From: a virus
Lineage: Duplodnaviria > Caudoviricetes
Reading direction: 5' to 3' (one strand)
Virus record (IMG/VR): IMGVR_UViG_3300033121_001571
DNA length: 64,000 nucleotides
How positions within the stretch are numbered: position 1 is the stretch's first letter; each line of letters starts with the position of its first letter. A program made the position numbers and the translations under genes. The notes beneath the pieces are model-generated. The model saw only the letters and a program-made list of their open reading frames with translations, searched no databases and was not told the origin of the DNA. Positions 1 to 64,000 of this stretch are shown here, in pieces.

Positions 1-139
1 ACCCGCTCCAGCCAATTGGAGCGTGACGACCCGGCGCAGAAGCGTCATTAACTTGATCATCTAACCAAAGTTTCATCTTTGAACTCCCAATTCAATCTTA
101 CAACACAGTGCAAAGTATTGCACTGTCAACACGAGCAGA

Positions 140-331
140 TCAAGTGTATTTTTTCACAAATACTAACTCTTTAGAAGAGATTCTATAGATGATTTTTGTT
201 TCGAAGTTGAAATATCTTGCAAAGTGTTCATTCAGTGACAACAACATACAATTTGGTCTTGTGCTAAAGATGTGTGATATCAGATCACCTTTTGAAAATC
301 GTTTTTTTATTTCCATTTCCGCTAAGAACAA
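140..331 (-). CDS. xGD-family small protein
   Basis: FSKGDLI motif. Confidence 0.6.
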   Translation of the reverse strand: MFLAEMEIKKRFSKGDLISHIFSTRPNCMLLSLNEHFARYFNFETKIIYRISSKELVFVKKYT

Positions 332-512
332 TCGTCGTTAGTTCTAAATTTGATAGATCAAAATAACTCAAATGGTAGTGAGGTTCACTGCTAAAGAATA
401 TTTTTTCGCAGCTTTCTTCACACATATCACAATAAACAACTAAACAACGAACTTCATTTGGTAGGAATAAAATGTCACCAACTTTAGTTGTGTGAATATC
501 AAAGTTTTTCAT
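285..512 (-). CDS. xGD-family small protein
   Basis: KVGDILF motif. Confidence 0.7.
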   Translation of the reverse strand: MKNFDIHTTKVGDILFLPNEVRCLVVYCDMCEESCEKIFFSSEPHYHLSYFDLSNLELTTIVLSGNGNKKTIFKR

Positions 513-747
513 TAACGTTTTCAGGGTTATCTTCTTGAATTCGAGCAGCTCGAGTTCTAGACATAGTGAAATAACGTTTCTTGTTTTTCAACACTTTTCT
601 CAAGTCTTCATACGGTTGACAAACAAAACATTCGATTTCGCACTTTTCACAGTATTGTACGTAGCTGTGCTCTTTACAAAAGACAACAGTGTCGCCGTGC
701 ACTGGGCAAGTTTTAAGTTTTGTGTTTTTTTGACACTTTAACTTCAT
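499..747 (-). CDS. Cys-rich hypothetical protein, possible Zn-binding
   Basis: CPVH, CKEH, CEKC, CFVC; coupled to neighbours. Confidence 0.6.
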   Translation of the reverse strand: MKLKCQKNTKLKTCPVHGDTVVFCKEHSYVQYCEKCEIECFVCQPYEDLRKVLKNKKRYFTMSRTRAARIQEDNPENVNEKL

Positions 748-753
748 TGATTT

Positions 754-1290
754 TTAAGTCAAAGACTCAATTGTTCTAACAAATTTTCTCTCTAAACATA
801 TATCATTGCCCACAAATTTTTCTCCCCAAGTGCGCGTGTCAATATCATAAGGACGCACTTTGAGGTTAACGTGTGGAATAACTAGTACTCTAACTGCATC
901 TCTGGTGGAGAAACAATTTTTGTACTCTAGAAAAAGAAAAACCATGTTTTCAAGGTCATACTCGCCTTTGATCAAATCATCATCAGGGACATCTCTTGGA
1001 AATGGATTTTCTTTACCACCACAGAGAATCTCTGGAAATTCGATATCAATATCTTCTTCTTTGGGTCTATAATTTTTAGTTAGAGGCAATTGACTGTTGT
1101 AACAAGTCACCATCTTCATAAGAGTGCCTGGGATTAAGATCTCATTAGTTAATTTACTTTCACACTTCAAACAGTGACAACAACAGTGAACTGCACCCTC
1201 AATTTTTACTGTTTTGTGTAATTTGTAGTTGTTTTCGATCATCTCACAGATACTATCATAAAAATCTATTTGATTTTGGAACTTACTCAT
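754..1290 (-). CDS. xGD-family protein with CxCxxC N-terminal extension
   Basis: CHCLKC followed by IPGTLM. Confidence 0.7.
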   Translation of the reverse strand: MSKFQNQIDFYDSICEMIENNYKLHKTVKIEGAVHCCCHCLKCESKLTNEILIPGTLMKMVTCYNSQLPLTKNYRPKEEDIDIEFPEILCGGKENPFPRDVPDDDLIKGEYDLENMVFLFLEYKNCFSTRDAVRVLVIPHVNLKVRPYDIDTRTWGEKFVGNDICLERKFVRTIESLT

Positions 1291-1380
1291 CTGGAGCTCC
1301 TGTGAACAGGTGATCGTCTATGACAAACGAGTATCAAGCTAATATTACTGTCTGTGTAGAAGTCTTACACTCTAAGCACT

Positions 1381-1605
1381 CTATGTTAGTATCTTTTTGA
1401 ACCCCCTGTCAAAGCACCCAAAGTACTTTGGTTTAATCATGTCATTGTTTAGTGGTCCAAATACCATACAAATATGACCAACTCTTCTAGCTTTAACGTA
1501 CTTGATAAAAACGTAGATGTCACTGTTTCCGCGAAAACATAGTTCGCCAGAAGAAAGAAAACAGTTATTCTTGTTCATAATCAACTCCTCTATAGAAGAA
1601 CGCAC
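1381..1605 (-). CDS. xGD-family small protein (GPL subfamily)
   Basis: SGELCF, VFGPL. Confidence 0.6.
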   Translation of the reverse strand: MRSSIEELIMNKNNCFLSSGELCFRGNSDIYVFIKYVKARRVGHICMVFGPLNNDMIKPKYFGCFDRGFKKILT

Positions 1606-1795
1606 AGTATCTAGTTATCACTGTTGGTTTTGATTGGTTACAATCAGAAAACATAGTCACTTTAGATTGTAAGACACTTATGGGTCCGTATATTTGTAAA
1701 TCTTCTTTAACGTCATCAACATTTAAAACAAAGAAAACTTCTTTTGTGTAAAAATTAACAACAACATCTCCACGATTAAACTCGTGTTTCATCAA
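1565..1795 (-). CDS. xGD-family small protein (GPL subfamily)
   Basis: NRGDVVV, IYGPI. Confidence 0.7.
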   Translation of the reverse strand: MMKHEFNRGDVVVNFYTKEVFFVLNVDDVKEDLQIYGPISVLQSKVTMFSDCNQSKPTVITRYCAFFYRGVDYEQE

Positions 1796-2111
1796 CCTTT
1801 AATTTTCTTAACTTTAATGTGTAATAAGTTTTTATTTTCGCTGTGGGTGTTTCAGAAGACGACCACGATAATGGTCCAAAAACTCTAGAATTTTTAAAGA
1901 CTGTGTTACTTGTGTTTATTGAAAGAACAATATACACGTTGTCTTTTTCGGGCTCCTTTACGGTAGAAATTATACCCGATTTATCACGACGGTATATAGA
2001 AATTGGCTTAACTAGGCTGCCAATGAGTGGCAAATCTTGTAGAAGTTCATTTTGACACTTTAGACAAATACAATAATATGTTTCACCACCTTCAACGATT
2101 GGTTCATGCAT
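1776..2111 (-). CDS. xGD-family protein with CxCxxC (GPL subfamily)
   Basis: YCICLKC, IGSLVK, VFGPL. Confidence 0.7.
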   Translation of the reverse strand: MHEPIVEGGETYYCICLKCQNELLQDLPLIGSLVKPISIYRRDKSGIISTVKEPEKDNVYIVLSINTSNTVFKNSRVFGPLSWSSSETPTAKIKTYYTLKLRKLKVDETRV

Positions 2112-2487
2112 CTAGTTTAGAAATTTCTCTCGTGCGCCACATTTCTACACGACATATGTTTATTTTGCGAAAATTGTTGTTTAATGGTCCATATGCTAAA
2201 CACCATCCCTTTTCTACGCCTTCTAACTCGTTAAACACGACAGTGTTGCTTAACACCATGTACATTAATCCATCGCTGCTAGACGGGATCAAAAGTGGTT
2301 CGTGAGAACCGTAAGACCGTGATAATGGAGAATAAAAAGAAATACACTGGATAAGTGTACCTGGAATGTATTTCTTGCTATTTGCTACACTGTAACAAAT
2401 AGAACACATACAATAAAAAGTACTACAATAAAAAGATTTATCATTTGCTGTGATTACTTTGTTACAGCAACTTGCAGTGACCGTCAT
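2104..2487 (-). CDS. xGD-family protein with CxCxxC (GPL subfamily)
   Basis: YCMCSIC, PGTLIQ, AYGPL. Confidence 0.7.
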   Translation of the reverse strand: MTVTASCCNKVITANDKSFYCSTFYCMCSICYSVANSKKYIPGTLIQCISFYSPLSRSYGSHEPLLIPSSSDGLMYMVLSNTVVFNELEGVEKGWCLAYGPLNNNFRKINICRVEMWRTREISKLDA

Positions 2488-2705
2488 TACACAACACCAA
2501 TTTTTTTGAGTTGGTTGACGTGAAGTTTAACTAAGTGCATTTTATGCCCATCACCAAGGGGTCCATAAATAGACGCTATGTTGCGAGAGTTGATTTCTAT
2601 TATTATTCCAAGTTTTCCAAGTTGAAAATTAGAACAATCTTTGTAGTATAAGACATCATAATATGCTGTAGTGACTAAGTCACCGATTGCTATGCACTTT
2701 TTCAC
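2487..2705 (-). CDS. xGD-family small protein (GPL subfamily)
   Basis: IGDLVT, LGIII, IYGPL. Confidence 0.7.
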   Translation of the reverse strand: MKKCIAIGDLVTTAYYDVLYYKDCSNFQLGKLGIIIEINSRNIASIYGPLGDGHKMHLVKLHVNQLKKIGVV

Positions 2706-2944
2706 TTTGAATCTTTTATGACTCTTGCAACGTTGTCACTATTTAAGCTCTCTAAGTGTCCAAGAGAAACAAAACGATGCTTGTTGACAGTATTTTTGAC
2801 ACACACTAAAATATAAATTTCTGCGTACTCATCGTCAGGTTCTGAACTAGGTGATAAAAAAATACACAACTTAGAAAGACCGACGAAGTTACGAAGCTTC
2901 GGCGTGAAGACAACCAGTTGACCTGGTTTATATCGACTTTTCAC
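2702..2944 (-). CDS. xGD-family small protein
   Basis: KPGQLVV. Confidence 0.7.
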   Translation of the reverse strand: MKSRYKPGQLVVFTPKLRNFVGLSKLCIFLSPSSEPDDEYAEIYILVCVKNTVNKHRFVSLGHLESLNSDNVARVIKDSK

Positions 2945-3282
2945 TTTAACTTAGAAGAAACTTCTTTTAACTTCAAGACTTTGTCTCTCATCTCATCCAA
3001 GAGATCTAGGACAATCTGAAGACGGTTATCGCTCAGATCCTTAATTGAGTTAATTAACTCAATAAGTCTTCTTAGATCTGACGGAAGCGAATCTAATCTG
3101 ACATATCTTTCAACCTTGTCTTTTCCTCCCGGCGTCTCTGGGGGTGTGATGAACAAAATTCTATTGGGAAGTTCTGCATCGTTCATATACTCATCAACAG
3201 TCATAATAGTCGTAAGTCTAGATATTTTGTTTTCTGTGATTGGTTTGACACCTTCAAGAATTTTGCTTACATCAATACTCAT
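2941..3282 (-). CDS. hypothetical protein
   Basis: Coupled ORF with helical C-terminus. Confidence 0.7.
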   Translation of the reverse strand: MSIDVSKILEGVKPITENKISRLTTIMTVDEYMNDAELPNRILFITPPETPGGKDKVERYVRLDSLPSDLRRLIELINSIKDLSDNRLQIVLDLLDEMRDKVLKLKEVSSKLK

Positions 3283-3698
3283 TATTTTTTCCTTGTGTAA
3301 TCATTTAAGTGTGTTTGCAACATCTTGTTTAGCGTCTCGCACTCTTTTATGCAGTCTTCAACAGTTCCTTCAAATATTTCATATGTTTCAAATCCTGGCG
3401 CATCAAGCACGACGAGAGCACACGGTGATTCATCATCAGCTACGCTAGTCTTCATATCATGAGGACATACTTTAAAGGGCCTAAAAAGCTTTTTGGGTTC
3501 ATATAGACGAAGTTCTCCTAGTTCAGGTAACTTACCAAAACCGATCCAATCACCGATCATCATGACTCTATAACCGCTAGCTTCGTTAGCGAAATTTTGA
3601 GCTTCACCCTCAAGTTCAAGCGGAAAAACGCCTTTAGGAATTGAACGACCACTTGGGGTGTGAGAAAAAACAAAAATGTACTTCTTCGATTTAAACAT
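3282..3698 (-). CDS. hypothetical protein
   Basis: Coupled ORF. Confidence 0.7.
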   Translation of the reverse strand: MFKSKKYIFVFSHTPSGRSIPKGVFPLELEGEAQNFANEASGYRVMMIGDWIGFGKLPELGELRLYEPKKLFRPFKVCPHDMKTSVADDESPCALVVLDAPGFETYEIFEGTVEDCIKECETLNKMLQTHLNDYTRKK

Positions 3699-4056
3699 GT
3701 GGGTATCCTTTCTGTTCCCAAGTGTTAAATTGTTTCAAAGCTTTTTTGTAAAGCGGAAAGATAACGTCTATCTGTTTTACTAATCTTGAATGGCTTTTGG
3801 AGCTTTTTCCTGCGTTTCTGATTGTGCAAAGATCTCTGTGGAGAAAACTTAAACCAACGGTGATCTCTGAGATACCGTACTTAGCTCTGTTACTAAGTTT
3901 AGCATGAGTCTCTGAAGTCAGACGTTCTTCAGGAAGATGTTTCATTGCTTTTTGGAACTCCGTTGGATCGATTCCAACTGAAGGAAGTTTATCACACAGA
4001 TCAGTCAAATAATCTTTCCAAGTCTTCTTCACTTTCCCACCAAACCTTTCAACCAA
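3691..4056 (-). CDS. hypothetical protein
   Basis: Coupled ORF. Confidence 0.7.
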   Translation of the reverse strand: MVERFGGKVKKTWKDYLTDLCDKLPSVGIDPTEFQKAMKHLPEERLTSETHAKLSNRAKYGISEITVGLSFLHRDLCTIRNAGKSSKSHSRLVKQIDVIFPLYKKALKQFNTWEQKGYPHV

Positions 4057-4547
4057 GTTTCGTTGTCATCTGGAACAAAATTTTGTTCGGAGTCCCAAAT
4101 AACTGTAAAATTCTCTGATTCAATCATTTCAAATAGATCTGTCTCACTCCAGTCTTCACTTACCCAACCCTTGCTAGGATCATGGTGATCAAGTTTGTAG
4201 TTATCACCGTAAAACTGTGGAACATTGGTGATGATGTGTAGAGTGTTGCCCACTCCAGTGAAAACAGTGTTGTGTGAGAAAGTGTGCTCTGGTTTGTCGT
4301 TCAGATTAACGAGTTCTGATGCAATCTTTTCACCCTTGAGAAGATTCAACATGATCTTGTCAGCACCAACTGAATCATAACGAGTTGCACTTTCAACATC
4401 ACTCACCCAACCTTGGCCAGATTCACTGTAGAACATGGGTGAATCATAGTAGTGATCTGAATTAACAATGTTGGAGTGAAAACGAACCACAAATTGGTAA
4501 GATGAATCTTTTGGAGAGTTTTTTTTACTATTTTTCTTAGTTTTCAT
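4029..4547 (-). CDS. hypothetical protein
   Basis: 172 aa ORF in operon. Confidence 0.7.
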   Translation of the reverse strand: MKTKKNSKKNSPKDSSYQFVVRFHSNIVNSDHYYDSPMFYSESGQGWVSDVESATRYDSVGADKIMLNLLKGEKIASELVNLNDKPEHTFSHNTVFTGVGNTLHIITNVPQFYGDNYKLDHHDPSKGWVSEDWSETDLFEMIESENFTVIWDSEQNFVPDDNETWLKGLVGK

Positions 4548-4602
4548 GTTTTTCTAAATGTGATTTATCTTGTAACAGAGATGAAGATAGTGTGCATGCA
4601 TT

Positions 4603-4676
4603 GTTCTAACTGTGTTAGAATTTACTGCTAACACTACACGTTCTAACTGTGTTAGAATTTACTGCTAACACTACAC
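4603..4676. repeat. Perfect 37-bp tandem duplication
   Basis: gttctaactgtgttagaatttactgctaacactacac at 4603-4639 and 4640-4676. Confidence 0.9.
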
Positions 4677-4851
4677 AAGTTTCACTTTTAGTATCAACAC
4701 GTACTACTAGCACAAATTCTACAACGATCTTATCTGTTATGACATCATAACTTGTGATCTCCACAAGATTACCGACTTTGAGTTTGCTGATATCACTTCT
4801 TAATTTCATGTCTAACAGACAACTCATTAGACAATTCATCAAGCTTGACAA
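4615..4851 (-). CDS. xGD-family protein, C-terminus frameshifted by the 37-bp duplication
   Basis: KVGNLVE; duplication length is not a multiple of 3. Confidence 0.55.
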   Translation of the reverse strand: MSSLMNCLMSCLLDMKLRSDISKLKVGNLVEITSYDVITDKIVVEFVLVVRVDTKSETCVVLAVNSNTVRTCSVSSKF

Positions 4852-5044
4852 GATATTCTACAGCGACAGGGTAAACTCTTTTGGAGAATATTCCTAAAAC
4901 TGTGTAGTATAGCACACCAAATTCACTTACACACATATCACTTAAGACTAACTCTAAACGAAGTCCAATAGTTTCATCATCAATATATTCACTCTCTGAC
5001 GGTCTAACCCAAGCAACTAAATCACCTATTCTAAACTTAGACAA
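4793..5044 (-). CDS. xGD-family small protein
   Basis: FRIGDLVAW. Confidence 0.75.
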   Translation of the reverse strand: MSKFRIGDLVAWVRPSESEYIDDETIGLRLELVLSDMCVSEFGVLYYTVLGIFSKRVYPVAVEYLVKLDELSNELSVRHEIKK

Positions 5045-5234
5045 CTCGAATACGCCTTTCCTTGATAAGATCTAAGCCAAAAGAACGATCTAAGGTTGTG
5101 ACTTCATGATTTGTCAAGTTTAAAAGCAATATCGTATCAGTTGTTCTCAAGACGAGATAATATGAAAATTCGTCCAAGAATGTATGATCCAAGAAAATAA
5201 AGTGCCAGGGTTTAGCTGTGTGTTCACAAAACAC
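5037..5234 (-). CDS. small protein, probable diverged array member
   Basis: Coupled ORF. Confidence 0.55.
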   Translation of the reverse strand: MFCEHTAKPWHFIFLDHTFLDEFSYYLVLRTTDTILLLNLTNHEVTTLDRSFGLDLIKERRIRVV

Positions 5235-5502
5235 CTCTTTGTTTCATGTCATCTAACGGTGTAAGTTCATAATGTGTGATGATAACTTTTCCTTTCATAG
5301 TCAACACAACGTTGTAAAGAGTGTACGCAGGATTAATTCTTAAGTGCAAAAACATAACAAGACATTCAAAAAAATATTTTTGCTTTGCTTCTTTGTTAGG
5401 AATTCTTGAAAAATAAGCGTAATTAAAGTTATAGAGAAACAACTCTCCACGTTTAGATAGTCTCATTGTTGAGAGTACTTCATCTTCAATCGTTAAGATC
5501 AC
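5224..5502 (-). CDS. xGD-family small protein
   Basis: KRGELF. Confidence 0.6.
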   Translation of the reverse strand: MILTIEDEVLSTMRLSKRGELFLYNFNYAYFSRIPNKEAKQKYFFECLVMFLHLRINPAYTLYNVVLTMKGKVIITHYELTPLDDMKQRGVL

Positions 5503-5752
5503 GATCTAGTTCAGTTAGTTTATACAAGTAATCATATTTGAACTGTGTAACACCATTTCTGGTATACCGTCTCGTTTTGAAATTCTCTTTCAGGCCCTTA
5601 CTGAGGGGTAGCACGTACGGGTACCATCCGCTAAAACCAAGTTTCACAATAATTCCTATATGATTTTTGAGAAAATCTTTTGTAAACGGGGGAGATACAT
5701 CAGAAATAACAACAAGATCACCAGGTTTAAAGGATTTAGGCGTTTTCTTCAT
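5486..5752 (-). CDS. xGD-family small protein
   Basis: FKPGDLVVI, IGIIV. Confidence 0.75.
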   Translation of the reverse strand: MKKTPKSFKPGDLVVISDVSPPFTKDFLKNHIGIIVKLGFSGWYPYVLPLSKGLKENFKTRRYTRNGVTQFKYDYLYKLTELDRDLND

Positions 5753-5958
5753 CTGGCAAGAAGCTCATTAGGTCTGTAGAGACTGAACGCAGTGTAAATT
5801 TGACAACTTTCGATGTCAAACACAACATTTATATCTCCTTTCTTGTAAAGAAACAAACAGAAAAAACGTATATCAAAAGAATAACGTAACAGCTCTCCAG
5901 GTACAAAGTTAAAATTTCTCATAAACGATAAACATCTAAAGTATCGGAAACAATCCAA
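5749..5958 (-). CDS. xGD-family small protein
   Basis: FVPGELLR. Confidence 0.6.
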   Translation of the reverse strand: MDCFRYFRCLSFMRNFNFVPGELLRYSFDIRFFCLFLYKKGDINVVFDIESCQIYTAFSLYRPNELLAR

Positions 5959-6130
5959 AAGTTATATCGATAATTACACAACTGTCAATAACTAACACAT
6001 CGTAACATAGGACTCTATGTTCTATTCTAGACTCTGCCAGTTCTCTGCTCGGAAGTATTATTTTTAATATCATGCAAACATGTCCCCAAGCATACACTAG
6101 ATCACCAACATTAAATTTCTGATTTTTCAT
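5936..6130 (-). CDS. xGD-family small protein
   Basis: FNVGDLVY. Confidence 0.7.
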   Translation of the reverse strand: MKNQKFNVGDLVYAWGHVCMILKIILPSRELAESRIEHRVLCYDVLVIDSCVIIDITFGLFPIL

Positions 6131-6326
6131 GCTTACTCAAGGTGCTTAAGATAAGCAGAGTTTATGGGATAAGCGATTAAGTAATTTGTATCAAAAACGT
6201 AGTATGTGTTAACACAACTATCTTTTCTCAAGACAAGAACTATACGTTCTTCCCAACCTCGAGACACCATTAGACTTCCAACGTAGATTGTTTTTTGCAC
6301 TTGTGTTTAAAACTAAAAAATCTCGA

Positions 6327-6524
6327 TTAGATTATTGTTTTCAGAAGAGATCCAATACACATTGTTAGCCTAAACGATTCGAAATCTTTTATCTGAAGAA
6401 CATCGTATATGTCAAGATTTTTAGCAATTTTATCCTCTCCTAAGACAACATACAAGTACTTCTTTGGATAAGAACAATCATAAGGTATCACTAAATCTCC
6501 AGTATTAAATTTTTTCATTTCCAT
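6327..6524 (-). CDS. xGD-family small protein
   Basis: FNTGDLVI. Confidence 0.7.
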   Translation of the reverse strand: MEMKKFNTGDLVIPYDCSYPKKYLYVVLGEDKIAKNLDIYDVLQIKDFESFRLTMCIGSLLKTII

Positions 6525-6580
6525 TCTGAATATCTCAGCGTTGACGCTTCAATGCACTTGTCACGCTGGACTTTATGTTC

Positions 6581-6826
6581 TTATTTTACTATGGTTGTAA
6601 CAATAGTAGATTTCTGTTCAGTGACAAAACGACGAGCTTCTAACAATAATTGTTCAGTAATCAGATTAGTTGCATGTATTTCATTTAGAAACTCAATATC
6701 TTCAAACTCAAATTCGCCCAAAAAAATTTCTGCTAACTTCCACTCAACAGATTCATTGTTGTATTTGACGCACAATAAATCTGTTCCTCGAATTTCAAAC
6801 TTTATTCCCATTTTATTCTGATTCAA
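6581..6826 (-). CDS. hypothetical protein
   Basis: Coupled to upstream ORF. Confidence 0.6.
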   Translation of the reverse strand: MNQNKMGIKFEIRGTDLLCVKYNNESVEWKLAEIFLGEFEFEDIEFLNEIHATNLITEQLLLEARRFVTEQKSTIVTTIVK

Positions 6827-7097
6827 TCCTGATTGAAATGATCATTTCACCGTCATCTAACACAACCGCTCGCAGCTGATCATCATACGGCAAACAATCA
6901 AATTCACGGACAAAACGAGCTCCAGAATTTTGTTCGTGCAAACTTGCTCGCCGTTTATTGATTCTTTTCCAATTTGAAATATTCAAGGAAGGTTTCTCGT
7001 CTTCTGGCGGAAAGAATTGACTTGCGACACAACCTGGATTTTTCTGAATAAATTTCACTATTTCTTCTTTGCACAACTCAGTTGTGATTTTTTTCAT
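6813..7097 (-). CDS. phage hypothetical protein, leaderless
   Basis: Promoter GTGCAA-17-TAAAAT-6-ATG at 7132..7095. Confidence 0.75.
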   Translation of the reverse strand: MKKITTELCKEEIVKFIQKNPGCVASQFFPPEDEKPSLNISNWKRINKRRASLHEQNSGARFVREFDCLPYDDQLRAVVLDDGEMIISIRIESE

Positions 7098-7197
7098 GTT
7101 CTCATTTTACCATTCAACAGCACATCTTGCACTCAGCAACAACGGCACTCGTTGCTCCCAGATTTCCCTCAGAATAATCTTCTTGACTTTTATTGAG

Positions 7198-7454
7198 TCA
7201 CCCCAACACAAACATGATGAATTTTCTAAACCAGCTTAGAACCTCACTGTCAGAAGTCACTCTAAGAAATGAAGCGTCCCACTCGCTGCTGCGCCATCTC
7301 CAAAATCGATCGCTTCAGATTCACTGATAGTGACTCCGTACTCTCTTTGTATCAGCTCTCGAATCTTGTGGATGTCACCGTTGTCATAGTACGTGCTAGA
7401 CACGTCATTTCTAATCTGAAATGCTTTTGACACAAGTTTTTGATCAATCTTCAC
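7198..7454 (-). pseudogene. Frameshifted hypothetical gene, or sequencing indel
   Basis: One extra base in the T4 run (7302-7305) continues ...AIDF into WRWRSSEWDASFLRV... to a stop at 7198. Confidence 0.55.
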
Positions 7455-7466
7455 AAGAGCTCCTTT

Positions 7467-7694
7467 TTAATGATGAAGTGTTATTTCGTAGGATATGTTC
7501 AATTTTTTCATGAACACATAACTTATTATAACAACTTTATTTCGATCAAGATCAAAAACGCAACAGGAGTCCCACTGACACTCTGACAAGACTAAAACTA
7601 TCCGTTCAGCCAGTGACGTCTTGCCAGCGTAGTGAAGAACTAACTCTCCAGTTTTGTAACTATTTCTAAGTGTTGTCATGTGATTAAAAACCAA
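7467..7694 (-). CDS. xGD-family small protein
   Basis: YKTGELVL. Confidence 0.65.
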   Translation of the reverse strand: MVFNHMTTLRNSYKTGELVLHYAGKTSLAERIVLVLSECQWDSCCVFDLDRNKVVIISYVFMKKLNISYEITLHH

Positions 7695-7870
7695 AGATCC
7701 ATATCACGTTGGAATACTGCGGAAATTGTGTTGTAACTAAGTGAATAGGTGTGATACAAGTCACCGTACAGTGAATTTGTAGACGTGATCTTCAAGATCA
7801 AGAAAATTTCACTGTAAATTTCTAAAAATATCAGTTGACCAACTTTGAGTTTTGTGTGTTTAAGTTTCAA
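7676..7870 (-). CDS. xGD-family small protein
   Basis: LKVGQLIF. Confidence 0.65.
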   Translation of the reverse strand: MKLKHTKLKVGQLIFLEIYSEIFLILKITSTNSLYGDLYHTYSLSYNTISAVFQRDMDLWFLIT

Positions 7871-7976
7871 CTGTCTTTAATAGATCGTCTCGAACAACGA
7901 GAATGATATTTGTGGTGTAAGTGATAAACAACACAGTTATAAGACACACAAACACCAATATTCTAGGGAGAAATCT

Positions 7977-8288
7977 TCAGTCATAATCACAACCAGGTGG
8001 CAATGGCGGAAACAAGCAGTCAGATCTAACACGCATATATCTTTTCTTAGACAGACAAAAGATCACAGAGTTACCACTCAAAGTGTCTGGTCCCAAATAG
8101 ATTGATGGTTGATCAAAGTGTAGCTGACACGACGCTTGAATGTTTGCCGGGATGTACTCCAGGTACACGATATCACCAAGAGAAAACTTGTGTCTACTCA
8201 AAGAACACTTTGTCGAGCGGGTAGAGACACGTAAGTGGAAAAGAACACACTGTGTTATCTGATACACAAAACACTTTGTAAAACTCAT
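7977..8288 (-). CDS. xGD-family small protein (true start probably near 8200)
   Basis: FSLGDIVY. Confidence 0.55.
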   Translation of the reverse strand: MSFTKCFVYQITQCVLFHLRVSTRSTKCSLSRHKFSLGDIVYLEYIPANIQASCQLHFDQPSIYLGPDTLSGNSVIFCLSKKRYMRVRSDCLFPPLPPGCDYD

Positions 8289-8451
8289 TCCTATATACTT
8301 TTATGTCCTTGTTGTTATCGATCTGCATTATGATGACTAGATAATGTGAAAACTCACTTTGCTCTGAACGTAAAAATGTTATCCATGGATGAGAAGTACT
8401 TGAGCAGGCTGCTCCGATAACACGGAACTCACCACAGGTTGGTTTTATCAT
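8194..8451 (-). CDS. xGD-family small protein
   Basis: PTCGEFRV; coupled. Confidence 0.6.
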   Translation of the reverse strand: MIKPTCGEFRVIGAACSSTSHPWITFLRSEQSEFSHYLVIIMQIDNNKDIKVYRNEFYKVFCVSDNTVCSFPLTCLYPLDKVFFE

Positions 8452-8642
8452 GATCGCAACTTGTGTAGATGACAGTTTGAAACAAAAAAAGTTTGATTTT
8501 TACCATAGAAATCAAAGACTAACGAACCCGGCCAACGCGTGTTAGTGTTCAATATCAACACTATATTTGGACAACGTCGTCCGTTAAATACAACATCTGT
8601 ATTAACATCTGATCCCCAAACAACTATGTCTCCAACTTTCAC
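8448..8642 (-). CDS. xGD-family small protein
   Basis: MKVGDIVVW...LHKL. Confidence 0.75.
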   Translation of the reverse strand: MKVGDIVVWGSDVNTDVVFNGRRCPNIVLILNTNTRWPGSLVFDFYGKNQTFFVSNCHLHKLRS

Positions 8643-8643
8643 T

Positions 8644-8868
8644 CTATACGCCTTTGTAAACTGTCAACTTGTGCAGATAACTGGAAAAAGCGTAGTGGAA
8701 CGTGTTGTCGTATATCGCTAACACTAAACATATGTTGTTGACAATCTCTAAGATTAGCACTAGATCAGAAATGTTAAATTTTTCAAGATCACTCTCAGAG
8801 AAGAACTCAGAGTCAACAGAAATAAAGTTCCAAACAACTATGTCTCCAACTTTCAACTTAGGCATCAC
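8644..8868 (-). CDS. xGD-family small protein
   Basis: LKVGDIVVW...LHKL. Confidence 0.75.
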   Translation of the reverse strand: MMPKLKVGDIVVWNFISVDSEFFSESDLEKFNISDLVLILEIVNNICLVLAIYDNTFHYAFSSYLHKLTVYKGV

Positions 8869-9071
8869 TGCACAACAGCAACTGTCACTTTACACAAGTG
8901 ATGAAATGAATAGTAACGAACAGTGTAGGTCGGCAGGTGAATAGCTGCAACAACACTCTCAAGTATTTCTAATACTAACACCATGCCAGCGTTTTCTTCA
9001 CGTATACGTGAAGGTAAATCTCCATGCGAATAGTGGATGTATGCCAAATCTCCGGCTCTTATGTTTTTCAC
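8865..9071 (-). CDS. xGD-family small protein
   Basis: IRAGDLAY. Confidence 0.7.
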   Translation of the reverse strand: MKNIRAGDLAYIHYSHGDLPSRIREENAGMVLVLEILESVVAAIHLPTYTVRYYSFHHLCKVTVAVVQ

Positions 9072-9194
9072 ATTTCATTCTATCACTTAGAGAAAAACTT
9101 TTCACCCAAAGCGGTTTATGCTTTTTGCACTATCTCATTATCAAAATTAGAATTAGTCTGAATAGCGAACAATCACCAACTTGAAATTCATAGA

Positions 9195-9611
9195 TCAGAT
9201 CAAGGATCTTTCAATAAAGGCATTCAACGAAGGTACAAAGTGTAATTCTTGGATCTTCAAAAATTGAATAGACGGTATGTTACTTTTAACATATAGACTT
9301 CCATCCACAATACAAAGAATGTTAACATATTGCTTGTTCTCTGAAAGAATAAGCACGAGGTTTCTGACAAAGTAATCTTTTACAAAAGGTGGAATTAGTG
9401 TTGTCCACAAAACAATCTCGCCGGGTTCAATGATCCTAGAGTGTCTGTCTTTCACTTGTTCTTCAACTCTGCGTACGTTGTTGTCATGCCACTTTTCAGT
9501 GCAACTTGAAAATATAACTCTTCTATTCTCGTTATCACCATTTTCACTCTTCAAGTCTTTCAGTGTGCGAATCGATCTTAACCAGGCAGCTCCCATTTTG
9601 AATAAGCTCAA
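9195..9611 (-). CDS. xGD-family protein with N-terminal extension (start uncertain)
   Basis: IEPGEIVLWTTL, paralog of 9803..10027. Confidence 0.6.
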   Translation of the reverse strand: MSLFKMGAAWLRSIRTLKDLKSENGDNENRRVIFSSCTEKWHDNNVRRVEEQVKDRHSRIIEPGEIVLWTTLIPPFVKDYFVRNLVLILSENKQYVNILCIVDGSLYVKSNIPSIQFLKIQELHFVPSLNAFIERSLI

Positions 9612-9774
9612 AAACTTTTTTGTGTTCCAAACCCATAAGAAGCCAGTTGTTTAGTTTGTAGCCAAAAAACATAAAGACAAAATAGTGTTTAAACCAGTCT
9701 TTGTCTTCGAAGACATAGTTGCTTACTGGTTTTAGAGCTACAACACACAAGTCTCCGACTTTTATGTTTTTCAT
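9544..9774 (-). CDS. xGD-family small protein (GDLC subfamily)
   Basis: IKVGDLCVV. Confidence 0.75.
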   Translation of the reverse strand: MKNIKVGDLCVVALKPVSNYVFEDKDWFKHYFVFMFFGYKLNNWLLMGLEHKKVFELIQNGSCLVKIDSHTERLEE

Positions 9775-9802
9775 TTCGCTTAAATCGAAATGTCTTTGAT
9801 CT

Positions 9803-10027
9803 TTAACAGGTGATTTTAGTTATTTGATGCTTAACAACTGGACATCTGCCACCCGGAGGAAACAAGTATAAGACTTCACAATAAAGATCATTGACAATTT
9901 TAAGAATCATGACAACGTTCCTGCTAAAGTAACCTCTTGGAAAAGGTGAATCTAACGTTGTCCACAAGACTATCTCTCCAACTTCTATGTTCTGTTGTTT
10001 TTTGTCTCTCATTTCTTGAATAACCAA
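9803..10027 (-). CDS. xGD-family small protein
   Basis: IEVGEIVLWTTL. Confidence 0.7.
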   Translation of the reverse strand: MVIQEMRDKKQQNIEVGEIVLWTTLDSPFPRGYFSRNVVMILKIVNDLYCEVLYLFPPGGRCPVVKHQITKITC

Positions 10028-10284
10028 TTTGTGCTTGACGTTACACCTTTGATGTTATTGCTTAAATAGCAAGTGTCATAACACTCTTCTCTACGCAGTT
10101 TGTGAAGATGACACAAAAAAACTTCTTTTACACGTGCTTTGCGTTTAGCGATGAGATTATTCAGAGATAAGACTTTACACTTGAGATCACCAACTTCAAT
10201 GACAAACACAAGTGCGTCAACAGCGTCCTTTACAGTTAGAGGAGAAAGATAGTGCAATGAAACTAGATCACCAGCTTTTATCAT
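10009..10284 (-). CDS. xGD-family small protein
   Basis: IKAGDLVS. Confidence 0.7.
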   Translation of the reverse strand: MIKAGDLVSLHYLSPLTVKDAVDALVFVIEVGDLKCKVLSLNNLIAKRKARVKEVFLCHLHKLRREECYDTCYLSNNIKGVTSSTNWLFKK

Positions 10285-10346
10285 CTTACTTTGTTCTTAA
10301 GAGCAATAATGCACAATGAACTGATTAAATCGTCTGTCTTGAAACA

Positions 10347-10580
10347 TCACTTAACGAAGATCACACTGTCAATAGAGTGCAACACTCTGTTGTACACAGA
10401 AAAAGTTTCGTTCCTCATGTCTAACACGAAGAAAAAAACGTCCGAAAGAGCATCCGGATCTTTACACAAGACCACAACTAGTCTACCGTGGAGATCTTCT
10501 GAGCAATTTGTCACGGGCGCTCCAGATGACAGCAAACACAAGTCTCCGACTTTGATCTCGTTATCTTTCATCTTTTGCAC
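10347..10580 (-). CDS. xGD-family small protein (GDLC subfamily)
   Basis: MKDNEIKVGDLCL. Confidence 0.75.
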   Translation of the reverse strand: MQKMKDNEIKVGDLCLLSSGAPVTNCSEDLHGRLVVVLCKDPDALSDVFFFVLDMRNETFSVYNRVLHSIDSVIFVK

Positions 10581-10788
10581 TTTTAATGGCTATCTCTTCA
10601 AGAGGGCGTAAATAACTTACGTACTCATTAAAAACCCTCCCGTGCATGTCTACTAAGACGCACCGACCGTTCTTCTTTTTACGCAAAAACATGACCAAAT
10701 ATTCAAAAACGAAATCTACTGTGATGAGGAACTTCCCGTAAGGAAACAACGCTACAACACACAAGTCTCCTGGTTTAAAGTGTTTCAC
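10561..10788 (-). CDS. xGD-family small protein (GDLC subfamily)
   Basis: FKPGDLCVV. Confidence 0.75.
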   Translation of the reverse strand: MKHFKPGDLCVVALFPYGKFLITVDFVFEYLVMFLRKKKNGRCVLVDMHGRVFNEYVSYLRPLEEIAIKSAKDER

Positions 10789-11081
10789 AGCTCGTCAAAG
10801 TCAAACAAAGAGCGTGAAGCGACATACACAACTGAAGGTCTAAAATCATCTCTAAAATCATAGACTGGTCTACAACCGTCTCTAGGAACGTTCTCAAGCG
10901 CAGGACTCAACACGAGTATGCCTATTAGGCTGTCACGTACGTAGCGTAGCGAAGCGAGGACGGGACAGACGTCCAACACAAGAACTATCTTCCAGTCGCC
11001 AGTCGAACTGTTGATCCAACACATGAGTTTTCCAACGTCACTCTCTTTAACGATTGCTATGGGGAACATCTTTAAACTCAT
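10785..11081 (-). CDS. xGD-family small protein (GKL subfamily)
   Basis: DVGKLMCW, IVLVLD. Confidence 0.7.
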   Translation of the reverse strand: MSLKMFPIAIVKESDVGKLMCWINSSTGDWKIVLVLDVCPVLASLRYVRDSLIGILVLSPALENVPRDGCRPVYDFRDDFRPSVVYVASRSLFDFDEL

Positions 11082-11332
11082 GACAAGGCAATCTTAACCA
11101 ACTTGTGACTCTTACGTCGTGGTTGCCACGATTTCACTCTGATCTTTGCCTCTGCACCCAGTTCTAAAAGAGAACACTGTTTTCTGTTGTTCTTGTAACC
11201 CAAGAAGACGTAGACGCAGTAGTAAAGGTGCCAAAATTCATCAAGTGAATCTCCGTGAGAGATGATGCACAAGTCTCCGATCTTGATCTCTTCACCGTTC
11301 ATCTCTTGAATTTCAGCCCAAACAAGCTCCAC
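11078..11332 (-). CDS. xGD-family small protein (GDLC subfamily)
   Basis: IKIGDLCII, YVFLG. Confidence 0.75.
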   Translation of the reverse strand: MELVWAEIQEMNGEEIKIGDLCIISHGDSLDEFWHLYYCVYVFLGYKNNRKQCSLLELGAEAKIRVKSWQPRRKSHKLVKIALS

Positions 11333-11523
11333 ATCGATACAGTGTGTACTGTTCTATCATCAATCTTAAAGACTTTGTAATAAACACCGTATCCTGTGGT
11401 AACACTGATAATCATCACAATATCAGACATCTGAGGCCTTGCGAACTGCTGAGGTGTAAAGTAACACAAGTTACCCACCTTCAGACCCGAGCTGTCACTC
11501 ATATTGCACTTCACCAAACTCAA
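11299..11523 (-). CDS. xGD-family small protein
   Basis: LKVGNLCY. Confidence 0.7.
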   Translation of the reverse strand: MSLVKCNMSDSSGLKVGNLCYFTPQQFARPQMSDIVMIISVTTGYGVYYKVFKIDDRTVHTVSMWSLFGLKFKR

Positions 11524-11734
11524 GCAAGAAATCTTTGTGCACTACTCTCACTTTGAGAGTGGCAGTGCACAGCACGATAGCACAACTGGTATCACTGTAA
11601 AAAGGGGGGAAAGTATAAGCTCTCAAAAAGACCACAACTCTCAACGTTGGGTTAGCCCAGAGCATCAAGCTTCCCGGGTCTATCTCTCTAGTTCTCGTGG
11701 TCTCGTTTTGAGAGTGTCGTCTTATCACAATCAC
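11495..11734 (-). CDS. xGD-family small protein
   Basis: IDPGSLML. Confidence 0.65.
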   Translation of the reverse strand: MIVIRRHSQNETTRTREIDPGSLMLWANPTLRVVVFLRAYTFPPFYSDTSCAIVLCTATLKVRVVHKDFLLEFGEVQYE

Positions 11735-11743
11735 AAGACTGTC

Positions 11744-11935
11744 CTAGATCAGATCAAACAAGTAAATCATGCTGACTCTGTACACAATGCGCTTGTTAAA
11801 AGAATACACAGTGTACAAGTCACTCTGATGGGACACACGTCCCAAGACAAACACAATGTTCCAATTTTGTCTATGGTCATGTGGAATCTCCTCGTCCATC
11901 AATTTTCCCGGGATTATCAGCATTTTCTTGTCCAA
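11744..11935 (-). CDS. xGD-family small protein
   Basis: IPGKLM, IVFVLG. Confidence 0.65.
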   Translation of the reverse strand: MDKKMLIIPGKLMDEEIPHDHRQNWNIVFVLGRVSHQSDLYTVYSFNKRIVYRVSMIYLFDLI

Positions 11936-12207
11936 TTTACAGGAACATTGTCAAGCGAGACAACGTAATTACGTACATAGACACCGACGTGGAGATTATT
12001 CAAATTTAACACGTAACAGAGTTCATAGTGATTTTTTTTGTGTTTCAACATGCCAAGATAAACACTGAGTGTCTTAGAGAGTTCATCGTTGCTAAAAGGC
12101 GGAACTTTGGTCCCTACGGAGACCACGCACAAATCTCCTACTTTGATCTCGTTATCTTTCATCTTTTGCACTTTTCTTAGTGTCTCCCAACGAACAACGT
12201 CACTCAC
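11917..12207 (-). CDS. xGD-family small protein (GDLC subfamily)
   Basis: MKDNEIKVGDLCVV. Confidence 0.75.
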   Translation of the reverse strand: MSDVVRWETLRKVQKMKDNEIKVGDLCVVSVGTKVPPFSNDELSKTLSVYLGMLKHKKNHYELCYVLNLNNLHVGVYVRNYVVSLDNVPVNWTRKC

Positions 12208-12472
12208 TCTCGGCTGTCAACTGAAATTCAGTGTCAGACAGAGGGAAGTACTTGTGATAAATCTTCATAGTTGTGTCATGAAAAGTTTTCGTCAAGCGTT
12301 CAGAGAGCAAGAAAACTATGATGGAAACGTAGTCAGTGCTCTGTTTGCAAACACACAGAACAATCGCTAAGTTATCTTTGACGTACTCTCGAGAGATCCT
12401 CTGTTGAGGATCAACACGCTCGTCTTTATATCCAAACACCACAAGATCTCCCGGCTTGACCATGACTTTCAC
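12200..12472 (-). CDS. xGD-family small protein
   Basis: VKPGDLVVF. Confidence 0.75.
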   Translation of the reverse strand: MKVMVKPGDLVVFGYKDERVDPQQRISREYVKDNLAIVLCVCKQSTDYVSIIVFLLSERLTKTFHDTTMKIYHKYFPLSDTEFQLTAESE

Positions 12473-12708
12473 TCTTTGCTTTGAAGTGGGAGCTTAACAA
12501 ACTTCCAGTAAAAACGATCCAAGACTCTACGCACTTTAAAAATATTGTCTTCTATGTTAAGAAAACAGTAGTGTTTGTCAGAACCCTGTCGACCCAAGAA
12601 CACGTACACGTACCACAGCGATCGCCAATCTGGATCAGCGTTTGGATCATAGTCACGGTCAACAATCAAACACAAGTCTCCGACTTTGATGTTCTTGTTA
12701 AATTTCAT
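12469..12708 (-). CDS. xGD-family small protein (GDLC subfamily)
   Basis: IKVGDLCLI, YVFLG. Confidence 0.75.
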   Translation of the reverse strand: MKFNKNIKVGDLCLIVDRDYDPNADPDWRSLWYVYVFLGRQGSDKHYCFLNIEDNIFKVRRVLDRFYWKFVKLPLQSKE

Positions 12709-12718
12709 CTTTTGCGAT

Positions 12719-12979
12719 CTAGTTGATGATCACTCTGTGAATAGAGTGAACAACGCGGCGAAAGTGAATCACGACTCTTAATGTTGTCAAATCATATACA
12801 TAACACTTTTGCCAAGCACTCGACTGGGAGACTACAGTGCACAGATAGATCACAAGGCTATTATAAAGATCACCTCTCTGGATGTGTACTTTGTAATAGC
12901 CGTCGACGAGGTCTCTGCGTGCTACAACGCACAAGTCTCCTGGTTTGTGCTGATCGTAGTTCATGTCAGGATCTGACAC
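12719..12979 (-). CDS. xGD-family small protein (GDLC subfamily)
   Basis: HKPGDLCVV. Confidence 0.75.
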   Translation of the reverse strand: MSDPDMNYDQHKPGDLCVVARRDLVDGYYKVHIQRGDLYNSLVIYLCTVVSQSSAWQKCYVYDLTTLRVVIHFRRVVHSIHRVIIN

Positions 12980-12980
12980 A

Positions 12981-13208
12981 CTAGCGTGGGAGCTTAACTA
13001 TCTGAAAGATCTTAGGGTTATAAATCGTACGCACCCACGCACCCTCTGTTTCCAAGATCAAAAGATTGAACTCACTCTTGTTGCTGTTCCAGCCCAAGAA
13101 GACACAGATCGGGTAACGCAAGTGCCAATCTCTTTGAAAAGCAGGACGTTCTCTTGCTCCGGTGCACAAGTCTCCCACTTTGATCTCTTGATCTTTCATC
13201 TTTTGCAC
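12981..13208 (-). CDS. xGD-family small protein (GDLC subfamily)
   Basis: MKDQEIKVGDLC, CVFLG. Confidence 0.75.
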   Translation of the reverse strand: MQKMKDQEIKVGDLCTGARERPAFQRDWHLRYPICVFLGWNSNKSEFNLLILETEGAWVRTIYNPKIFQIVKLPR

Positions 13209-13250
13209 TTTTCTTGGTAGTTTCCCACGCGTTACCCGATCTCGCTCAGT

Positions 13251-13514
13251 CTACAGTTCATCAAGCTCAAACAAGAGATCTACGTTTGCATAGAACACTT
13301 TGTGAGTCGACAGACAGAACACACGACAAGATTCAGACGAATAGATGTCATTAACTCTTGGATCGCTCAAGACAATCACAGTGCTCATGCTCAGTTCTGG
13401 TGTTCGAGGCGCGAGCATCAGCTTCCCTTTGGTGATCGCACTGACTCTGTCTGATCTTGAGACTCCGCTCTGAGAACGTCTGTTAACTAAGTCAAAAACA
13501 ATCTTTGAAAACAC
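13251..13514 (-). CDS. xGD-family small protein (GKL subfamily)
   Basis: ITKGKLML, RVFC. Confidence 0.65.
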   Translation of the reverse strand: MFSKIVFDLVNRRSQSGVSRSDRVSAITKGKLMLAPRTPELSMSTVIVLSDPRVNDIYSSESCRVFCLSTHKVFYANVDLLFELDEL

Positions 13515-13520
13515 GGTGAT

Positions 13521-13718
13521 TTACTCCAAGTCAGACAACTGAGCTGCTTTTGTTGTGAGCACTCTGCGAGTTTCAGTGCAGAACACTCTGTACAGACTGT
13601 CGTCAATAAAATCCAACACAAGAACAGTCGTTCGTGCGTGATCATAGTAAGACACGGTGCCTGGCTGACTAAACCAGCGCATACTCACCAGCTTTCCTCT
13701 AGCTATCGTTGTGATCAA
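13521..13718 (-). CDS. xGD-family small protein (GKL subfamily)
   Basis: IARGKLVS, RVFC. Confidence 0.65.
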   Translation of the reverse strand: MITTIARGKLVSMRWFSQPGTVSYYDHARTTVLVLDFIDDSLYRVFCTETRRVLTTKAAQLSDLE

Positions 13719-14045
13719 ACTTTGACCAGATTTCTGCTCGGGATTTTTTCTGCTCGGGATTTTTTGAGTGCTGCAGATCTGCGTACAACTTGACTTTGCT
13801 CGGGATTTTTTGAGTACAGCGTGTGAAAGCTACTTCTGACTTAACTTTGACCAGATTTCTGCTCGGGATTTTTCTGCTCGGGATTTTTTCTGCTCGGGAT
13901 TTTTTGAGTGCGATGAGCCCTGGCGTCCTCTGCTCTCTAGTTCCCTAGAAAGGTTGCCAGACCCCACCCAGCCCCGGGGCCAAATATGGCCAAATATAAG
14001 GGGCCCCCTGTGGCTGTACACTGACACTAAAACAGGGGGCCTTTT
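13718..14045. repeat. Iteron-like repeat cluster with G/C-tract block
   Basis: TGCTCGGGATTTT at about 13735, 13751, 13797, 13860, 13875 and 13891; ggccaaatat x2; ggggccccc...gggggcc. Confidence 0.85.
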
Positions 14046-14050
14046 GAGGG

Positions 14051-14380
14051 CTAATCTTCGTCCACTGCGTCCATGAAAGCATCGAAGTCTGGACCTTGAA
14101 CGCTGTACCAGCACGCGCCGTACACGAAGTCGAAGATCTCGAGACCCGTCTTCTTGCTCGTGTAAGAGACGCCCTTGACTGTCTCTCCAGCGCTCAAGTT
14201 GATCGTGACAGGGTTGTTCCTTCCGAACATCTTGGTCACTGGACGACCGTCTTCCCAGGTGTCGCGGGTGTACTGAGCTTCGACCTCGACGTCCTCTCCC
14301 AGCGTGCACTCGACGATCGCAGCACCAGAGTTCTTGAGATCTTCGAAGTGCTTCACGAACGCTAACTCTTTGTTCTTCAC
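14051..14380 (-). CDS. phage hypothetical protein, leaderless
   Basis: GTGCAC-17-TACGTT-6-GTG promoter at 14415..14378; high-GC codons. Confidence 0.8.
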   Translation of the reverse strand: MKNKELAFVKHFEDLKNSGAAIVECTLGEDVEVEAQYTRDTWEDGRPVTKMFGRNNPVTINLSAGETVKGVSYTSKKTGLEIFDFVYGACWYSVQGPDFDAFMDAVDED

Positions 14381-14560
14381 GATCTCAACGTACCACGTTG
14401 TTGCACGCCGTGCACTGTAGTTCTCTGTGCAGAGAGTGCATATTGTTTCTCGACGTAGTATGTGTTAAAAATGCTCAAAGACCGATCTCATAACACTATT
14501 GGTGACGGAGTGTGGGCAGCAAGATCTCATCAAATCTCACTAAATAAACTTAGTGAATGT

Positions 14561-14592
14561 TCAAAAAGGGATCTTTGAAAGATCCCTTTTTG
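14561..14592. terminator. Bidirectional terminator-like hairpin
   Basis: caaaaagggatcttt-g-aaagatccctttttg. Confidence 0.6.
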
Positions 14593-14632
14593 CGTTAGTG
14601 CATAATTTGTCTCAAGGTGATACAGTAACTCT

Positions 14633-15265
14633 ATGCCGATCATCAAGTCTCTCAGCGACAACGGTCCCCAAGTCGTGTTGTTCGTCGGGCGGGTCGTCCG
14701 GATCGAGACGGGCACCGAGACGCGGAACTGTTCGGACACTCTGGACTTCACCGACTTCCAGTCGGTGAACGTCACCTACGCTCTCGTCTACATCGACGAG
14801 ACGCTCGTTCCTCTCTCGAGCGCCGAGAGAGAGTACACCAAGTACGCTCGTCACGAACACGGTGACAAGTTCGTGCGGGTCGACTGCACGAACATGTTCG
14901 TCTGGCGTGGTTCTCCCAGCATGACGCCCGTCGTCGACGAAATGGAGTGTACGGTCTTCGCCTCTACGTGGAAGAAGGATCTCGAGACTCGAGACGCTCT
15001 GAAACTCGAGGCCGAAGTGAAGGCGCAGCAGCTCCAGGAAGAGCGGCGCCGACTCGCTATCGAGGAACACGCTCGAAAGCTCGCTAACGTTCCGGTCCTG
15101 GGCAAGCAGATGCGAGTCGCTCGCGGGCGCAAGGTCAAGGTCGGGACGGAGGGCACCGTAGCGTTCATCCGGGGTGACAGCGTCCTCCTGAAGGAGGACA
15201 CGGTCTGGCGTGACCGCAAGGCACAGGGCGTCTGGGTGCCCGCTTCGTACCTCGAAGCTCGCTAA
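14633..15265 (+). CDS. phage hypothetical protein with C-terminal SH3-like domain, leaderless
   Basis: GTGCAT-17-TACAGT-6-ATG from 14598; C-terminal RVARGRKVKVGTEGTVAFI. Confidence 0.85.
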   Translation: MPIIKSLSDNGPQVVLFVGRVVRIETGTETRNCSDTLDFTDFQSVNVTYALVYIDETLVPLSSAEREYTKYARHEHGDKFVRVDCTNMFVWRGSPSMTPVVDEMECTVFASTWKKDLETRDALKLEAEVKAQQLQEERRRLAIEEHARKLANVPVLGKQMRVARGRKVKVGTEGTVAFIRGDSVLLKEDTVWRDRKAQGVWVPASYLEAR

Positions 15266-15281
15266 GTCATTCACTGTTGTT

Positions 15282-15317
15282 GTTCAAGAGTTGGTGGTTC
15301 CCCACCAACTCTTGAAC
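15282..15317 (+). terminator. Terminator-like hairpin
   Basis: gttcaagagttggtgg-ttcc-ccaccaactcttgaac. Confidence 0.65.
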
Positions 15318-15421
15318 TCATTTTGACACTAGAGAACCCGTGTCAACGCTCTGGAACTCCTCGCAAGTTAACGTTTTTCTCAAACATAGTAGATTCAGTC
15401 AGAGAGGAGGACTAACGAGCT

Positions 15422-15592
15422 GTGAAGAGATGGGAACATCCCAATCCGAAGTGGGACTGCGTCTGGAACGCATGGTTCATGTTCCGCGCTTCTCAGACTC
15501 TTCGCGAGGCTTCTTACTGGCTCAGCGAGTTCCAGGCCAGGCGGCGTAGGGTCAAGGGAGTGAACATCGCTGAACAAGTAGTTAGGATCTAA
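15422..15592 (+). CDS. small Trp-rich hypothetical protein (not in ORF track)
   Basis: GTTAAC-17-TAGATT promoter at 15367, SD GAGGAGG, reads MKRWEHPNPKWDCVWNAWF... Confidence 0.55.
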   Translation: MKRWEHPNPKWDCVWNAWFMFRASQTLREASYWLSEFQARRRRVKGVNIAEQVVRI

Positions 15593-16024
15593 AACAGAGG
15601 AAACAGATCATGTCGCAACCCTTTTACCCCCTGCGAAACTGCAGAGGGAAGATCGACGACGCTGAGGGGGAAATCCGACGTGCCGTGTACCCGTTGGAGA
15701 TGTGGTTGGTCTACGACAAGGTCGAGCCCCCGTACTGGGAGATGGTGGAGATGTCGTCCACCCCCACCCTCACAGACGATCGTCGTGCAAGCGTGTACCT
15801 AACTCAGCGCGAGGGCGTCTGGCGAAGTGTGGCGTACGGGACGGGTCTTGTGGGTACCCACAAGACCTTACGGGAGGCCATGTTCTACGCCGAAGAAAAC
15901 GCGCGCGTTTTCTTCGACTGAAGAGTAGAAACAGGAGACATGGTTGAGGCGGCGTAGGGTCAAGGAGTGAACATCGCTGATCCGATAGTTAGAATCTAGA
16001 ACGGAGGAAACAGATCATGTCGCA
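15538..16024 (+). repeat. ~80-bp direct repeats (gene end + promoter + SD + start) flanking ORF 15610..15921
   Basis: aggcggcgtagggtcaagg(g)agtgaacatcgctga...gaggaaacagatcatgtcgca at ~15538-15617 and ~15946-16024. Confidence 0.85.
15610..15921 (+). CDS. phage hypothetical protein
   Basis: Own promoter (15560) and SD GAGG. Confidence 0.8.
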   Translation: MSQPFYPLRNCRGKIDDAEGEIRRAVYPLEMWLVYDKVEPPYWEMVEMSSTPTLTDDRRASVYLTQREGVWRSVAYGTGLVGTHKTLREAMFYAEENARVFFD

Positions 16025-16241
16025 CCGTGCTCGAGTCTACCACAACATCGAGAGTCTGGCTCGTATCACCCACGCTCGCCGGGCTCGTCGTCGGTGGAAG
16101 CTCCACGTGGAGAAGCACGGGAACGTCCCTCTGGTCGACAAGTGTTCGATCTGTCGCGAGCACGACGCGAAGAGCACTCCGAGGCGCTACCTGGAAGGCG
16201 AGGCGCGCATTCCCAAGCGCGTCCGCGATCTCACGGAGTGA
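16017..16241 (+). CDS. small basic hypothetical protein with CxxC
   Basis: Own promoter (15967), SD GGAGG; stop TGA lies in the next -35 box. Confidence 0.75.
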   Translation: MSHRARVYHNIESLARITHARRARRRWKLHVEKHGNVPLVDKCSICREHDAKSTPRRYLEGEARIPKRVRDLTE

Positions 16242-16272
16242 ATAGACGACCCAATTGGGATAGATTGGGTTC

Positions 16273-16632
16273 ATGAAGACCACCACCAAGAAGCGTCTCA
16301 CCAAGAAGCGTCTCGCCGAGTCCAGCATGGAAGAACTCGTGTGGGACCTGTGGAGTTCCTACTCGGAGTCGGACGTCGACGGCGTCTGTGGAGTTCTTCC
16401 CTGTTGGGGTCCCTACTCCGACGAGAACGGCGAAGATATCGATCAGGACAAGGCGCGTGAAACGTTGAAGGAGACGATCAGGAACAAGTCTCACCTCAGC
16501 GAAAGTGCACTCGACGATGTCCTGTTCTCGATCGAGGCGCTCCGGGAACGCACTTCCTACGACGAGCGATGGGTTGCGAAGAACGTGAAGAACTGGACGA
16601 TCATCCTTTTGGATGACCAGAAGTCCCAGTAA
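16273..16632 (+). CDS. phage hypothetical protein, leaderless
   Basis: GTGAAT-17-TAGATT-6-ATG from 16238. Confidence 0.8.
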   Translation: MKTTTKKRLTKKRLAESSMEELVWDLWSSYSESDVDGVCGVLPCWGPYSDENGEDIDQDKARETLKETIRNKSHLSESALDDVLFSIEALRERTSYDERWVAKNVKNWTIILLDDQKSQ

Positions 16633-16703
16633 AGTCCAAGTCCTAAACTCGACCTGAGTTAACATTCTCTCTGGTTGGGATATAGTTGTCTCAACCAGAG
16701 AAA

Positions 16704-16757
16704 AGGTCGAAACCCCCGCAAGGGGGTCGCACCGTCACGCGGTGCCTGACGAGACCT
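16704..16757 (+). ncRNA. Type II hammerhead ribozyme
   Basis: AGGUC-GAAA-CCCCC(GCAA)GGGGG-UC^-GCACCG(UCACG)CGGUGC-CUGACGA-GACCU: all core nucleotides and three perfect stems. Confidence 0.93.
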
Positions 16758-16767
16758 GAAGGTGAAC

Positions 16768-17010
16768 ATGAACCAGATTCTCAACGAGATCTTGTTTGGT
16801 CTGTTGCGCCGTCACGCTCCCGATCGTAAGCGATACCTCTTCTTGCGGATCGAAGATCCCTCTGGCGCGGTGACGTTCTCTGTCGTCCCCGTGGATGACC
16901 GCAGCGTTCACCCGATGCACATGATGGAGTCGATGATCGGGTGGCAGAACGATGACTGGGACGCTCAGGTGGCGCTCTCTCGTCGAGTCACCGTAGAGCG
17001 TCGTTCCTGA
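16768..17010 (+). CDS. hypothetical protein downstream of the hammerhead
   Basis: SD-like GAAGGTG before the ATG; promoter GTTAAC-17-TATAGT at 16658. Confidence 0.7.
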   Translation: MNQILNEILFGLLRRHAPDRKRYLFLRIEDPSGAVTFSVVPVDDRSVHPMHMMESMIGWQNDDWDAQVALSRRVTVERRS

Positions 17011-17248
17011 CAGTCACTCTGCGAGATTTCTCGCGAAGAGCTTTCTCTGCAGTTTTTCTCTTCGCGTGCAAGAGGTACACGATGTAAGCGCGTGACCGTA
17101 TGAGCGCCGGGGCGAGCGACATGTCTGTGATTATCTGTTCGATCGCTCGAAGACGTGCCACGTAGCTCTGCCTCAGAGCGACTTCTATGTCCAAGAGATC
17201 TTGGAGATCTTGCTTGATGAAGCGCGAGACGTGGTACCAAAACTTCAC
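16988..17248 (-). CDS. hypothetical protein
   Basis: SD AGGAG upstream. Confidence 0.65.
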   Translation of the reverse strand: MKFWYHVSRFIKQDLQDLLDIEVALRQSYVARLRAIEQIITDMSLAPALIRSRAYIVYLLHAKRKTAEKALREKSRRVTVRNDALR

Positions 17249-17457
17249 TTTGTCTCCTTTGGTGTCACGTTTAGATCACTCCCACATCAGAGCACGCCAG
17301 ACTACGTCTGCGTACATGTACGCGATGAAGAATAGCACGAGGAACGCTACGAACCCACCGGGTTCATAACCTCCACGGAAGAATCTGTTTCTTGTGTCAA
17401 GAGGCTCCGCCAGCGGAGGTCCTGATCGAGATCCAGTTCCTGAGCCTCGAGCGAGAA

Positions 17458-17760
17458 TCACTGCTTCCACCCAAACGCGGCCGCGACTGCAACCACTGCT
17501 GTGAGCAAGAAGATCCACGTCAGGACCACTCTGCGATAGCGAGCGTCTGCTCGCTCGTTCGCAGCAATGACTTCATCGAGTCCCATCAAAGGGCACGGTT
17601 CATAGGGAGCGATAATGGGCGGGGGTGGCGGAGCTCGTCTCCCGTAACGTCTCTTGTGCTCTGGCACTTTGTGGACTACGTACTCACAGTCTTCACAGCA
17701 CACGTGATCGCTAGAGCGAGACGTTGCCTCGCCACAGTGTCGACAACGTGCTTCAGTCAT
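17458..17760 (-). CDS. Zn-finger-like protein with C-terminal TM helix
   Basis: CRHC...CEDC, Pro-rich linker, hydrophobic C-terminus. Confidence 0.6.
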   Translation of the reverse strand: MTEARCRHCGEATSRSSDHVCCEDCEYVVHKVPEHKRRYGRRAPPPPPIIAPYEPCPLMGLDEVIAANERADARYRRVVLTWIFLLTAVVAVAAAFGWKQ

Positions 17761-18220
17761 GATCCCATTCTTCGACTTTAAAGCCCTCCGCAGTCGCGAC
17801 GACGAGCACGTGGTCACCGAACACGTCAAGCAGGACTTCGTCACACCTGTAGCACGCGGCTTCGAGGGCCTCGAACTCCTTCACCAGCTTCTTCTCGGCG
17901 GGCGTACCCTTCTTGTGATCGAAGAACCCAGACGCGCACCCGTCACCGTGACAGTACTCTTCAGTGTTGTCTTTGAGATTGATGTCTGACCTGACCTGAC
18001 TGGGATCGATCTTCAACTCAAATGTGTTGACAGAGAACGTGCAGGCTTCTCCGTCGTTCCAGTACGGCGTGTACTGAGTCCACATGACCGCTTTGGCCAT
18101 AGGGTTCTCAGAGAAGAACTCCTTGAATGCGTTCTTAAGTACAGACTCCCCCTCGCGTATATACTTCTTGCGAGCCTCTTCGATTTCCTCCGCAAGCTTC
18201 TCCATCTTATTCGTTAACAA
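17753..18220 (-). CDS. conserved phage protein (TQYTPYWNDG motif), neighbour of the DUF6915-like gene
   Basis: WTQYTPYWNDGEACTF; SD AGGAG. Confidence 0.75.
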   Translation of the reverse strand: MLTNKMEKLAEEIEEARKKYIREGESVLKNAFKEFFSENPMAKAVMWTQYTPYWNDGEACTFSVNTFELKIDPSQVRSDINLKDNTEEYCHGDGCASGFFDHKKGTPAEKKLVKEFEALEAACYRCDEVLLDVFGDHVLVVATAEGFKVEEWDHD

Positions 18221-18245
18221 GCTCTTTGTCTCCTTTGTCTAGTGT

Positions 18246-18599
18246 CTAATCAATCTTAATGAACTTTGTGGGTGACTTCCGGCGTACGCCACCCATCCAG
18301 TCTTCCACTTTCATGTTCCTGAGCCACTTCTCAGGCGTGGGAATGAAGCCAAGATCTTCAATCACGTGGTCTTCACCCAAGTCTCTGACGCAGACTTTTC
18401 GTCCGTCACTGTTCGTGATCGTCGGACCAAACACGCGCTCGAGCACGAAGATGCCGAACGTGGAGTGAAGCAGAGCTCTGTGACGAGTGTCAGCGAGAGT
18501 CGCTTTCGACGAGTCGAAGAAATCGTGAACGGCTTGGTAGTCTTCCGGAACTCCACCGTACTTCTTGGCAGAGTTCTTCGCGTGTTGGTACGGTTTCAT
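18246..18599 (-). CDS. DUF6915-like protein
   Basis: MKPYQHA..SAKKYGG, HDFFDSSK, HRALLHS, GEDHVIEDLGFIP. Confidence 0.8.
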   Translation of the reverse strand: MKPYQHAKNSAKKYGGVPEDYQAVHDFFDSSKATLADTRHRALLHSTFGIFVLERVFGPTITNSDGRKVCVRDLGEDHVIEDLGFIPTPEKWLRNMKVEDWMGGVRRKSPTKFIKID

Positions 18600-18606
18600 T
18601 GCCCTC

Positions 18607-18801
18607 TCAGAGGAGACGTTTTCGTATCGCTAGCGCGTCTGCAGCAACGTCTTTGCTCGCTCGCAGCTCGTCGAGAGCAAGACGGTACGCTTCGGAGTAC
18701 TCCGGGTGCTCACAGATCTTGATCAACCTGTGCTTGTGTTCTGGCGCAAACTGCAGAGCGCCAAGCAAGTAGAGCAAAGACGTTTTTTCTTTGTCGTTCA
18801 T
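18607..18801 (-). CDS. hypothetical protein
   Basis: Promoter GTGTAC-17-TAGAGT upstream. Confidence 0.65.
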   Translation of the reverse strand: MNDKEKTSLLYLLGALQFAPEHKHRLIKICEHPEYSEAYRLALDELRASKDVAADALAIRKRLL

Positions 18802-18866
18802 GGCGCACGCGGTTCGGAGCAAGTGCTCCGAACCGTGACTCTACCCTTTCTGAGAGAGACGTACAC

Positions 18867-19148
18867 TCAGTACAGAGGAAAGTCTTCGACCTTGTAGACC
18901 CTCAGGGGTTCGCAGAACCACATGCACTCGTTGAAGTGCTCGAGTGCATCACGCACTTCGTCCTCCTGCAGGAGCTCACCGTCGACCCCTCGCTTTCGAA
19001 GCACTCGAGCGTTGCGCTCCATCACGAGACGCTCTGCGTCGGAGAGCGACGGGAGCACACCGATGAACCTGACCTCACGATCCGAAGTGGGATCGAGATC
19101 TTCCGAAAAGACGATCGTCATTTCCGAGTTGTTGGAGGTGTTGTCCAT
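18867..19148 (-). CDS. hypothetical protein, leaderless
   Basis: GTGAAT-17-TAGAAC-6-ATG (19183..19146). Confidence 0.8.
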   Translation of the reverse strand: MDNTSNNSEMTIVFSEDLDPTSDREVRFIGVLPSLSDAERLVMERNARVLRKRGVDGELLQEDEVRDALEHFNECMWFCEPLRVYKVEDFPLY

Positions 19149-19179
19149 GAACTAGTTCTACCCTCAAGAGGGAAGAGAT

Positions 19180-19395
19180 TCACTCCGCCGCGAGCGCAAA
19201 CGTGTAACAACAGTGCCACCTGACTAACTCAGGATTGGGTGAAAACTTAAGTACGAGCAGGAAGCCATCACTCATGGCGCGCAAGTACATACCAGTGACA
19301 AAATCAAAGTTAATGACGTTATATGCTACGATATCACCCACTCGGGCGTCATCAGGATTAAAGGCTGGTATGTGCTTGCGCGAGCTTATCACCAT
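19180..19395 (-). CDS. xGD-family small protein (central satellite cluster)
   Basis: ARVGDIVAY. Confidence 0.65.
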   Translation of the reverse strand: MVISSRKHIPAFNPDDARVGDIVAYNVINFDFVTGMYLRAMSDGFLLVLKFSPNPELVRWHCCYTFALAAE

Positions 19396-19494
19396 TCACC
19401 TAGAACGGTTCTCTGTCACTTCTCAGTGACCCACGAATATCTTTCAATGACTTAGGGTGGGTACCTATGGCTTAAACCCAAGTGTGTTTGTGGG

Positions 19495-19683
19495 TCACTC
19501 TGTGGGTTTGCACAGGTGTGCACACCACTCGCCCGACCAGTAACTGACTTTCCCAGTTGGGAGTTCTATCACTATGTACTGTGGATATCGAAGAGGTCGA
19601 TAGACAACTCCTGCAACAAGCGCTACGTACTCGCGACTGAGGTTAGTCGCGTGGTAAACCAGGTCGCCGACTGAGATCTTCAC
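19495..19683 (-). CDS. xGD-family small protein
   Basis: ISVGDLVY. Confidence 0.7.
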   Translation of the reverse strand: MKISVGDLVYHATNLSREYVALVAGVVYRPLRYPQYIVIELPTGKVSYWSGEWCAHLCKPTE

Positions 19684-19894
19684 GCTTAGAGATCACTTTC
19701 ACGAAGTCGTTCCTAAAGATCCAGATGACTTTGCATGAAGACGTTAAGACAATGTAGTCAAACACGCTCTTCACGTAAGAAGGTCGCGTTAACACGACTC
19801 CTATGTGATCTGGAGCACCGTAACCGTCATAGTCGGCAAGGTCTTCATCTAGACACCAGACTGCAACCAGATCGCCGACTTTGACCTCTTTCAT
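19643..19894 (-). CDS. xGD-family small protein
   Basis: MKEVKVGDLVAV, IGVVL. Confidence 0.7.
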   Translation of the reverse strand: MKEVKVGDLVAVWCLDEDLADYDGYGAPDHIGVVLTRPSYVKSVFDYIVLTSSCKVIWIFRNDFVKVISKREDLSRRPGLPRD

Positions 19895-20190
19895 TTCACT
19901 GTGCTCTCTTGAGCAGAGAGCTTCACTCTTGAGTTCTTCAAGTGCTTCTGACACTCTTCCAGAGAGTCATTGCAAAGGGCTGCTAATAGCTTCACTCCCA
20001 AGCAATTATCTGCGTGGTACGGAAGCTCCATACGACCGGAGTTCCAAGACATGCAACAGAACGCGCACGTCCGCCACAACGAATGCTCCTGGTAATCGTC
20101 GACTTGCTCGAGCAGACACGGAACAGTGTTCCGAAGTTCCTCGATTGAGGAGGAGTCTGGAAAGAAGAGAATGTTCTTGTGAAGGATCAC
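19891..20190 (-). CDS. hypothetical protein with CxxC/HxxxC
   Basis: CAFC, HADNC; coupled. Confidence 0.6.
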   Translation of the reverse strand: MILHKNILFFPDSSSIEELRNTVPCLLEQVDDYQEHSLWRTCAFCCMSWNSGRMELPYHADNCLGVKLLAALCNDSLEECQKHLKNSRVKLSAQESTVK

Positions 20191-20468
20191 TTCAGTGAGA
20201 TCTTGATCACGTCAGTTGGAATGCCCTTCCACCCGTCTGTTGGGTGAAAGAAGACTGTTGCTACGGTGCCATTCCCAGCGACGAGACGTGGGCCCTTCGA
20301 GGTGAGAATCTTTCCGAACCGGATCTTCCCACCCAAGTACTTTTTGATCTTTGGGATCTCTATGTCCGGGAGACCCAACGCGCCAGATGAGGCGTACGTT
20401 GCAGCGGAAGCATCCAAGAACGCCTCTGCTGCTTTCTCTGAAATGATATTTGCTGTCTTGATCTTCAT
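20187..20468 (-). CDS. hypothetical protein
   Basis: Clean ORF. Confidence 0.65.
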   Translation of the reverse strand: MKIKTANIISEKAAEAFLDASAATYASSGALGLPDIEIPKIKKYLGGKIRFGKILTSKGPRLVAGNGTVATVFFHPTDGWKGIPTDVIKISLK

Positions 20469-20563
20469 TGCTCTCGGGTCTACGTATACGAGAGCAAGAG
20501 ATCGTTAACTGATGAAGCGTTTCTTGTCTTTCTTGTTAACTCTATCTTTCTTGAGAGAAGAGT

Positions 20564-20908
20564 TCACTCTGGCAAGAGACAACCGTTGTCAGACAACCAC
20601 TTCATATTCTTCTCGTACGTGGCAGCGTCTGCTTTGACGAAAGGAACACTCCCTGACCAGACCCACTCGTCTCCCATCCAGACGTATACGTCCATCACGT
20701 CTGTGAAAGCAGGTACGTTGCGCTTAGGAAGCACGCAGAACTCCCAAGCGTAGATGGGATTCTCCGACTTGTGCTTCTCACAGTGATCCACGAGATAAGC
20801 GTGGAAAGACTCGTACGCTCCGGGCCATTGCTTCCACATCTTCTCGATGTCGTCGAGACTGAGTCCTCTGTGGTTTAACATCTTTTTTCCTTGGGACTTG
20901 GTCTCCAT
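20564..20908 (-). CDS. hypothetical protein, leaderless
   Basis: GTGAAC-17-TAGATT-6-ATG (20943..20906). Confidence 0.8.
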   Translation of the reverse strand: METKSQGKKMLNHRGLSLDDIEKMWKQWPGAYESFHAYLVDHCEKHKSENPIYAWEFCVLPKRNVPAFTDVMDVYVWMGDEWVWSGSVPFVKADAATYEKNMKWLSDNGCLLPE

Positions 20909-21049
20909 GAACCCAATCTACCATTTCAAGGACGAAAGTTCACTCGTCCTCTTCGTCTTCTTTGCCGTAGTGAAACTCTGCGGCTTCGTCACCGTACATG
21001 CTGGCTAGCAGGGCAAATTAAGCGTTAAGGAAGGAGAGAAGAATCAAGC

Positions 21050-21273
21050 GCGGGCGCAACCCGCGTGAATAAATCCAGAGTCTGCATGACCTTGTCCCTT
21101 CTTCTCAGCACAGTTCGTCGTGGTGAGTGCTTTCTCTAGACGCTGGAAGCGAACAACTAGAGACAAGCGAGTTTCACTACATCTCACCTAAGAATTGCTC
21201 TAGGTGAGGAACAATGTCATGCGGGCGCAACCCGCGTGAATAAATCCAGAGTCTGCATGACCTTGTCCCTTCT
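21050..21273. repeat. Two identical 53-bp direct repeats with a hairpin, 118-bp spacer
   Basis: gcgggcgcaacccgcgtgaataaatccagagtctgcatgaccttgtcccttct at 21050-21102 and 21221-21273. Confidence 0.9.
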
Positions 21274-21356
21274 CCGTTTAGGAATAGACCAGGCCTTTGG
21301 CAACTGGTCCTTGTTGCATCACCACCTGACCAGAGTATACTCTGGTCAAGAGAACC

Positions 21357-21608
21357 TTACACCGAGGAGAAAACCTTCGCCAGGATCTCGTCGTGATCCT
21401 TCGTGGTCATCTTGAGCCACTTGTGGTACAACCCGCGGTGCTCGCGAGGGAAGTCGCTCAGCGAGAGCTGATCAGCAACGATTTCGCTCACCTCTTCGCT
21501 TCCGAAGCTCCCGTCGGAATCACCCGCATCGGAAGCGATTCCGCTCCAGACAGAGAGAAGAACTCGTTCGAGAACGTTGAACTCTTCCTTCGTCAGATTG
21601 ATTCCCAT
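21357..21608 (-). CDS. hypothetical protein, leaderless
   Basis: GTGTAT-17-TAGAAC-6-ATG. Confidence 0.8.
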   Translation of the reverse strand: MGINLTKEEFNVLERVLLSVWSGIASDAGDSDGSFGSEEVSEIVADQLSLSDFPREHRGLYHKWLKMTTKDHDEILAKVFSSV

Positions 21609-21684
21609 GAACTAGTTCTACCTCTTCTAGACCTGCGATACACTGCGAGTGCAGGGACCTTCGCGCGCTACGCGCGCGGGAGTT

Positions 21685-22002
21685 TCACTTCCACTCGCAA
21701 TCCCGGACCTTCTTGTCCACGGGACCCATGTTCATGGAGTGAGGCTCGCCACAGACGTACACCTTCTTGTGAAGAGGGACGTACGTCTTCTTCTTGTTGA
21801 CGCTCACGATGAGCTCGGGAAGCACGACGCTCGTCATCGGCGCAGCTTTCACTGCGGGAGGATCCTCGCGGTGATTCGTGGTCTTCTTGTTCTCCGAACG
21901 CAGAGCAGCGCTCTTCCTCTCCCAGCGAAGCTCGTCCTGAGCCTGCGACACTGCGGCGTACGAGAGAACCAGAGCGATGATGGAGAGTGCGGTGGTCTTC
22001 AT
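21685..22002 (-). CDS. exported/signal-peptide hypothetical protein, leaderless
   Basis: N-terminal signal peptide; GTGAAC-17-TAAAAC-6-ATG. Confidence 0.8.
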   Translation of the reverse strand: MKTTALSIIALVLSYAAVSQAQDELRWERKSAALRSENKKTTNHREDPPAVKAAPMTSVVLPELIVSVNKKKTYVPLHKKVYVCGEPHSMNMGPVDKKVRDCEWK

Positions 22003-22099
22003 GAACTAGTTTTACCCTTTAGGTGACGAAGGTTCACTCACTTTCTCGTCTTCTAGAACTAGAGTGTAACGTTTACGTAAACCAGAATAACATCTGTCC

Positions 22100-22312
22100 A
22101 TGCCCAGAAAAATGTCGGATGATTGTGGTGGTGATTTCGATGCAACGATCGAAAACATCTCCCGTCATCTTCAGGACGCAAGTTCCCTCCTGGATTTTCT
22201 GCACCTCCTCGAGGAAGAGAAGTGTGCAGGTTCACCGTTGTCTCAACGCCTCAGTGAACTTGCGTCCAAAACCGATCAAATCCTTTCTCACGTGAGCTTG
22301 CTTCGCAAGTAA
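22100..22312 (+). CDS. hypothetical protein
   Basis: GTGTAA-18-TAACAT-6-ATG from 22064. Confidence 0.6.
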   Translation: MPRKMSDDCGGDFDATIENISRHLQDASSLLDFLHLLEEEKCAGSPLSQRLSELASKTDQILSHVSLLRK

Positions 22313-22380
22313 CTCTGCTCAACTGAGCAGTGCAAGTCGCTGCTCAACGTTGTATAGTCTCTATACACAGGAGGTACCAG

Positions 22381-22899
22381 ATGTCAGTTGCGAAGTCTCC
22401 AGAACGTCAAGCGGCGATCGCTCGCCTCAACCAGAGAATCACAGAAGTGAATGCGCTCGCGGAGCAGCGATACGCAGAGGCTCTTCTCGAGTACCAGAAG
22501 AAGCCAATCTTCAGCTGCGACGAGAAAATCGCTCACGTAGTGAACGTCGACGTGGTCATGGACTATCTGCGACGATCTCCTTACAAGTACGTGACGTACG
22601 TCTTGAAGTGCACCACGTCGCCACATATCTGGAAGACGGATATTTGGCTGGAACCTCAGCCCATCCACAAGATCAAGAGCATCTCTGATCACGACTCTGT
22701 CATCGAAGAGTCGGTGGAAAACGAGATCCAGTGCTTGGTGCTTCAGCTGGAAAAAGAGACGTTTCTCCCACGCTTCAACACGGTGAACGCCTACCTCAAA
22801 GGCGTGTTCGAAGTCTATATCCGACAGGTAGACTACGAAGATCTCCGACGGCGTAATGCCACGCTGATGGAAATCGTCTCGTATCTCGAGAAAAAGTGA
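22381..22899 (+). CDS. hypothetical protein
   Basis: GTGCAA-17-TATAGT promoter, SD AGGAGG, ATG at 22381. Confidence 0.8.
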   Translation: MSVAKSPERQAAIARLNQRITEVNALAEQRYAEALLEYQKKPIFSCDEKIAHVVNVDVVMDYLRRSPYKYVTYVLKCTTSPHIWKTDIWLEPQPIHKIKSISDHDSVIEESVENEIQCLVLQLEKETFLPRFNTVNAYLKGVFEVYIRQVDYEDLRRRNATLMEIVSYLEKK

Positions 22900-23029
22900 G
22901 CGACTGGCTGGGGTGGATGGGGATGTGAAAGTCTCGTCCACCTGTTGTAGATCTAGGTCATGGACAACACCAGTGTAGAAAAGTTTCTTTCTTTTTGGAG
23001 GTCAAGATAGTTATAGTGCGAGGCGCTCA

Positions 23030-23521
23030 GTGAAAATCACCAAGAAACAGCTAGTCTCTCTCATCAGAGAGTCGATGTACAACACCAACACTCTCCAACG
23101 AATCAAAAATCTGGTCAAGGCGGAACGGGGCAGTGACTACGATGACGATTTCGATGACGAAGAAGAGATCGAAGTCTTCAAGCACCCGGTCATTCCAAAC
23201 GTCTACGGTGCAGTTGCAGGTAATAGCGGGTGGGTCATCTTCGATGGGAAAGATCCCACAGTTCTTCCTACCGAAGATGTCTCTTATGGCAAAGAGAACT
23301 TCTTCTTGGAAGTCACTATCGCCGCAGACGGTACGTGGTCTTATCCCGGCGAAGACTACAAGTTTCACTGTTTCAAAAAAGACAAAAACGGGAACTACGT
23401 TGCCACTCGGTTCCACGTCGGTGAAAAGGTTTACCCGGTGATCTTCCACGAGAACACCGCTGGTGGTTGGACTGTGTTCGATTCCACGGGAGAATACTCA
23501 GAATATTGGCAGTGTGAGTAA
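23030..23521 (+). CDS. possible virion/internal head protein (MKITKxQLxxLIxE N-terminus)
   Basis: N-terminal motif recalled from large-phage late proteins; followed by a terminator. Confidence 0.6.
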   Translation: MKITKKQLVSLIRESMYNTNTLQRIKNLVKAERGSDYDDDFDDEEEIEVFKHPVIPNVYGAVAGNSGWVIFDGKDPTVLPTEDVSYGKENFFLEVTIAADGTWSYPGEDYKFHCFKKDKNGNYVATRFHVGEKVYPVIFHENTAGGWTVFDSTGEYSEYWQCE

Positions 23522-23524
23522 GCG

Positions 23525-23552
23525 AAAAGGGCACTTTAGAGTGCCCTTTTTT
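23525..23552 (+). terminator. Intrinsic terminator
   Basis: aaaagggcact-ttag-agtgccc followed by a T tract. Confidence 0.8.
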
Positions 23553-23620
23553 TGTTTTCTAAACACAGAAAACTGTGAGAGTACACTCTCACAGTTTTCA
23601 TTTGTCTCTCAGCGTTGAGT

Positions 23621-24013
23621 CTATTTCTTGTTGACGATCAGGTCGTACCTGGGTACCATCAGCCCCATGAGCTCCCGCTTCTTCTTCCGCGTGGCAGCTG
23701 CTTTCTTGCCAGCTTCTCGGCGACGACGAGTGATCATTGCTTTCTCCGCTGCCTGGAGACGCTTCAGCTGATCACCAGGGATGGCGCGGAACTCGGCGAT
23801 CTTGATCGAAGATTTCTTCGAAGAAACAGCCTTAGCGTACGACTTCATGACACGGTTCGTGATGTACTCGTTCGCCCAGTACCATACCGCTTCCATCACC
23901 GGGCCCTCGAACCAATCCTCGATCTTGATCGAGAATCCTCGACGACCAGTCTTCGGCGACCTCGGGCGGTGAACAGAGACTACGTAAACCCTGTTGGATA
24001 CTGTGTTTTCCAT
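23621..24013 (-). CDS. basic hypothetical protein, leaderless
   Basis: GTGAAC-17-TAGATC-6-ATG; KKAAATRKKK. Confidence 0.8.
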   Translation of the reverse strand: MENTVSNRVYVVSVHRPRSPKTGRRGFSIKIEDWFEGPVMEAVWYWANEYITNRVMKSYAKAVSSKKSSIKIAEFRAIPGDQLKRLQAAEKAMITRRRREAGKKAAATRKKKRELMGLMVPRYDLIVNKK

Positions 24014-24044
24014 GAACTAGATCTACCCTTTCAAGAGAGAAGGT

Positions 24045-24389
24045 TCACGCGAAGTCTTCGTCGCCGACACTTTCCTCGAACACGTACGGAACACCAGGGA
24101 AGTACACGATCGTACCCAAGCCCATTGCGTCTTGGCACATGGAAGACAGGGCTTCTGCGATCTCTTCTGCGATGTCGGAACGATCGAACTCTTCGTTCTC
24201 TGAGAAATTGGCTGCACGAACACTACCATTGAAGAGCGCACGGAGAATCTCCGCGCAGAACACTCCGACGGTGTTGTAGATCACGATTCCGAGACACTCT
24301 TTCCCGTACATCCCTCGCCCAGAGTACGAGCGCGTGGTTCCGATTTCAGGGTCGAGTTCACAGATAATCTGCATCGGGTGCTTCTTCAT
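24045..24389 (-). CDS. conserved phage protein (YSGRGMYG motif), leaderless
   Basis: RSYSGRGMYGKECLG...DAMGLGTIVYFP. Confidence 0.8.
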   Translation of the reverse strand: MKKHPMQIICELDPEIGTTRSYSGRGMYGKECLGIVIYNTVGVFCAEILRALFNGSVRAANFSENEEFDRSDIAEEIAEALSSMCQDAMGLGTIVYFPGVPYVFEESVGDEDFA

Positions 24390-24706
24390 GGTCTAGTTCT
24401 ACCTCCTGTTGAGCAAAGGTTCACTCATGTGGCGCAGTGATCAAAGTCTTGAGTGATCTAACGCACAGCGTCGTACGAATCCAGATCCAGCGCGAGCGTC
24501 CGACCGCGAAGATCCTTCACTTCCTTGGCAGAAATGCCATACTTGTTGGTGATATCCTTCCCGATCATATCGTTGAGCTCTTCGACACTCATCTTCGTCA
24601 CGGGAACGAGAATCGAACCCTTGTAGGGACCGATTCGGTACGAGAACAGATGCAGCTTCTCGGTCATGGTCTAGTTTTACCTCCTGTTGAGCAAAGGTTC
24701 ACTCAA
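24387..24706 (-). repeat. Near-identical ~41-bp promoter repeats flanking ORF 24458..24667
   Basis: catggtctagtt(c/t)tacctcctgttgagcaaaggttcactca at 24387 and 24665. Confidence 0.9.
24458..24667 (-). CDS. hypothetical protein, leaderless
   Basis: GTGAAC-17-TAAAAC-6-ATG. Confidence 0.8.
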   Translation of the reverse strand: MTEKLHLFSYRIGPYKGSILVPVTKMSVEELNDMIGKDITNKYGISAKEVKDLRGRTLALDLDSYDAVR

Positions 24707-24902
24707 CACTCGTGCTAGCACGGAGATCCAGACCCGCACACACCAAGTGTTTCACACTCGTAGAATCAACGTCTACGACTGCTTCTTCTCTCACGAGAGT
24801 ACACGCCTTCTTAAACGACACTCCGACGTGCTGTTGCACTGCCTTGATCAAGGCAAACTTTGACATGAATGGCGCAAGAACCAACTTGACACGTTGAGTC
24901 AT
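24699..24902 (-). CDS. degenerate ribosomal L7/L12 C-terminal-like domain protein
   Basis: KFALIKAVQQHVGVSFKKACTLVRE resembles KIxxIKAVRxxTGxGLKEAKxLVE. Confidence 0.45.
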   Translation of the reverse strand: MTQRVKLVLAPFMSKFALIKAVQQHVGVSFKKACTLVREEAVVDVDSTSVKHLVCAGLDLRASTSVE

Positions 24903-24925
24903 GACTTTTCTTACTCCGAAGAGTT

Positions 24926-25051
24926 TCACAACGCGAAGAAGATCTTTCCCACGGAATACGCCATCATCCCCCACAGAAAGCAGAGGACGAGATCGATGCT
25001 CGTGTCACGACCAGAAGGTTCCTTCAACCACTCGATGACCTTGCTCTTCAT
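24926..25051 (-). CDS. 41-aa membrane peptide, leaderless (not in track)
   Basis: GTGAAG-17-TATATT-6-ATG; MKSKVIEWLKE...LVLCFLWGMMAYSVGKIFFAL. Confidence 0.6.
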   Translation of the reverse strand: MKSKVIEWLKEPSGRDTSIDLVLCFLWGMMAYSVGKIFFAL

Positions 25052-25206
25052 GGATCCAATATATCCTCCCCGCTCGAGGGCTTCACGTTGACTCAAGAAT
25101 ATTCTTCAGCGGGAAGATTATGGTTACTGCACAGAAAAAACAAAACTCCCTAGAGTGAATTCTAGGGAGTTTGTCGACTTGACGCTGACTTACGCTTGGG
25201 GCTTCA

Positions 25207-25581
25207 CTAGCGCTGCGGCGAAAGAATCCGCGCAGTGCGACACCCGTTGTTGAGAGTGAACGCTCCCGCACACTCGATGGGAATGATCTCAATCGACTTG
25301 TCACTCTTCTCGACGCTGACATTGCAGCTGACGTAACCGTCGCCGTCGCTGTCAGAGTTTGCACAAGTCACTCTGTTGGGACTCACACCCATCTCTGCGG
25401 ACCATGCTCGTGCAGCAGTGAGGGCTTGAGCGTGACTCCTGCCGCTTGCGGCTCCGATAGCGTTGCACCCCGCGGCGAGAACGATCAACGCAACCGTGGC
25501 TCCTCCGAGGAGCATGATCAAAAAAACCATCAAGCCGAAGACACGCTCGATGAGTTTGTCCATGTGACTGTCTGTCATCAC
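25207..25581 (-). CDS. membrane-anchored phage protein (DSDGDGYVSC motif)
   Basis: N-terminal TM helix, CANSDSDGDGYVSC. Confidence 0.75.
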   Translation of the reverse strand: MMTDSHMDKLIERVFGLMVFLIMLLGGATVALIVLAAGCNAIGAASGRSHAQALTAARAWSAEMGVSPNRVTCANSDSDGDGYVSCNVSVEKSDKSIEIIPIECAGAFTLNNGCRTARILSPQR

Positions 25582-25591
25582 TTGATTCTAC

Positions 25592-25861
25592 TCACTTAGC
25601 GGTGGAGTTGCACTGTCGGCTCTCGATCGCTGCTGCGACGAGGGCGTAGAGAGCACCCGCGGTGTAGCGGATGTACACTGCTTCTTCGGCCCTGTTATCG
25701 AGAGAAAATCTTGCGCCAGCATGCATGGCGTCATACACTGCGTCGAAAACCCTCCCTGAATTGACGACCCGCACCATTTCGACTGTGCGATACCAGTGCT
25801 CAGGGCGTCGGGAGGCGAAAATCCTCTTTGCTTCCTCGTGAGCCTCTTGCAAAACGTCCAT
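25592..25861 (-). CDS. hypothetical protein
   Basis: SD GGAGG. Confidence 0.7.
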   Translation of the reverse strand: MDVLQEAHEEAKRIFASRRPEHWYRTVEMVRVVNSGRVFDAVYDAMHAGARFSLDNRAEEAVYIRYTAGALYALVAAAIESRQCNSTAK

Positions 25862-25910
25862 CTCAGCCTCCGTAGAGAGACTCTACACCCCCAACGGTGA
25901 AGTTACACTC

Positions 25911-26234
25911 TCACAGACACTGTTTGTTAACGAAGTCTCTGAAAGCGTTTTTCGACGCGAGGTTATGAACCTCGACAGCCTTGAAGAAGTACTGTTTCTT
26001 ATAGCTATCGTCGGTAAAAACGAGCTCCAACGGAGCACCGTCTTCCACCCAGTAGGGCCACGAAGAGATCTGATCTCTTGCTTCACGTATGAGAGAACTG
26101 TGACCCAAAACAAGAAACTCCTCGGCGAGCTCTTTGGCTTTCGCAAAAGAATCCACCACGATGAAATCTTGGTAGTGAGTTTCGTCCGAACCACAGTATG
26201 GACGAAACCCGTACGTGATCAAAGTGAGTTGCAT
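25911..26234 (-). CDS. hypothetical protein
   Basis: Clean ORF in minus-strand run. Confidence 0.7.
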   Translation of the reverse strand: MQLTLITYGFRPYCGSDETHYQDFIVVDSFAKAKELAEEFLVLGHSSLIREARDQISSWPYWVEDGAPLELVFTDDSYKKQYFFKAVEVHNLASKNAFRDFVNKQCL

Positions 26235-26457
26235 GTTTTCTTTTCACTCACAGAAGTGAGAGTCCACTCCAAAAAAGTAACGAGAGAACATGAGCAACGG
26301 CGGCCGACGGCCACTCACGGCATGATCAATGCAATTGCAGTGTACCGAGAGCAGGGTTCTGGTCCTGATCGATGACTACAACCATCCTCTCGTCACTTTT
26401 TTGGAGTGAACTGTTGTCTCTTGATAAGAGAGATACTACCTCAAGCAGAGAGACAGT

Positions 26458-26688
26458 TCACTGCGGGTCAACACTAACGTAGAAAACGTGACCCTTTTCA
26501 CAGACATACGGAATCACGTTGTCATCCCAGGAGTACGAACCCGTGAGCTCTTCTCCGTAAACGACACCGATGTCTGTACCGAGCACGTAGCCCTCCAGAT
26601 CGGGATCGTTGAACTTGATCTTGTCTGTCCCGCACTCGGGGCAGCACTTCACTCCAAAGTCACTTGGAGTTTTCTTTTTCTTTCCCAC
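26458..26688 (-). CDS. Zn-ribbon hypothetical protein
   Basis: CPECG...CEKGH. Confidence 0.7.
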   Translation of the reverse strand: MGKKKKTPSDFGVKCCPECGTDKIKFNDPDLEGYVLGTDIGVVYGEELTGSYSWDDNVIPYVCEKGHVFYVSVDPQ

Positions 26689-26692
26689 GTGA

Positions 26693-26860
26693 TCAGTCGT
26701 CCTTCTGAGAGAGGAGCTTGTTCAAGCGCCTCTGAGCCCGAGCCGAACGGTTCTTCGCGTACATCTTCGCGGAGCTCTTGCCAGAGCACCCTCCCATGTC
26801 CTTCCCCAGAGTGATGTACTGAGCCACGCGAGCCTCGACCCGACGGATCTGCTTGACCAT
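26693..26860 (-). CDS. 55-aa basic peptide, leaderless (different frame from the track ORF)
   Basis: GTGAAA-17-TAGATT-6-ATG; MVKQIRRVEARV...ARAQRRLNKLL. Confidence 0.7.
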   Translation of the reverse strand: MVKQIRRVEARVAQYITLGKDMGGCSGKSSAKMYAKNRSARAQRRLNKLLSQKDD

Positions 26861-26920
26861 GAACCCAATCTACCACTCTACGCTCACAGTTTCACAGTTG
26901 CCTGTATAATAGGCTGTTGA

Positions 26921-27507
26921 AAACAGAGATGCCCACGGTGAAGTCACCGTGGGCATTCCTTATTTGCCTTCACGTAGTTTGAATTCTTTGGGCTCTGTGT
27001 AAGTTGCAGGAGAACCTTGTATGATAGTATCATGATCAGCCGCCGCGACGAAGTCCTCACTCTCCTCACCGCATTCCGCCATGGCTACCACACGAACGTG
27101 GCCAAGAGCGTGATGAACAACCGCGATGCTTGTGCCCTCATCCTTTGGAAGATGGGTCCTCAGACGAAGTCCCAACTCACCTCAATCCTCAATGCCTGGC
27201 GCGGAAAGCCTCGCGCGCAAACGTACCTCTTCAACTCGTCTCACTCTGGCGGGTATGGGTGCGTCGCTGTCGATCCCATGCAGCGTGGATGGACCATGTC
27301 AAACGACGGTTGGTCGGGCATCGTGCGTCAGCCCTCTCCGGGTTTCAAGACGTTCTTCCGTAGAACTTACTGGTATCGCATCTCCAAGGGAACCTACGCC
27401 CCCACCGCCGAGTGCACTAAGCGGATGGCCGAACTTGGTTTCATCTGAGTGAATTATCAAGAAACAAAGATGCCCACGGTGACTTCACCGTGGGCATTTC
27501 TTATTTG
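26921..27507. repeat. 46-bp terminator-hairpin direct repeats flanking gene 27032..27448
   Basis: aaaca(g/a)agatgcccacggtga..tcaccgtgggcatt.cttatttg at 26921-26966 and 27462-27507. Confidence 0.9.
27032..27448 (+). CDS. hypothetical protein (possible winged helix), paralog of 33771..34205, leaderless
   Basis: GTGTAA-17-TATGAT-6-ATG from 26997; LNAWRG and YWYRISKGTY. Confidence 0.8.
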   Translation: MISRRDEVLTLLTAFRHGYHTNVAKSVMNNRDACALILWKMGPQTKSQLTSILNAWRGKPRAQTYLFNSSHSGGYGCVAVDPMQRGWTMSNDGWSGIVRQPSPGFKTFFRRTYWYRISKGTYAPTAECTKRMAELGFI

Positions 27508-27516
27508 AGAGATTGT

Positions 27517-28134
27517 CTAAAACACGTGCCGCCGGAACGTAAGAGAAACTCGAGTTCCAGTGCGTTCGGGTTGTTCCGGAATGCCGTGCTTGAACAGTGA
27601 ATCACACTGCCCATACATGATGAGCAAGTCACCATGGCCCAACTCTAGATCAATGGTTGGTTTGCTACGATCATACTTGTTCGTCACTGGATTATGAGGG
27701 TGAAGCTGAAAAGTTCTTGTGGCACCGAATGAAACAGCGACGATAGTGGGATCACTGCCCAATTGGGGAATGTATGTAGAGTCTCTGTGTGGATAGAGAC
27801 CAGAGCTTGGTTCGTATGAGTTGACAACAACGCAGTTTGGCGCCCAGCCCAGTTCTTCACTCACTAGTTGCTGTAGCGTAGTGAGTGTGGGGGTCATTGG
27901 ATGCATAGGCTTAGACTTACCCTTGTAAGTGTAAGTGATGCCGCGGTCACCAAAACGCGCCATAGCGTGACCACGATCGAAGCCCCGCCCAAATTTGAAG
28001 TGGCTGGCCCAACGCTGGTGTGTTTCTTGAACAACAGCGTAACCGTATTGGTCAGCTTCGACCTGAGTCAACCACGCAGGTACGTGAACAACTGCGTTCT
28101 GTACGATAACCTGTCCGCGCGGAGGAGTGTTCAT
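27517..28134 (-). CDS. alkB: AlkB-family 2OG-Fe(II) dioxygenase
   Basis: NCVVVNSY, HRD, VSFGATRTF, GDLLIM, KHGIP, RVSLTFR; leaderless promoter puts the start at 28134. Confidence 0.92.
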   Translation of the reverse strand: MNTPPRGQVIVQNAVVHVPAWLTQVEADQYGYAVVQETHQRWASHFKFGRGFDRGHAMARFGDRGITYTYKGKSKPMHPMTPTLTTLQQLVSEELGWAPNCVVVNSYEPSSGLYPHRDSTYIPQLGSDPTIVAVSFGATRTFQLHPHNPVTNKYDRSKPTIDLELGHGDLLIMYGQCDSLFKHGIPEQPERTGTRVSLTFRRHVF

Positions 28135-28207
28135 GAACAGAATGTAAGCTTTGCCTAAGAGCTGTTCACTACGACAGGACAAATCTTACGAGTAACCGAA
28201 AGATGAG

Positions 28208-28548
28208 GTTTTCCACAAAAGAACAGTGCCGAACTGATCCCTAGCGCTAGGGATTAGGTCTGCATGCAAGACAAAGAGTTACACAGCGTTCCAACTAACA
28301 CAGAGATTGCTACCACTCTGTTAGGGATCGAACCTACCTGTGTACTTCTTTTTCGGCACTGTTCTTTTGTGGAAAACTGTTCATTCCAGAAGAGTGATGA
28401 CAGAACCGTTATCTCTTGGCCGAGAGACAACGAGTGTGTACAAGCACAACTGTGCTTCAGTTTGGGCACCAAGCCGCCACCCGAAAAAGTGGCTCAGGGA
28501 TCGAACCTGATAACCTCAGCGACGATCTTCTGTCATCACTCTTCTGGA
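28208..28548 (-). ncRNA. Tandem pair of long-stem RNAs with permuted tRNA-like modules (YrlA/Y-RNA-like)
   Basis: 21-bp and 26-bp perfect stems, each enclosing a GGUUCGAUCCC T-arm, an acceptor-like hairpin and a GG D-loop-like segment; own promoter at 28600..28572. Confidence 0.7.
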
Positions 28549-28596
28549 GAGAACGTTTCTAACCTTAGTTGACCCTACACCCCTGGAGAGAACTGT

Positions 28597-29037
28597 TCAC
28601 TGCGGTGGGATGAGAAACCCGTCTTGGTTCGTGACCAAGAATCCATTTTTGCTTAAGGTGTTGCACGCATTCACGACTGCATTGGAATCGTGATGAACAA
28701 AAAGAGTCAAGATCACGTCACCCAGGAGTTTGTCGCCCCCAACCGAGGCGTCCATGATCTCTTGAGAGACTTTCACTTCGTCTTGCGAGGTGGGAAAAGG
28801 TCTCGTGCTCCTACCTTCACACAAAGCGCAGTCTAGATCACTGCAAGCGCTATCGTTCCACGTGTTGCACGTGAAACACGCGTATGAATCCCGAGCTGAC
28901 GAATAAATGCACTCTCGGTTGCACCGGGAACAGAACTTACCTCGCTGCCTGTTTTCTCTCTTCTTCTTTGTGCCACCAAAGATCGTGGTGACGTGAGAAG
29001 AGAAAACTTCTTGAAGCCTCTTGAACATTTCTTTCAT
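28597..29037 (-). CDS. Cys-rich (Zn-binding) hypothetical protein
   Basis: CSRC, CFTC, C..LDCALC. Confidence 0.75.
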   Translation of the reverse strand: MKEMFKRLQEVFSSHVTTIFGGTKKKRENRQRGKFCSRCNRECIYSSARDSYACFTCNTWNDSACSDLDCALCEGRSTRPFPTSQDEVKVSQEIMDASVGGDKLLGDVILTLFVHHDSNAVVNACNTLSKNGFLVTNQDGFLIPPQ

Positions 29038-29153
29038 GAACTTGAAGTCTCCAAGAAGATTGGCACCCCGCCTCTGAATCGAACAGAGAGCTCTGAGCTT
29101 AGAAGGCTCTGGCGCGGGTCCACCGCGCGGGGCAAGTACTGGATATGTATACC

Positions 29154-29426
29154 TCAGACGCGAGAGTTGTACTCTGCGTTGCGAGGCTGCTCCACGAAAT
29201 TGCTCGAGCGGAGACGCTCGAGCATGTTAGCAGCGTCCAAGAAAAACTTGAGTGCGTCGGTGAGCACGAGCGCAAACTGCTCAGTGTTCTTGTTGTTGCG
29301 AACAACGTTGAACCACAGTTCGTACTTTTCCACGTCGAAAGACACCGTCAGCGACGACACCCTGCTGTTGATCTCTGCGAGTTTGATCAACGGAAGTCGA
29401 CGACGAAACTCGATCACGTCTCCCAT
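29154..29426 (-). CDS. hypothetical protein
   Basis: SD AGGAG; MGDVIEF start. Confidence 0.7.
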   Translation of the reverse strand: MGDVIEFRRRLPLIKLAEINSRVSSLTVSFDVEKYELWFNVVRNNKNTEQFALVLTDALKFFLDAANMLERLRSSNFVEQPRNAEYNSRV

Positions 29427-29600
29427 GAGGAGATCTCCTTGTTCTCTAGCTCTCGTTCTCGACGAAGCCTTCGATCACGAAACTTCTGCTTTCGCGGGTG
29501 GCGCTTTGCCATAGCAGCTACCACGCTCAAGCGTTTATTGCGTTTCTTCACCGTGTCCTCCAGTTGAGCTAACTATAATCAACTGTAGAACTTTTGACAC

Positions 29601-29846
29601 TCACAGAGAGGAGATCTGACCCTTCACGATCTTCAAAATCGTTCTTGAGTCGACAAGAGTACACTTTGCCGTGATCTCTTCGATCCTCTTCTTGGGAATA
29701 TCGTAGTGCTTGTACACGCTGGATGCATGAAACCAACACCTTTTGATGTTCAGTTCCTGCGCCATTCTGTGGAGATTTTCCACAGTGTACGGGAGGCAAA
29801 CCAAGTGCCTTGCACTGTCACAGACGTACTTGATCTCACTCACCAT
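29601..29846 (-). CDS. DUF4031-like protein, leaderless
   Basis: HLVC...LHRMAQELNIKRCWFH...HYDIP; GTGCAA-17-TATGAT-6-ATG. Confidence 0.75.
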   Translation of the reverse strand: MVSEIKYVCDSARHLVCLPYTVENLHRMAQELNIKRCWFHASSVYKHYDIPKKRIEEITAKCTLVDSRTILKIVKGQISSL

Positions 29847-29910
29847 GATGAGATCATACTCAACTTGACGTTCTCTTGCACTCACGTGCAAGAGAACGTC
29901 AAGGCAACTG

Positions 29911-30279
29911 TCACTTACAGCTTTCCTTGAGCTTGGCGAAATCGTTCTCGAGAAGAGCCTTCTCCAGAGCGCTCTCGTGCTTCCCCAACGCCTCGCGAGC
30001 TTTCTTGATCTCCTCGAGACGAGCCTTGCTGTACATACCCTGTGCGGGCGAGCCGTCGGCGTTGAACAACTCGTTGTCCGGCTTATCGACCTTGCGAAGC
30101 TCGGTCATCAGATGGAAACGCTTCTGGAGTGCCTTATCGAGCAGCGCGACGCGCTCGCTGACCTCTTTCTCGACCATCGCATCGCGTAGTCGATTGTAAA
30201 CTTCCGGGCCTGAGTCCTTGATACGATTCGCCACGTCGGCAAGCAGACCCTGCGTCTTCGTCTCTTTCGTCTCGCTCAT
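29911..30279 (-). CDS. helical hypothetical protein
   Basis: High-GC codon bias. Confidence 0.8.
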   Translation of the reverse strand: MSETKETKTQGLLADVANRIKDSGPEVYNRLRDAMVEKEVSERVALLDKALQKRFHLMTELRKVDKPDNELFNADGSPAQGMYSKARLEEIKKAREALGKHESALEKALLENDFAKLKESCK

Positions 30280-30288
30280 GATCATGTC

Positions 30289-30630
30289 CTATCGGTGTTG
30301 CACCCAGCAGGTGCATGGGGTGGAACGGTACACGCTTCTGACCTTGTCACGTGCCTCTTTGGCACGCTCAACAAGCTTTACCACTGAAAGGTACTCGGTA
30401 TCACTTACCGAAGTGATATAATCTGCGTACGTAAGACGCTGCTTCTGCTTCGTCAAGTGGATTTGTGCCTCTACGTACACTGACAAATATGTGGAATGTC
30501 GTTCACACGACAAGAGACCAAGACGGTCATCTTGAAGAAAATTCTCGAGAAGTCGAGGAAGCAACTCAGACGTAGCTTGATCAGCTCGAGACTTCACCTC
30601 TGCATCGAGTGCATCAAGAAGTTTCATCAA
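30289..30630 (-). CDS. hypothetical protein
   Basis: ORF in minus-strand run. Confidence 0.65.
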   Translation of the reverse strand: MMKLLDALDAEVKSRADQATSELLPRLLENFLQDDRLGLLSCERHSTYLSVYVEAQIHLTKQKQRLTYADYITSVSDTEYLSVVKLVERAKEARDKVRSVYRSTPCTCWVQHR

Positions 30631-30660
30631 GAACCATCCTATCTCACGTAGAGGAGCAGT

Positions 30661-30861
30661 TCACTGTTTGATTGCAGTGAAGACTGCGGGATATCCTTCT
30701 GCGATAGACGCGAAACACTCGTCACTGTCACACACGGGCGTACGCTGCGTGAGCCCGATCTGAGTTTCGACAGTGCCAACTGCTTTCTTCTGGCAGTTGT
30801 ACACTCCCGAAACACCATTTTTCGTCTGGCGGCGTTTACCCTTGCACTTTTCTTTGGACAT
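30661..30861 (-). CDS. small Cys-containing protein, leaderless
   Basis: GTGAAC-17-TAAAGT-6-ATG. Confidence 0.75.
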   Translation of the reverse strand: MSKEKCKGKRRQTKNGVSGVYNCQKKAVGTVETQIGLTQRTPVCDSDECFASIAEGYPAVFTAIKQ

Positions 30862-30879
30862 GAACAGACTTTACTCTGG

Positions 30880-31107
30880 TCACGTTCGTCGTTCACTCTC
30901 CCCCATCGCAGGCATCTCGCGAACGTCGTCACCCATGTCATGGTCCAGATAGGCGATGATCTTCTTTTCCATCTCTTTTAGATAGAGAAGTTCGCACCAT
31001 TCCTCCTCGTCGTTGAGATCCCAATCATTTATCTCGAGACGGTCTCTGATCAGGTTCAAGACGAAGTTAACTTCGTCTTCGTGAAAGATCAACACTTTTT
31101 CTGCCAT
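30880..31107 (-). CDS. acidic hypothetical protein, leaderless
   Basis: GTGCAA-17-TAAGAT-6-ATG. Confidence 0.75.
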   Translation of the reverse strand: MAEKVLIFHEDEVNFVLNLIRDRLEINDWDLNDEEEWCELLYLKEMEKKIIAYLDHDMGDDVREMPAMGESERRT

Positions 31108-31216
31108 GAAAAGATCTTATCTCTCGACGAGATAACTTGCACTCTTGATCTCCTCTTTGCTGCGATTCAAATGACAGCGATGTGAATCGTAGTTCTAGAT
31201 AGATTAAGTTCTGTTC

Positions 31217-31513
31217 ATGAAGAAGTGGAACGCCGAAGCCATCACGCTCCTGTTGGACACCAACGACAAGGCGGTCGAGCGAGCGATCCTCGTCCTCTTT
31301 CAGAGGCAGACGCTCGACGAGCAGGCTTCTCGCACCACTCGCTGGAACAACAAAGTGGGGTTCCGTGCAAACCACGCGAGCAAGGGCACCTACTACGCTA
31401 AGTGGATCAAGAGCGGCCGCCCCTTGACCGGTTACCACTTGGCCAATGCTCGCAAGATCACGAAGCAGTACACTCGCCAGCTCCTCGAAGCGATCGCTGA
31501 GAAACAGAAGTGA
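31217..31513 (+). CDS. conserved phage protein (RQTxDEQ...NxVGF motif), leaderless
   Basis: AVERAILVLFQRQTLDEQ, NNKVGF, KQYTRQL; promoter at 31182. Confidence 0.85.
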   Translation: MKKWNAEAITLLLDTNDKAVERAILVLFQRQTLDEQASRTTRWNNKVGFRANHASKGTYYAKWIKSGRPLTGYHLANARKITKQYTRQLLEAIAEKQK

Positions 31514-31562
31514 ACTCTGCTCCTGAGCGAGATAGTATCACTCAACAGGAAGGAAACGAATC

Positions 31563-31835
31563 ATGAAGAAACTCCGAGATCTCATGCTCCGCACCGAAGG
31601 CGAGGAGGCAGTGGAAAACCTCTGTGCAGTGTGCGAAGCGTTGCACAAGCCAGTTTTCAAGCAGTTGATCAACCGGAACGGCTCGTGCGTCTCGGCGCTC
31701 ACCGAGTTCCTCGCAGACAACCCTGGTGCCGTCGAGGTTCTTTTCGACTGGATCGAGGAGAACTACACGGATGAGCTCGACGACGAAGACATCGAGGACG
31801 ACGAAGACTGTGACGGAGAAGAAGACACCGAGTGA
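31563..31835 (+). CDS. phage hypothetical protein with acidic tail
   Basis: EFLADNPGAVEVLFDWI; promoter at 31510, SD. Confidence 0.8.
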   Translation: MKKLRDLMLRTEGEEAVENLCAVCEALHKPVFKQLINRNGSCVSALTEFLADNPGAVEVLFDWIEENYTDELDDEDIEDDEDCDGEEDTE

Positions 31836-31866
31836 ACCTTAGCTCTGGCTAGGGTACAACTAGACC

Positions 31867-32126
31867 ATGGAAAACACGGTATTCAAGTCCTTCATCGGCA
31901 AGAAGATCGAGCTCATCCGCACCACCGCCCTGGTGCGCTTGCACAAAATGGAACCCACGGTTCCATTTTGTGCAAGCGCACCGACCCTTTCACCAGTCTC
32001 AAGCCTGGTGATCGGGGAGTCGTCGAGTCTGTCGATGGCATCGGCACGGTCCACGTGAAGTGGGAGAACGGGTCGTGCTTGGGCCTCGTCGCCGACGCGG
32101 GTGATCGCTGGAAGCTGGCAGAGTGA
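31867..32126 (+). pseudogene. DUF4314-like gene disrupted by a 56-bp palindromic insertion
   Basis: Removing the insert restores MENTVFKSFIGKKIELIRTTDPFTSLKPGDRGVVESVDGIGTVHVKWENGSCLGLVADAGDRWKLAE. Confidence 0.85.
31927..31982. mobile_element. Small palindromic insertion element (MITE/REP-like)
   Basis: 24-bp perfect IR ggtgcgcttgcacaaaatggaacc-cac-ggttcc..., flanked by caccg repeats; related copy at 54.6 kb. Confidence 0.8.
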
Positions 32127-32172
32127 ACAGCTGGTGACAAAGAGGTAGACTTGCTAAGTCAGCAAGAGGCAA

Positions 32173-32352
32173 ATGTCTACCAAGGATTCGTACAACACAG
32201 ACTACAGTGAACGAAGCACAGAGGAACTGAGACAAGAGCTCGCACGTGAGCGTACGCGCTCTTACGAGAGTTCGATGTCTGGTGACTCTGTCGACTACAC
32301 CTATAGCAGAAACGCGATCTCGGAGATCGAGAGAGAGCTTGCTCGTCGTAGT
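32173..32352 (+). CDS. small hypothetical protein
   Basis: Promoter GTGAAC-17-TAGACT at 32123, SD GAGG. Confidence 0.7.
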
Positions 32353-32677
32353 TGACGATCGCTAACATAAACCCTAAAAAAAATCATCTACAACGAAGAA
32401 AGGTAGATAATGCTTTTACCCGCAGCGCGGAGCGCGCCTCGCTAAGGAAAAGGAACGTACGTCACCAGCGTCACGTTAAGGGTTGGAATCAAAAAGCAAG
32501 ATCGCGACGATGCTTTTTGACCGAAAGGGTCGTTAAGCGTTCAAAGTCTTGTTGATGGGTTCCCAGTTCTACTCGTTGTAGAACTGAGCTGGTCAAGAGG
32601 AACCTCGCCAGAGGTGGGAGTCAGACAGTTAGTGACTCTTGGGCGGGCCAGCCGTGGTTTGCTGAAATCGTCGAACA
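32351..32677 (+). ncRNA. Candidate structured ncRNA
   Basis: End-closing stem gttgacgat/atcgtcgaac and many internal hairpins, followed by a terminator. Confidence 0.4.
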
Positions 32678-32701
32678 CAAAAAGAAAACGATAACAACAG
32701 C

Positions 32702-32732
32702 GGCACAAGGGACTAAGTCCCTTGTGCCTTTT
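32702..32732 (+). terminator. Intrinsic terminator
   Basis: ggcacaagggact-a-agtcccttgtgcc-tttt. Confidence 0.75.
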
Positions 32733-32919
32733 CTGCGTCTTGCACTCTGTCAGAGCAAAGAGTCTTTAGCTTTGGAGAAAAGATTTCTCCCCCAGAGAGG
32801 TGTAACAAAGTCTCTACCGGGTTATAACTGGATCACGGAATGGCACTGGGGTGAGGAAATAAGCAATGCAGCTTATCTCGCTCGGTGCAAAGAAAATCTC
32901 AAAAAGGTAGGATTCAATC

Positions 32920-33549
32920 ATGGACAACACCAACTCCCCCAACGGTTCTCTCCCCCTCGTCGCCATCACCCCCGCTCGCAAGCGGATCCGCCTCACGGTC
33001 GACGAGAAGATGGCTCGTCTCCGCACGGAGGAGGAGCAGCGCGCCGCGAAGCGCAAGGCGAAGGAGGAAGCTCGCGCGGCGAGAGGCCGCGCGGCTCAGC
33101 CCGCGGCTCCGGCGCACCTCGCCAAGGTCGCCAAGGCGCAGCAGAAGCTCGCCCCTCTCTCGGACAGCGAGAAGATGCTCTTCGAGAGCGTCGTCAGCGA
33201 GCTCAACAACGTGCCCGGTCGACTCGCCCTCTTCGGAGCGTACCTGGGCATCAAGGCCCGAGCGCTCTCGACGGTCGCTTCGCGGCACCGCGACATCCGA
33301 TCCGGTGATCGGGTCCAGGTGATCGCTCCCACCTCCCGGTTCTACGGGTGCACCGGCGTGGTGACGAAGGCCGCCGAGATCCGAGCGTACGTCCGGTTCG
33401 ACGGTGCGGGCCCCGCGACGCCGGACGGGTACTTCTTCCTCGCCGATCTCGCTCACGCTCCGGAGCAGGACGCAGAGCCGGAGTTCTTCGAGGATCACAT
33501 GGAGGAGCCCGAGGTCATCGAGGGCGAGCAGGATCTCGACGGCGAGTGA
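32920..33549 (+). CDS. Basic N-terminal helix + KOW/SH3-like domain + acidic tail; paralog of 39350..40015
   Basis: HLAKVAKA, IRSGDRVQV...YGCTGVVTK; strong high-GC codon bias; promoter at 32800. Confidence 0.85.
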   Translation: MDNTNSPNGSLPLVAITPARKRIRLTVDEKMARLRTEEEQRAAKRKAKEEARAARGRAAQPAAPAHLAKVAKAQQKLAPLSDSEKMLFESVVSELNNVPGRLALFGAYLGIKARALSTVASRHRDIRSGDRVQVIAPTSRFYGCTGVVTKAAEIRAYVRFDGAGPATPDGYFFLADLAHAPEQDAEPEFFEDHMEEPEVIEGEQDLDGE

Positions 33550-33566
33550 TCGCCAAGAAGTGAAGT

Positions 33567-33606
33567 GAAACCTCCGGAGCGATGTCGCTCCGGAGGTTTC
33601 CTTTTT
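33567..33606 (+). terminator. Intrinsic terminator
   Basis: gaaacctccggagcga-tg-tcgctccggaggtttc-cttttt. Confidence 0.8.
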
Positions 33607-33770
33607 CTGTGTAACGTTGTTCCGAGTGTGATAGTGTTTATTCAAGAGGTACAGTTCAGTTTCAGAAAAGAGTCAGAGAGACTGGTCACATGCCAGTGAC
33701 ACTTCGCTGAAGAAGTTTCCGGAACTCTCTGACTCTTTTCTGAAACAGACACTCTGAGGAGCGCTGGCAC

Positions 33771-34205
33771 ATGATAATCATCCAACCCCAGTTCGCAGCG
33801 AGAACCGATCTCGCAAACGGAAAGTGCAACAACCCTGACTTTCTGGTGTTGCTGCTCACCTTTAACGGTGTTCTGACACACAAGCAGATACACGACAGTC
33901 TCGCCGCCTGGCGGGGCATCCCTCTCAACAAAAAGACGAAGACGTCGTATCTGACCGACCATACGTACGGTTACGTCGGTCGCGACAGATATGGCAATGC
34001 ACCCGAAGGGATCATCTTCCACGAGGGCGCACTGTTCAAACACTGGTGGTGGCGTCCTCAGCGAGGTCACTACATGCTCACGTTCAAGGGTGACGCACGA
34101 GGATCGATGTTGATCGCTTCCGTCGACAGTAAGAAGCTCAACACGCTCAAGGGTCCCATCGTACCTGCATTCGATTTCTTCAGATCAGCGCTGGTTTCGC
34201 AATGA
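33771..34205 (+). CDS. hypothetical protein, paralog of 27032..27448
   Basis: LAAWRG, WWWRPQRGHY; SD GAGGAG. Confidence 0.8.
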   Translation: MIIIQPQFAARTDLANGKCNNPDFLVLLLTFNGVLTHKQIHDSLAAWRGIPLNKKTKTSYLTDHTYGYVGRDRYGNAPEGIIFHEGALFKHWWWRPQRGHYMLTFKGDARGSMLIASVDSKKLNTLKGPIVPAFDFFRSALVSQ

Positions 34206-34384
34206 ACAGATCTGATCCGCTCCCGCTGGGCGCGACGTGCCAACACCCTAACATGGAACAAGACGGTTGTCACTTCTTCTGTCCCGATTGTGATTTGTAT
34301 TGGGACGAGAACGAGGGTGGACCTCCTTGGTACGATTACATCTTAGACTACGATGCAGCTCCGCTGCCCAAGCCCACCGAGTGA
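34202..34384 (+). CDS. small Zn-ribbon protein
   Basis: CQH...CPDC; ATGA coupling. Confidence 0.7.
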   Translation: MNRSDPLPLGATCQHPNMEQDGCHFFCPDCDLYWDENEGGPPWYDYILDYDAAPLPKPTE

Positions 34385-34435
34385 CTCAGGAATATTCTTT
34401 GTCACTTTGATTGTGGCAACCCAACAGACAAATCA

Positions 34436-34466
34436 AAAGCCCACGAGTGAGACACTCGTGGGCTTT
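34436..34466. terminator. Terminator hairpin
   Basis: aaagcccacgagtg-aga-cactcgtgggcttt. Confidence 0.7.
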
Positions 34467-34642
34467 CTAGTTCGACCTTGATATTGTTTTGTCAGTTGCT
34501 TTCGAAACCAGTCTGGGGGCGCTGCGCGTTAACGCAGAGCTTCAAATGTCTTGATTCGAATGAGCGTTCTGAGACTTCGGAAAGTGCAATTCACGGGCAG
34601 CGCACGCGCGCGCGCGCGAGAAGCGCACAGCTTCACTCAGAA

Positions 34643-35323
34643 TCAAGAAAACGTCGTAGACAAGAAGGTGCTGCTCGCGTTCTTTTTGTCGAAGACTGCT
34701 TCTTGGTTCGATGCAAGAGCCTTGAACACGTCAACATATCTGTCGAAATCACTTGGCGTGATAGAGGGATCGATGTTCGCCAACGCGCGTTCTTTTTCGT
34801 GCTGACGCTCTTTTGGCAACTTGATCGCAACAAGCGCCGAAGACAGAAGCACGTTGTTTTGATCAAGCAACTGAACGTACTTCAGCGCTTGCTCGAAGTC
34901 AAACGGCAGCTTCTTAGCAAGCCCAGCTTCGATGACGCTTGAAACCAATTTGTCAATGTAAGACTTCAAGTACTTACGCTCATCGAACATAAGGTGCACG
35001 AAGTCTTTCTGATCTTCCTGGAAGAGCGCTGTCGCAGCAAGGATGTGTGGATCAAGCGCGAGTTTGCTCAATTCATTTCGTTTGTTCACAGATACGATCA
35101 TCTGTATCGGTGGATCACCCACCTGAAGATGGATCGACTTTTGAAAAAGAGTCACTCGGCGCTGGGTGGCCAAGCTCATGAGTTCGTTCAAGGAAATCGA
35201 ACCCGGAACTAGAGGGTTCGAGATCACGCCATTCTCTTCTGTGATCGCCGCAGATGCTTTGAGCATCGTCGACGGCGTGAGATGACCCTCAATCGCTACG
35301 ATCTTTCGCATTCCGTCAGACAC
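34643..35323 (-). CDS. hypothetical protein
   Basis: 226-aa ORF. Confidence 0.75.
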   Translation of the reverse strand: MSDGMRKIVAIEGHLTPSTMLKASAAITEENGVISNPLVPGSISLNELMSLATQRRVTLFQKSIHLQVGDPPIQMIVSVNKRNELSKLALDPHILAATALFQEDQKDFVHLMFDERKYLKSYIDKLVSSVIEAGLAKKLPFDFEQALKYVQLLDQNNVLLSSALVAIKLPKERQHEKERALANIDPSITPSDFDRYVDVFKALASNQEAVFDKKNASSTFLSTTFS

Positions 35324-35521
35324 TTGTTGGTTCTACGTTCTGCACGCTTTCGAGCGCGCTTTGATTGTTTCTTGGTTGGACCGGGATTCAGATAGTATTG
35401 GCTTTCCCAGAAATCACTTCTCGCTGCGTTCACACTCTTGACACTCTTGTTGAGCTGCTTCATATCTGTATGTATAGATTACTGTACCAGACCCAACTGT
35501 GCACTATCAGCACACAGTGTG

Positions 35522-35758
35522 TTATGGGATGTACAAGATCTGTTTAGAGCTAACCTCAATGTGCTCTCGAGTCCATAGTTCAAATATAATTTTTTTGACT
35601 TCTTTACGATCAAATCCCTCTGTTGCGAGTTCTGTTCGTAACTGTTCAGAAGTGTAACTCTTGTCTCTGATCTTTCTTAAGATCAGATCTTGAAGATCGT
35701 TGTCAGTACCCACACTTCTCACACGACCCGTTTTTTGACGGAATACTGATGTGAACAA
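35522..35758 (-). CDS. possible winged-helix small protein
   Basis: ILRKIRD...QLRTEL...EVKKIIFELW. Confidence 0.5.
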   Translation of the reverse strand: MFTSVFRQKTGRVRSVGTDNDLQDLILRKIRDKSYTSEQLRTELATEGFDRKEVKKIIFELWTREHIEVSSKQILYIP

Positions 35759-36033
35759 ATCCTAGACTGTACCCGCAGTGTGGACCGTCATATGGATAGT
35801 GCCACTCCTCAACAGCCCACTCTGAGTTGACACAGATCAACCACGGTTCATTCGGACTTGTCTCCCAGATTTTTTCTTCTGTGAGATACTGCCACTCGAG
35901 CCCAACCAAGAAAGTGCGGGTACGGCTCCAGTTAAATTCAATAGAAAAGATCCTTCTCACCTGGGTCTCTTTTCCCGTGAAAAGGTTCTTCTGCGTATGG
36001 GGTTTAGACGACCAGAGGATCAACTGTTTTCTC

Positions 36034-36249
36034 TCACTCTGTTTCGATGTCTTCTTCTGCCATGACGTGTACGAGTCTGTCATCGAAGATATCAGAAAAA
36101 GCATCCCGCAACGTTTCTACGACGTATTGCTTGAACTCAGGGTCGTTCACATCTCCGTGAAACTGGACTTCAGCACTCGAGCCAGGAATGCCGACCGAAG
36201 GATCACCATCACTCCAGATCATGAACTTCATTGTCTGCTCCTTGAGCAC
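36034..36249 (-). CDS. conserved phage protein (GDPSVGI motif)
   Basis: WSDGDPSVGIPG. Confidence 0.7.
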   Translation of the reverse strand: MLKEQTMKFMIWSDGDPSVGIPGSSAEVQFHGDVNDPEFKQYVVETLRDAFSDIFDDRLVHVMAEEDIETE

Positions 36250-36277
36250 ACTCTACTGCTTTCACAGTCTTTTTGCA

Positions 36278-36730
36278 CTAATCCTCTGCATCAGTTTCTT
36301 TAAGAACTGTGCAGGGACCAACGAGTTCGTCGACAACTGCTCGAGCTTCTTGCTCGGTGTCATACCGAGAAGCTTTCTGAAGCTCAACCTCGAAGCCATT
36401 GTAGTTAAACAACTTGTTGTCGTCAAATCTGATAACCCACTTGGGATTTCTCAAACGATTCACTTCTTGATTGCAAAGCTCGACTTCTTCGATTGGAACA
36501 TAAGATAGTCCACAGAAGCCAGAGGCAGAGTAGCCAAGCAGCTTATCGACTTGAATGAGGTCTTCGAGTGAGAACTCCCCAGCACGGTAAAGATCTACGA
36601 TACAGTTAAGATCGAATCCTTTTCGAGCTCGACCTTGTTCCATCATCCAACAGACGATCTTGTTCTCTTTGAACCGAATAACGTTACCGTCACGGTACAC
36701 AACTGGTTGTCGAGGGTGTTTATCACTCAT
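36278..36730 (-). CDS. conserved phage hypothetical protein
   Basis: HPRQP...IRFKENKIV...LGYSASGF. Confidence 0.8.
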   Translation of the reverse strand: MSDKHPRQPVVYRDGNVIRFKENKIVCWMMEQGRARKGFDLNCIVDLYRAGEFSLEDLIQVDKLLGYSASGFCGLSYVPIEEVELCNQEVNRLRNPKWVIRFDDNKLFNYNGFEVELQKASRYDTEQEARAVVDELVGPCTVLKETDAED

Positions 36731-36737
36731 GTTGAGC

Positions 36738-36935
36738 TTAACAAGCGTTTTCTGCGCACGACGTGCAGCAAGAGGGAATCTCTTGTCGATTCGAGTTTGA
36801 CTCGAGCGTGTACTCCTCGATATCCGCAGCCGTGATCACCGCGTAGCAGATCTCACACCGTGGACGCTTGTCCACGTGCTTCATGTACGGAGACTTAGCG
36901 ACGATAGCTTGCCTCAGGAGTCGTTGCTTGTCCAT
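36738..36935 (-). CDS. Zn-finger small protein, leaderless
   Basis: CEIC...CTSC; GTGAAA-17-TAGATT-6-ATG. Confidence 0.75.
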   Translation of the reverse strand: MDKQRLLRQAIVAKSPYMKHVDKRPRCEICYAVITAADIEEYTLESNSNRQEIPSCCTSCAENAC

Positions 36936-37076
36936 AAGCAGAATCTACACCACCAGATACTAAGTTTCACTTCAAGAGTGGTGACTCGTGATTTTGGAGC
37001 CGTCCCAAGTGAGGGTGTATGGGTTGTTCTCGGGCGTTTCGCGCTGGTCGCTGCTCATAGACTAAAAGTACCACCT

Positions 37077-37463
37077 TTATCGCTTAGGTGCACTCCCAAA
37101 CTTCTTCAAGAATTCTTCGACAAATTCAGAAGAACAGTCAAGAGAGACAAAGTCATCACCTTGCATTCCTGCTTCTGAATAGCCAACAGACTTGACAAGT
37201 GCATCTGCAAAGCCCATCTTCTTGAGCTCGGCGTGAAGATCTTTCAACCAACCCTCGTCTGTGTAGATCAGATCGTGCTTGTCAACGTCCCAATCGCTGG
37301 TGTTGAAATACGCGCGGAGATCTCCAATCTTCTCCTTCGTCTTTTTATCGACGAAATATCTCATCTCGAGCGCATAGATCTCCACTGACTTCTTCTGACG
37401 CGTCCAGAAGCCGTTTCCAGTCGTTGTGGCTTTAAAAGCCACTTTCGTTTCCACGGAGGGCAT
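37077..37463 (-). CDS. conserved phage protein (IYTD...YSEAGMQG motif)
   Basis: GNGFWT, LIYTDEGW, YSEAGMQGDDFVSLD. Confidence 0.8.
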   Translation of the reverse strand: MPSVETKVAFKATTTGNGFWTRQKKSVEIYALEMRYFVDKKTKEKIGDLRAYFNTSDWDVDKHDLIYTDEGWLKDLHAELKKMGFADALVKSVGYSEAGMQGDDFVSLDCSSEFVEEFLKKFGSAPKR

Positions 37464-37483
37464 TTGTGATTTCCAGTGCTTGT

Positions 37484-37774
37484 TTAACGTTTCCAGTCGT
37501 TGTGGCTTTTGATGTACGGCTTCTTGAGCGGCTCCGAGGGGGCGTCCTTGTAGTCGTCCAACGACTCCTGGAGGTCCGCGATGATCTCCCGCTGCTCGTC
37601 AACGTCCCCCTTCGCCGCGAGCCACATGGCCATCAGGTCGTAGACCCCCTGATCGGTGCGGGCCAGTTCGGAAGCCTGCACGATGAAGTCTTGAGCGAGC
37701 CCCGCGTTCCCCATGGCAACCATGATCGTCGCGAGGTTCATCACCTGCTCGGGGGTCGTGTGGAACGGGATCAT
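37484..37774 (-). CDS. High-GC, probably host-captured gene fragment flanked by 22-bp direct repeats
   Basis: Repeats at 37476-37497 and 37796-37817; C-terminus built from duplicated neighbouring sequence. Confidence 0.7.
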   Translation of the reverse strand: MIPFHTTPEQVMNLATIMVAMGNAGLAQDFIVQASELARTDQGVYDLMAMWLAAKGDVDEQREIIADLQESLDDYKDAPSEPLKKPYIKSHNDWKR

Positions 37775-37803
37775 AGGGTACCTCGGTACTTTCCTGTGCT
37801 TGT

Positions 37804-38295
37804 TTAACGTTTCCAGTTCAACTGGTCTGCTTTGACGATGCTGATCTTGTTGTTCACGACACTGATAAGACCTTGATCTCTATCGCTCTCCCCTTGCCAC
37901 GCGACAGCACCGCTGAGCACTCGACCCCACGGAATAAAGAAAGCAGCGATCAGATACTCGAGCCACTCGATGTAGTCATAAAACTTTTCCGACCCATTCC
38001 AGCCCAACTCGTCTCCCTCGGGAACTGGCGCCCAATCACACCAGAGACCAGGCTGACCTACTGGAGGCTTGTTCATATCTGCGACGGTAGAGTCATCTGC
38101 GCCAGTGTAGAAACATCCCTCTTCTCCGACGGGAAGAAGAACAGCTTCTCGGACGGGATCAGAGAGAGCCGCTGTCTTCTCGGTGTGACGCTTCATTCGT
38201 CGTGAATCAGAAAACGCATTGAGATACAGAGTCTGTTCACGTGAAAGACAAGGAGTGATCTTGAACACTCCCTTGAACTCAGTCGTGTATCCCAT
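37804..38295 (-). CDS. conserved phage protein (MGYTTxF...EKFYxYxEWL family)
   Basis: MGYTTEFKG, QPGLWCDW, SEKFYDYIEWLEYLI, WQGE; SD AGGAG. Confidence 0.85.
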   Translation of the reverse strand: MGYTTEFKGVFKITPCLSREQTLYLNAFSDSRRMKRHTEKTAALSDPVREAVLLPVGEEGCFYTGADDSTVADMNKPPVGQPGLWCDWAPVPEGDELGWNGSEKFYDYIEWLEYLIAAFFIPWGRVLSGAVAWQGESDRDQGLISVVNNKISIVKADQLNWKR

Positions 38296-38342
38296 TTTGC
38301 TCTCCTTTTAACACAGACGTAAATTTGTTGTCTGTTCTACGG

Positions 38343-38415
38343 TGGGAGCCGTGGGGCTCGAACCCACGACCTACGGGTTAAAAGCCCGCAGCTCTACCGA
38401 CTGAGCTAGACTCCC
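38343..38415 (-). tRNA. tRNA-Lys(UUU), CCA not encoded
   Basis: GGGAGTCTAGCTCAGTCGGTAGAGCTGCGGGCTTTTAACCCGTAGGTCGTGGGTTCGAGCCCCACGGCTCCCA. Confidence 0.95.
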
Positions 38416-38478
38416 AGGTGCAGGATTTTGCTCTGGAGCGGAATCACAGAGCGGGCTCCTGCGGACCCAAGTCAAGCC

Positions 38479-38946
38479 TCAGTCGTCGAACTCGGGCACT
38501 TCCTGGAAGGCAGAGTCACAGAACGTTCGAACGGTTCGAAGATCGTTCTTCTGACCGGGGAAGAGCTCCCGAGCGGTATCGAAGAACATCGTTCTGATCT
38601 GCCCCTCGCGGACCCCGCCCTCCTCGGAGCGATCGAAGTACCAGTCCGCCGCGGCGATCAGATCGTCCTCGCTCCCAGCGGCCTTGATCATCGCGTCGAG
38701 CGCACTCGACACGGGTTTGTTCGAGACCGCGAGCGGGAAGAGGACCATCAGCACTCTCTTCACTGTGTCCTTCTCGGGACTGTTCTCCGAGAGAGAAGAA
38801 CAGATCTGCTCCACCATCTCGAGCGCCGCCTTGCGCGCCTCGTCCTTGTCGCCGAAAGCAGCGACGAAGTGGGTGAGCGCTCGTCGAAGGACCGATCCCT
38901 GCTTCGCCGGAACACGCCGGCGATCGTTGTTGTTGTTCTGCTTCAT
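38479..38946 (-). CDS. hypothetical protein
   Basis: Promoter GTGTAC-17-TAGATT, SD GGAG; high-GC codons. Confidence 0.8.
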   Translation of the reverse strand: MKQNNNNDRRRVPAKQGSVLRRALTHFVAAFGDKDEARKAALEMVEQICSSLSENSPEKDTVKRVLMVLFPLAVSNKPVSSALDAMIKAAGSEDDLIAAADWYFDRSEEGGVREGQIRTMFFDTARELFPGQKNDLRTVRTFCDSAFQEVPEFDD

Positions 38947-39027
38947 GAGTTGATCTCCAAAGCGGCTATAGCCGCACTCCTTACTCTCTTAATCTAACCT
39001 TTGAGAAGCAACCGTACACTCTTGCTC

Positions 39028-39141
39028 TTTCCCTCTTTCTCCCTCAGTGACACACAGATTAATCGTTGTGCTGAGACTTAAGTAGCTATGGTCAGCCGCT
39101 CAAAAGTTTTTCTGTGTGTCACTGAGGGAGAAAGAGGGAAA
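39028..39141. repeat. 31-bp perfect inverted repeat, 52-nt loop
   Basis: tttccctctttctccctcagtgacacacaga / tctgtgtgtcactgagggagaaagagggaaa. Confidence 0.9.
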
Positions 39142-39349
39142 GGCCCGGGACCTTCGCGCGCGTGTACGCGCGAGAGGTTCACCGAGCCTGTTTCTTCACC
39201 AGTGCTTGAGAACGAAGTGGATGATCACACCAGCGGCGAGGATGAACACCAGGAATCCCGCGATCAACTGAGCGATCGCGATGAACTTCAGGAGTTTCAA
39301 GTTTCCTCAAAGAAGCAGAGGGCGGGAACTCCCGCCCTCTGCGACCCTT

Positions 39350-40015
39350 TCAGCCGTTCGCCGCGGAATCGAGCTCCTCGTCGCTCTCCTCGACCTCCGC
39401 GTCCTCGAAGTCGAGCTCCTCGGCGTCGGCCTCGACCACGTCCTTGGAGGGATCGAAGAGCTCGACGTCGCTCTTGAAGAGGTAGACCTGGCGACCGATG
39501 GGCTGGCCCGTCGCGCCGTCGACGATGTCGACGTAGCACCGGATCCGGTTGACCGCGGTCACGACCGCGCGGTGGCCGATGTAGCGAGGATCCGCGCTCG
39601 AGCGGATCTTCACCTGCTGACCCGGAGCGAGCTCGATGTCCTTCGAAGCCACCGTCGCCGAGAGGCGCAGGGAGTGACCCAGGTGAGCGCTGAAGATCTC
39701 GAGCTCGGCGGGGGTGTACTTGGCCTTGATGTCCTTGAGGACCTCGGCCAGCGGCGCGGAGAGAGGCAGGAGGTTCGCGGCCGCCTTGGTGACCTTGGCG
39801 AGGTGCGGCACCTTCGCGCCGGGAGCACCGGACTGCTTCGCGGCCTTCTTCGCCTCGCGAGCAGCCTTCCGCTCGGCGCGCTCTCGCTCGAGCTGCTTCT
39901 TCTTCGCCTCGCGCTCCTCCGGCGTGAGCTTCACGCGGGGAGCGACGGGAGCGAGCTTGGTGATCTGGACCTGGGCGAGGGCGTTGTTGAGGATCTCGGT
40001 CGTGGGATTGCTCAT
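39350..40015 (-). CDS. Basic N-terminal helix + KOW/SH3-like domain + acidic tail; paralog of 32920..33549
   Basis: HLAKVTKA, LAPGQQVKI...YIGHRAVVTAVNRIRCYV; very high GC3. Confidence 0.85.
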   Translation of the reverse strand: MSNPTTEILNNALAQVQITKLAPVAPRVKLTPEEREAKKKQLERERAERKAAREAKKAAKQSGAPGAKVPHLAKVTKAAANLLPLSAPLAEVLKDIKAKYTPAELEIFSAHLGHSLRLSATVASKDIELAPGQQVKIRSSADPRYIGHRAVVTAVNRIRCYVDIVDGATGQPIGRQVYLFKSDVELFDPSKDVVEADAEELDFEDAEVEESDEELDSAANG

Positions 40016-40137
40016 GGAAAACCTTCTTTCTGATTTTGGTGTGAAACTTGTGACTTGCAGCTGGCTGCTTTCCGCAACATTGCATCAGCAGCATCAACCT
40101 GAACCAGTTGTACCCTTTTTGGGTGAGTGTTGCACCC

Positions 40138-40566
40138 TCAATTGAGGTGCCGAAAGTCGGAGGACGCCGCGGCGCTGATGGGCAGAGTGATAGTGTCACT
40201 CGAGGGCACCAGCTGGGGAACCGCAGGGTCAGACACGGTCAGCTTGACCGTGATCTTATCACGAGCGATCTCGGTGACCTCGGCCTGGCCATTGCCGATA
40301 CCAAACGTGACGCGCTCACCCACGCGCAGGCGGCGCGTAGAAGAAAGTACACTCTCGTGCACGTCGACCGCGCTAGAGAAGATGTGAAACGTACCCCCGG
40401 CGATCGCCGAGGTGATGATCTCGTCGAGACCAGCGCGGAGAGCAGCGTGGTACTTGTTACGCATCGCTTCCGTGTATGCGGTAGACCCGCTGTGCATCTC
40501 GTCTGCGGTTTTGCACAGCGAGTTGTAGTGGAAATTGAGCAGAGCGATGAAATGAATGCCGTTCAT
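40138..40566 (-). CDS. hypothetical protein with C-terminal SH3-like segment, leaderless
   Basis: LRVGERVTF; GTGAAC-17-TAGAGT-6-ATG. Confidence 0.75.
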   Translation of the reverse strand: MNGIHFIALLNFHYNSLCKTADEMHSGSTAYTEAMRNKYHAALRAGLDEIITSAIAGGTFHIFSSAVDVHESVLSSTRRLRVGERVTFGIGNGQAEVTEIARDKITVKLTVSDPAVPQLVPSSDTITLPISAAASSDFRHLN

Positions 40567-40935
40567 GTCTCCACTCTAACACTCAAAGGTGCAGAGTTCA
40601 CTGAGTCAAAACAGCAAGAATATTCGCAGTTGAATTTTGAGTGCAAAGTGTAAAGTACACGCGCAGAAGGTACAATGTGACATGCATAGCAAGACTGAAT
40701 TCATGGCAAAACACAATACAATCTTCCAGAGAACTCTGACCGGTTCTTCGAAAAGAACGGAGAAAACGACCAGATCTACATGACTCTTTCAGGCAAGTTT
40801 TCAAACACTTACAAAGACATCACGCCAGAACTTATCGCTTGGCTCAAACTCACAGCTAAGTTGTTCACTTGAAAGCTAAGTGAACAGCTCTGCGAAACAT
40901 AGTAAACTATTCTCTCTACCCACAGGAGACCAAAC

Positions 40936-41703
40936 ATGAGAGAGATGAGACTGGACACTCAAATCGCTGGGATCACCAGTGAGACAAAGCTCTCAGATCT
41001 GAGTGTTCCCAGCGAAATGCGAAAGCGCGTGAAGACAGGAATCGACTGGTGGGACACAGCACTCGGAGGTGGCGGTCACGTGCCCTCTACAGTGTGTATC
41101 CTCACTGGAACGCCAGGCTCTGGAAAGAGCACGTTGCAACGGCAGCTCGCATCCAGTTTGATTGGTCAGGGACACATTGTTCTCTATAACACTGGCGAAG
41201 AGAATCTCTATCAAGTCAAGATGGCAACGGAGCGGCTCGGCATTGCTGAAGACTTCTACGTGGGCCAGCACATCTTTGTCGATAATCTTCTCGCTCACGC
41301 AGAGAAACTTCGTTCTGCGAATACAGGAAAACGAATGTTTCTGTTTCAAGATTCACTGCAGACTTTGAATGACGGGTACTATAAAGACGGAGGAACGACG
41401 GGAAATACTCCCGTTCGGTGCATCGAGAAGGTGATCGATTGGTGCAAGAGCACCTATTCGATCGGAATCGTGATCAATCAGGTCACGAAGTCTGGAGAGT
41501 TTGCTGGAAAGCAAACAATCATTCACGCTGTCGATGCTCGAGTTCACCTGTACATCGACGAAGATCCTCGCTCACCCACGTACGGATCTCGCGTCTTTGA
41601 AGTCCCCAAGAACCGCTGGGGCTGCTCGGGTATCACGACCGTGCTCAACATGAAAGAATCTGGTTTGGACCACCAGTGTTCTTACGTCAAAGGCGCAGTC
41701 TAA
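40936..41703 (+). CDS. RadA/Sms-like RecA-family ATPase (ATPase core only)
   Basis: KTGIDWWD, Walker A GTPGSGKST, YNTGEE, DSLQT, HAVD, KNRWG (KNRFG-like); promoter at 40880. Confidence 0.9.
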   Translation: MREMRLDTQIAGITSETKLSDLSVPSEMRKRVKTGIDWWDTALGGGGHVPSTVCILTGTPGSGKSTLQRQLASSLIGQGHIVLYNTGEENLYQVKMATERLGIAEDFYVGQHIFVDNLLAHAEKLRSANTGKRMFLFQDSLQTLNDGYYKDGGTTGNTPVRCIEKVIDWCKSTYSIGIVINQVTKSGEFAGKQTIIHAVDARVHLYIDEDPRSPTYGSRVFEVPKNRWGCSGITTVLNMKESGLDHQCSYVKGAV

Positions 41704-41725
41704 CAAGTTCCAACAAAAGAAATTG

Positions 41726-41753
41726 AAAGGGAGTCGAAAGACTCCTTTTTTTT
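41726..41753 (+). terminator. Intrinsic terminator
   Basis: ggagtc-gaaa-gactcc followed by a T tract. Confidence 0.85.
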
Positions 41754-42032
41754 GCTCTCTGCGTCGAGATCTCAAGGCAGATCTGTCCCTGCACGAGTGC
41801 TTTAAAAGAGTGTAGTCAATGTGTTTCGCGCGCGAGCGCGCGAGAGGGCGCAGGGTGTACTGCACTCACGTTGCACAGTATGTACACGGTCACGTTGCTA
41901 TCACTCACCTAGAGTGACTCTACCACGTGGTCATTCAAGGTTCACGGTTTAACAAACACACACTTCAGTGAACGAGAATCGTGTTTCAGCGTTAAGAGTG
42001 CAATACAACTCAAAAAAGAAATCTCAAGCAAC

Positions 42033-42632
42033 GTGATGCGTCTCGCCAACTTAAAAAAAAACTTAAACTCTGTAAACCCTAGGAATTGGTTAAGTTGTGC
42101 TGGCAACTTGTTCAGAATACACAACGCGTCACTTGTGCAGGAACGTTTCACAAATATTCGAGTCGCTTTTGTTACTGCAGATTCAGTCAGAGATCTCGTT
42201 AACAACTGGTGTTATGATTACAGTGAACAAAACAAAGACATCTTCTTTGCAGAGAAGAGTTCTATCTTTGTTAGAAACAACAACTCTTCTAAATTAGAAC
42301 GGTTTCGCAACCACTATAATCAATCAATGACTTTCATATACACGATTAAACCCGTTGCAACTAAAACAAAGTTATTCGAGATATCAACGCCAGTTTCAAA
42401 CAGCAGTTCTTTCACATTTATTGTGCTCAGTTCTGTTATGAAATATGACAACATGAAAAACAAGAACTCTTGCACGTGGAACTCTTTCTCTTCAACGCTC
42501 GAGAGCGTGTGCATATATGTCTTTGAACTTGACGATTATCTCTTGATCAATTCAAAGACCTTTTTCATGTTGTGTTCACTTGCTAAGCACCTCAAAGCTC
42601 CGCGTTTTGAGACGCAGAGCTCAGAAGACTGA
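42033..42632 (+). CDS. AT-rich hypothetical protein
   Basis: 199-aa ORF. Confidence 0.55.
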   Translation: MMRLANLKKNLNSVNPRNWLSCAGNLFRIHNASLVQERFTNIRVAFVTADSVRDLVNNWCYDYSEQNKDIFFAEKSSIFVRNNNSSKLERFRNHYNQSMTFIYTIKPVATKTKLFEISTPVSNSSSFTFIVLSSVMKYDNMKNKNSCTWNSFSSTLESVCIYVFELDDYLLINSKTFFMLCSLAKHLKAPRFETQSSED

Positions 42633-42719
42633 AAGTTTTTTACGTGAGCGGGAGCGATCGCTCGAGGCTGGGGTGGCGGAGCTAGTGCAACACTCTTGTA
42701 ACTGTGTTACTGTTATAAA

Positions 42720-43010
42720 ATGTTTGGTTTTCGAACAAACCCTAAAGTGCTCATCGAACAAGTTGCACACAGCATGTACGATGAGTACGACCGTGCAGGT
42801 TTACATAAACGGGCTCTCGTCAAAGTAGACGGAAAGAAAAATCCAGAATCTAAGTTGTATGAGGTGTCTGTTTCTGTAAATGGGAAAAAGATCTGTCAGA
42901 ACTCTGACAGTGACTGGCGTACTGCATACAAGAAACTTCTTCAGACCCTGAAAGATACCAAGGGAGAGTGCAAGGCTCCCACGGATGGAGTAAAAAACGA
43001 TCATGGCTAA
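42720..43010 (+). CDS. hypothetical protein, leaderless, first gene of the AAA operon
   Basis: GTGCAA-17-TACTGT-6-ATG from 42685. Confidence 0.75.
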   Translation: MFGFRTNPKVLIEQVAHSMYDEYDRAGLHKRALVKVDGKKNPESKLYEVSVSVNGKKICQNSDSDWRTAYKKLLQTLKDTKGECKAPTDGVKNDHG

Positions 43011-44133
43011 AACGCAAATGCACGTTCGAACCGTGCTCTCGGTGGTGCCGCAGCTTCCTGCTGCGATCTCGGTCTTGTTCAGAGGAAATCACGGTATCGG
43101 AAAGAGCCAGGTCGTGGCTCAACTCCGGAACCTGATCAAGGAGAGTGACCCCAATCTTGGGGATTTTCCTCTCATCGACAGGCGTCTCTCTCAGTTGACT
43201 GAGGGTGACATCATCGGTCTTCCTTCGACTGACGGTGAGGTGACTCGATTCAACCCGCCCGACTGGTACAAGCAGGCGTGCAACAAGCCTGCGTGTCTGT
43301 TCCTCGACGAGCTCAACCGTGCAACTCCCGAGGTCATGCAGGCGGCATTTCAGATTGTTCTTGATCGGACCCTGAACGGTCAGAGCCTACACCCGCAGAC
43401 TCGAGTGTTCGCTGCGGTCAACGATTCTGGTGCGTACACCGTCAACGAGATCGACCCCGCTCTGCTGGATCGATTCTGGGTGGTGGATCTGAATCCCGAC
43501 GTGGACGACTGGCTCACTTGGGCTCGGAACGTTGGGATCCATGATCACATCACGGGATTCATCGCAGCGAATCCCAAGTTCTTGGATCCTCACAAGAACG
43601 TTGAGCCGGGTGCTGTGTCTCCGTCCCGTCGCTCGTACGAGCGTCTGGACATGAGCTTGAAATGTGCTGGGATCGAAGAGAAGCCCAATGACGATCGATT
43701 CTACTCGATCGCTGCAGGGTTCCTCGGTGTCGAAGCAGCGCAGGCTTTCTCTGCTCACGCCAAGAACAACGACCTCCGCGTTCTTCCCGAGGAGGTCGTC
43801 AACAGTTACAAGAAGGTGCAGAAGAAGGTGCAGAAGATGTCGATCGAGAGGCAGGTCGACCTCACTGCGAAGCTCTCAGACTACTTCGACGAGAAGCCCG
43901 AGAACCGAAAGTTCAGCGACAAGGTGCTTGGAAATCTCGATCTCTTCATGCAAGACATCACGCCTGAGACTCGCTTGACGTTCTTCACGAATGTCATCCG
44001 AAGCTGCGGCACCGACACCGCCGCGATGGCAGCCTTCAACGCAAAGGTGAACTATCAAGTACTTCAGTTATTCGGTGTGAACGCTGACGGTACTGGCGAA
44101 GTGAAGGTACCTGACTTCCTCGAAAAGAAGTAA
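43003..44133 (+). CDS. MoxR/dynein-related AAA+ ATPase
   Basis: Walker A GNHGIGKS, DIIGLP, Walker B LFLDELNRA, AAVN, DPALLDRF, SPSRRSYE. Confidence 0.93.
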   Translation: MAKTQMHVRTVLSVVPQLPAAISVLFRGNHGIGKSQVVAQLRNLIKESDPNLGDFPLIDRRLSQLTEGDIIGLPSTDGEVTRFNPPDWYKQACNKPACLFLDELNRATPEVMQAAFQIVLDRTLNGQSLHPQTRVFAAVNDSGAYTVNEIDPALLDRFWVVDLNPDVDDWLTWARNVGIHDHITGFIAANPKFLDPHKNVEPGAVSPSRRSYERLDMSLKCAGIEEKPNDDRFYSIAAGFLGVEAAQAFSAHAKNNDLRVLPEEVVNSYKKVQKKVQKMSIERQVDLTAKLSDYFDEKPENRKFSDKVLGNLDLFMQDITPETRLTFFTNVIRSCGTDTAAMAAFNAKVNYQVLQLFGVNADGTGEVKVPDFLEKK

Positions 44134-44137
44134 AGGC

Positions 44138-44605
44138 GTGTCAGCACCAAAGCTGATATCTAGCAGCACCATGCAACTAGCAAAACTAGTTGCATGGTGC
44201 TCTTGTCACAGTCTGAATGTTACCATCAGAGAAGGTAATTTTCAGGGCGAAAATATGGCTTTTTTTTGTGACGATTCTATCACTGTCACAAAACAGAAAA
44301 AAGCGCAAGAGACAGTGTGGCTTCTTCTCCACGAGATTGGACACTATCTTGTAACAAAAAAACATCCCAATAGGTACAAAAACGGATATCCTCACAGAGA
44401 AAAACCAAAGAAAAATTTGTTAAAGGCTGTACACTATGTCTCTATTCTTGAAGAAGAGATAGAGGCGTGGAATCTTGGAAGAGAACTGAGCAAAGACTTG
44501 AAATTCAAGTTCTCAGTCTCAGAATTTGAAAAGTACAAAACAAGTATGCTTAAATCTCACATCACGTGGGCGTACCTGAAACTTTCAAAAGATAGTAGTC
44601 TCTAA
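44138..44605 (+). CDS. HExxH zincin-like metallopeptidase
   Basis: LLHEIGH...EEEIEAW. Confidence 0.75.
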   Translation: MSAPKLISSSTMQLAKLVAWCSCHSLNVTIREGNFQGENMAFFCDDSITVTKQKKAQETVWLLLHEIGHYLVTKKHPNRYKNGYPHREKPKKNLLKAVHYVSILEEEIEAWNLGRELSKDLKFKFSVSEFEKYKTSMLKSHITWAYLKLSKDSSL

Positions 44606-45372
44606 TGAGAAGAAAAAACTTCCTTAAAAGAGGGTTATCAACAGTTCTTCCACACAACTTTTCAGATAGAATACTCAAACAATATCGACAGATACTTAAC
44701 GGCAATGAAGATCTTGCAAAGGCGCTAACGGCTGCTGACAACGCAACGCTACATTCTGTTTCAGGCGTTGTTATCTCTAACGAGAGAGATATAAGAACGG
44801 GAAAGTTACTGCCTTTTAGAGGGACGCGGAAAGAAAAGAGAAAGTTCCGCAAGGTATGGAGAAAGGGTTTCAAGAGTTTTCTAGACGTTGAAACTACGAC
44901 CCTCTACTTCAACGTGATTGATCGATTGAGGTTTTCAAATTCGAAAGCCAATTGTGTAGCGCTCACAAAAAGACACAAAAAGAAGTGTCTAAAACGTTTT
45001 AGCAGACAGGGTCACGCTATCTGGTTGCTTTCTTCTGCTAAGAACAAGGGCTCTTTCACAGACAAACTGCAAAACTATGCTGTTGTTAACAGCAAAAAAC
45101 TCGCTTCAAGACGTGGAAGAACTATGATTGCAAGACTTAAAAATGCAATCAAGATGAAACGTTTTCTCGCGAAGATCGTTGCTCTCAACGAAAATCAGGG
45201 AAGTGCAGTCATCAATATGCTCAAGAGCAAAGAAAGCTGGCTTCAATCAGGATATAGACTCCACAAAGACCTCAAAAGGTCAGATAGTAACCGTAAAGAG
45301 CGCAGTGAACAGTTTAAAAAGATTTTGTCACATAAGCCGTTCAAGCTTCTAGCTAAAGAAACTAAAGATTAA
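44605..45372 (+). CDS. highly basic hypothetical protein
   Basis: K/R-rich 255 aa, TAATG coupling. Confidence 0.7.
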   Translation: MRRKNFLKRGLSTVLPHNFSDRILKQYRQILNGNEDLAKALTAADNATLHSVSGVVISNERDIRTGKLLPFRGTRKEKRKFRKVWRKGFKSFLDVETTTLYFNVIDRLRFSNSKANCVALTKRHKKKCLKRFSRQGHAIWLLSSAKNKGSFTDKLQNYAVVNSKKLASRRGRTMIARLKNAIKMKRFLAKIVALNENQGSAVINMLKSKESWLQSGYRLHKDLKRSDSNRKERSEQFKKILSHKPFKLLAKETKD

Positions 45373-45518
45373 TTCTAGGACTACTCGTAAATAGTCCTTT
45401 GAAGCTAATTAACGTGTGAACAGGGAAGAGCGAGCAACCCCCTAAGTAACTGTCGTCATGTGTCTTCGCACAAGACGCACTACGTTATTCTAGAAATAGA
45501 ATAACATTAAGAAGAGAG

Positions 45519-45552
45519 AAAAAGCTGGAAGAAATTCCAGCTTTTTCTTTTT
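45519..45552 (+). terminator. Intrinsic terminator
   Basis: aaaagctggaa-gaaa-ttccagctttttctttt. Confidence 0.8.
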
Positions 45553-45582
45553 CAAGAAAACTTACGTGAGGATCATATCTAC

Positions 45583-45870
45583 TTGGATCATGTGATTTCT
45601 AACAAAGAAATTCCAAAGCGTGGAGACACAATCATTATTTCTTCAAATTGTGTAGAACACTGGTACAGTTATTTTATCTTGACAAAGAACCCAACTATGG
45701 TAACACCAGAACACGAAATAGAACACACGGTACACTTAGTACACGATATTCTCATACCTGTGATTGAGATAAAAGTGTTCAAGACTCGTGTTGACGTAGA
45801 CAGATATTCTGTCAAGATAGGAATGTCTTGTTTACACAAAATCAGTGATAACTTTTGGAGTAATTTTTGA
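45583..45870 (+). CDS. xGD-family small protein
   Basis: PKRGDTII, HKISDNFW. Confidence 0.7.
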   Translation: MDHVISNKEIPKRGDTIIISSNCVEHWYSYFILTKNPTMVTPEHEIEHTVHLVHDILIPVIEIKVFKTRVDVDRYSVKIGMSCLHKISDNFWSNF

Positions 45871-45906
45871 CGTGTAACGCTCTGTGCGCCGTGGTACAGT
45901 CGTGTC

Positions 45907-46182
45907 ATGGATTTAGCACCTGGCGCTGCGCCTTTGGTTGGTGATATACTGTTGCACTATGGAACAGTAGAAATTCGCGTAGTGACCAAGTCAACTTTTT
46001 TACACATCTCTAGTGAACACTTTGTTTTCAACTTGAAGTGCTTCTCTCTAGACGAAAATAGAGATCACTATCTCAGATTTATTTTCCATCCCGAGTTTAC
46101 CGATCGCCGACCGTCACGCTCAAACGCAATTTGGAGAGTTTATTTTAGTCATGGTGATGCTTTCCCATACAGTAAAACTTAA
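45907..46182 (+). CDS. xGD-family small protein, leaderless
   Basis: LVGDILL; promoter at 45872. Confidence 0.75.
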   Translation: MDLAPGAAPLVGDILLHYGTVEIRVVTKSTFLHISSEHFVFNLKCFSLDENRDHYLRFIFHPEFTDRRPSRSNAIWRVYFSHGDAFPYSKT

Positions 46183-46185
46183 AAC

Positions 46186-46539
46186 ATGAAACAAGTAGAC
46201 ATCGATCTGCTGAAACCCGGGAAGATCATCATTTATTCTAGCGCTTATGAAACATCATGGATGACTGCAATGTACGCTATTGTGGTTGATTGTGTATATG
46301 ATGAATCACTAATATATGACCAATATATCAAGATGAAAAAACTCAAACAAGAACAGTGTATTATTGAGTTCATAGTCATCTGTGCAACTGAACAACGACT
46401 CTCAACAAGAACAATACCCCCTTTTAAACACTTCAAAGTGTCATTCCGTCTGTCTGAATCAGACACCAAAGGCAGGGATATCTTTAAGTTAGACTACACG
46501 AAAATCTCCAGATACATTAACAGAAATCCATTCTTATAA
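46186..46539 (+). CDS. xGD-family protein
   Basis: LKPGKIII. Confidence 0.7.
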   Translation: MKQVDIDLLKPGKIIIYSSAYETSWMTAMYAIVVDCVYDESLIYDQYIKMKKLKQEQCIIEFIVICATEQRLSTRTIPPFKHFKVSFRLSESDTKGRDIFKLDYTKISRYINRNPFL

Positions 46540-46763
46540 TGTACAAAATCGTCAAAACTGGAGATCTGTTTAATCCCGATGGTCCTTTAAAGGGATTAGT
46601 GCTAAACATCAAATTTCTCCACGCCCGGTGGGTCCCACGGGGAATTACTGGTCCTAGTTTTTACGATGAAACAGAGTACACGTATGAACTTCTAATCTTT
46701 TGGTTTCACAACAAAACAACGTGCACGTGCAACTATTACTGCAACACACCACTTAAGTGTTAA
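46539..46763 (+). CDS. xGD-family small protein
   Basis: VKTGDLF, GLVL. Confidence 0.7.
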   Translation: MYKIVKTGDLFNPDGPLKGLVLNIKFLHARWVPRGITGPSFYDETEYTYELLIFWFHNKTTCTCNYYCNTPLKC

Positions 46764-47050
46764 TCAAAGAGACATCTTTGACAACACAAACAAAACAAGG
46801 GGAATCCAACCTCAAGTTAGGTGAAATTATCTATTTTTTGCGTCACGGAAACGTAAAAGAAATCTTATTTGTTCTGTCGATAAAACAGAACAACAACTTC
46901 AACTTTTTAAAAGTGCACGAAGTGATCTGTTACAACGTTTCTAAAAAGAAACAATGCACTTACAACATCACTATCTACTCAAGTTGGGGAAAACCTTTCT
47001 TCACGCTCACAGAAGGTATCAAATTGTTTGATTCTTCAAGCGTATGGTGA
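46757..47050 (+). CDS. xGD-family small protein
   Basis: LKLGEIIY. Confidence 0.65.
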   Translation: MLIKETSLTTQTKQGESNLKLGEIIYFLRHGNVKEILFVLSIKQNNNFNFLKVHEVICYNVSKKKQCTYNITIYSSWGKPFFTLTEGIKLFDSSSVW

Positions 47051-47142
47051 GCTGAGAACAAGAACACTGCATGAAGTGAATTCTGCTCTGCAACTTGGTA
47101 AGATAGCCATATTCTGCTACGAGTGTACAGAAAGAGAGTGCC

Positions 47143-47442
47143 GTGAGAACAGATCTGTTGCCCGGTGATCTTATCATGATAGAAGATTCCGTTGGTACTG
47201 GAACGACGCCGGCAATTGTGTTTAGCATCAGTGGTCTATTGAGATCTTATCATGAATTTTCTTGGCCGCGCCTAAGAAACGCGCCTCTACCAAACGTCTA
47301 CAACGTCAAGTGTTTTCACGTACAAAAACAGAAGTATTTTACCTTAGAAGTGTATCCTGACTATCTTCTTTGTGAAGACAGTCCAGGAGAGTTTCGGCTG
47401 CCCGCGAGTGCGATCCACCACAGAGAGGAGCTAGAACAGTGA
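47143..47442 (+). CDS. xGD-family small protein
   Basis: LLPGDLIM. Confidence 0.7.
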   Translation: MRTDLLPGDLIMIEDSVGTGTTPAIVFSISGLLRSYHEFSWPRLRNAPLPNVYNVKCFHVQKQKYFTLEVYPDYLLCEDSPGEFRLPASAIHHREELEQ

Positions 47443-47726
47443 AAAACGACAAAAACAAGAACGTTGGTCAAATCATCGTTGCAGAAAATGTCAATTCACT
47501 AGTTCTCAAGATCGGTAAAAAGTACATTCCTTTGTGGGGTCGTTACGATCGCTTCAAGCGAACAACTCTTTCAAGACACACGAGGCCAGTAGTCAAACTT
47601 AAGTTGCTGAACCTAGACGCAAATCCTTCAAAAGAATATGTGATTGAAGCGTACCATGATTTTCAGTTTCTGTGGGAAAAGGGAAAATTAGTTCTGCCAG
47701 ATGAATACATTTACAATATTCCCTGA
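47439..47726 (+). CDS. xGD-family small protein
   Basis: NVGQIIV. Confidence 0.7.
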   Translation: MKNDKNKNVGQIIVAENVNSLVLKIGKKYIPLWGRYDRFKRTTLSRHTRPVVKLKLLNLDANPSKEYVIEAYHDFQFLWEKGKLVLPDEYIYNIP

Positions 47727-47740
47727 TCAGAGTTTATGTA

Positions 47741-48091
47741 ATGAATTTCCCTCCCAAAGCACTCGTCCAAGTTGGCGACCTTGCCAAGATAGACTGTTGG
47801 CACCACTACAATTTTCGAACTCACGCAGTTGTTCTTGAGATCTTGTATCGAGGTATCACATACCCACGCGAAATACACGCTTGGAACGTAGTGTCTTGCA
47901 GCGTTGAAGAACGTGACATGTTTGTGATCACAACGCAGCACACTCATTTTCAAAAAGAAATAACTGACAACGTGTGGTTGTTTTCTGACAACAACATGTC
48001 CACGCTGTCGGTCGTTCCGCTGGCACGTTACAAATTTGGTAAAGATCCTTACAGAGACCGAGTGCTACACTACAACGCAGAAATACTCTAA
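47741..48091 (+). CDS. xGD-family protein
   Basis: VQVGDLAK. Confidence 0.7.
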   Translation: MNFPPKALVQVGDLAKIDCWHHYNFRTHAVVLEILYRGITYPREIHAWNVVSCSVEERDMFVITTQHTHFQKEITDNVWLFSDNNMSTLSVVPLARYKFGKDPYRDRVLHYNAEIL

Positions 48092-48409
48092 GTGTATAAA
48101 GAAATACTTGATCTTCAATCTGGTGAATTCTTACTGCTCTTTGACAGTTGGAGCAACACGCTCTACTACACACTAGTGATCGATCTAAACGAACCGACTG
48201 AAGATTACTGGGCACAGGTACGGAGATCTAGGCGCACTCGCCCAATTGAGAGACTACCAGAAGACAATGTCATCGTGTTGCGCTTGTACAGTTTTCTCCA
48301 CAAGAGCGTGGGGACAGTGGGCGTATTTGACAATTGCGGAGTGCTATCAGACGGAAAGTTTGCAAGACTGTTTAGCACAGACATCCACTACAACTCATTT
48401 GGAGTGTAA
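48092..48409 (+). CDS. xGD-family protein
   Basis: LQSGEFLL, IHYNSF. Confidence 0.65.
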   Translation: MYKEILDLQSGEFLLLFDSWSNTLYYTLVIDLNEPTEDYWAQVRRSRRTRPIERLPEDNVIVLRLYSFLHKSVGTVGVFDNCGVLSDGKFARLFSTDIHYNSFGV

Positions 48410-48411
48410 AG

Positions 48412-48744
48412 ATGCTCGATGTCATTGACAAGAAACTCAACCAAGGAGACATCGTTGGTTTCAAACTGTTTGAATATGTCACTCACAGAGGCATCCCAAA
48501 GCGTGAAGTCTTAAGATCTCTAGTGTTGTACATAGAAGAGTGTCCTGTTGGTCTCAAACTAGTCATTGATGGAGAAGAAGATCAAGTGCGAATCCACCTA
48601 TGCAGTCTAGATCCTAGTCGACGTAAGAAATTCTTCCTTGAAGTCAAAAAAGAATACAAGCTCATTCACAAGAACGGTGAACTAACGCTTCCAAACAAGC
48701 ACATCTACTACAACTCTTTCTTTTCAGACAGACGACGTGAATGA
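48412..48744 (+). CDS. xGD-family protein
   Basis: LNQGDIVG, IYYNSF. Confidence 0.7.
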   Translation: MLDVIDKKLNQGDIVGFKLFEYVTHRGIPKREVLRSLVLYIEECPVGLKLVIDGEEDQVRIHLCSLDPSRRKKFFLEVKKEYKLIHKNGELTLPNKHIYYNSFFSDRRRE

Positions 48745-49055
48745 TAAAGAAACTCCTTCCAGGTGATCTGGTCATAATTGACAGCCGCAGCACAGCGTTA
48801 ACTGATTTACGCTGCACTGCTCTTGTTATTCACGTGACAACTGAAGTCTCAAATACTCATTTTATGAGAGACACAATCTACTGCTATGGTCTAGACGGTC
48901 ACAAGGTAGTGTTTTCACAGCACCCTGGAACGTACGTTCCTAGTTCTAAGAATCCTGATCTCAGACCAGTTCGTCCAAACAAGTCAGAGATCTGCAAGTT
49001 CTTTGTTGAAAATTTAGCAACGTTCTATAAAACGACACACTGCGACAATGCGTGA
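48741..49055 (+). CDS. xGD-family protein
   Basis: LLPGDLVI. Confidence 0.7.
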   Translation: MIKKLLPGDLVIIDSRSTALTDLRCTALVIHVTTEVSNTHFMRDTIYCYGLDGHKVVFSQHPGTYVPSSKNPDLRPVRPNKSEICKFFVENLATFYKTTHCDNA

Positions 49056-49350
49056 AGACGTGTTAAACTCTGGAGCTTTGGTCTGGATCGAAACTTATTA
49101 CCCCACACACACAGATGTTCTAGCGGTTGTTCTTAAAGTTGACACCGACGTGCAGTTCAGCGTCGGTCACTTGGGCAAAATCACGCAGTGGCAACACGGA
49201 GCAGGCGCTGCTGCATTGACCGTGCTCTGTGTCAAAGAGAACACAACAAAACAAATGATATGTTACTTAGATGACATCACCGAAGGGCGACGCAATCTTA
49301 TTGCGTATGGTTTGCATGAGAAATCTTCGTCTTTGATTCAGAGAATCTGA
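49048..49350 (+). CDS. xGD-family protein
   Basis: LNSGALVW. Confidence 0.7.
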   Translation: MREDVLNSGALVWIETYYPTHTDVLAVVLKVDTDVQFSVGHLGKITQWQHGAGAAALTVLCVKENTTKQMICYLDDITEGRRNLIAYGLHEKSSSLIQRI

Positions 49351-49655
49351 TGCTGATCCCAGGATCACTGATCATTACAGACGTAGAGTACTATCGCATT
49401 AACAACGAACCCACTCTTGTCTTAGCGCTAGATGATGCACCTGAAGTGCTAAAACCTGGCATGTCGAAATTGGGAGATCATCTCGCTAACAACAAGCGGT
49501 GGCAGTACTCTAATCTCATCACAGTTACGCTGTACTTTCTGTACGACAGAGAGACATTCAAGCTCACAGTACTAAAGTCAATAGAACACAACCGCGTAGA
49601 CAAAATTTCAGCTTATTTGTTTGACGGACGCTACGTTCTTCGATACGAGAGTTAA
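49350..49655 (+). CDS. xGD-family protein
   Basis: LIPGSLII, NLITVTLY. Confidence 0.7.
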   Translation: MLIPGSLIITDVEYYRINNEPTLVLALDDAPEVLKPGMSKLGDHLANNKRWQYSNLITVTLYFLYDRETFKLTVLKSIEHNRVDKISAYLFDGRYVLRYES

Positions 49656-49670
49656 AATCTTGAGTGAGTC

Positions 49671-49955
49671 ATGCTTAAACTCGGTGATTTGGTCAAGATA
49701 GACAATATCGGTCTGAAAGAAGAAGCACTTGTCTTAGCATTGGGCACGGTGCCAGAAAGATTAAAACCATTTGTCTCAAACATCAATTACAGTGAGTGTT
49801 GGCACTTTCCTAACCTCATAACTGCGACACTGTATTGTCTGAACAGCACGAGGACTATCAAGTTGATAGTTAAAAAAACGTTCTTCCCGTACCGTGAAGA
49901 CCCTAACGCGATCGTTCTAGATCACTATAACATTCTGCAGGAGTACGAAGAGTGA
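49671..49955 (+). CDS. xGD-family protein
   Basis: LKLGDLVKI, NLITATLY. Confidence 0.75.
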   Translation: MLKLGDLVKIDNIGLKEEALVLALGTVPERLKPFVSNINYSECWHFPNLITATLYCLNSTRTIKLIVKKTFFPYREDPNAIVLDHYNILQEYEE

Positions 49956-49974
49956 AGAAGGTTGTGGGTGACTC

Positions 49975-50215
49975 ATGCTTAAAACCAGGTGACTTGGTCA
50001 AGATACACAACCTCTTCATAAAAGACACTGCAGTTATCATAGCGTTAAATGACAATGCGCCGAGCGAAACAGTGATATTGAAGTTGTACTGTTTAAATGC
50101 AATGATGAATGCCAGCGTGACAGTAAAACGATCGTCCGCTGCGCGAAGAGACGACAGTGTGATCTTTCTCGCGAGCTCTGACATTCTGACAACAATGTAC
50201 TCATGGTCGCTATAG
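49975..50215 (+). CDS. xGD-family small protein (start uncertain)
   Basis: LKPGDLVKI. Confidence 0.65.
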
Positions 50216-50937
50216 CGCTCTGGGGAAGTACGAAGAGTGAAGATACACATTTCGCGAGCTCGAACGCGAGAAATTTTGACTCTTTGAGACTCAACTCTCT
50301 CTGAGTGCTCTCTGTGCAGTTCTAAGCTAGAAGTATAAGCATTTGCTGCTAGTCGAACACTGTGTTCTGCAGTCTTTCTTGACCCAATTGCACACAGATG
50401 TTCAGGAGTGCAAATCTATGCGGAAGTATACCCTTGCACCGCGGTCGAACGCTGAAAATCGACAGCTCTCGAGACACAATTCAACACAGATGCATCTCGT
50501 TGCAATAATGAGCAGAAGTATTAGCTTTTGCTGCTAGTCGAACACTGTGTTGCGCTGTCTCTAAGCACTCAAAGCAGCACAGACGCTCTTGAGAACAAGT
50601 TGTGTCTAAAGTATAAGCTTTTGCTGCTAGCAGAGTCGCTGTGCACTACGCGCAGCACTCGACACTGAGTCGCGCTGAGTTTGTTGACAAAGTATTTTCA
50701 ATTTATTTTCAGTCAAAAAGTATTTTGAATTTATTTTCAGTTGAGTGCACTTTTTTTGCGAAAAGCAGTCCCCTCATCCATACTTAAATTGTGACACTCT
50801 CTGGTGCGCTCTCTCACAAACATATCAGAGCACACAGACGTTATCTAGACCAAATCAAATCATAAACTCCCCCTCGAGTGCACAGAGAGACTCCCCTTCT
50901 GTGCGCTGAGTCACTAGCTAAGTATCCACTCACTCAA
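50216..50937. repeat. Repeat-rich non-coding locus
   Basis: aagtat(a/t)agc(a/t)tttgctgctag x3 (~50331, 50516, 50609); aaagtattt(t)..aatttattttcagt x2 (~50689, 50718). Confidence 0.8.
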
Positions 50938-50971
50938 GTGAATTGTTCGCTCTTCTGTGGTATGTTGTCTC

Positions 50972-51265
50972 ATGTGGACTTCCGAACTCCTGAGACCGGG
51001 CGACATCATCGTTCACAAGTCAGAAATTGTCATGATCTGGGAGATCGTTGAGACAGATCGTACAAGCAACGTCACCAAACAGACATGCACGATCTGTTCA
51101 CTCACTGGTTACTCCAACCTTCACTGTTTTTTTACCACGAAGTTCATCGATTTTCGGTACACGCCAGACTTTCTCCCGTCTGAAGTGGAACTCCACTCTA
51201 TCAAAGAGGGATCTAGAGTCTTTGTGGTTGGAGTCTATGTTGACGGAGCCATTGTACATGACTGA
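50972..51265 (+). CDS. xGD-family protein (EGSR subfamily), leaderless
   Basis: MWTSELLRPGDII, KEGSRVF; promoter at 50938. Confidence 0.75.
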   Translation: MWTSELLRPGDIIVHKSEIVMIWEIVETDRTSNVTKQTCTICSLTGYSNLHCFFTTKFIDFRYTPDFLPSEVELHSIKEGSRVFVVGVYVDGAIVHD

Positions 51266-51273
51266 GGCGCGAG

Positions 51274-51561
51274 ATGTGGACTTCTGAACCTTTTAGACCG
51301 GGTGACTTGATCTTCAAAGACGGTTTTTTTGTTGTTATGGTCTTGAAGATCGATAGAACAGAGCTCGCAGACAGACTTAACTTGTCGTACGTGCAAGAGT
51401 GCAGGCTACAACTTCTCACCGGAAGACACGTTCCTGAGATCTCCACGCAAAAGTGTGTTTGTTTTTTGTACTCTCCCCGGTTGCTTGATTGTGAAGCTGA
51501 TATCACGATCCTCCAAGAGGGATCTCGGATCTTTAAGTCCAACTGGAACATAGCGTTTTGA
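51274..51561 (+). CDS. xGD-family protein (EGSR subfamily)
   Basis: MWTSEPFRPGDLI, QEGSRIF. Confidence 0.75.
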   Translation: MWTSEPFRPGDLIFKDGFFVVMVLKIDRTELADRLNLSYVQECRLQLLTGRHVPEISTQKCVCFLYSPRLLDCEADITILQEGSRIFKSNWNIAF

Positions 51562-51576
51562 GAAGGAGTTAAAACA

Positions 51577-51921
51577 GTGTGGATCACAGAGCCTGCAAGA
51601 GCAAGAGACATTCTGATCAGTGACCAAGTGGATCACGACAGCTATTTCTTTCTCGCCATAGTCTTGAGTGTTGTCCGCGCGGAACTCATGGATAACATCG
51701 CTCTGTACAGACAAGTCTGCAGAGTGCAGGTGTTTGTTCCTGTCTTGAAAGATCATTTATTTCTCCCCGAAAAACTCACGCTCAACGAGTATGTCTGTCA
51801 CATGTGGTACACAGAAGACCCTTCACAGAGAGACAACGTTCGTCACCTTAAACACTTCTATCCGATCTCTGAGACTAAAGAGGGATCTCGGATCTTTAAG
51901 CTCAAGAAACACGGGTCCTGA
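51577..51921 (+). CDS. xGD-family protein (EGSR subfamily)
   Basis: MWITEP, KEGSRIF. Confidence 0.75.
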   Translation: MWITEPARARDILISDQVDHDSYFFLAIVLSVVRAELMDNIALYRQVCRVQVFVPVLKDHLFLPEKLTLNEYVCHMWYTEDPSQRDNVRHLKHFYPISETKEGSRIFKLKKHGS

Positions 51922-51936
51922 ACGAGAGAGCAGACA

Positions 51937-52329
51937 GTGTTTGCCCTAGATGAACTCAAAGTCGGAGATGTTCTTGTTTTTTCCCAGCGCGAGAGAGAGC
52001 AGGAGACTCTGCGATCATCCGAGATCCCACAGTCCTGTGTGACTGTGATCTTGAAGATCGTCAGCGCAGAGAGAATCTCATTTCACATGGTGAAACAAAA
52101 GTGCATGCTGCAGATGTTATCCTCTGTCGGAGAATCTGGATCGATCATTTACTTGCCAGATCTCTCGAATCGAACTTTGTCGCCCAGGAACGAATTTTAT
52201 GCTAATTTTGTGTATTACCTCCCAGAGTATTTCACCCTCAGCCCAGAGTTGAGATCACAGATCAAACAATATGTTCATCTCCAGCCCGCGGCTGAGGGAT
52301 CTCGGATCTTTGTCGCAACAAAAAGATGA
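51937..52329 (+). CDS. xGD-family protein (EGSR subfamily)
   Basis: LKVGDVLV, AEGSRIF. Confidence 0.75.
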   Translation: MFALDELKVGDVLVFSQREREQETLRSSEIPQSCVTVILKIVSAERISFHMVKQKCMLQMLSSVGESGSIIYLPDLSNRTLSPRNEFYANFVYYLPEYFTLSPELRSQIKQYVHLQPAAEGSRIFVATKR

Positions 52330-52589
52330 AGAAGACCAGATTGACCCCCGGTGATTTGGTTGTTCTCACGCTTCCTGGAGCCTCATTTATGAGCGGAATC
52401 GCTATCGTCTTGTCCGCAGGCGAACTGTGCACCTTCCGAGGACGTTCTATGATGCAGCAGTGCAAGCTGTTTGTCTTTGAGAAGAACTGTTACGAGTTCA
52501 AGGTCTACTCTCTGTCAGACACTGTCTATCTGCGCCCCCGTGAGCTCGCCGTCGTAGACAACAAGATCTTTAAAATCAAGTTCACATGA
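52326..52589 (+). CDS. xGD-family small protein
   Basis: LTPGDLVV. Confidence 0.75.
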   Translation: MKKTRLTPGDLVVLTLPGASFMSGIAIVLSAGELCTFRGRSMMQQCKLFVFEKNCYEFKVYSLSDTVYLRPRELAVVDNKIFKIKFT

Positions 52590-52864
52590 GACCCACAAGA
52601 CAACACAAAGATCTCTGTCTTGGTGACATTCTGATTGCTGCGAACATTTCGTACCTTATCATTGAAGTCAAAAAGACATGGATTCCTTCTCGTCCCGAGT
52701 GGACGGGTGTTAAAGGAATGATCATCGTGTCTTCATCCAACGTTCCAGAGTTATCAGTCCTTGCAACAAGGACCATGACTATCGCACCGCAAGACCTAAC
52801 CTTTGAAGCTAAAGACGGAATGTACAAGATCTGGCTCTTGAGACCAAATTACAAACAGAGATGA
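52586..52864 (+). CDS. xGD-family small protein
   Basis: LCLGDILI. Confidence 0.7.
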   Translation: MRPTRQHKDLCLGDILIAANISYLIIEVKKTWIPSRPEWTGVKGMIIVSSSNVPELSVLATRTMTIAPQDLTFEAKDGMYKIWLLRPNYKQR

Positions 52865-53172
52865 AACACGAACTTGCTCCCGGCGACATCATAATCTATG
52901 TTTACAATCGAACTTACCCAGTTCAGGTTGCAGTTGTCACAAACATCACTGTGCCTGACTTTCCAAATTTGCACAATCACAAAAGTGCTATGGTGCAAGT
53001 TCTGCTTGCGTGCAAGTTAAATGACATGCCCAAAGACAGCGAATGGAATCTAGAAAACAACAGTTATCCAACAGTGAGAAAGTATGTCTTCCCGCTAGAG
53101 TGTCTAGAGTTAAAGTTTATCTTTAAACGCACGAAGATCTTCTTCTATGACCCGGAGTATTACAAAAAGTGA
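52861..53172 (+). CDS. xGD-family protein
   Basis: LAPGDIII, KIFFY. Confidence 0.75.
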   Translation: MKHELAPGDIIIYVYNRTYPVQVAVVTNITVPDFPNLHNHKSAMVQVLLACKLNDMPKDSEWNLENNSYPTVRKYVFPLECLELKFIFKRTKIFFYDPEYYKK

Positions 53173-53447
53173 TCTCTAGACTGATAAACCCAGGTGATTT
53201 AATCGTGGAAAGTTATGATAACGTACATCCAGTGCGCGTACTGTTAGTTCTAAACGTAGAATTCACTTTAGGTGGGTACGTGTACATACAATATTTGTTT
53301 CTCTACTCACTTTTCTCTAGTTCTAAATTCAGTTATTCCACGCCTCGAGGTCCTGTTCAGGATACCTTTGTAGTAAGCAATTTGACGTGTAAGACACTGA
53401 CGAAACAACAAAAGATCTTCTTCTATAGCATAGAGGTACTAAAGTGA
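53169..53447 (+). CDS. xGD-family small protein
   Basis: INPGDLIV, KIFFY. Confidence 0.75.
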   Translation: MISRLINPGDLIVESYDNVHPVRVLLVLNVEFTLGGYVYIQYLFLYSLFSSSKFSYSTPRGPVQDTFVVSNLTCKTLTKQQKIFFYSIEVLK

Positions 53448-53686
53448 TCTCTCCGGGAAACATAGTTCTGTTTCAGTATTCTAATAACTACGATCCAAGA
53501 TCTGTGATAGAGCAAATTGGTGTTGTCATACGTGTATATGGTGATACTACCGCGTGGTATTTTAAGGCTAAATTGTTAGTCGTTGAGTGGAAAAGTGACC
53601 GCAAACACGTTAAAGAGTGTTATTTGTTGTACAACTCGTTAGCCACCACATATCCCAATGTATTCACGTATTACGCAGAAAGATAG
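53444..53686 (+). CDS. xGD-family small protein
   Basis: ISPGNIVL. Confidence 0.7.
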   Translation: MISPGNIVLFQYSNNYDPRSVIEQIGVVIRVYGDTTAWYFKAKLLVVEWKSDRKHVKECYLLYNSLATTYPNVFTYYAER

Positions 53687-53691
53687 TTTAC

Positions 53692-53958
53692 ATGGAACAC
53701 AACACAGTGCGTCCAGGTGACATCATCTTTTTCCACCGACGATATACATACTCGCATCGTCCAAACAGTCACGTGTACACATTATTTATCAATAAAGTCG
53801 TTTTAGCTGAAACCTACGATTATTATCGTATCGTCGCAGTGTGTGTTTGGTCATCTTATCCAAATCTTTTGGATAAAGTCTTTAGTGATCTTTACGTCAA
53901 AATTGCTTGGATCGAGTGCATAAATGCCACAGAAAGAATCTTCAAATACACCACATGA
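53692..53958 (+). CDS. xGD-family small protein
   Basis: MEHNTVRPGDIIF. Confidence 0.7.
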   Translation: MEHNTVRPGDIIFFHRRYTYSHRPNSHVYTLFINKVVLAETYDYYRIVAVCVWSSYPNLLDKVFSDLYVKIAWIECINATERIFKYTT

Positions 53959-54245
53959 TCAAAGTTAACATTGAACCGGGTGACATCATATTGTGTATGA
54001 ATCGTTACAGTCACTTCTCTTTTAAGAGAAAGCTTCTTCTTAAAAACATTGATAGCGTGTATTTCGTTAAAAAAATTCTAAGGAACGAAGAACATAACCG
54101 CGTTGTGGATGTAGAAGTGATGATTCTTTGGGAAAGATTTAACAGTGTTGATCGGTTCAAAAGACCAACGCACAGAGCAAGTTTCTACTTGCCTTGGACT
54201 ATACGTCTTTACAACGACAAAAGAATCTTCGCTTTCAACCCGTGA
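53955..54245 (+). CDS. xGD-family small protein
   Basis: MIKVNIEPGDIIL. Confidence 0.7.
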   Translation: MIKVNIEPGDIILCMNRYSHFSFKRKLLLKNIDSVYFVKKILRNEEHNRVVDVEVMILWERFNSVDRFKRPTHRASFYLPWTIRLYNDKRIFAFNP

Positions 54246-54508
54246 AAGATAACAGCTTAAAACCCAATGATATTATTGTCGATTTCTACATGGGTGAAAT
54301 TGTCTCAATCTTCATTCTCTTGACACTTCGTAACGAATTTCGTACTTCGTCACTGTGGCAGATTCAATCACTGTATGATTCTGATACAGTAGCTTCGCGT
54401 TACTTTTATTTTGAGGAATGTAAACTTGTTTACATGTTTAACAATGAGTTCAAGATAAGTGGTAAAAAAGCTCACAGAAGAATAGTCTTCTACTTTGGAA
54501 CACAGTGA
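54242..54508 (+). CDS. xGD-family small protein
   Basis: LKPNDIIV. Confidence 0.65.
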   Translation: MKDNSLKPNDIIVDFYMGEIVSIFILLTLRNEFRTSSLWQIQSLYDSDTVASRYFYFEECKLVYMFNNEFKISGKKAHRRIVFYFGTQ

Positions 54509-54902
54509 ATAACAAACTCACGATCAGATCTGGCGACATCGTTGTGTTTACAGCGGCTAAAGCTGGTGATGTCGTCGGATGTGGGCTTGTTTTGTGCAAG
54601 CGCACCGGGGCGGTCTTCACCGTTGGGAACTCTGAGTTCCGTTTCGTGTGGACGTCCTGCGTGCGCTTGCACAAAACGGAACCGTGGGTTACGTTTTGTG
54701 CTCTTATAACGTTAGTGTAAAACCCATCAAAATCTTGAGCACTTACCTCCTCTGGCAAACAGAAGCTGAATGTTTGGACAAAGAACGTTGGTTTTACGCA
54801 GCACCGATGGTTGTAATACCAGTATTTTGTTCTCGCCTCAAAGTGATGAGATACCACAAAAATTCTGATCTTTCAAAGATTTTCTTGTACACTTTTCGTT
54901 AA
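54505..54902 (+). pseudogene. xGD-family gene split by a 104-bp insertion
   Basis: Deleting between the gttttgtgc repeats (54589, 54693) joins ...GCGLVLC to SYNVSVKPIK... in frame. Confidence 0.8.
54589..54701. mobile_element. Second, permuted copy of the palindromic insertion element
   Basis: Contains ttttgtgcaagcgcacc(g)gggcggt and gtgcgcttgcacaaaacggaaccgtgggtt, matching the reverse complement of the 31.9 kb element. Confidence 0.8.
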
Positions 54903-54910
54903 ACTTCTCA

Positions 54911-55201
54911 ATGTCTAAACTCAAACCAGGAGATGTTGTCATATACAGCATCGGACTACCAACAGAAACAATCGAGAGTCTGTTAAAAACAGACGCTGTC
55001 AGTGCTGTGGTTATTATCTTGTCAGAGATAAAAGACCATTGTAACAAAATAAGACGCACTAACGATTCACAGTGCGTAAGAACACAGACTTTGTGGGATT
55101 CAACTAAATGGAAGTTTCCTCATTGTACAGGAGAAGCACACTTATTGCTAGATAATCTCATTAGATTAGAAGAAAAGCTGTTCTTGTTGTGCATTTTTTG
55201 A
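54911..55201 (+). CDS. xGD-family small protein
   Basis: LKPGDVVI. Confidence 0.75.
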   Translation: MSKLKPGDVVIYSIGLPTETIESLLKTDAVSAVVIILSEIKDHCNKIRRTNDSQCVRTQTLWDSTKWKFPHCTGEAHLLLDNLIRLEEKLFLLCIF

Positions 55202-55207
55202 AGCAAA

Positions 55208-55585
55208 ATGAAAAATTCTAAAAAATTCAGTCTTACGCAAGGCGATACTTTGTTGTATAGCTGCAACTTACGCCTTAACAAGTTTCTTATTGAAAAACAG
55301 CTCAATACTCAGATACAATCAACGTCAGAGATTAAAGGTTACGAAGTTGTAGCACACACAGTTATTTTACATGCAAGTTCTACACTCAGATCACAATTCG
55401 CGGCGAGCGGTGCGACGGGAGCACTCTATCAAACCATAATGCAGACTCCACCTTTGTCAGTGACCAACAAGCAACTTTTTGATTTTATTTGTTTCTACAA
55501 GTTCAAACTAACAGACCAACTGTACCATTGGAAGCTGGTACCCGTCTCTACGGGTATATTTCTGTTTTCCCCCAACGGTTACTGA
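55208..55585 (+). CDS. xGD-family protein
   Basis: LTQGDTLL. Confidence 0.7.
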   Translation: MKNSKKFSLTQGDTLLYSCNLRLNKFLIEKQLNTQIQSTSEIKGYEVVAHTVILHASSTLRSQFAASGATGALYQTIMQTPPLSVTNKQLFDFICFYKFKLTDQLYHWKLVPVSTGIFLFSPNGY

Positions 55586-55589
55586 CCAA

Positions 55590-55958
55590 ATGATCAAACA
55601 AGGAGACATTGTTCTTGTTGGCTGGCAACGTGATGAGAACAACGATCGTAGTTATGAATTAAGACAACGATCTCAAAGTGAAAATTGGGATGTGGTGCAG
55701 TTAAAAAACATAGTTGTCACAACACAACTCTTTACGTTAAGAAGTCGTACATTTTCTTACAAGCATCAAAGTGACTGTTTATTTCACTCTGAATTCAAAG
55801 TGTTGTGGGCAAGTAAAGATTACTGGAAGCATGCTTGTTTTGACATGCATTTGTTTGTGGCGATTAGTTTATCTAAATTTGTAACATTGCATTTTGAGAT
55901 TGAAGATCTGAAAATTTTGTCTAATGGGTTACTGTTTCTAAATAAAAGCTTCTTCTGA
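55590..55958 (+). CDS. xGD-family protein
   Basis: IKQGDIVL. Confidence 0.7.
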   Translation: MIKQGDIVLVGWQRDENNDRSYELRQRSQSENWDVVQLKNIVVTTQLFTLRSRTFSYKHQSDCLFHSEFKVLWASKDYWKHACFDMHLFVAISLSKFVTLHFEIEDLKILSNGLLFLNKSFF

Positions 55959-55964
55959 ACAAAG

Positions 55965-56252
55965 ATGTTAAATCCCGGTGATCTCATTCTGCTCAAATAC
56001 AAGTATGACACTATGTCTGACATTGCAATCTTGTCTAAGGTACTCGTGCTTTCCGCTGATCGTTGTAGGTATGACCACTTCGGTCGGATCCACTATCAAC
56101 TATGTAAAGTGCGTATTCTTTGGATTCACCACAAAAGTTACTTCCACCGTGGAGATGTCACAAAAACTGGGAGTGCGTCTTGCGTGAGAAATTACCAGAT
56201 CTTTCTCAAAGATCTTGAGCAGGTGTCTAGTTCTTTGTTTTACTTGTCATAA
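55965..56252 (+). CDS. xGD-family small protein
   Basis: LNPGDLIL. Confidence 0.75.
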   Translation: MLNPGDLILLKYKYDTMSDIAILSKVLVLSADRCRYDHFGRIHYQLCKVRILWIHHKSYFHRGDVTKTGSASCVRNYQIFLKDLEQVSSSLFYLS

Positions 56253-56277
56253 ACGTCTTCTTAAGGTCTCAAATCAC

Positions 56278-56616
56278 ATGGAACAATTAAGCCCGGGTGC
56301 CATCTTGCTGTTATCTGCTTTAGAACAAAGTAACATCGGAAGATTATATCCACTTGACAGAAAACTTGTCTTACACGTGAACACACAAAACAGTTCACAC
56401 ATAGTGTTTGCATCTTGTATAGTGTTATCTGTTACGCAAACAGGACATACGATAAAATTTTTCACAGTAAAAATGTGTTGGGTGTCAGAAGATTCAGAGT
56501 TCATAGACTTGATATTTGGCGACAGGCTATATCAAAACTCTGTCAAATTTTGGACAACTAACGATGATATCATAAAGATAGATGAGAGAGTGTTTTTGGT
56601 GGAACACACTCGTTGA
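56278..56616 (+). CDS. xGD-family protein
   Basis: MEQLSPGAILL. Confidence 0.7.
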   Translation: MEQLSPGAILLLSALEQSNIGRLYPLDRKLVLHVNTQNSSHIVFASCIVLSVTQTGHTIKFFTVKMCWVSEDSEFIDLIFGDRLYQNSVKFWTTNDDIIKIDERVFLVEHTR

Positions 56617-56641
56617 ACACTCAATGTTAAGTTATCTTCCT

Positions 56642-56743
56642 TCTGTGCTTCGAGATCTCTTTGAGATTAATCTTAAGAACTCTGTTAGTGTAGCCACATC
56701 ACAGTGAGAAAAGATTAATCTCAAAGAGATCTCGAAGCACAGA
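56642..56743. repeat. 33-bp perfect inverted repeat, 36-nt loop, abutting a promoter
   Basis: tctgtgcttcgagatctctttgagattaatctt / aagattaatctcaaagagatctcgaagcacaga; GTGCAA-17-TACAAT follows at 56744. Confidence 0.9.
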
Positions 56744-56784
56744 GTGCAACGTTTTGCTGAGCGGTGTACAATCTCTCGATAGAG

Positions 56785-57123
56785 ATGCTAAAACCCGGAG
56801 ACATCTTGCTCATTTGTCTTTCCAATGAAGATTACTTCAGGTGGAAGTACAATGAGGTCTGGTGTGATGAGAAGCTATTGATGATTGGTTCTAAGTTCAT
56901 AATTGCACATATGATGGTGTCATCAGATGTGATTCTATCTAAGAAAACTCGAGGTGCTAGATACGAGTGTCGTGATCTTATTCACATTTGGGTTCCAAAG
57001 AATAACAACAAACAAAGCATATATATTTTCCCAAGATTCCCAAGATCTTTTGCAATTTATAGTTCTGATCTCACTAAACTATCTGACGGGGTTTACCTCG
57101 TGAGCGACACATGGTCGCTGTAA
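56785..57123 (+). CDS. xGD-family protein
   Basis: MLKPGDILL. Confidence 0.75.
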   Translation: MLKPGDILLICLSNEDYFRWKYNEVWCDEKLLMIGSKFIIAHMMVSSDVILSKKTRGARYECRDLIHIWVPKNNNKQSIYIFPRFPRSFAIYSSDLTKLSDGVYLVSDTWSL

Positions 57124-57317
57124 GCATGCCCAAACCTGGCAACTTGATCATCTGGACACACAACATAGTTGACTTAGTTTTAAATGTCACTGTTAATAAC
57201 GATGGTCAAATTGATCTGCTTCTTTATAACGTTAACAGTTGCGTAATTGATTTTTATCCTGACCTTGATAACAGTTCAAAACTAGAGAAGAACGGGTGTT
57301 GGATTTTACACGAATAA
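57111..57317 (+). CDS. xGD-family small protein
   Basis: PKPGNLII. Confidence 0.7.
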   Translation: MVAVSMPKPGNLIIWTHNIVDLVLNVTVNNDGQIDLLLYNVNSCVIDFYPDLDNSSKLEKNGCWILHE

Positions 57318-57544
57318 AGCCTGGTGACTTGATTTTCTCTCTGTTTCTTAACGGAGAGATCAATCGTTTGTACGTAGTGATAAAATCAGATTATGATCTC
57401 GTTAGAAATGAATTTCTGGGTGAAGCGTATCTTATTCTTGATAATTCGTATTATCATCCTCGACGCAATGAAGTACTTCACTTGGTAGAACCAATCGGAA
57501 ATTTCTTAAAAATATCAGACAGAACTTGGACTCTTGCTTTCTGA
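57296..57544 (+). CDS. xGD-family small protein
   Basis: IKPGDLIF, LKISDRTW. Confidence 0.75.
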   Translation: MLDFTRIKPGDLIFSLFLNGEINRLYVVIKSDYDLVRNEFLGEAYLILDNSYYHPRRNEVLHLVEPIGNFLKISDRTWTLAF

Positions 57545-57558
57545 AGTGATACAAACTA

Positions 57559-57828
57559 ATGACATCTTTAAGACTTGGCGACATTCTATTTGTGGGTGAT
57601 GCCCTGTACACTCCACACTGGCGCACTCACACAACTGCGTGTTTGATGATGATTAACTCTCCACAAGATACTAACAGCATGTTTGTTTTTGGTCGCAATT
57701 TTACGTTGTTGTGGACAACATTGCCAAGTGAAGATTCTGTGAGAAAGAAAGTCACCAATATGATCTTTCAAGAAAAACTTATTTTCAAAGTGCTTGACAA
57801 CGTGTTTTACGTGAAAAGGACGTTGTGA
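57559..57828 (+). CDS. xGD-family small protein
   Basis: LRLGDILF. Confidence 0.75.
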   Translation: MTSLRLGDILFVGDALYTPHWRTHTTACLMMINSPQDTNSMFVFGRNFTLLWTTLPSEDSVRKKVTNMIFQEKLIFKVLDNVFYVKRTL

Positions 57829-58148
57829 TCAAACCCGGAGACATCATCTTTGTAGGTTTCTATCCGTACGGAATTTCAAATCCAAAAGACGTTATTTACG
57901 TAAAGCATCACGTTGTGATAGCACAATATCTGGTCTTAAAAAGACCTCGATTCATGAAAACTATTTACAAAAATATCGTAAAGATCAACTTTAACGTAAA
58001 AAACAGTGTTTTATTGTGTGAAAGCAAAGAACACAGAACGTGGCTTGAAGGAAATTATGGAAAAAAAGCACGTGGATCGTTCTTCATTGGAAAGCTTGTA
58101 AACATCCATAAAAACGTAAAGATGGCAACGTTACAAATGAGATATTAA
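57825..58148 (+). CDS. xGD-family protein
   Basis: IKPGDIIF. Confidence 0.75.
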   Translation: MIKPGDIIFVGFYPYGISNPKDVIYVKHHVVIAQYLVLKRPRFMKTIYKNIVKINFNVKNSVLLCESKEHRTWLEGNYGKKARGSFFIGKLVNIHKNVKMATLQMRY

Positions 58149-58161
58149 CACTGTCTTTAGA

Positions 58162-58467
58162 GTGAGCACACACATGATCAAACCCGGAGACATTGTACTT
58201 GTTAACCAACAACGCAACTGGATTCAAACCGATCCTGAAGCAATAGTTGTAAATTCTTTCAAAATTTTTGAGATTCTAGTGTGTTTGAGAGTGAGTTCAT
58301 ATCATGCTCACGGATATGACACTAAAGCACTTTGTTTGGTGGCGTGGCGTACTAAACATTATGGTGCAATGTATTATTCAGGTTACACTCATCGGATCAT
58401 TCCAGTCTTTTTAAACTTCTCTAAAGATATGAAGAAAATCTCAAACAACAGTTTCATCTTCACTTAG
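58162..58467 (+). CDS. xGD-family protein
   Basis: IKPGDIVL, KKISNN. Confidence 0.75.
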   Translation: MSTHMIKPGDIVLVNQQRNWIQTDPEAIVVNSFKIFEILVCLRVSSYHAHGYDTKALCLVAWRTKHYGAMYYSGYTHRIIPVFLNFSKDMKKISNNSFIFT

Positions 58468-58494
58468 AATCTCTACAAAAGAGAGTGAAAGATC

Positions 58495-58788
58495 GTGAGA
58501 AACTTAAGAGCTGGCGATATTGTTATCTGTGCTTTCTTTGTGAAAGAGTTTGTACCACGAAAACAACTCTTTACGATCAAAGATAACACTTATGTCAGTG
58601 AAATTTTTCTAATCCTAGAAGAACTTTCTGAGAAAACACAATATACTTCAAAATATGCTTGTGTAGTCTTGTGGAGCAGTTACCTGAATGTCCATGCAGG
58701 ACACACATCAGAGTTAGTTCATACACATGAAGCTAAGACTGAAAAAATTGCAGAAAACGTTTATTTAGAATTAGAGAGCGTATGGTGA
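58495..58788 (+). CDS. xGD-family protein
   Basis: LRAGDIVI, KIAENVY. Confidence 0.75.
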   Translation: MRNLRAGDIVICAFFVKEFVPRKQLFTIKDNTYVSEIFLILEELSEKTQYTSKYACVVLWSSYLNVHAGHTSELVHTHEAKTEKIAENVYLELESVW

Positions 58789-59114
58789 CTAACATGGACG
58801 CAGATACGTTGGATGTGTTGCCAGGAGACATCGTCTTTCACGCTGTTTATCAAAACAGTTTTGCAGCACACAATATTTTAACTGATGTTGAAACACTGCG
58901 TTTGTTTGATTATGTTGTGTATGGCATTGGACTTGTTGTAAAACCGCCTACCGCATACAAAAACTATCAGTGTACAATGCTTTTGTTATACGAAATATGG
59001 TACAGCAAGTACTTGTCAAGAACAAACTCAAGAAGCAAAATACGCACGTGGAATTTTGATACTATGAAGCTCAAAAAGATAAATGATAGACGAGCGTGGA
59101 TTTGCCTTCAATGA
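58782..59114 (+). CDS. xGD-family protein
   Basis: VLPGDIVF. Confidence 0.7.
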   Translation: MVTNMDADTLDVLPGDIVFHAVYQNSFAAHNILTDVETLRLFDYVVYGIGLVVKPPTAYKNYQCTMLLLYEIWYSKYLSRTNSRSKIRTWNFDTMKLKKINDRRAWICLQ

Positions 59115-59443
59115 ACACTCAAAACAATGAATTTATTCTTACTAACCCTGACGTAAGAATTGGAGATATCTTACTTTTTGGACACAGGTCTGACCCCCTT
59201 TATCAAGATGACTATATCGTTTTTGGCGATTACCTCATTTACGAAATCTCAATCGTGATCAAAGTTTCACAAGAACAAATCAGTGTATCAAATTGGTTGA
59301 CTACGTCGTTGTATAAGATATGGGTGCGCAGCCGAGCCGGGAGACTTGCTAATAACACATATGAATTTGAATTTAGCGGTCTAAAGTTGCATAAATTAAC
59401 CAACAAACGAATCTGGTTATACTCGGAAATTTCATGTTCATAA
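59111..59443 (+). CDS. xGD-family protein
   Basis: VRIGDILL. Confidence 0.7.
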   Translation: MNTQNNEFILTNPDVRIGDILLFGHRSDPLYQDDYIVFGDYLIYEISIVIKVSQEQISVSNWLTTSLYKIWVRSRAGRLANNTYEFEFSGLKLHKLTNKRIWLYSEISCS

Positions 59444-59781
59444 AAAAAGGAACTCTCATACTAGACGGAATACGTGACGATAGTCGTCTGTATTTAAGTC
59501 GTATCTCACGCGAGAAAGACTTGTGGGACTGTTTCAGAGTTGGAAACATCCTAGTCATGGTAGTCTCAGTCTTAACAAGTAACGCTAAAAAATCAATTTA
59601 CAACAACAGCCTATTAACGTTTACAACACTGACTATATGGGAATGCCCAAAGTTTCAAAAAACTTTTCACCATCAATCATTTCTTTTTAAAGAAATGAGT
59701 GATATGCTGCTTCCGCGTGAGATCGTGCAATCATCAGAAAACCTTGTAATCAAAACAAGTCTTCCGTGGCTTGACTACTGA
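59434..59781 (+). CDS. xGD-family protein
   Basis: IKKGTLIL. Confidence 0.7.
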   Translation: MFIKKGTLILDGIRDDSRLYLSRISREKDLWDCFRVGNILVMVVSVLTSNAKKSIYNNSLLTFTTLTIWECPKFQKTFHHQSFLFKEMSDMLLPREIVQSSENLVIKTSLPWLDY

Positions 59782-59798
59782 TCGTTCAATCTCAGTGA

Positions 59799-60059
59799 GT
59801 GAGTAAGTACTTGCACTCTTCAAATTTAGATCTAGTTGTCGGTGATCTTCTAGTTATTAAAGACGTTCAATTATCGTTTGTGATTGTATCGTTTATCATC
59901 AGTATAAACCACTACACTCCATTCATTGAGATTATACACGTTCCTATTTGGAAGAAATATGGCAAAGCGTTGCACACGCAATTCTTTTGTTGTCATAAAA
60001 CAGCTCTCTTTAGAGATTTAAGTGGTGTTATAACTTACAATCATACGAAAGATGTTTGA
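59799..60059 (+). CDS. xGD-family small protein
   Basis: LVVGDLLV. Confidence 0.65.
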   Translation: MSKYLHSSNLDLVVGDLLVIKDVQLSFVIVSFIISINHYTPFIEIIHVPIWKKYGKALHTQFFCCHKTALFRDLSGVITYNHTKDV

Positions 60060-60351
60060 AATTGTTTCAGGCTCGATCTTGTTGATCGGTACAGATCGAG
60101 ACAAAATGGCCCTACGCAAAAGTGGTGTGAAGTATATTGTCATTGAACAAAAATTTGTCTACACAATTGCTCTAGTGTTAGAAACTGGTTTGGGAAAATT
60201 TCCAAGCACACTCGTGTTGTGGAGTGGGTATTCTTCTCAAGTTAAAAACTTATGTTTCCAACCTTCACGAACTTTCAGTGATGCAGTCCTTGACAGTTTC
60301 AAAGTATCTCTCTTAAAAGACAACGTATATTTTTGGGAAACTAACTGGTGA
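60052..60351 (+). CDS. xGD-family protein
   Basis: VSGSILLIG, DNVYFW. Confidence 0.7.
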   Translation: MFEIVSGSILLIGTDRDKMALRKSGVKYIVIEQKFVYTIALVLETGLGKFPSTLVLWSGYSSQVKNLCFQPSRTFSDAVLDSFKVSLLKDNVYFWETNW

Positions 60352-60722
60352 CAAGACAACTGACTACGATGAGTTCAAACACTGTCAAGCAGCCAGTAAA
60401 AATTGGTGATATAGCGTTAATTGGTTACAGAAAAGATTCATATCATGCAAAGAAGTTTTTTTCTGAATCGATCTCTGGATCAAAAGGTCTCATTTTTTCT
60501 GATTTTTGTGTTTTTGCGGTGATTTTTATATACGAAGAACCCGTTATGAAACCTGAATATATTGAGTATAAAATCTCATTAAATGGATTTCACTTGTTGT
60601 GGCATTCTGATGATTTTATCGAACAACGATACGAGATTCTTAAAGATCGCGGTTGTCTATTCGCTGGCAATAAAATTGTTCAGGTGTCTGAAAACACTGT
60701 GTTTTTAGACTGGAACTTGTAA
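60348..60722 (+). CDS. xGD-family protein
   Basis: VKIGDIALIGY, VSENTVFLDW. Confidence 0.75.
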   Translation: MTRQLTTMSSNTVKQPVKIGDIALIGYRKDSYHAKKFFSESISGSKGLIFSDFCVFAVIFIYEEPVMKPEYIEYKISLNGFHLLWHSDDFIEQRYEILKDRGCLFAGNKIVQVSENTVFLDWNL

Positions 60723-60740
60723 AACAGTTACTAAACGCTG

Positions 60741-61094
60741 GTGCAGAGTCCAGAACTTCTGCGTACGAAAGAACACAAAACAATGGTCATAAATCCTGGC
60801 ACTGTTTTCTTAACTGGTTACATAGAAAATTCGTTCTTTATGAAGACTCATTTTTTGTCCCATGATTTTATCCCTATAGATAACTACTACATCTTTGCAG
60901 CGTTTTTTTTGTACAAAAAGCACACCTCAAAAGAAAGATTGATATATGTGCAACATAGCATCCCATTGTGGAAAAGTGAATTTTTCACAAGAATATTTCC
61001 AAATGCTCCGTTAACGTTCTTTAAGTTCCACTTATCGCAGTGTAAAAAGATGTCTGAAAACATAATCCTGTTAGATTGGGAAACTCGTCATTAA
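60741..61094 (+). CDS. xGD-family protein
   Basis: INPGTVFLTGY, KKMSENIILLDW. Confidence 0.7.
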   Translation: MQSPELLRTKEHKTMVINPGTVFLTGYIENSFFMKTHFLSHDFIPIDNYYIFAAFFLYKKHTSKERLIYVQHSIPLWKSEFFTRIFPNAPLTFFKFHLSQCKKMSENIILLDWETRH

Positions 61095-61432
61095 TGACAG
61101 TGATAAAGCCAGGAGATCTGTTACACTTTGGTTATCTTACAGATTCTAACACTGTTAGAAACCTTGCTCAATACACTAGTGACACAAAGATTATTGGTGA
61201 TTACACAATTTTTATTACTTGTCTTGTTCTTAACGTAACACATCGCAAATATGGAAACTTGTCACTCAATGACAGATACGTGATCTGGTACAATCAGTTA
61301 ATTTCAACAGGATATAGCATCGTAGATAGATTGAAATCTAAATCTAAGATTCATCTTGAAGTTCGAAATATTCAAAGAATCAGTGCAAGTGTCTGCATTT
61401 ACAATAACATTGTTGTTGTATACGCTTCATAA
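61094..61432 (+). CDS. xGD-family protein
   Basis: IKPGDLLHFGY. Confidence 0.75.
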   Translation: MTVIKPGDLLHFGYLTDSNTVRNLAQYTSDTKIIGDYTIFITCLVLNVTHRKYGNLSLNDRYVIWYNQLISTGYSIVDRLKSKSKIHLEVRNIQRISASVCIYNNIVVVYAS

Positions 61433-61434
61433 GT

Positions 61435-61848
61435 TTGTACAAACTACTTAGAATTAGAGAGCGTATGGTGAAAGAAAGTTCTCTGTGTGGTACACTCTTT
61501 CTAGTGAAGAATCTTCCCAGTACTGGTAGCTTGTTGCTCTTGGGTGTCAGCAGAGCGAGCAACTTTGCAGAAAAAGTTATCAGAAAAATGCACTGGGGTG
61601 TCACAGAAGTTGGAAGTCTCCTCGTGTTCGCAAGTTTTCTTGTGCAAGAAACAAAACTAACTTCTAGTGCGTATGGACATGATATTCAGCTTAAAACGCT
61701 AGCTGCATTATGGGTCAGTCCAAAAGCTAGAGATATCATTGGAATTTTGCGAGAACACTCACCAGTTTTGACTCTACGCAGCCGCCATCTAAAGAAAACT
61801 CAAGATATGGGTAACGAGTGGACGTACAAAGTTCACATCAAATCGTAA
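61435..61848 (+). CDS. xGD-family protein (start uncertain)
   Basis: PSTGSLLLLG, ALW. Confidence 0.6.
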   Translation: MYKLLRIRERMVKESSLCGTLFLVKNLPSTGSLLLLGVSRASNFAEKVIRKMHWGVTEVGSLLVFASFLVQETKLTSSAYGHDIQLKTLAALWVSPKARDIIGILREHSPVLTLRSRHLKKTQDMGNEWTYKVHIKS

Positions 61849-61897
61849 ATTCACAAACTTATGGACAGAAACACCAGCGCAGAAAAGTAAATCCGAA

Positions 61898-62212
61898 ATG
61901 GATAATCTAAATCCAGGTACGATTCTGTTAGTTGGTTTTCGTCCAGACAGTTTCTGGATGACAGAAATTTTTCAAACTAATGACTTTGATTTTATAGGAG
62001 ATCATCACGTATTCATGAAAGTCTATGTCTGTAAAAAACCCTGTTCTAGGAAAAATAGAATATTTGTGCGACACTGTCAGTTAATATGGTTGAGTAAATT
62101 CTTTAAAGTAGAGTACCCAAGAACTCAAATACTCGACGCGAGTTTTGATCTAAAAATCAGTAAAAAGATATCTAAAAATATAATTCTGGTAGATTATGAT
62201 TGTCTTGATTGA
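61898..62212 (+). CDS. xGD-family protein
   Basis: LNPGTILLVGF, KKISKNIIL. Confidence 0.75.
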   Translation: MDNLNPGTILLVGFRPDSFWMTEIFQTNDFDFIGDHHVFMKVYVCKKPCSRKNRIFVRHCQLIWLSKFFKVEYPRTQILDASFDLKISKKISKNIILVDYDCLD

Positions 62213-62439
62213 CTGCTCACGCTGGTGACAGAAAACACACAGTGAAAACAATAAACATTGAAATTGGTTCAAAGTGGAGATGTAGTGACACTCGCGTGCC
62301 TGCTCACGATATCATCGTTACGATCGTTGGGTTTGGAGATTCTCCAGATGGAGAGTTAGTATACTACACTTACCCTGACGGGCAAATATTCCAATGGCTC
62401 AAGAAATACTGGCACTATGACAATGTTCCAGCTGAATAA
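62209..62439 (+). CDS. small SH3-like phage protein
   Basis: IEIGSKWR...LVYYTY. Confidence 0.6.
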   Translation: MTAHAGDRKHTVKTINIEIGSKWRCSDTRVPAHDIIVTIVGFGDSPDGELVYYTYPDGQIFQWLKKYWHYDNVPAE

Positions 62440-62596
62440 AACAAATAGTGTCTTAAGTCGTTCAACAATATTTCAAATTTCCTACACAAATTTTGTAATT
62501 CTACAAGAGTAGAATTTTGCTTTAGCGAGAAAAGAGCAAACACACGCAACAGTGCACGATCCACGTGCTTAAGGTACATTCTCTTGAGGTGGTAAG

Positions 62597-62971
62597 GTGA
62601 AAAACTTCAAATTTTTGTTCTCTGTGGTTCTTTCGTGCATCTCTGGTTGTTGTCCAGATCTAGAGACTGCGTGTGAAGACATCGCTGTCGCAAGGTGTGA
62701 AAGAGTCTGGAACTGCGGACTCTCTGCACCTCCCGGAACTGTGGAAGAGTGCATCGCTGATTCCAAAGAGAAGTGTATGACCAACACGTCTCTACTCGGC
62801 GTAGAGATCACAGCTTGTGAACTGCAAGCGTGTGCTACTGAGATCTCTGGCGCAGCGTGCAACGTTGAACCTTCTTGTGCTTTTTCTGCGGGTTCTCTCT
62901 TGTCTGGCAGTGCGTGTGAACTGAACACTCAGTGCGCCTCGGGTCACTGCAAAGTGGGTTTCTGTGACTGA
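62597..62971 (+). CDS. Cys-rich lipoprotein, myxobacterial type
   Basis: Signal peptide with lipobox ISGC, many Cys, C-terminal GSACxxNxQCASGHCxxGFC; own promoter GTGCAC-17-TACATT at 62552. Confidence 0.75.
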   Translation: MKNFKFLFSVVLSCISGCCPDLETACEDIAVARCERVWNCGLSAPPGTVEECIADSKEKCMTNTSLLGVEITACELQACATEISGAACNVEPSCAFSAGSLLSGSACELNTQCASGHCKVGFCD

Positions 62972-62977
62972 CGCTTT

Positions 62978-63244
62978 GTGTTGAAAGTACTTTCAACAGT
63001 GAAACAAGTGCAACCGGGTGATCTAATCGGTCACAAACTATACACTGAAGATCGATTTCACGTTGATGTAGTTTTCAACGTTTCAGTCAAACAAGTTAAA
63101 GACCAGTTCCCACAAGCATTTATCAAGATCTTGTGCACTCAAGATTTGAAAATTACTACTAAGGCGTGTATGTTACATTATCTGAGATATCACCAAGGAA
63201 TTTGGCTTACTGATTCCCATCACGCCTACTTCAATATCATATGA
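62978..63244 (+). CDS. xGD-family small protein
   Basis: VQPGDLIG. Confidence 0.7.
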   Translation: MLKVLSTVKQVQPGDLIGHKLYTEDRFHVDVVFNVSVKQVKDQFPQAFIKILCTQDLKITTKACMLHYLRYHQGIWLTDSHHAYFNII

Positions 63245-63507
63245 AATATTCAGATGATATTCCAAGTGTTGGAGAGTTATGTCTAATTAGACAAGATGCA
63301 TTTTTTATTGTTATCGATGCTCCCGATGTACGTCAGAACAAAAAGATTACAGACGTTCTTTCAAACGTGTTTCTTGTTGTGTTGTTTTGCGTTAATTCTA
63401 ACAAAACAACGCGCGTAGTCAGTTGTAATTTCTACAAGAATCTCTTCTTAAAGAAGGGATATACGTGGTTCTACCAAACAGACGTAAGAGCTTTCTTACG
63501 AAAATGA
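63241..63507 (+). CDS. xGD-family small protein
   Basis: PSVGELCL. Confidence 0.7.
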   Translation: MKYSDDIPSVGELCLIRQDAFFIVIDAPDVRQNKKITDVLSNVFLVVLFCVNSNKTTRVVSCNFYKNLFLKKGYTWFYQTDVRAFLRK

Positions 63508-63737
63508 ACAAATCAATACCCAAAACTGGCGACATTGTGATTGTGAAATATGCAACAATATCAGCGAATCTCTTGTTGGAGACAGTTGCTAAAACACATT
63601 CATATATTTTGTGTAAAGTTATCACTGTTCATTTAGACGATGAGCATTCGCCTGTGCCTATAAGAAGATATTTCGATCGCAATAATCTAAAGAAAATATC
63701 AGCAAATTTGTGGTTAGAGTGTTACCCAGACAAATAG
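63504..63737 (+). CDS. xGD-family small protein
   Basis: PKTGDIVI, LKKISANLW. Confidence 0.7.
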   Translation: MNKSIPKTGDIVIVKYATISANLLLETVAKTHSYILCKVITVHLDDEHSPVPIRRYFDRNNLKKISANLWLECYPDK

Positions 63738-63976
63738 CTATAGTGAAAAAATTACCCAAAATTGGTGATATATTGATCACAACTTCTAGTTACGGGAAAT
63801 TCTATACACATCTTATAATGTCTTCTGTGCATATGAAGAATTTTTATGACTATACGACAATTTTCCTCTATGAGGAACCAATTTCTTTGATTCACCCAGT
63901 TAGAATATACAAATACTACATTGATTTGCACATAGGAAAAGAAATCGCAAAAGGAGTGTGGATCTTTGTTTTCTGA
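63710..63976 (+). CDS. xGD-family small protein
   Basis: PKIGDILI, KEIAKGVW. Confidence 0.7.
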   Translation: MVRVLPRQIAIVKKLPKIGDILITTSSYGKFYTHLIMSSVHMKNFYDYTTIFLYEEPISLIHPVRIYKYYIDLHIGKEIAKGVWIFVF

Positions 63977-64000
63977 GAAAGACGCTATTGTTTGGAAATA

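What the first reader, a model, noticed from the sequence alone, without database searches (positions are those of the whole stretch)
140..63976. About 100 hyper-diverged small xGD (SH3/KOW-like) paralogs in two divergent tandem arrays
Seen: about 42 minus-strand ORFs (140-13718), 3 central ones (19180-19894) and about 55 plus-strand ORFs (45583-63976). They start with (K/R/P)xG(D/E/N)[LIV][VIC] plus hydrophobic strands. Bodies are barely alignable, yet most frames are intact and stop/start-coupled. Neighbours form local subfamilies (GPL/CxCxxC, GDLC, EGSRIF, KKISxN), and both arrays reach the window edges. Established: xxGDxV is the first-strand signature of KOW/SH3/Tudor small beta-barrels, which bind nucleic acids or proteins. 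Inference: roughly half the window is spent on a birth-and-death repertoire of one small fold with variable surfaces. This could be a library of diversified binders, e.g. anti-defence, decoy or host-takeover effectors. It is the strongest candidate for an undescribed system here.
Basis: partly seen in the sequence, partly recalled or inferred. Interest (0 to 1): 0.9.

Follow-up and report, generated by a model that had tools for sequence, protein, structure and literature searches.

The report
Giant phage family of tiny barrels
A probable 284-kb jumbo phage spends about 13% of its genome on roughly a hundred fast-changing copies of one tiny beta-barrel protein, which is unusually many for a phage, and strains gain and lose whole copies by recombining inside the one short motif the copies share; what the proteins do is still unknown.

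Summary
Two outward-facing arrays (140-13718 minus, 45583-63976 plus) hold 109 ORFs of 50 aa or more. Coding density is 94-95%, against 20-29% in shuffles. 77 ORFs carry the strict N-terminal xGD[LIV] motif. 54 are linked by iterated HMMs and 11 more by hhalign, with no hit among antisense controls. About 20 are other genes.

AlphaFold models built on paralog-only alignments are confident (pLDDT 88 and 82). They match only SH3-like small barrels (Tudor, KOW, CarD, Hfq, PRC), at Z 5-6. Pfam, PHROGs and PDB sequences give nothing. A profile search of 1.84 billion proteins returned only this phage's own proteins. Relatives at 45-55% ATPase identity lack the arrays.

The new result comes from strain contigs at 96-99% identity. 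They differ by whole genes, and two resolved junctions lie in frame inside the motif-coding DNA, giving chimeric genes.

dN/dS is about 0.5, which is weak constraint. GC falls with distance from the centre. Function is untested, and a repertoire of variable-surface binders is my inference.

Earlier agents of this scan reported SH3-like paralog arrays of 10-30 copies in other phages (I did not check these). This is the largest such array so far.

The parts
140..13718 (-). Left array: 50 ORFs of 50 aa or more, mostly short (60-95 aa) five-strand barrels. It ends near the window's start.
   Evidence: outer boundary from strain contig L044
45583..63976 (+). Right array: 59 ORFs of 50 aa or more, mostly 85-125 aa barrels with a conserved Trp strand and an aromatic C-terminal strand. 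It continues about 5.5 kb past the window's end.
   Evidence: extension from L001 and L042
19180..19954 (-). Three family members in the GC-normal centre (19180-19395, 19495-19683, 19643-19954).
9544..13208 (-). Youngest left subfamily (8 members, GDLC type). It shares a 26-66 nt 5' DNA module that spans the start codon and the motif.
50957..52329 (+). EGSRIF subfamily of four genes with shared 5' and 3' DNA modules.
12716..13164 (-). Segment missing in strain L035. The junction lies in the GDLC-coding DNA. It fuses the head of gene 12981-13208 to the body of gene 12469-12708, in frame.
56805..58173 (+). Five-gene segment missing in strain L042. The junction lies in a 14-nt identity that encodes KPGDI. 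It fuses the promoter and head of gene 56764 to the body of gene 58162, in frame.
9658..10024 (-). Site where strains L038 and L040 carry about 1.2 kb more: three genes absent from the window, all with the motif and two of them a similar tandem pair, plus a second copy of gene 9803-10027.
45872..45909 (+). Phage-type leaderless promoter at the head of the right array. Similar sites at 47076, 50938, 56744, 61468/61504 and 62552 (+), and at 9105 and 7132 (-), split the arrays into operons.
29061..29138 (-). tRNA-Arg(UCU). It reads AGA, which is twice as frequent in the arrays as in ten central ORFs.
38341..38415 (-). tRNA-Lys(UUU). It reads AAA, which is about twice as frequent in the arrays as in ten central ORFs.
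754..2487 (-). Three longer members with a Cys-rich (CxxC) N-terminal extension ahead of the PGT/GSL strand. They were linked to each other only.

Best explanation
This is a lineage-specific multigene family of minimal SH3-like beta-barrel proteins in a probable jumbo phage (contig 284,379 bp).

The genes sit in two arrays that run outward from a 31-kb accessory region. They appear to be transcribed as several polycistronic operons from the same phage-type leaderless promoters as the central gene cassettes. Translation appears to rely on stop/start coupling, because there are no Shine-Dalgarno sites.

The family keeps only its fold determinants: the N-terminal xGD[LIV][LIV] strand and the buried hydrophobic residues of the other strands. 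Everything on the surface is free to vary.

Copy number changes by unequal homologous recombination between the short DNA stretches that encode the shared motif. This yields in-frame chimeras and deletes or adds whole genes, so each strain carries a different set.

New copies arise as tandem duplicates and diverge beyond BLAST recognition. They drift toward AT richness as they lie further from the centre.

The family, the fold, the operon layout and the recombination mechanism are shown here. The following is inferred: the proteins act in the infected cell as a repertoire of variable-surface binders of host or competitor molecules (host takeover, counter-defence or host range), with individual members dispensable.
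For: Coding:
- 94-95% ORF cover against 20-29% in shuffles.

One family:
- An iterated HMM grew from 8 to 42 members across both arrays, and the union of two seeds is 54. No antisense control was hit.
- hhalign added 11 of 57 unlinked ORFs, with 0/62 antisense and 0/80 central controls.
- Left against right profile: probability 88%.

Fold:
- pLDDT 87.8 and 82.2.
- Best matches are all SH3-like barrels, Z 5.2-5.8.
- Low-entropy columns are Gly, Asp and core hydrophobic residues on every strand.

Lineage-specific:
- All 16 hits in 1.84e9 proteins are 91-100% identical to the window's own proteins.
- There are no arrays in relatives G001, G002, L046 or L047.

Recombination:
- Junctions in L035 and L042 lie inside the motif-coding DNA.
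- L038 carries extra paralogs.

Tandem birth:
- 21 of 30 best paralogs lie within 3 genes.

GC gradient:
- Spearman rho 0.69 (left) and -0.48 (right).

Promoters:
- 19 matches against 0.12 expected, with relaxed sites at the operon heads.

tRNAs:
- The two tRNAs in the window read AAA and AGA, which are enriched about twofold in the arrays.
Against: - I have no expression or protein evidence.
- dN/dS between strains is only 0.40-0.76, and out-of-frame controls give 0.45-1.02, so current constraint is weak.
- Several members carry frameshifts or stops in one strain or another.
- Fold matches are at the level common for any small barrel (Z under 8), so they name no partner and no activity.
- About 45 of the 109 ORFs are tied to the family by the motif alone or not at all.
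- The recombination junctions may simply mark the longest stretch of identity rather than an evolved handle.
- The library-wide profile search needs about 36 bits. Most of the window's own members do not reach that score, so distant relatives elsewhere could have been missed.
Confidence: 0.5

Rival explanations
1. The proteins are nucleic-acid binders (Sm/Hfq-, KOW- or Tudor-like) that tune phage or host RNA, or act on RNA polymerase or ribosomes, rather than a library of protein binders.
For: - Fold hits include Hfq, NusG/Spt5 KOW, CarD/CdnL and Mfd RNA-polymerase-interacting domains, UvrD/PcrA Tudor, RimM and EF-P domain I.
- Median pI is 8.4.
- The T4 early proteins GoF, MotB.1 and Frd.2 have an LSm-like fold, and a GoF mutant stabilises an mRNA (PMC12152347).
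Against: - No Pfam KOW, LSM or Tudor hit at E up to 5 in 54 members.
- A hundred variable copies are hard to reconcile with a few conserved nucleic-acid targets.
- pI is spread widely, from 5.2 at the 10th percentile to 9.5 at the 90th.
Confidence: 0.2
2. The arrays are mostly evolutionary by-product. Unequal recombination keeps making copies that decay nearly neutrally, and few or none have a function.
For: - dN/dS is about 0.5, close to the out-of-frame controls.
- Strains differ by frameshifts and stops.
- There is whole-gene presence/absence between strains.
- Outer genes drift toward AT.
- The arrays are 2-3 times more divergent between strains than the neighbouring centre.
Against: - Copies have diverged beyond BLAST recognition yet keep open frames, at 94-95% cover in 35-45% GC DNA where shuffles give 20-29%.
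- They also keep the fold-determining residues.
- Recombinant junctions are in frame.
- A phage with limited packaging capacity carries about 37 kb of them.
Confidence: 0.15
3. The arrays are immunity- or exclusion-type genes (antitoxin-like, or superinfection exclusion against related phages). This would be analogous to the arrays of orphan immunity genes in bacteria.
For: They are tandem arrays of small diverged paralogs whose content differs between strains. This is a resemblance drawn from general knowledge only.
Against: - I recognised no toxin or effector gene next to the arrays among the ORFs I scanned.
- There are no signal peptides or membrane segments apart from the unrelated Cys-rich ORF 62597-62971 (by eye).
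Confidence: 0.08
4. This is not one family. Many unrelated small ORFs merely share a common N-terminal strand motif.
For: - Only 30 of 109 ORFs have a BLASTP paralog at E below 1e-3.
- About 45 ORFs are linked by the motif alone or not at all.
- Only two structures were modelled.
Against: - HMM iteration bridges both arrays with no control hits.
- The left and right profiles match beyond the motif, over 36 columns.
- Conserved core positions lie on all strands.
Confidence: 0.05

Closest known systems
T4 early LSm-like proteins GoF, MotB.1 and Frd.2 (PMC12152347)
   Same: They are small phage proteins of dissimilar sequence that share an SH3/LSm-type barrel. They are encoded among early or accessory genes, and their function is largely unknown.
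   Different: T4 has three copies, not about a hundred. They are not in tandem arrays, no recombination at a shared motif has been described, and no sequence relationship was found here.
SH3-like small-paralog arrays reported by earlier agents of this scan in other phages (Acinetobacter phages, a T4-like phage, rV5-like and phiEco32-like coliphages, an actinophage)
   Same: They are tandem arrays of tiny SH3-like barrels in probable early regions, reshuffled between sister phages and of untested function.
   Different: Those arrays have 10-30 copies. They are unrelated in sequence as far as tested: my family profile found no hit outside this species. They are AI notes that I did not re-examine.
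Multigene families of large DNA viruses of eukaryotes (African swine fever virus MGF 110/360/505, poxvirus variable-end families); from general knowledge
   Same: They are large blocks of diverged tandem paralogs whose copy number varies between isolates through unequal recombination, and they are thought to act on host functions.
   Different: Those are viruses of eukaryotes, their proteins are larger and of other folds, and their arrays lie at genome termini. Here the arrays are internal to the contig and flank an accessory region.
KOW motif (Pfam PF00467) of NusG/Spt5 and ribosomal protein L24
   Same: The first strand often reads xGDxV, the fold is a five-strand barrel, and KOW domains are among the fold hits.
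   Different: There is no Pfam KOW match in 54 members. The Gly-Lys-Gly hairpin that follows the first strand in KOW (from general knowledge) is not conserved in alignments A1 and A2.

Membership tests
SH3-like small beta-barrel fold (structural class, not a sequence family) | Five or six antiparallel strands forming a small closed barrel. | tested here: met
   The AlphaFold left-type model has 5 strands (pLDDT 87.8) and the right-type model 7-8 strands (pLDDT 82.2). All top VIA and Foldseek rows are Tudor, KOW, CarD, BirA C-terminal domain, MscS beta domain, Hfq, NdhS, PRC or EF-P barrels, at Z 5.2-5.8. Only two members were modelled, and Z under 8 is common for small barrels.
KOW (PF00467) | A match to the KOW profile above Pfam's threshold. 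| tested here: not met
   No KOW hit at E up to 5 in 54 members scanned one by one, and none in 10 members at E up to 1.
Sm/LSm/Hfq | Sm1/Sm2 sequence motifs and ring-shaped oligomers. | tested here: inconclusive
   Hfq chains appear at Z 4.8-4.9. No LSM Pfam hit was found. Oligomer state was not tested.
Tudor / chromo-like readers | An aromatic cage for methyl-lysine or methyl-arginine. | not tested
   SGF29, Sds3 and RDM15 Tudor domains are fold hits. I did not look for an aromatic cage.
DUF3104 (PF11302), a lead from the protein atlas | A match to the Pfam profile. | tested here: not met
   This was the nearest named cluster by language-model features, at 0.87 and 0.83, which is below the 0.9 lead level. 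None of the 54 members matches PF11302.
Any PHROG or solved-structure sequence family | A recurrent profile match. | tested here: not met
   PHROGs: no family is matched by more than 2 of 54 members, best E 0.005. PDB sequences: best E 0.38.
Virus multigene family evolving by birth and death | Tandem paralogs, copy-number differences between isolates, and recombinant junctions inside family members. | tested here: met
   Best paralogs are neighbours. Three presence/absence differences between strains were found, two with in-frame junctions in the motif DNA.

The most novel reading that the evidence does not exclude
The conserved head (and in some subfamilies tail) DNA modules are evolved recombination handles. 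They let the phage population shuffle, add and drop barrel cassettes in frame. This would make the arrays a population-level combinatorial library of counter-defence or host-range binders, a phage counterpart of the variable multigene families of large eukaryotic viruses and parasites.
Probability: 0.2. Interest if true: 0.85.

Novelty: new variant of a known kind. Interest (0 to 1): 0.66.

Why it matters
- I know of no phage with a paralog family of this size: about a hundred copies over roughly 37 kb.
- The family has no relatives in Pfam, PHROGs or 1.84 billion representative proteins, yet it folds confidently from its own paralogs alone.
- Natural strain variants catch the mechanism of expansion and contraction in the act. 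Recombination occurs in frame at the motif-coding DNA, which links a protein's fold signature to the dynamics of its gene array.
- If the members are binders of host factors or defence proteins, the arrays are a ready-made natural library on a 60-120 residue scaffold.
- If they are near-neutral, they show how much dispensable DNA a jumbo phage can carry. Either answer bears on why jumbo phages are full of small orphan genes.

Tried and rejected
- **Known families.** Pfam and PHROGs scans of single members and of all 54 gave nothing recurrent. A profile against PDB sequences gave nothing. Foldseek against BFVD and the ESM atlas by shape gave no usable match. The atlas lead DUF3104 was not borne out.
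- **Searches for the family elsewhere.** The word-indexed protein search with A2 found only two strain variants. No alignment stretch of A2 was conserved enough for a locus scan. Single array proteins were not found in IMG/VR or JGI metagenome contigs by pattern scan. The protein next to the array head has no relative in IMG/VR. The GenBank phage collection has no DNA match.
- **Other genetic codes.** Codes 4 and 15 do not improve the central region, and the confident genes contain no in-frame TGA.
- **Host.** The phage GroEL's nearest relative is only 49% identical, so it does not name a host. The ATPase search gave one hit binned with an Actinomycetota MAG, which is only a hint.
- **Hypervariable alleles.** The hypervariable alleles (11917-12207, 59799-60059, 61898-62212) do not come from paralogs in the window, so gene conversion from a resident copy is not the source.
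- **Literature.** Searches for a described phage family of this kind, or for the sample identifiers, found nothing specific.
- **Complex prediction.** I did not run it, because no partner is proposed.
Full report
**Setting**

The window has an AT-rich left flank (GC 35-44%, 1-14000), a GC-normal centre (50-60%), and an AT-rich right flank (36-46%, 45500-64000). No whole genome is held. The window's proteins sit on a JGI contig of 284,379 bp.

The centre encodes an AAA_5 ATPase, a KaiC/RecA-like ATPase, a 2OG-Fe(II) oxygenase and two tRNAs. The ATPase resembles those of jumbo phages at 27-33% identity. Strain contigs add a GroEL and a sigma-70-family factor just outside the window. I read the contig as a jumbo phage, although I saw no capsid or terminase gene.

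Yes.
- I picked 50 minus-strand ORFs in 140-13718 and 59 plus-strand ORFs in 45583-63976.
- ORFs of 50 aa or more cover 94% and 95% of the array strands. A hundred dinucleotide shuffles give means of 20% and 29% and a maximum of 37%. The antisense strands look like the shuffles.
- The motif G[DEN][LIVM][LIVCAMF] in the first 45 residues occurs in 29/56 and 41/76 sense ORFs. It occurs in 0/42 and 2/59 antisense ORFs and in 12/280 central ORFs.
- In the chosen gene set, 77 ORFs have the strict motif, 12 more have a loose one, and 20 have none.
- Gene junctions are tight. Twenty overlap by 4 nt, and most of the rest overlap or lie within 30 nt. Few upstream regions have a Shine-Dalgarno-like sequence.

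**Is it one family?**

- Pairwise phmmer finds only small local clusters.
It pulled in none of about 100 antisense control ORFs.
- A second seed from the far right reached 25 sequences. The union of the two is 54.
- Single-sequence hhalign against the left (A1) and right (A2) alignments added 11 of 57 unlinked array ORFs at probability 50% or more. Controls gave 0 of 62 antisense and 0 of 80 central ORFs even at 20%.
- A1 against A2 gives probability 88%, E 3e-6, over 36 columns that span the first two strands.
- Conservation is not limited to the motif. The lowest-entropy columns are the Gly and Asp of the turn plus alternating hydrophobic residues on every strand. The right type also has a Trp, a Cys and a C-terminal aromatic residue.
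- About 20 ORFs are something else: 2941-4547, 6581-7454, 62209-62971, and the ORFs in the non-coding-looking gap at 50216-50956. None has a Pfam match.

**Fold**

AlphaFold2 with only the paralog alignments gave confident models.
- Left type (12469-12708): pLDDT 87.8, five strands.
- Right type (58162-58467): pLDDT 82.2, seven to eight strands.

Foldseek on the PDB gave no hit below E 0.1. The left-type list is full of Tudor, KOW, NdhS, Sm-like and ribosomal SH3-like domains. The right-type list is weaker and mixed.

The exhaustive VIA search gave:
- Left type, Z 5.0-5.8: Sds3 Tudor, MscS beta domain, BirA C-terminal domain, CarD, Mfd, NusG. Hfq chains follow at Z 4.8-4.9.
- Right type: Z 5.2 for the RimM PRC barrel, with EF-P domain I and UvrD/PcrA Tudor domains at Z 3.7-4.7.

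These scores are ordinary for a small barrel. They name the fold class and nothing more. BFVD and the ESM atlas added nothing.

**Relatives**

- Pfam, PHROGs and PDB sequence searches were empty.
- A profile of all 54 members searched against 1.84 billion representative proteins gave 16 hits at E of 1e-3 or better. Every one is 91-100% identical to one of the window's own proteins.
- That search needs about 36 bits. Most of the family's own members do not reach this, so remote relatives could escape it.
- The ATPase shows a gap. After its own 90% cluster, the next relatives are at 58% identity or less.
- I examined four relatives: a 340-kb IMG/VR genome rated 99% complete, a 184-kb fragment, and two loci at 50-52% ATPase identity. 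All are GC 50-69% throughout. None has an AT-rich array or a family hit, apart from one marginal 81-aa ORF in the 340-kb genome (E 0.0017 among 2,533 ORFs).

The expansion therefore belongs to this phage species, as far as present sampling shows.

**Strain variants show how the arrays change**

JGI and Logan contigs of the same species, at 96-99% nucleotide identity, cover both arrays. They differ by whole genes.
1. Strain L035 lacks window 12716-13164. Its junction reads through the 5' module of gene 12981-13208, up to the codons for GDLC, and straight into the body of gene 12469-12708. The crossover lies in the shared GGAGACTTGTG.
2. Strain L042 lacks window 56805-58173, which is five genes. 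The crossover lies in a 14-nt identity (AAACCCGGAGACAT) that encodes KPGDI. The promoter and head of gene 56764 now drive the body of gene 58162, in frame.
3. Strains L038 and L040 carry about 1.2 kb that the window lacks. It holds three genes absent from the window, all with the motif and two of them a similar tandem pair, flanked by two copies of gene 9803-10027. The window has only one copy of that gene.

The shared 5' modules are visible as DNA repeats. In the GDLC subfamily they are 26-66 nt long, with up to 100% identity across the start codon, while the gene bodies are not alignable. The EGSRIF genes share 3' modules as well. This checks and confirms two earlier first-reader notes.

Among the 30 genes with a BLASTP paralog, 21 have it within three genes, against 1.6 expected. 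All 30 have it in the same array. Growth is therefore by local tandem duplication.

**Selection**

| Comparison | dN/dS (Nei-Gojobori) |
|---|---|
| Window against strains, array genes, in frame | 0.40, 0.48, 0.52, 0.57, 0.76 |
| Same alignments read out of frame | 0.45-1.02 |

- By my own pooling of the L035 and L001 counts, the ratio is about 0.50 in frame and 0.62 and 0.90 out of frame.
- Several members carry a frameshift or stop in one strain.
- Differences are clumped. A few genes are 8-13% divergent with dN/dS from 0.4 to about 1.2, next to identical neighbours. The divergent alleles do not come from paralogs in the window.
- Between the same strain pairs, the arrays are 2-3 times more divergent than the neighbouring centre.

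Present-day constraint is therefore weak. The long-term signal is stronger. The paralogs have diverged past recognition, yet they keep open frames and core residues in DNA where random frames are short.

**Other anatomy**

- GC and GC3 fall with distance from the centre in both arrays (Spearman rho 0.69 and 0.71 on the left, -0.48 and -0.55 on the right). On the left, the genes nearest the centre are also the ones with recognisable paralogs. This fits copies that are born near the centre and decay toward AT.
One lies at the head of the right array.
- A relaxed version of the pattern marks the larger intergenic gaps inside the arrays. The arrays therefore look like several operons of the same promoter class as the central cassettes.
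- The window's two tRNAs read AAA and AGA. Both codons are about twice as frequent in the arrays as in ten central ORFs.

**Function**

Nothing here tests function.
- The conserved residues are structural and the variable ones lie on the surface. Members are individually dispensable between strains. The genes share the promoter type of an accessory region.
- That fits a repertoire of binders acting in the infected cell, which is my preferred reading at about even odds.
- A nucleic-acid-binding role is the main alternative. Many of the fold neighbours bind RNA, RNA polymerase or ribosomes, and the median pI is 8.4. T4's LSm-like early proteins are the nearest published parallel (PMC12152347).
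- A largely neutral by-product cannot be excluded on the dN/dS data.

**Novelty**

- Earlier agents of this scan reported SH3-like small-paralog arrays of 10-30 copies in several unrelated phages. The kind of thing is therefore not new to this scan. I did not re-examine those reports.
- What is new here is the scale: about a hundred copies over roughly 37 kb of a 284-kb genome.
- The AT-rich gradient is also new.
- So is the direct view of in-frame recombination at the motif-coding DNA.

Noticed in passing
window 14598-42722, also 7095-7132 (-) and 45872-45909 (+): A leaderless promoter grammar (GTGHA, 17 nt, TAnnnT, 6 nt, ATG) has 19 exact matches against 0.12 expected. Nearly every small central cassette has its own copy. 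A sigma-70-family gene lies just left of the window in strain contig L044.
   Followed up: partly
window 13731-13905: Six direct copies of a 16-nt unit (core AATCCCGAGCA on the minus strand) lie in two clusters just upstream of the first left-array gene. The core occurs exactly nowhere else in the window: 7 matches at up to one mismatch (the seventh, at 28887, has one) against 0.65 expected. They may be regulator sites or iterons.
   Followed up: partly
window 54589-54701 and 31926-31981: A GC-rich palindromic element of about 90 nt sits inside the right array and resembles one in the centre (84-93% over 41-49 nt). The ORFs called at 54505-54902 overlap it and may not be genuine family genes.
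   Followed up: partly
window 4603-4676: A perfect 37-nt tandem duplication lies at the 3' end of gene 4615-4851. Strain L035 has a 37-nt deletion here, which shifts the frame.
   Followed up: partly
window 50216-50956: A 740-nt gap splits the right array. It holds a terminator-like hairpin at 50250-50271, two 107-nt repeats (50329-50435 and 50514-50620, 70% identical) and two 25-nt repeats. A promoter-like site at 50938 follows.
   Followed up: no
window 62597-62971 (+): A Cys-rich 124-aa ORF with a hydrophobic N-terminus (possibly secreted) is embedded in the right array. It has its own promoter-like site at 62552. Against strain L001 it shows 15 synonymous and 4 nonsynonymous changes, which is far stronger constraint than in the family genes. 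It has no Pfam match.
   Followed up: partly
window 29061-29138 and 38341-38415: tRNA-Arg(UCU) and tRNA-Lys(UUU) decode AGA and AAA. These AT-rich codons are about twice as common in the arrays as in the central genes.
   Followed up: yes
L008-L024 (IMG/VR UViG_3300036772_000425), record 100471-100716 (-): A single 81-aa ORF in the 340-kb relative starts with a KxxPGQLVV strand and scores E 0.0017 against the family HMM. It lies about 10 kb downstream of the homologous ATPase. It may be a single-copy relative of the family's ancestor, but the evidence is marginal.
   Followed up: partly
window 754-2487 (-): Three longer array genes carry CxxC-rich N-terminal extensions (possibly a zinc ribbon) ahead of the barrel-like part, plus a shared GPL motif. 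They link to each other but not to the main profiles.
   Followed up: no
window 15617-15947, 17397-17688 and 20537-20897: The central region also differs between strains by cassette-sized segments. These are gaps or 87-89% identity patches inside stretches at 99% identity.
   Followed up: no

Follow-up and report, generated by a model that had tools for sequence, protein, structure and literature searches.

The 64,000-nt stretch of DNA analysed here (the window) belongs to a virus of the Caudoviricetes (IMG/VR record IMGVR_UViG_3300033121_001571) and carries many copies of a bipartite motif. On sequence evidence, this motif very probably represents a class of sigma-70-family promoters restricted to this huge-phage lineage, with half of the copies predicted to give leaderless genes. 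It has the consensus aGTG(A/C/T)A(C/A)-17 bp-(gG)TAnnn(T/C), comprises about 29 bases and fronts around 60 small genes of this giant uncultured phage. It is a real, lineage-wide variant of sigma-70-type promoters combined with leaderless mRNAs; both are known and no new type of system is involved. The closest precedents are leaderless promoters of Deinococcus-Thermus and actinobacteria and, among phages, the leaderless transcripts of Thermus phage phiYS40.

When read as the hexamer GTGHAN, 17 nt and TANNNY, the pattern matches 72 times in the window, compared to 7–22 matches for each neighbouring spacer length, and 51–52 times between 14 and 46 kb. First-order Markov nulls of the latter region yielded 2.8 ± 1.6 matches (maximum 8), against 51 observed. 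The preliminary description had counted about 40 copies there, which is slightly low. Its pattern holds in the hexamer register, but not when taken literally: GTGHA-N17-TANNNY was rejected, as its 10 matches equal chance expectation (10.1). The nearly invariant 17-bp spacer it reported was confirmed with a weight matrix, which found 54–58 sites at spacer 17 and 1–7 at any other spacer (at a score of at least 14, 54 versus 1–3 at other spacers within 14–20). A G is usual at positions −14/−13, just before the −10 box. Canonical TTGACA/TATAAT promoters are not enriched (6 found, 8.4 ± 3.2 expected). Conservation is limited to the two hexamers and the distance between them, spacer identity between copies being 31%, which is near chance. 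Since 47 of the 52 spacers are mutually unrelated, the copies do not form a repeat family and their number is not explained by duplication. Duplicated promoter copies are few (near-duplicates at 15560/15967, identical spacers at 24424/24702).

No called gene contains any of the 52 sites, and 40 of these face the start of a called gene on the same strand within 150 nt; several further sites, e.g. that of alkB, face ORFs overlooked by the crude gene caller. Enrichment, rigid spacing, unrelated spacers and placement at gene starts together argue for a promoter. The distance from the −10 hexamer to the ATG is exactly 6 nt at 26 sites of the region (27 if the whole window is counted), slightly more than the roughly 24 described before. 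The next commonest offset is +21 (7 sites, all with an AGGA/GGAGG box). ORFs of at least 55 codons are opened by 24 of the 27 ATGs at +6; for the ATGs of the region in general, the proportion is 26%. Most leaderless ORFs have an in-frame stop 6–12 nt upstream of the ATG, and position −1 is C or T at 41 of the 52 sites. The leaderless 5′ ends (first 36 nt) are A/C-rich and G-poor and fold at −3.7 kcal/mol, compared to −7.4 for internal windows (p 1e-7). Statistics, ORF structure, 5′-end composition and conservation in relatives thus support both the promoter with its non-canonical −35 box and the leaderless geometry, as originally proposed.

According to the explanation we favour, bacterial RNA polymerase core with an RpoD-type sigma would open the −10 box, and transcription would start 7 nt downstream of it, at a purine that follows a pyrimidine. 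This purine would be the A of the ATG in roughly half of the units. Such a transcript, having no 5′ UTR, would be a leaderless mRNA on whose 5′-terminal AUG the ribosome loads directly, and a single 35-bp module would provide transcription and translation initiation for one small gene. The remaining units would have a leader between the same kind of promoter and the start codon. Expression from these promoters is presumably early.

The predicted leaderless units are given below with the coordinates of promoter plus start codon, followed by the ORF. All start with ATG except one, GTGCAC-17-TACGTT (14378..14415, minus strand), which precedes a GTG (14051..14380, 109 aa). The further units on the minus strand are GTGAAT-17-TAGAAC (19146..19183; 18867..19148, 93 aa), GTGAAC-17-TAGATT (20906..20943; 20564..20908, 114 aa), GTGTAT-17-TAGAAC (21606..21643; 21357..21608, 83 aa), GTGAAC-17-TAAAAC (22000..22037; 21685..22002, 105 aa), GTGAAC-17-TAGATC (24011..24048; 23621..24013, 130 aa), GTGAAC-17-TAGAAC (24387..24424; 24045..24389, 114 aa), which shares its spacer with GTGAAC-17-TAAAAC (24665..24702; 24458..24667, 69 aa), GTGCAA-17-TAGAAT (25576..25613; 25207..25578, 123 aa), GTGAAC-17-TAAAGT (30859..30896; 30661..30861, 66 aa), GTGCAA-17-TAAGAT (31105..31142; 30880..31107, 75 aa), GTGAAA-17-TAGATT (36933..36970; 36738..36935, 65 aa) and GTGAAC-17-TAGAGT (40564..40601; 40138..40566, 142 aa). 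Outside the previously described range of 14378–45909, GTGCAA-17-TAAAAT (7095..7132, minus strand) precedes an ORF of 94 aa (6813..7097) at the head of a small-gene operon. Behind GTGCAC-17-TACTTT (37056..37093, minus strand) coding is doubtful, because only a 28-codon ORF (36972..37058) is present.

Two ORFs missing from the original gene track do follow such promoters on the minus strand: a short one of 41 aa (24926..25051) behind GTGAAG-17-TATATT (25049..25086) and one of 55 aa (26693..26860) behind GTGAAA-17-TAGATT (26858..26895). The three start corrections suggested earlier are likewise consistent with the data. The AlkB-like 2OG-Fe(II) oxygenase (27517..28134, 205 aa, minus strand) behind GTGAAC-17-TACATT (28132..28169) then starts at 28134, and the Pfam domain 2OG-FeII_Oxy_2 spans its residues 15–201. 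For the 81-aa ORF 29601..29846 (minus strand; GTGCAA-17-TATGAT, 29844..29881), starting at 29846, the alignments with its L039 and G2 homologues begin at residue 1–2, and the L039 protein starts at the aligned Met. The third start, 27032, belongs to an ORF of 138 aa (27032..27448) on the plus strand behind GTGTAA-17-TATGAT (26997..27034).

The remaining leaderless units are on the plus strand: GTGCAT-17-TACAGT (14598..14635; 14633..15265, 210 aa), GTGAAT-17-TAGATT (16238..16275; 16273..16632, 119 aa), GTGAAT-17-TAAGTT (31182..31219; 31217..31513, 98 aa), which is back to back with the promoter at 31105..31142, GTGAAC-17-TACAAC (31832..31869; 31867..32058, 63 aa), GTGCAA-17-TAGGAT (32885..32922; 32920..33549, 209 aa, a KOW/SH3-like paralogue of 39350..40015), GTGCAA-17-TACTGT (42685..42722; 42720..43010, 96 aa) and GTGTAA-17-TACAGT (45872..45909; 45907..46182, 91 aa). 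The L039 orthologue of ORF 42720..43010 retains GTGCAA-17-TATAGT, with 8 nt between the −10 box and the ATG. Only the weight matrix detected GTGCAA-17-TAAAAA (42968..43005), which has a weak −10 box and precedes an AAA_5 ATPase (43003..44133, 376 aa) predicted to be leaderless.

The other copies have leaders of 12–45 nt, usually bearing AGGA/GGAG. On the plus strand, GTGAAC-17-TAGGAT (15560..15612) has a leader of about 14 nt with a AGGAAACA box (ATG 15610, 103 aa), and short leaders follow GTGAAC-17-TAGAAT (15967..16019; SD, ATG 16017, 74 aa), GTGCAA-17-TATAGT (22330..22383; AGGAGG, ATG 22381, 172 aa), GTGAAC-17-TAGTAT (31510..31565; AGGAAGGA, ATG 31563, 90 aa) and GTGAAC-17-TAGACT (32123..32175; AAGAGG, ATG 32173, 60 aa). 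A leader of about 20 nt with AGGAG separates GTGAAC-17-TAAACT (40880..40938) from a 255-aa KaiC/RecA-like ATPase (ATG 40936). Minus-strand copies are GTGTAA-17-TAGAGT (25859..25908; short leader, GGAGG, ATG 25861, 89 aa), GTGCAA-17-TAGAGT (36229..36278; short leader, AGGAG, ATG 36231, 65 aa) and GTGTAC-17-TAGATT (38944..39019; leader of about 38 nt, GGAG, ATG 38946, 155 aa).

Relatives of the phage (ATPase 45–49% identical) show the same grammar, but with an 18-bp spacer. The genome of relative G2 (340 kb, 59% GC, ATPase 45% identical) contains 81 GTGHAN-18-TANNNY sites, compared to 12–28 at other spacers, with a dense array at 129–145 kb. The ATG is at +6 in 31 and at +7 in 11 of the 81 sites, and the leaderless 5′ ends again fold more weakly than internal windows (−4.4 versus −9.45 kcal/mol, p 6e-12). 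The 18-bp grammar was also found in L034, L035, L038, L039, L046 and L047, while in the more distant L041–L044 the 20 kb analysed are not enriched in GTG sites. The relatives have a second leaderless class, TA[C/G]TTA without a −35 box, before lysis/late-type genes (in G2, before an endolysin). A 4.2-Mb MAG with a relative is at control level for the pattern overall (195 versus 189), with at least 32 matches on its 89-kb phage contig; a second MAG has at least 18 on a 57-kb phage contig.

The reader of the GTG box is the least certain step of this explanation. The search for a phage sigma factor that had been recommended revealed one RpoD-like sigma in each of six relatives, G1 and G2 among them. 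The G1 and G2 proteins comprise regions 2 and 3 and only the first 18 of the 50 positions of region 4, ending before the −35-reading helix (4.2). G2 (99% complete) yielded neither a beta-subunit-like nor a T7-like RNA polymerase. We put the chance that the phage's own sigma, of this truncated type, reads the box, maybe with a small partner protein, at even or slightly better. Against such a role, the conserved partner matches sigma region 4 neither in sequence nor in fold, L041–L044 possess it yet show no enrichment in those 20 kb, and the G2 sigma operon itself is preceded by a GTG-class promoter and has no canonical one in its vicinity.

The last observation favours the host primary sigma, which is the next-favoured reader of the box and a credible one. 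The GTG class would then be early and read by a host sigma with a GTGnAn-like −35 preference, leaving the truncated phage sigma to serve the −35-less TA[C/G]TTA class; this full scheme is possible, if rather doubtful. A sigma without helix 4.2 suits promoters without a −35 box, and the GTG promoters head arrays of small takeover-type genes, like T4 early promoters (PMC2988021). The TG of TTGACA is also retained in GTGnAn. However, no studied primary sigma is known to have such a preference. In addition, the two MAGs show no motif excess outside the phage contig (binning is no proof of host), and a rigid spacer whose length changes by 1 bp from one related phage to another is more readily ascribed to a phage factor.

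The preliminary description had further regarded the leaderless starts as a dedicated early programme, through which phage messages would evade a shutdown of SD-dependent translation or profit from it. A precedent is Thermus phage phiYS40, with mostly leaderless middle and late transcripts and a reported shift in IF2/IF3 balance (PMC3594737). This interpretation is not supported and we consider it unlikely, as the same promoter class also drives SD-led genes: an SD core is present in 10 of the 16 leadered core genes (13% by chance). The AAA_5 ATPase, predicted to be leaderless here, has SD-led orthologues behind GTG-class promoters in G1 and G2, the second leaderless class precedes late-type genes, and G1 and G2 yielded no IF3 homologue. 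The leaderless starts thus appear to reflect how this lineage expresses its genes in general rather than a special early device.

It is improbable that the ATGs are internal to longer read-through transcripts and translated from a G-rich box just upstream of TAnnnT. Many units directly follow the previous stop codon without a strong terminator, and in 7 of 23 leaderless units GAGG/AGGAGG, overlapping the extended −10, lies 12–13 nt before the ATG, so that translation of read-through transcripts is conceivable as well. However, this is a long gap for an SD, 16 of the 23 units have no such box, and the invariant GTG box at a spacing of 17 bp, the constant 6 nt to the ATG and the pyrimidine at −1 would be left unexplained. 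A recombination joint or dispersed cassette repeat, in place of a working promoter, is a very improbable reading of the motif: the genes are single-gene cassettes, a few promoters are duplicated and terminator-like hairpins are enriched (37 versus 20.3 ± 4.5), as in PeSL cassettes of T4-type phages (PMC2839356, PMC4122927), but near-chance spacer identity and fixed strand and distance to start codons argue against it, and since PeSL elements are themselves promoters, it would add to the promoter reading and not replace it.

On the plus strand, the variant GTTAAC-17-TAGATT (15367..15395) is followed by AGGAGG and a GTG at 15422, and GTTAAC-17-TATAGT (16658..16686) precedes a 5′ region of about 100 nt. 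On the minus strand, two copies have no ORF behind them: GTGAAC-17-TAGGGT (28572..28600) faces the non-coding stretch 28208..28572, and GTGTAA-17-TATACT (21334..21362) may give rise to a small RNA. In the AT-rich right flank, a strong copy, GTGCAA-17-TACAAT (56744..56772, plus strand), heads a small-gene operon.

The hexamers GTGHAN and TANNNY occur 72 times in the window at a distance of 17 nt, compared to 7–22 matches at other spacers in the range of 12–22 nt. Between 14 and 46 kb, 51 matches were counted, while 300 first-order Markov sequences yielded 2.8 ± 1.6 (maximum 8). The motif, of which the preliminary description had listed about 40 copies with a 17-bp spacer, is hence real and stronger than stated. 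When taken literally, the register GTGHA-N17-TANNNY used there is at chance level (10 matches, 10.1 expected); the correct form is a full hexamer followed by 17 nt. A weight matrix derived from both hexamers yielded 54–58 strong sites at spacer 17 and 1–7 at any other spacer. At a score of at least 14, it found 54 sites at spacer 17, with 1–3 at the other spacers of 14–20 nt.

The consensus was found to be aGTG(A>C,T)A(C/A)-17-(G/A)n(G)(G)TA(G)A(n)T. Its spacing, 17 bp in the window and 18 bp in relatives, falls within the 17 ± 1 bp of sigma-70 promoters with two hexamers. The −35 consensus aGTGaAc is not TTGACA-like, having only TG (plus A in the GTGAAC form) in common with it, and the core shows no enrichment of TTGACA/TATAAT-type sites (6 compared to 8.4 ± 3.2), which bears out the non-canonical −35 box noticed earlier. 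TA and the final T/C of the −10 box were fixed by the search pattern; the positions that were not imposed also fit TAnnnT, with A at position 4 in 34 of 52 sites and T over C at position 6 in 40 of 52. Upstream of the −10 box, G is found at −14 in 35 and at −13 in 32 of the 52 sites, while no UP-like conserved region was observed further upstream.

The spacers share 31% identity and 47 of 52 are unrelated to one another; an origin of the copies as repeats or by recent duplication was therefore rejected, which indicates that they are held by function. Two promoter pairs, 15560/15967 and 24424/24702, are clear duplicates. All 52 sites lie outside called genes, 40 face the start of a called gene on the same strand at most 150 nt away, and some of the remaining sites, e.g. 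that of alkB, face ORFs overlooked by the crude gene caller. Good copies of the promoter without an ORF behind them (21334–21362, 26433–26461, 28572–28600 and 33609–33637) may drive small RNAs.

An ATG exactly 6 nt past the −10 hexamer was found at 26 sites in the region and at 27 in the window, slightly more than the approximately 24 start codons reported earlier. Other ATG offsets account for two sites or fewer each, except for +21 with 7 sites. The leaderless units start with ATG in 27 cases and with GTG in one (14380); the AAA ATPase gene (43003) is located behind a weaker copy with the −10 box TAAAAA. ORFs of 55–210 codons are opened by 24 of the 27 ATGs at +6, whereas this holds for 26% of the ATGs in the region as a whole. 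An in-frame stop codon, frequently the TAG within the −10 box, lies 6–12 nt before the ATG in most units and makes an ORF start further upstream impossible.

At sigma-70-family promoters, transcription is expected to start on a purine 6–8 nt after the −10 box, usually at 7 nt and with a pyrimidine at −1. The A of the ATG is the 7th nt after the −10 box, which agrees with the predicted purine start, and a pyrimidine directly precedes the ATG position at 41 of 52 sites. The first 36 nt of the leaderless ORFs are A/C-rich and G-poor and fold much more weakly than windows from the interior of these genes (−3.7 compared to −7.4 kcal/mol, p 1e-7). A start codon at the predicted +1, an AUG start and an unstructured 5′ end, as expected for leaderless genes, are thus all present in the sequence, and the reading of the motif as a promoter with predicted leaderless starts is well supported. 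The starts proposed earlier from the motif at 28134 (alkB), 27032 and 29846 are all consistent with this reading. In the AlkB-like product of 205 aa, residue 15 is the first that belongs to the Pfam oxygenase domain, and a homologue of the 29846 product begins at the aligned Met. Certain N-termini recur among leaderless ORFs, namely MDNT.., MENTV.., MKTT.. and METK.. in the region of 14–46 kb and METN.. and MDT.. in G2 (one of two relatives from IMG/VR). Such recurrence suggests either that an A/C-rich initial transcribed and translated sequence is conserved or that the cassette 5′ ends share their ancestry.

Units with leaders of about 12–45 nt and AGGA/GGAG-type boxes are found behind GTG promoters at 15560, 15967, 22330, 25908, 31510, 32123, 36278, 39019 and 40880. 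Counting SD cores at most 20 nt from the start codon, we found one in 10 of 16 leadered core genes and in 7 of 13 core genes lacking a promoter (13% expected by chance in both cases). In the flanking operons of genes of about 100 codons (46000–64000 on the plus strand and 285–13500 on the minus strand), 11 of 85 genes have such a core (6–7% by chance), and neighbouring genes mostly overlap by 4 nt or 1 nt. The rarity of SD boxes together with these stop/start overlaps suggests that the operon genes are translated by coupling or re-initiation.

Terminator-like hairpins are enriched (37 compared to 20.3 ± 4.5). Near-identical two-way terminator hairpins of 12–14 bp (26928–26957 and 27468–27499) are located on both sides of 27032..27448, a single plus-strand gene within a minus-strand run. 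Further strong two-way hairpins are present at 15282–15317, 23568–23599, 32702–32728 and 33567–33600. In T4-type phages, strong promoters each precede a small accessory gene in variable regions, and single-gene cassettes are bounded by a promoter and a hairpin (PMC2988021, PMC2839356, PMC4122927). Many promoters fronting single small genes are a shared feature. In PeSL cassettes, an early promoter is combined with a stem-loop, and the combination recurs on either side of a single accessory gene; the layout in the window may be comparable (PMC2839356, PMC4122927), given the hairpin enrichment and the pair around 27032..27448, but many units have no hairpin. In contrast to the phage studied here, T4 has a host-like early −35 box and SD-led messages.

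Both IMG/VR relatives retrieved via the ATPase, G1 (184 kb, 49% identity) and G2 (340 kb, 59% GC, 99% complete, 45% identity), were examined over their full length. G2 has 81 GTGHAN-18-TANNNY sites, compared to 12–28 at other spacers, with the ATG at +6 in 31 and at +7 in 11 of them. At 129–145 kb, small genes of about 300 bp form an array in which every gene has a separate GTGAAa-18-ggTAGAcT-aggacc-ATG unit, and the 5′ ends in G2 fold weakly as well (−4.4 compared to −9.45 kcal/mol, p 6e-12). The 18-bp version was also observed in six contigs found via the conserved neighbour of a sigma gene (L034, L035, L038, L039, L046 and L047). The spacer is nearly invariant within each phage, with 17 bp in the phage of the window and 18 bp in its relatives. 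An exact-pattern scan of viral contigs for a closer relative with a 17-bp spacer yielded one 6-kb contig, without enrichment.

At the ATPase locus, the orthologues keep the GTG promoter class but switch the translation mode: the gene is leaderless in the window and has SD-box leaders of about 24 nt in G1 and about 33 nt in G2. The orthologue of the 42720 gene in L039 retains GTGCAA-17-TATAGT. In L047 (G006 contig C9) and L046 (G005 contig C1), the −35 box is extended to GTGCAAAG(T/C)C or GTGAAA(C/G)TC, so that an element of about 10 nt may be recognised in these two contigs. No GTG motif was found within the 20 kb examined in the distant group L041–L044, which also bears the conserved neighbour of the sigma gene.

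The relatives feature a second leaderless class, which is promoter-like and has no −35 box. In G2, 20 of 50 TANTTA occurrences, mostly TA(C/G)TTA, lie 4–6 nt before an ORF of at least 60 codons (e.g. L014:17673-18839:-, on a piece of this genome), and the peak recurs in G1 (16 at offset 5). The class was not found in the window. One of the genes preceded by TA(C/G)TTA in G2 encodes an endolysin. Since this class is leaderless as well, predicted leaderless starts are not limited to one temporal class.

A search for a phage sigma factor was successful in the relatives, with an RpoD-like sigma present in G1, G2 and four further relatives. In G1 and G2, it comprises regions 2 and 3, whereas region 4 breaks off after the first 18 of its 50 Pfam positions, so that the protein ends before the −35-reading helix. 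The sigma gene is followed by a gene for a conserved helical protein of about 100 aa, here called the partner. Neither a beta-like nor a T7-like RNA polymerase was detected in the relatives. In two MAG bins with relatives, the genome-wide frequency of the pattern is at control level (195 compared to 189 in 4.2 Mb), while matches are concentrated on the phage contigs (at least 32 on the contig of 89 kb and at least 18 on that of 57 kb), indicating that the motif is phage-specific, at least in relation to these bacterial genomes. The bins that contain L046 and L047 are labelled Bdellovibrionota, Bdellovibrionales and Paceibacterota; the motif is missing from the remainder of either bin, and the two phage contigs are therefore probably mis-binned. 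The labels Paceibacterota and Bdellovibrionota were rejected as host assignments, as the non-phage contigs do not carry the motif and binning is not host evidence.

With the truncated sigma and its partner in the relatives and the motif concentrated on phage contigs, we slightly favour the phage's own RpoD-like sigma as the putative reader of the GTG box. Recognition by the host primary sigma is the lesser but still substantial possibility, and several observations count against a phage-encoded reader: the G2 sigma operon is itself located downstream of a GTG-class promoter, a sigma without −35 recognition would suit the TA(C/G)TTA class even better, and neither the sequence nor the fold of the partner shows detectable similarity to sigma region 4. 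For the partner, no match was obtained against Pfam (E ≤ 1), with its profile against PDB sequences or by tblastn against cultured phages. Its AlphaFold model (pLDDT 73) yielded no sigma-4 match with Foldseek, and VIA-align likewise returned only unrelated folds (best Z 4.8).

A phage-encoded reader could, as a tentative and rather doubtful extension, be a two-polypeptide sigma specific for a private GTGnAn box, in which an RpoD-like body that ends before helix 4.2 acts together with a small, separate partner that reads the DNA. By its geometry, such a complex would set the spacer rigidly, so that sister phages would differ by exactly 1 bp (17 or 18 bp). Combined with leaderless starts, this would give a 35-bp all-in-one module, from which any captured ORF could be expressed without an SD while staying invisible to the host sigma. 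If a split sigma does read the GTG box, the spacer shift of one base between relatives would be a natural experiment on the way in which domains 2 and 4 of sigma determine promoter geometry.

SPO1 gp28 and gp33/34 as well as SigO-RsoA of B. subtilis are precedents for phage or two-part sigma factors. The candidate factor resembles them as a phage sigma-70-family protein with its own specificity, possibly split; unlike theirs, its partner lacks detectable sigma-4 similarity, and its link to the GTG box is putative. ECF-sigma promoters have a GAAC-type −35 and a CGTC/CGTA-type −10 box without TAnnnT, and thus differ from the motif, the −10 box of which is TAnnnT with upstream G. In T4 middle promoters, a phage-specific box takes the place of the host −35 and a sigma-70-type −10 box is retained (PMC2988021). 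The MotA box has its centre at −30 and a shorter gap (PMC2988021), whereas GTGnAn is found at the canonical 17-bp distance and does not have the position of a MotA-dependent box.

The leaderless starts had previously been taken as an early programme that resists or exploits a shutdown of canonical translation. There is a precedent in phage phiYS40, for which leaderless middle and late messages were reported alongside a changed IF2/IF3 balance (PMC3594737). For the phage studied here, we regard this as a minor and unsupported alternative, as GTG promoters are common to SD-led and leaderless genes, ATPase orthologues alternate between the modes, the second leaderless class is late-type and the relatives yielded no IF3 homologue. 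A simpler reading would be a host that translates leaderless messages well, like Deinococcus-Thermus and Actinobacteria (PMC3160421, PMC12340547), a capacity that the phage would use for very compact single-gene modules.

In the leaderless genes of these bacteria, a TANNNT −10 box adjoins the ORF (Zheng et al. 2011, PMC3160421; PMC12340547). The phage shares with them TAnnnT 6–7 nt before the start, the absence of space for an SD, the dominance of AUG and leaderless and SD-led genes side by side. Unlike theirs, its system is phage-borne and features a conserved non-canonical GTGnAn −35 box, an almost invariant spacer and a separate copy at nearly every small gene. A large share of the transcripts of the Thermus phage phiYS40 is reported to be leaderless and made by the host RNA polymerase core (Sevostyanova et al. 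2007, cited in PMC12340547 and summarised in PMC3594737). Both phages are large and have many leaderless transcripts, here predicted from sequence and likewise expected to be made by the host core, which indicates that heavy use of such mRNA by phages is not restricted to Thermus phages. The leaderless classes of phiYS40 are reportedly middle and late and have no −35 box. The window differs from these classes in its strong box at the −35 position, while its relatives do have a −35-less class, TA[C/G]TTA.

The phage group departs from known systems of these kinds in three respects: its −35 box has a non-canonical GTG, its spacer is rigid yet not of equal length in sister phages, and about half of the units have predicted leaderless starts. 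For a clade of uncultured huge phages, the motif amounts to a simple expression grammar that can be tested. It settles where dozens of small genes truly start, exposes short genes missed by gene callers, marks transcription units and supplies promoters with which the odd truncated phage sigma can be tested.

The window originates from an uncultured giant phage; megablast against a phage collection returned no match, and the best ATPase matches among cultured phages, AR9/PBS1, have an identity of only 27%. A single tRNA reached the gathering score in an Rfam scan of the window (tRNA-Lys, 38343–38415). ARAGORN additionally predicted a 78-nt tRNA-Arg(TCT) at 29061–29138 on the minus strand, which is below the gathering score of the Rfam tRNA model. 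ORFs of some 100 codons take up almost the whole window, and just 13 ORFs reach 200 aa. Its base composition is a mosaic of a core (13800–44200) with 50–60% GC and a GC3 of up to 0.9, and flanks (1–13800 and 44200–64000) with 35–40% GC. The GTG promoter class and a family of small KOW/SH3-like proteins, to which the paralogues P0001 (39350–40015) and P0002 (32920–33549) belong, are present in the GC-rich core and the AT-rich flanks alike.

Follow-up and report, generated by a model that had tools for sequence, protein, structure and literature searches.

Stop codons within the -35 box: predicted leaderless promoter modules and gene turnover in the GC-rich block of an uncultured jumbo phage

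In the viral DNA studied here, several small genes end on a TGA that also belongs to a repeated motif heading the next gene. May such a motif serve at once as stop codon, transcription start and recombination joint, providing integron-like gain and loss of genes without an integrase, as a sequence-only reading had proposed? The analysed stretch of 64,000 nucleotides, hereafter the window, is part of an uncultured jumbo (giant) phage. No nucleotide match to GenBank phages and no hallmark genes, T4 hallmarks included, were found for the window; most of its ORFs have no Pfam match, and only two reach 300 aa. Its GC-rich block, at 14–45 kb, is a hyperplastic region, where most small genes are probably autonomous single-gene transcription units. 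The window was compared with about 20 metagenomic relatives (94–100% identity, including the near-identical contigs L015 and L004), which together carry about 21 structural variants. A second, divergent phage, the distant relative L026, was used in the stop counts.

Single-gene units of the block are headed by a 38-nt module of the form (A)GTGAAC-N17-TAGAAT-N6-ATG. The window contains 26 matches to the pattern GTGAAY-N17-TANNNY; shuffled sequences give an expectation of 2.46, and none of them reached 26. Of the 26 sites, 23 fall at 15.5–42 kb. Canonical TTGACA/TATAAT promoters are not enriched (6 versus 8.1 expected). With the wider form GTGNAN-N17-TANNNY, 25 sites feature an ATG exactly 6 nt past the second hexamer, and hence 35 nt from the first G. 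Conservation begins one base ahead of the first hexamer and is limited to positions -1 through about +41. Textbook leaderless promoters of the sigma-70 type carry a -10 TAnnnT 6–7 nt before the start codon, and no Shine-Dalgarno: the TAnnnT hexamer found here, exactly 6 nt before the ATG and preceded by a 17-nt spacer, reproduces this geometry. The two hexamers may be read as -35 and -10 boxes of the sigma-70 type, GTGAAC being unusual as a -35. Because of the module geometry, leaderless mRNAs are predicted, whose transcription would begin at the A of the ATG; both promoter function and leaderless starts are suggested by geometry, the -35 being non-canonical. Most units have no 5' UTR or ribosome-binding site, while a few module variants are leadered, with a GGAGG Shine-Dalgarno. 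Motif and -35 stops are likewise found in L026.

Nine upstream genes had been proposed to stop on the TGA of a -35 box. Eight are directly confirmed: the TGA of GTGAAY is an ORF stop at 16241, 19180, 24045, 24699, 26458, 28597, 31513 and 31835, and all eight ORFs are also genes according to the database's own caller on L015 and L004. The ninth, at 32126, is not directly seen: the DUF4314 gene expected to end there is broken in the window, where the ORF ending at this position is a 52-aa one starting with TTG. Four cases had not been listed: further TGAs of the same kind at 20564 (gene 20908..20564) and 30661 (gene 30861..30661), a stop at 21357 on the TAA of GTGTAA, and, at 18867, a TGA that abuts GTGTAC. 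Frequencies were evaluated on independent gene calls, counting as stops either the -35 TGA or the TAA of GTGTAA: in L015 and L026 taken together, the -35 box provides the upstream stop in 19 of the 31 promoter/gene pairs (at most one third expected, p=0.0013). For L015, the -35 TGA is used in 11 of the 15 GTGAAN promoters having a co-directional upstream gene (binomial test against 1/3, p=0.0018). Genes reaching a GTGAAN -35 box do so in the TGA frame in 15 cases out of 19 (p=6e-5); the -10 TAG, a stop in another frame, ends one gene only. The suggested enrichment of in-frame stops above chance is thus present, and with it the role of the module as a stop; transcription start at the ATG fits the geometry. 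As the upstream ORF usually ends on the -35 TGA, the whole 31-nt intergenic space consists of the module. This stop may be preferred over those deeper in the promoter because ORFs ending at the invariant 5' edge of the module would, hypothetically, stay intact whichever module variant follows. If the stop overlap were a by-product of squeezing intergenic DNA, about equal use of the frames, -10 TAG stops included, would be predicted, at variance with the observed bias.

Gene turnover is seen at cassette gene A (15610..15921, + strand, 103 aa), carried by the window's strain only. As proposed from the sequence, it lies between two copies of about 80 bp of a regulatory module (15540..15617 and 15948..16024, + strand): the two copies, of about 78 nt each, differ by 8 mismatches and one indel. 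Copy 1 takes in the 3' end of the upstream gene (final codons and TAG), the -35 GTGAAC at 15560, the -10 TAGGAT, a Shine-Dalgarno and ATGTCGCA. Copy 2, with its -35 at 15967, drives gene 16017..16241; the TGA of the latter (16239-16241) falls within a leaderless promoter (16238..16275, + strand), whose ATG, at 16273, starts the next gene. Gene A and one promoter copy are missing from L004, L005 and L014 (indel 15617/15947). Two different junction types are found, both within the 78-nt promoter repeat: the single-copy site keeps the copy-1 promoter in L004 and the copy-2 promoter in L014. The probable direction of the event, gain versus loss, is read from rarity. The sole other homologue of gene A, in L033 (78% protein identity), is promoter-less and sits, with no module, in the operon of another phage. 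Nucleotide homology between the two begins directly past the ATGTCGCA of the module, and extends beyond the stop into the donor's next Shine-Dalgarno and ATG.

A 69-aa ORFan gene (24458..24667, - strand) was also correctly described as lying between near-identical promoter copies: those on its 3' side (24386..24427, - strand, -35 G at 24424) and 5' side (24664..24705, - strand) agree at 41 of 42 positions. The TGA of the 5' copy (24699-24701) stops gene 24974..24699, while the 69-aa gene has its own TAG, 33 nt ahead of the next -35 box. This cassette is present in every relative covering the locus. Repeat-flanked genes are not paralogues of their neighbours, and for the 69-aa gene and gene A no homologues were found beyond the phage group, except for the one contig carrying that of gene A. 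The adjacent leaderless promoter (24011..24048, - strand) contains the TGA (24045-24047) on which gene 24389..24045 ends; its 3' half has been exchanged in L004 for one identical, at 26 of 26 positions, to that of the 24424 promoter. The gene that follows, 24013..23621, is called by the database from an internal start: it is an example of the predicted leaderless starts, missed by gene callers, for which the motif provides an annotation rule.

Exchange between promoters is also apparent at 19–23 kb. A leaderless promoter at 19146..19183 (- strand) contains the stop (TGA 19180-19182) of gene 19395..19180, and one at 20530..20567 (- strand) that of gene 20908..20564. The 68-aa leaderless gene that follows the 20567 promoter in relatives is deleted in the window; in L014 the promoter of this site is only a couple of nt different from that at 19183, the window and L015 carrying another version. 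A chimeric leaderless promoter at 20906..20943 (- strand) is an indel hot spot: in relatives, its -10 and codon 5 are separated by an additional 379 or 1647 nt. A 143-aa gene of relatives is flanked by a pair of module copies that agree fully over about 29 nt, from the GA ahead of the -35 through the -10 TAGA. In L004, the first of these copies has, as its 3' half, that of the 22925 promoter. Between the promoters at 20567 and 20943, alleles of gene 20908..20564 are 87% identical, with flanks at 98–99%, which suggests an allele swap bounded by the two promoters. The module is a dispersed repeat family, whose copies recombine with each other: gene A junctions inside the repeat, and promoter halves moved between loci, agree with the proposal that promoter copies are recombination substrates.

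Other variants are found at 26–32 kb. In five relatives, a 772-nt deletion ends within the -35 box of the promoter at 26424..26461 (- strand), just past the TGA stopping gene 26688..26458. In two, the -35 box of the leaderless promoter at 26858..26895 (- strand) is the insertion site of a 635-nt cassette, which brings a divergent promoter of its own and is flanked by a 7-nt duplication. The unit of gene 27032..27448 (26921..27507, + strand), with its own leaderless promoter (26997) and 46-nt terminator-hairpin repeats at its ends, is missing from seven relatives. The promoter at 28563..28600 (- strand), whose TGA stops gene 29037..28597, leads to structured non-coding RNA units, whose first bases lie only a few nt from where transcription is predicted to begin. 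Further on, the promoter at 30627..30664 (- strand) provides the stop of gene 30861..30661, and a leaderless one at 31182..31219 (+ strand) heads gene 31217..31513. This gene stops on the TGA of a leadered promoter (31510..31565, + strand), with a Shine-Dalgarno and ATG 31563; gene 31563..31835 stops, in turn, on that of the leaderless promoter at 31832..31869 (+ strand). The DUF4314 gene (31867 to 32126) is broken in the window by a 50-nt perfect hairpin insert (31927..31976, no strand assigned). In relatives lacking this 47–50-nt insert the gene is intact, from a leaderless ATG at 31867 to the TGA (32124-32126) of the promoter at 32123..32160 (+ strand). These comparisons show that genes are gained, lost or exchanged at module copies or beside them.

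The expectation that indels in relatives are bounded at the motif holds for a minority of the variants. The strict 38-nt motif holds no significant excess of breakpoints (4 of 32, versus 2.3 expected, p=0.20); counted over positions -25 to +60, an excess does emerge (14 of 32, versus 5.1, p=2e-4), a clustering which could also follow from selection for intact genes. Most junctions show microhomology of just 2–4 nt and lie near the motif rather than within it. A 1267-nt (1.27-kb) block is relocated at non-promoter sites, some deletions truncate a tRNA-like gene and other genes, and many divergent patches are located inside genes, far from any module. No recombinase, of the tyrosine or other types, was detected by Pfam and PHROG scans of 20 of the larger ORFs of the window, which matched AAA and KaiC-like ATPases, an M78 peptidase, AlkB and, weakly, a PUA domain. 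Hairpins similar to attC, or to those of the promoter-early stem-loop (PeSL) cassettes of T4-type phages (Arbiol et al. 2010, PMC2839356; Comeau et al. 2014, PMC4122927), are absent from the modules: 12 of them, compared with shuffled sequence, gave z from -1.8 to +1.0. Strong terminator hairpins occur at a few sites only within 19 kb. With asymmetric modules and no significant hairpins, and no recombinase among the scanned ORFs, the idea of an integron-like system is not sustained.

The region is probably best described as a set of leaderless promoter-module units, whose genes turn over by module recombination and microhomology joining, with no dedicated recombinase. Two processes would be at work: ordinary homologous recombination between module copies, and illegitimate microhomology joining, whose products would survive only where no gene has lost its promoter or had its frame disrupted. 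For gene A, a foreign, promoter-less gene may have been captured behind the ATG of a module, duplicated in the process; recombination between the two copies could remove it again.

Compaction and selection only, the motif being a promoter and the modules not being recombinogenic, would account for part of these data: indel ends would cluster near promoters because gene-breaking variants are lost, and copies would be similar by functional convergence. The lack of enrichment within the strict motif, the prevalence of microhomology junctions, with the 1267-nt relocation and the gene-truncating deletions among the rearrangements, and the divergent patches within genes are all in line with it. Against it stand two junction types inside one 78-nt repeat, an exact 26-nt promoter half copied from the neighbouring module in L004, and near-identical spacers, of no known function, common to adjacent copies and swapped between loci. 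Together with the frame bias, these make the explanation an unlikely one.

Recombining modules might also delimit truly mobile cassettes, excised as circles between flanking modules and reinserted at any module, the -35 stop being selected for portability. Near-identical module copies do flank three genes, two of the window and one of relatives, and one of these genes is present or absent among strains; modules at different loci have exchanged sequence, and PeSLs offer a precedent, their mini-circles having been demonstrated by inverse PCR (PMC2839356). Yet no gene was seen associated with more than one module context, the only homologue of gene A is in a module-less operon, the 69-aa gene has none elsewhere and its cassette is fixed in all relatives covering the locus, and several rearrangements use no module: such mobility is doubtful. 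A bolder version, a portable gene socket selected for evolvability in a non-T4 giant phage, with GTGAAC read by a phage factor and integrase-free circles formed via 40–80 nt homology and re-entering at any further socket, is likewise improbable; if true, an invariant -35 would end any upstream ORF, and a leaderless message would remove the need for a ribosome-binding site.

Finally, it is very unlikely that the motif is not a promoter but a processing site, translational coupling element or operator, with the TGA as a stop-to-restart signal in polycistronic transcripts: the deviation of the -35 from TTGACA, a G-rich run (GGAGG or GGG) 13 nt ahead of the ATG, the complementarity of GTGAAC to GTTCAT around the start codon and the few terminators between units would suit it, while the textbook geometry, the back-to-back pair of motifs at 31142 (- strand) and 31182 (+ strand), the presence of the motif ahead of non-coding RNAs and of leadered genes with a good Shine-Dalgarno, and modules folding no better than shuffled sequence all oppose it.

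Hyperplastic regions of phages are a source of new anti-defence and host-takeover genes; to our knowledge, the turnover of their genes is known in detail for T4-type PeSLs only. Recombining leaderless modules would extend the PeSL principle to an unrelated-looking giant phage lineage, with another promoter, no stem-loop and no ribosome-binding site. They come with a measurable rule (stop in the -35 box, 31-nt gap, strong frame bias) and with a natural population of about 20 sister contigs, preserving single gain, loss and promoter-swap events; the module is also a candidate minimal promoter for the host–phage pair.

Among known systems, integron cassettes resemble these units: both form arrays of one-gene elements that depend on a promoter, a junction sequence recurs in both, and in both the gene content differs by strain. 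Integrons, however, feature the intI tyrosine recombinase, of which no counterpart was seen among the 20 ORFs scanned in the window, a junction that is a folding imperfect palindrome (attC) rather than an asymmetric promoter, and one shared Pc promoter, whereas each gene has its own here; junctions here also vary in position and mostly show microhomology. Morons of tailed phages, described by Hendrix and colleagues, reportedly consist of a single gene that, together with a promoter and terminator of its own, has entered the space between two others. Gene 27032..27448 is moron-like, by its promoter, its terminator hairpin, its orientation opposite to the neighbours and its presence or absence among strains. 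Most units, in contrast, lack terminators and are arrayed head to tail, and the captured gene A came without a promoter, gaining a duplicated resident one. With PeSLs the units share repeated intergenic motifs, of promoter geometry here, that crowd a hyperplastic region rich in small ORFan genes, an upstream stop codon belonging to the unit, insertions, deletions and replacements at the motifs in sister phages, and recombination needing general machinery only, with no integrase. They differ from them by the absence of a stem-loop terminator, by a GTGAAC -35 instead of the sigma-70 consensus, by a stop inside the -35 box and not in an AT-rich stretch upstream of it, by the lack, in most units, of 5' UTR and ribosome-binding site, and by their occurrence in a phage whose window bears no T4 hallmark. 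We conclude that the promoter units described here are not an integron, but probably a leaderless, stem-loop-free variant of PeSL cassettes.

The pattern GTGAAY-N17-TANNNY is present at 26 sites in the window, against 2.46 expected, a number reached by no shuffle; almost all sites lie inside a GC-rich block of 30 kb (about 14–45 kb, 50–56% GC), bordered on both sides by arrays of small, translationally coupled genes with 35–40% GC. When the first hexamer is relaxed to GTGNAN, an ATG is found exactly 6 nt past the second hexamer at 25 sites. Conservation in the resulting 38-nt module extends over GTGAAC, a spacer rich in pyrimidines, a run of G, TAGAAT, a favoured TTC, the ATG and a single A in the third codon; information content begins to rise at -1 (A), and is flat further upstream. 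From this geometry we infer a sigma-70-type promoter, with GTGAAC as putative -35 box, TAGAAT as putative -10 box, and a transcript predicted to start at the A of the ATG. Sites of the canonical TTGACA/TATAAT type show no enrichment (6 against 8.1 expected), and the GTGAAC class is therefore a distinct one. A minority of modules (15560, 15967, 31510, 40880) carry a 20–30-nt leader with GGAGG; those at 28600 and 18866 are located upstream of a structured non-coding RNA. Strong terminators are scarce in the block, which makes nested read-through transcripts probable.

No sign of stop-codon reassignment, as a cause of the many short ORFs, is seen in stop densities. For the gene at 23621-24013, the start picked by the database caller is internal (91 aa), not the leaderless ATG, which would give 130 aa; annotation probably misses leaderless starts in this phage more generally. 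A hairpin within the module, similar to attC sites or to the promoter-early stem-loop (PeSL) cassettes of T4-type phages, was rejected, as modules do not fold significantly. The -35 GTGAAC (positions 0-5) is complementary to the consensus GTTCAT over the start codon (positions 31-36): a pairing masking the AUG on read-through RNA was discarded, since variant modules show no covariation and the folds are not significant. At 26406-26461, a 56-nt near-palindrome has two GTGAAC boxes facing each other on opposite strands, and may act as a bidirectional promoter or form a hairpin. A perfect direct repeat of 53 nt (21050-21102 and 21221-21273, 171 nt apart) includes a GC-rich hairpin and GTGAAT.

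The sequence-only reading had proposed that the TGA within the -35 box is the stop codon of the upstream gene at nine positions. Eight are TGA stops of ORFs also called by the database gene caller on near-identical contigs; the ninth, at 32126, ends a DUF4314 gene which is intact in relatives, but broken in the window by a 50-nt hairpin insert. Further -35 stops are found at 20564 and 30661, a TAA stop at 21357 is supplied by a GTGTAA box, and a TGA abuts GTGTAC at 18867. Frequencies were evaluated on gene calls made blind to the motif. In L015, a contig near-identical to the window, the -35 TGA is the upstream stop at 11 of the 15 GTGAAN promoters having a co-directional upstream gene. In L026, a distant relative (marker protein 41% identical, 56% GC, preferred box GTGAAA), TGA is used at 4 of 10 promoters, and TAA at all 3 GTGTAA boxes. 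Combined, the -35 box provides the stop in 19 cases out of 31, where chance would give 1/3 at most (p=0.0013), and the TGA frame is the one used by 15 of the 19 genes reaching a GTGAAN box (p=6e-5). One gene only ends on the -10 box TAG, although this would be available as a stop in another frame. Stop and next ATG are separated by exactly 31 nt in five cases in L015, four in L026 and three in the near-identical L004. Taken together, stop counts, frame bias and recurrent gaps indicate that the overlap is real, lineage-wide, and beyond chance or neutral compaction: the observation was correct, and holds more widely than stated. Given the strong frame bias, ORFs may be excluded from whichever part of the module is exchangeable, a hypothesis fitting the idea of portability.

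The insert in the DUF4314 gene (31927-31976) is a perfect 25-bp hairpin (-46.8 kcal/mol, z=-10), causing a frameshift; it is missing in relatives, and has 10-nt direct repeats at its ends. A second copy is located at about 54653-54701, with a near-identical arm at 54666-54683; the hairpin is perhaps a small, mobile palindrome.

Two genes had been described as flanked by promoter repeats, and both pairs of repeats are present. One pair, 24386-24427 and 24664-24705, has 41 of 42 positions identical, beginning 3 nt ahead of the -35 box and ending with ATGA; the other, 15540-15617 and 15948-16024, is about 78 nt long and covers the final codons and TAG of the preceding gene through to ATGTCGCA. 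Among 51 modules compared, these are the two most similar pairs; in both, the copies are adjacent and enclose a single gene. Tandem gene duplication is ruled out as the origin of the repeats, because the enclosed genes show no relationship to those next to them. The gene enclosed by the longer repeats (15610..15921, here gene A) is absent, along with one module copy, from three relatives (L004, L005, L014). The spacer of copy 1 is kept in L004, that of copy 2 in L014, so that the junctions lie at opposite ends of the repeat. Gene A is found in the window's strain only, apart from one homologue (78% protein, 85.5% nucleotide identity), which belongs to an operon of translationally coupled genes on contig L033. 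Homology between the nucleotide sequences sets in directly behind the ATGTCGCA of the module, and continues past the stop, through the donor Shine-Dalgarno and 7 nt into the gene that follows in the donor. Gene A thus looks like a foreign gene, lacking a promoter, that was captured while the resident module became duplicated. On the other side, the 69-aa cassette gene (24458..24667) is present in every relative covering it, and a search for homologues of its protein in other contexts found none.

Relatives were collected through the 114-aa protein of gene 24389..24045, which gave a cluster 98–100% identical; about 20 loci from the cluster contigs (JGI and Logan assemblies) share 94–100% nucleotide identity with the window, and one, L018, is identical to it. 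Chained alignments identified about 21 distinct structural variants over 15.1–34.4 kb, and patches with 10–25% mismatches, against a background divergence of 0–1%. The expectation that indels in relatives be bounded at the motif is borne out in part: some junctions fall within modules, but most lie close to, not inside, the motif and feature microhomology. Indels end inside the -35 box, just after the stop, at promoter 26461; at the -35 box, with a 7-nt duplication, at 26895; in the -10 boxes of 20567 and 20943; and between +2 and +14 at 28600 and 22925.

Exchange between modules is visible at several loci. In L004, the promoter at 24048 is identical to that at 24424 over 26 of 26 positions, from the -10 box to codon 4. 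At site 20567, the L014 module is a couple of nt off the one at 19183, and L015 and the window carry another version. In relatives, a 143-aa gene is enclosed by two module copies identical over about 29 nt; in L004, the first of these copies has the 3' half of the 22925 promoter. The window promoter at 20943 is itself a chimera. Module halves evidently move, on these alignments, between loci. Between its promoter boundaries, the allele of gene 20908..20564 has 87% identity, against 98–99% in its flanks.

Other junctions point away from the modules. The strict 38-nt motif holds 4 of the 32 distinct breakpoints, against 2.3 expected (p=0.20); enrichment is seen only in the zone from -25 to +60 (14 against 5.1 expected, p=2e-4), and selection for intact genes would also produce such clustering. 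The majority of junctions show 2–4 nt of microhomology, many divergent patches lie inside genes, and a tRNA-like gene and other genes are truncated by deletions. At gene 27032..27448 (segment 26921-27507), 46-nt terminator repeats and not promoters form the boundaries; the gene is missing in 7 relatives, with the junction inside the terminator repeat, and has a 116-nt frameshifting deletion in L014. A 1267-nt block of genes (37030..35764) is found at a non-promoter site in L015.

Some of these loci have features of their own. Gene 27032..27448 is on the plus strand within a minus-strand run, between the terminator-hairpin repeats, with its own leaderless GTGTAA promoter. The 1267-nt block, 99.4% identical in L015 (13989-15613) and L016, occupies in these two contigs the hot spot downstream of promoter 20943, with joins of 3–4 nt microhomology. 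The tRNA-like gene (L015 13374-13449; tRNA-??? by ARAGORN, with a two-base anticodon) lies, in relatives, directly upstream of a module; at 21004/21005 in the window, a 470-nt deletion takes its 3' part, that module and most of a 143-aa gene. At 28208-28600 the window contains two tandem structured non-coding RNA units: six relatives have the second only (88% identity), starting 7–8 nt after the -10 box of promoter 28600, and an extra 135-aa gene between the RNA and the alkB promoter.

Family matches were obtained for few ORFs only (MoxR-like AAA ATPase, KaiC/DnaB-like ATPase, M78 peptidase, AlkB), and an Rfam search of the block returned a single tRNA. Megablast of 18-kb and 14-kb pieces found no nucleotide match among GenBank phages; protein matches are distant, to jumbo phages, and the window's proteins are recorded on a 284-kb contig. 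The source is read as an uncultured giant phage. Scanning IMG/VR with AlkB and the AAA ATPase gave distant contigs only (L001-L003), lacking the motif save for 2 chance-level matches in L002; nor is it used in L024, L028 and L029, contigs with distant homologues of P0008 and P0037. In L001 (9596-10621, 60% GC), a viral contig otherwise unrelated to the window and without the motif, an AlkB gene (about 80% identical) lies next to a gene homologous to 31217..31513 (50% identity); the two are 3 kb apart in the window.

The analogy with integrons, put forward by the sequence-only reading, fails for each defining feature tested: no recombinase was found among the window ORFs scanned for families, and the modules do not fold. 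The module is most likely a leaderless-mRNA promoter that also ends the upstream ORF and, being repeated about 40 times, would serve as a substrate for ordinary homologous recombination; illegitimate joins, sifted by selection, would run alongside as a background. Of the systems known, the PeSL cassette of T4-type phages comes closest: there, recombination between promoter/stem-loop units and the formation of mini-circles were shown experimentally (PMC2839356, PMC4122927). Unlike PeSL cassettes, the present modules have no stem-loop or consensus -35 box and, in most units, no 5' UTR, and they place the stop codon inside the -35 box.
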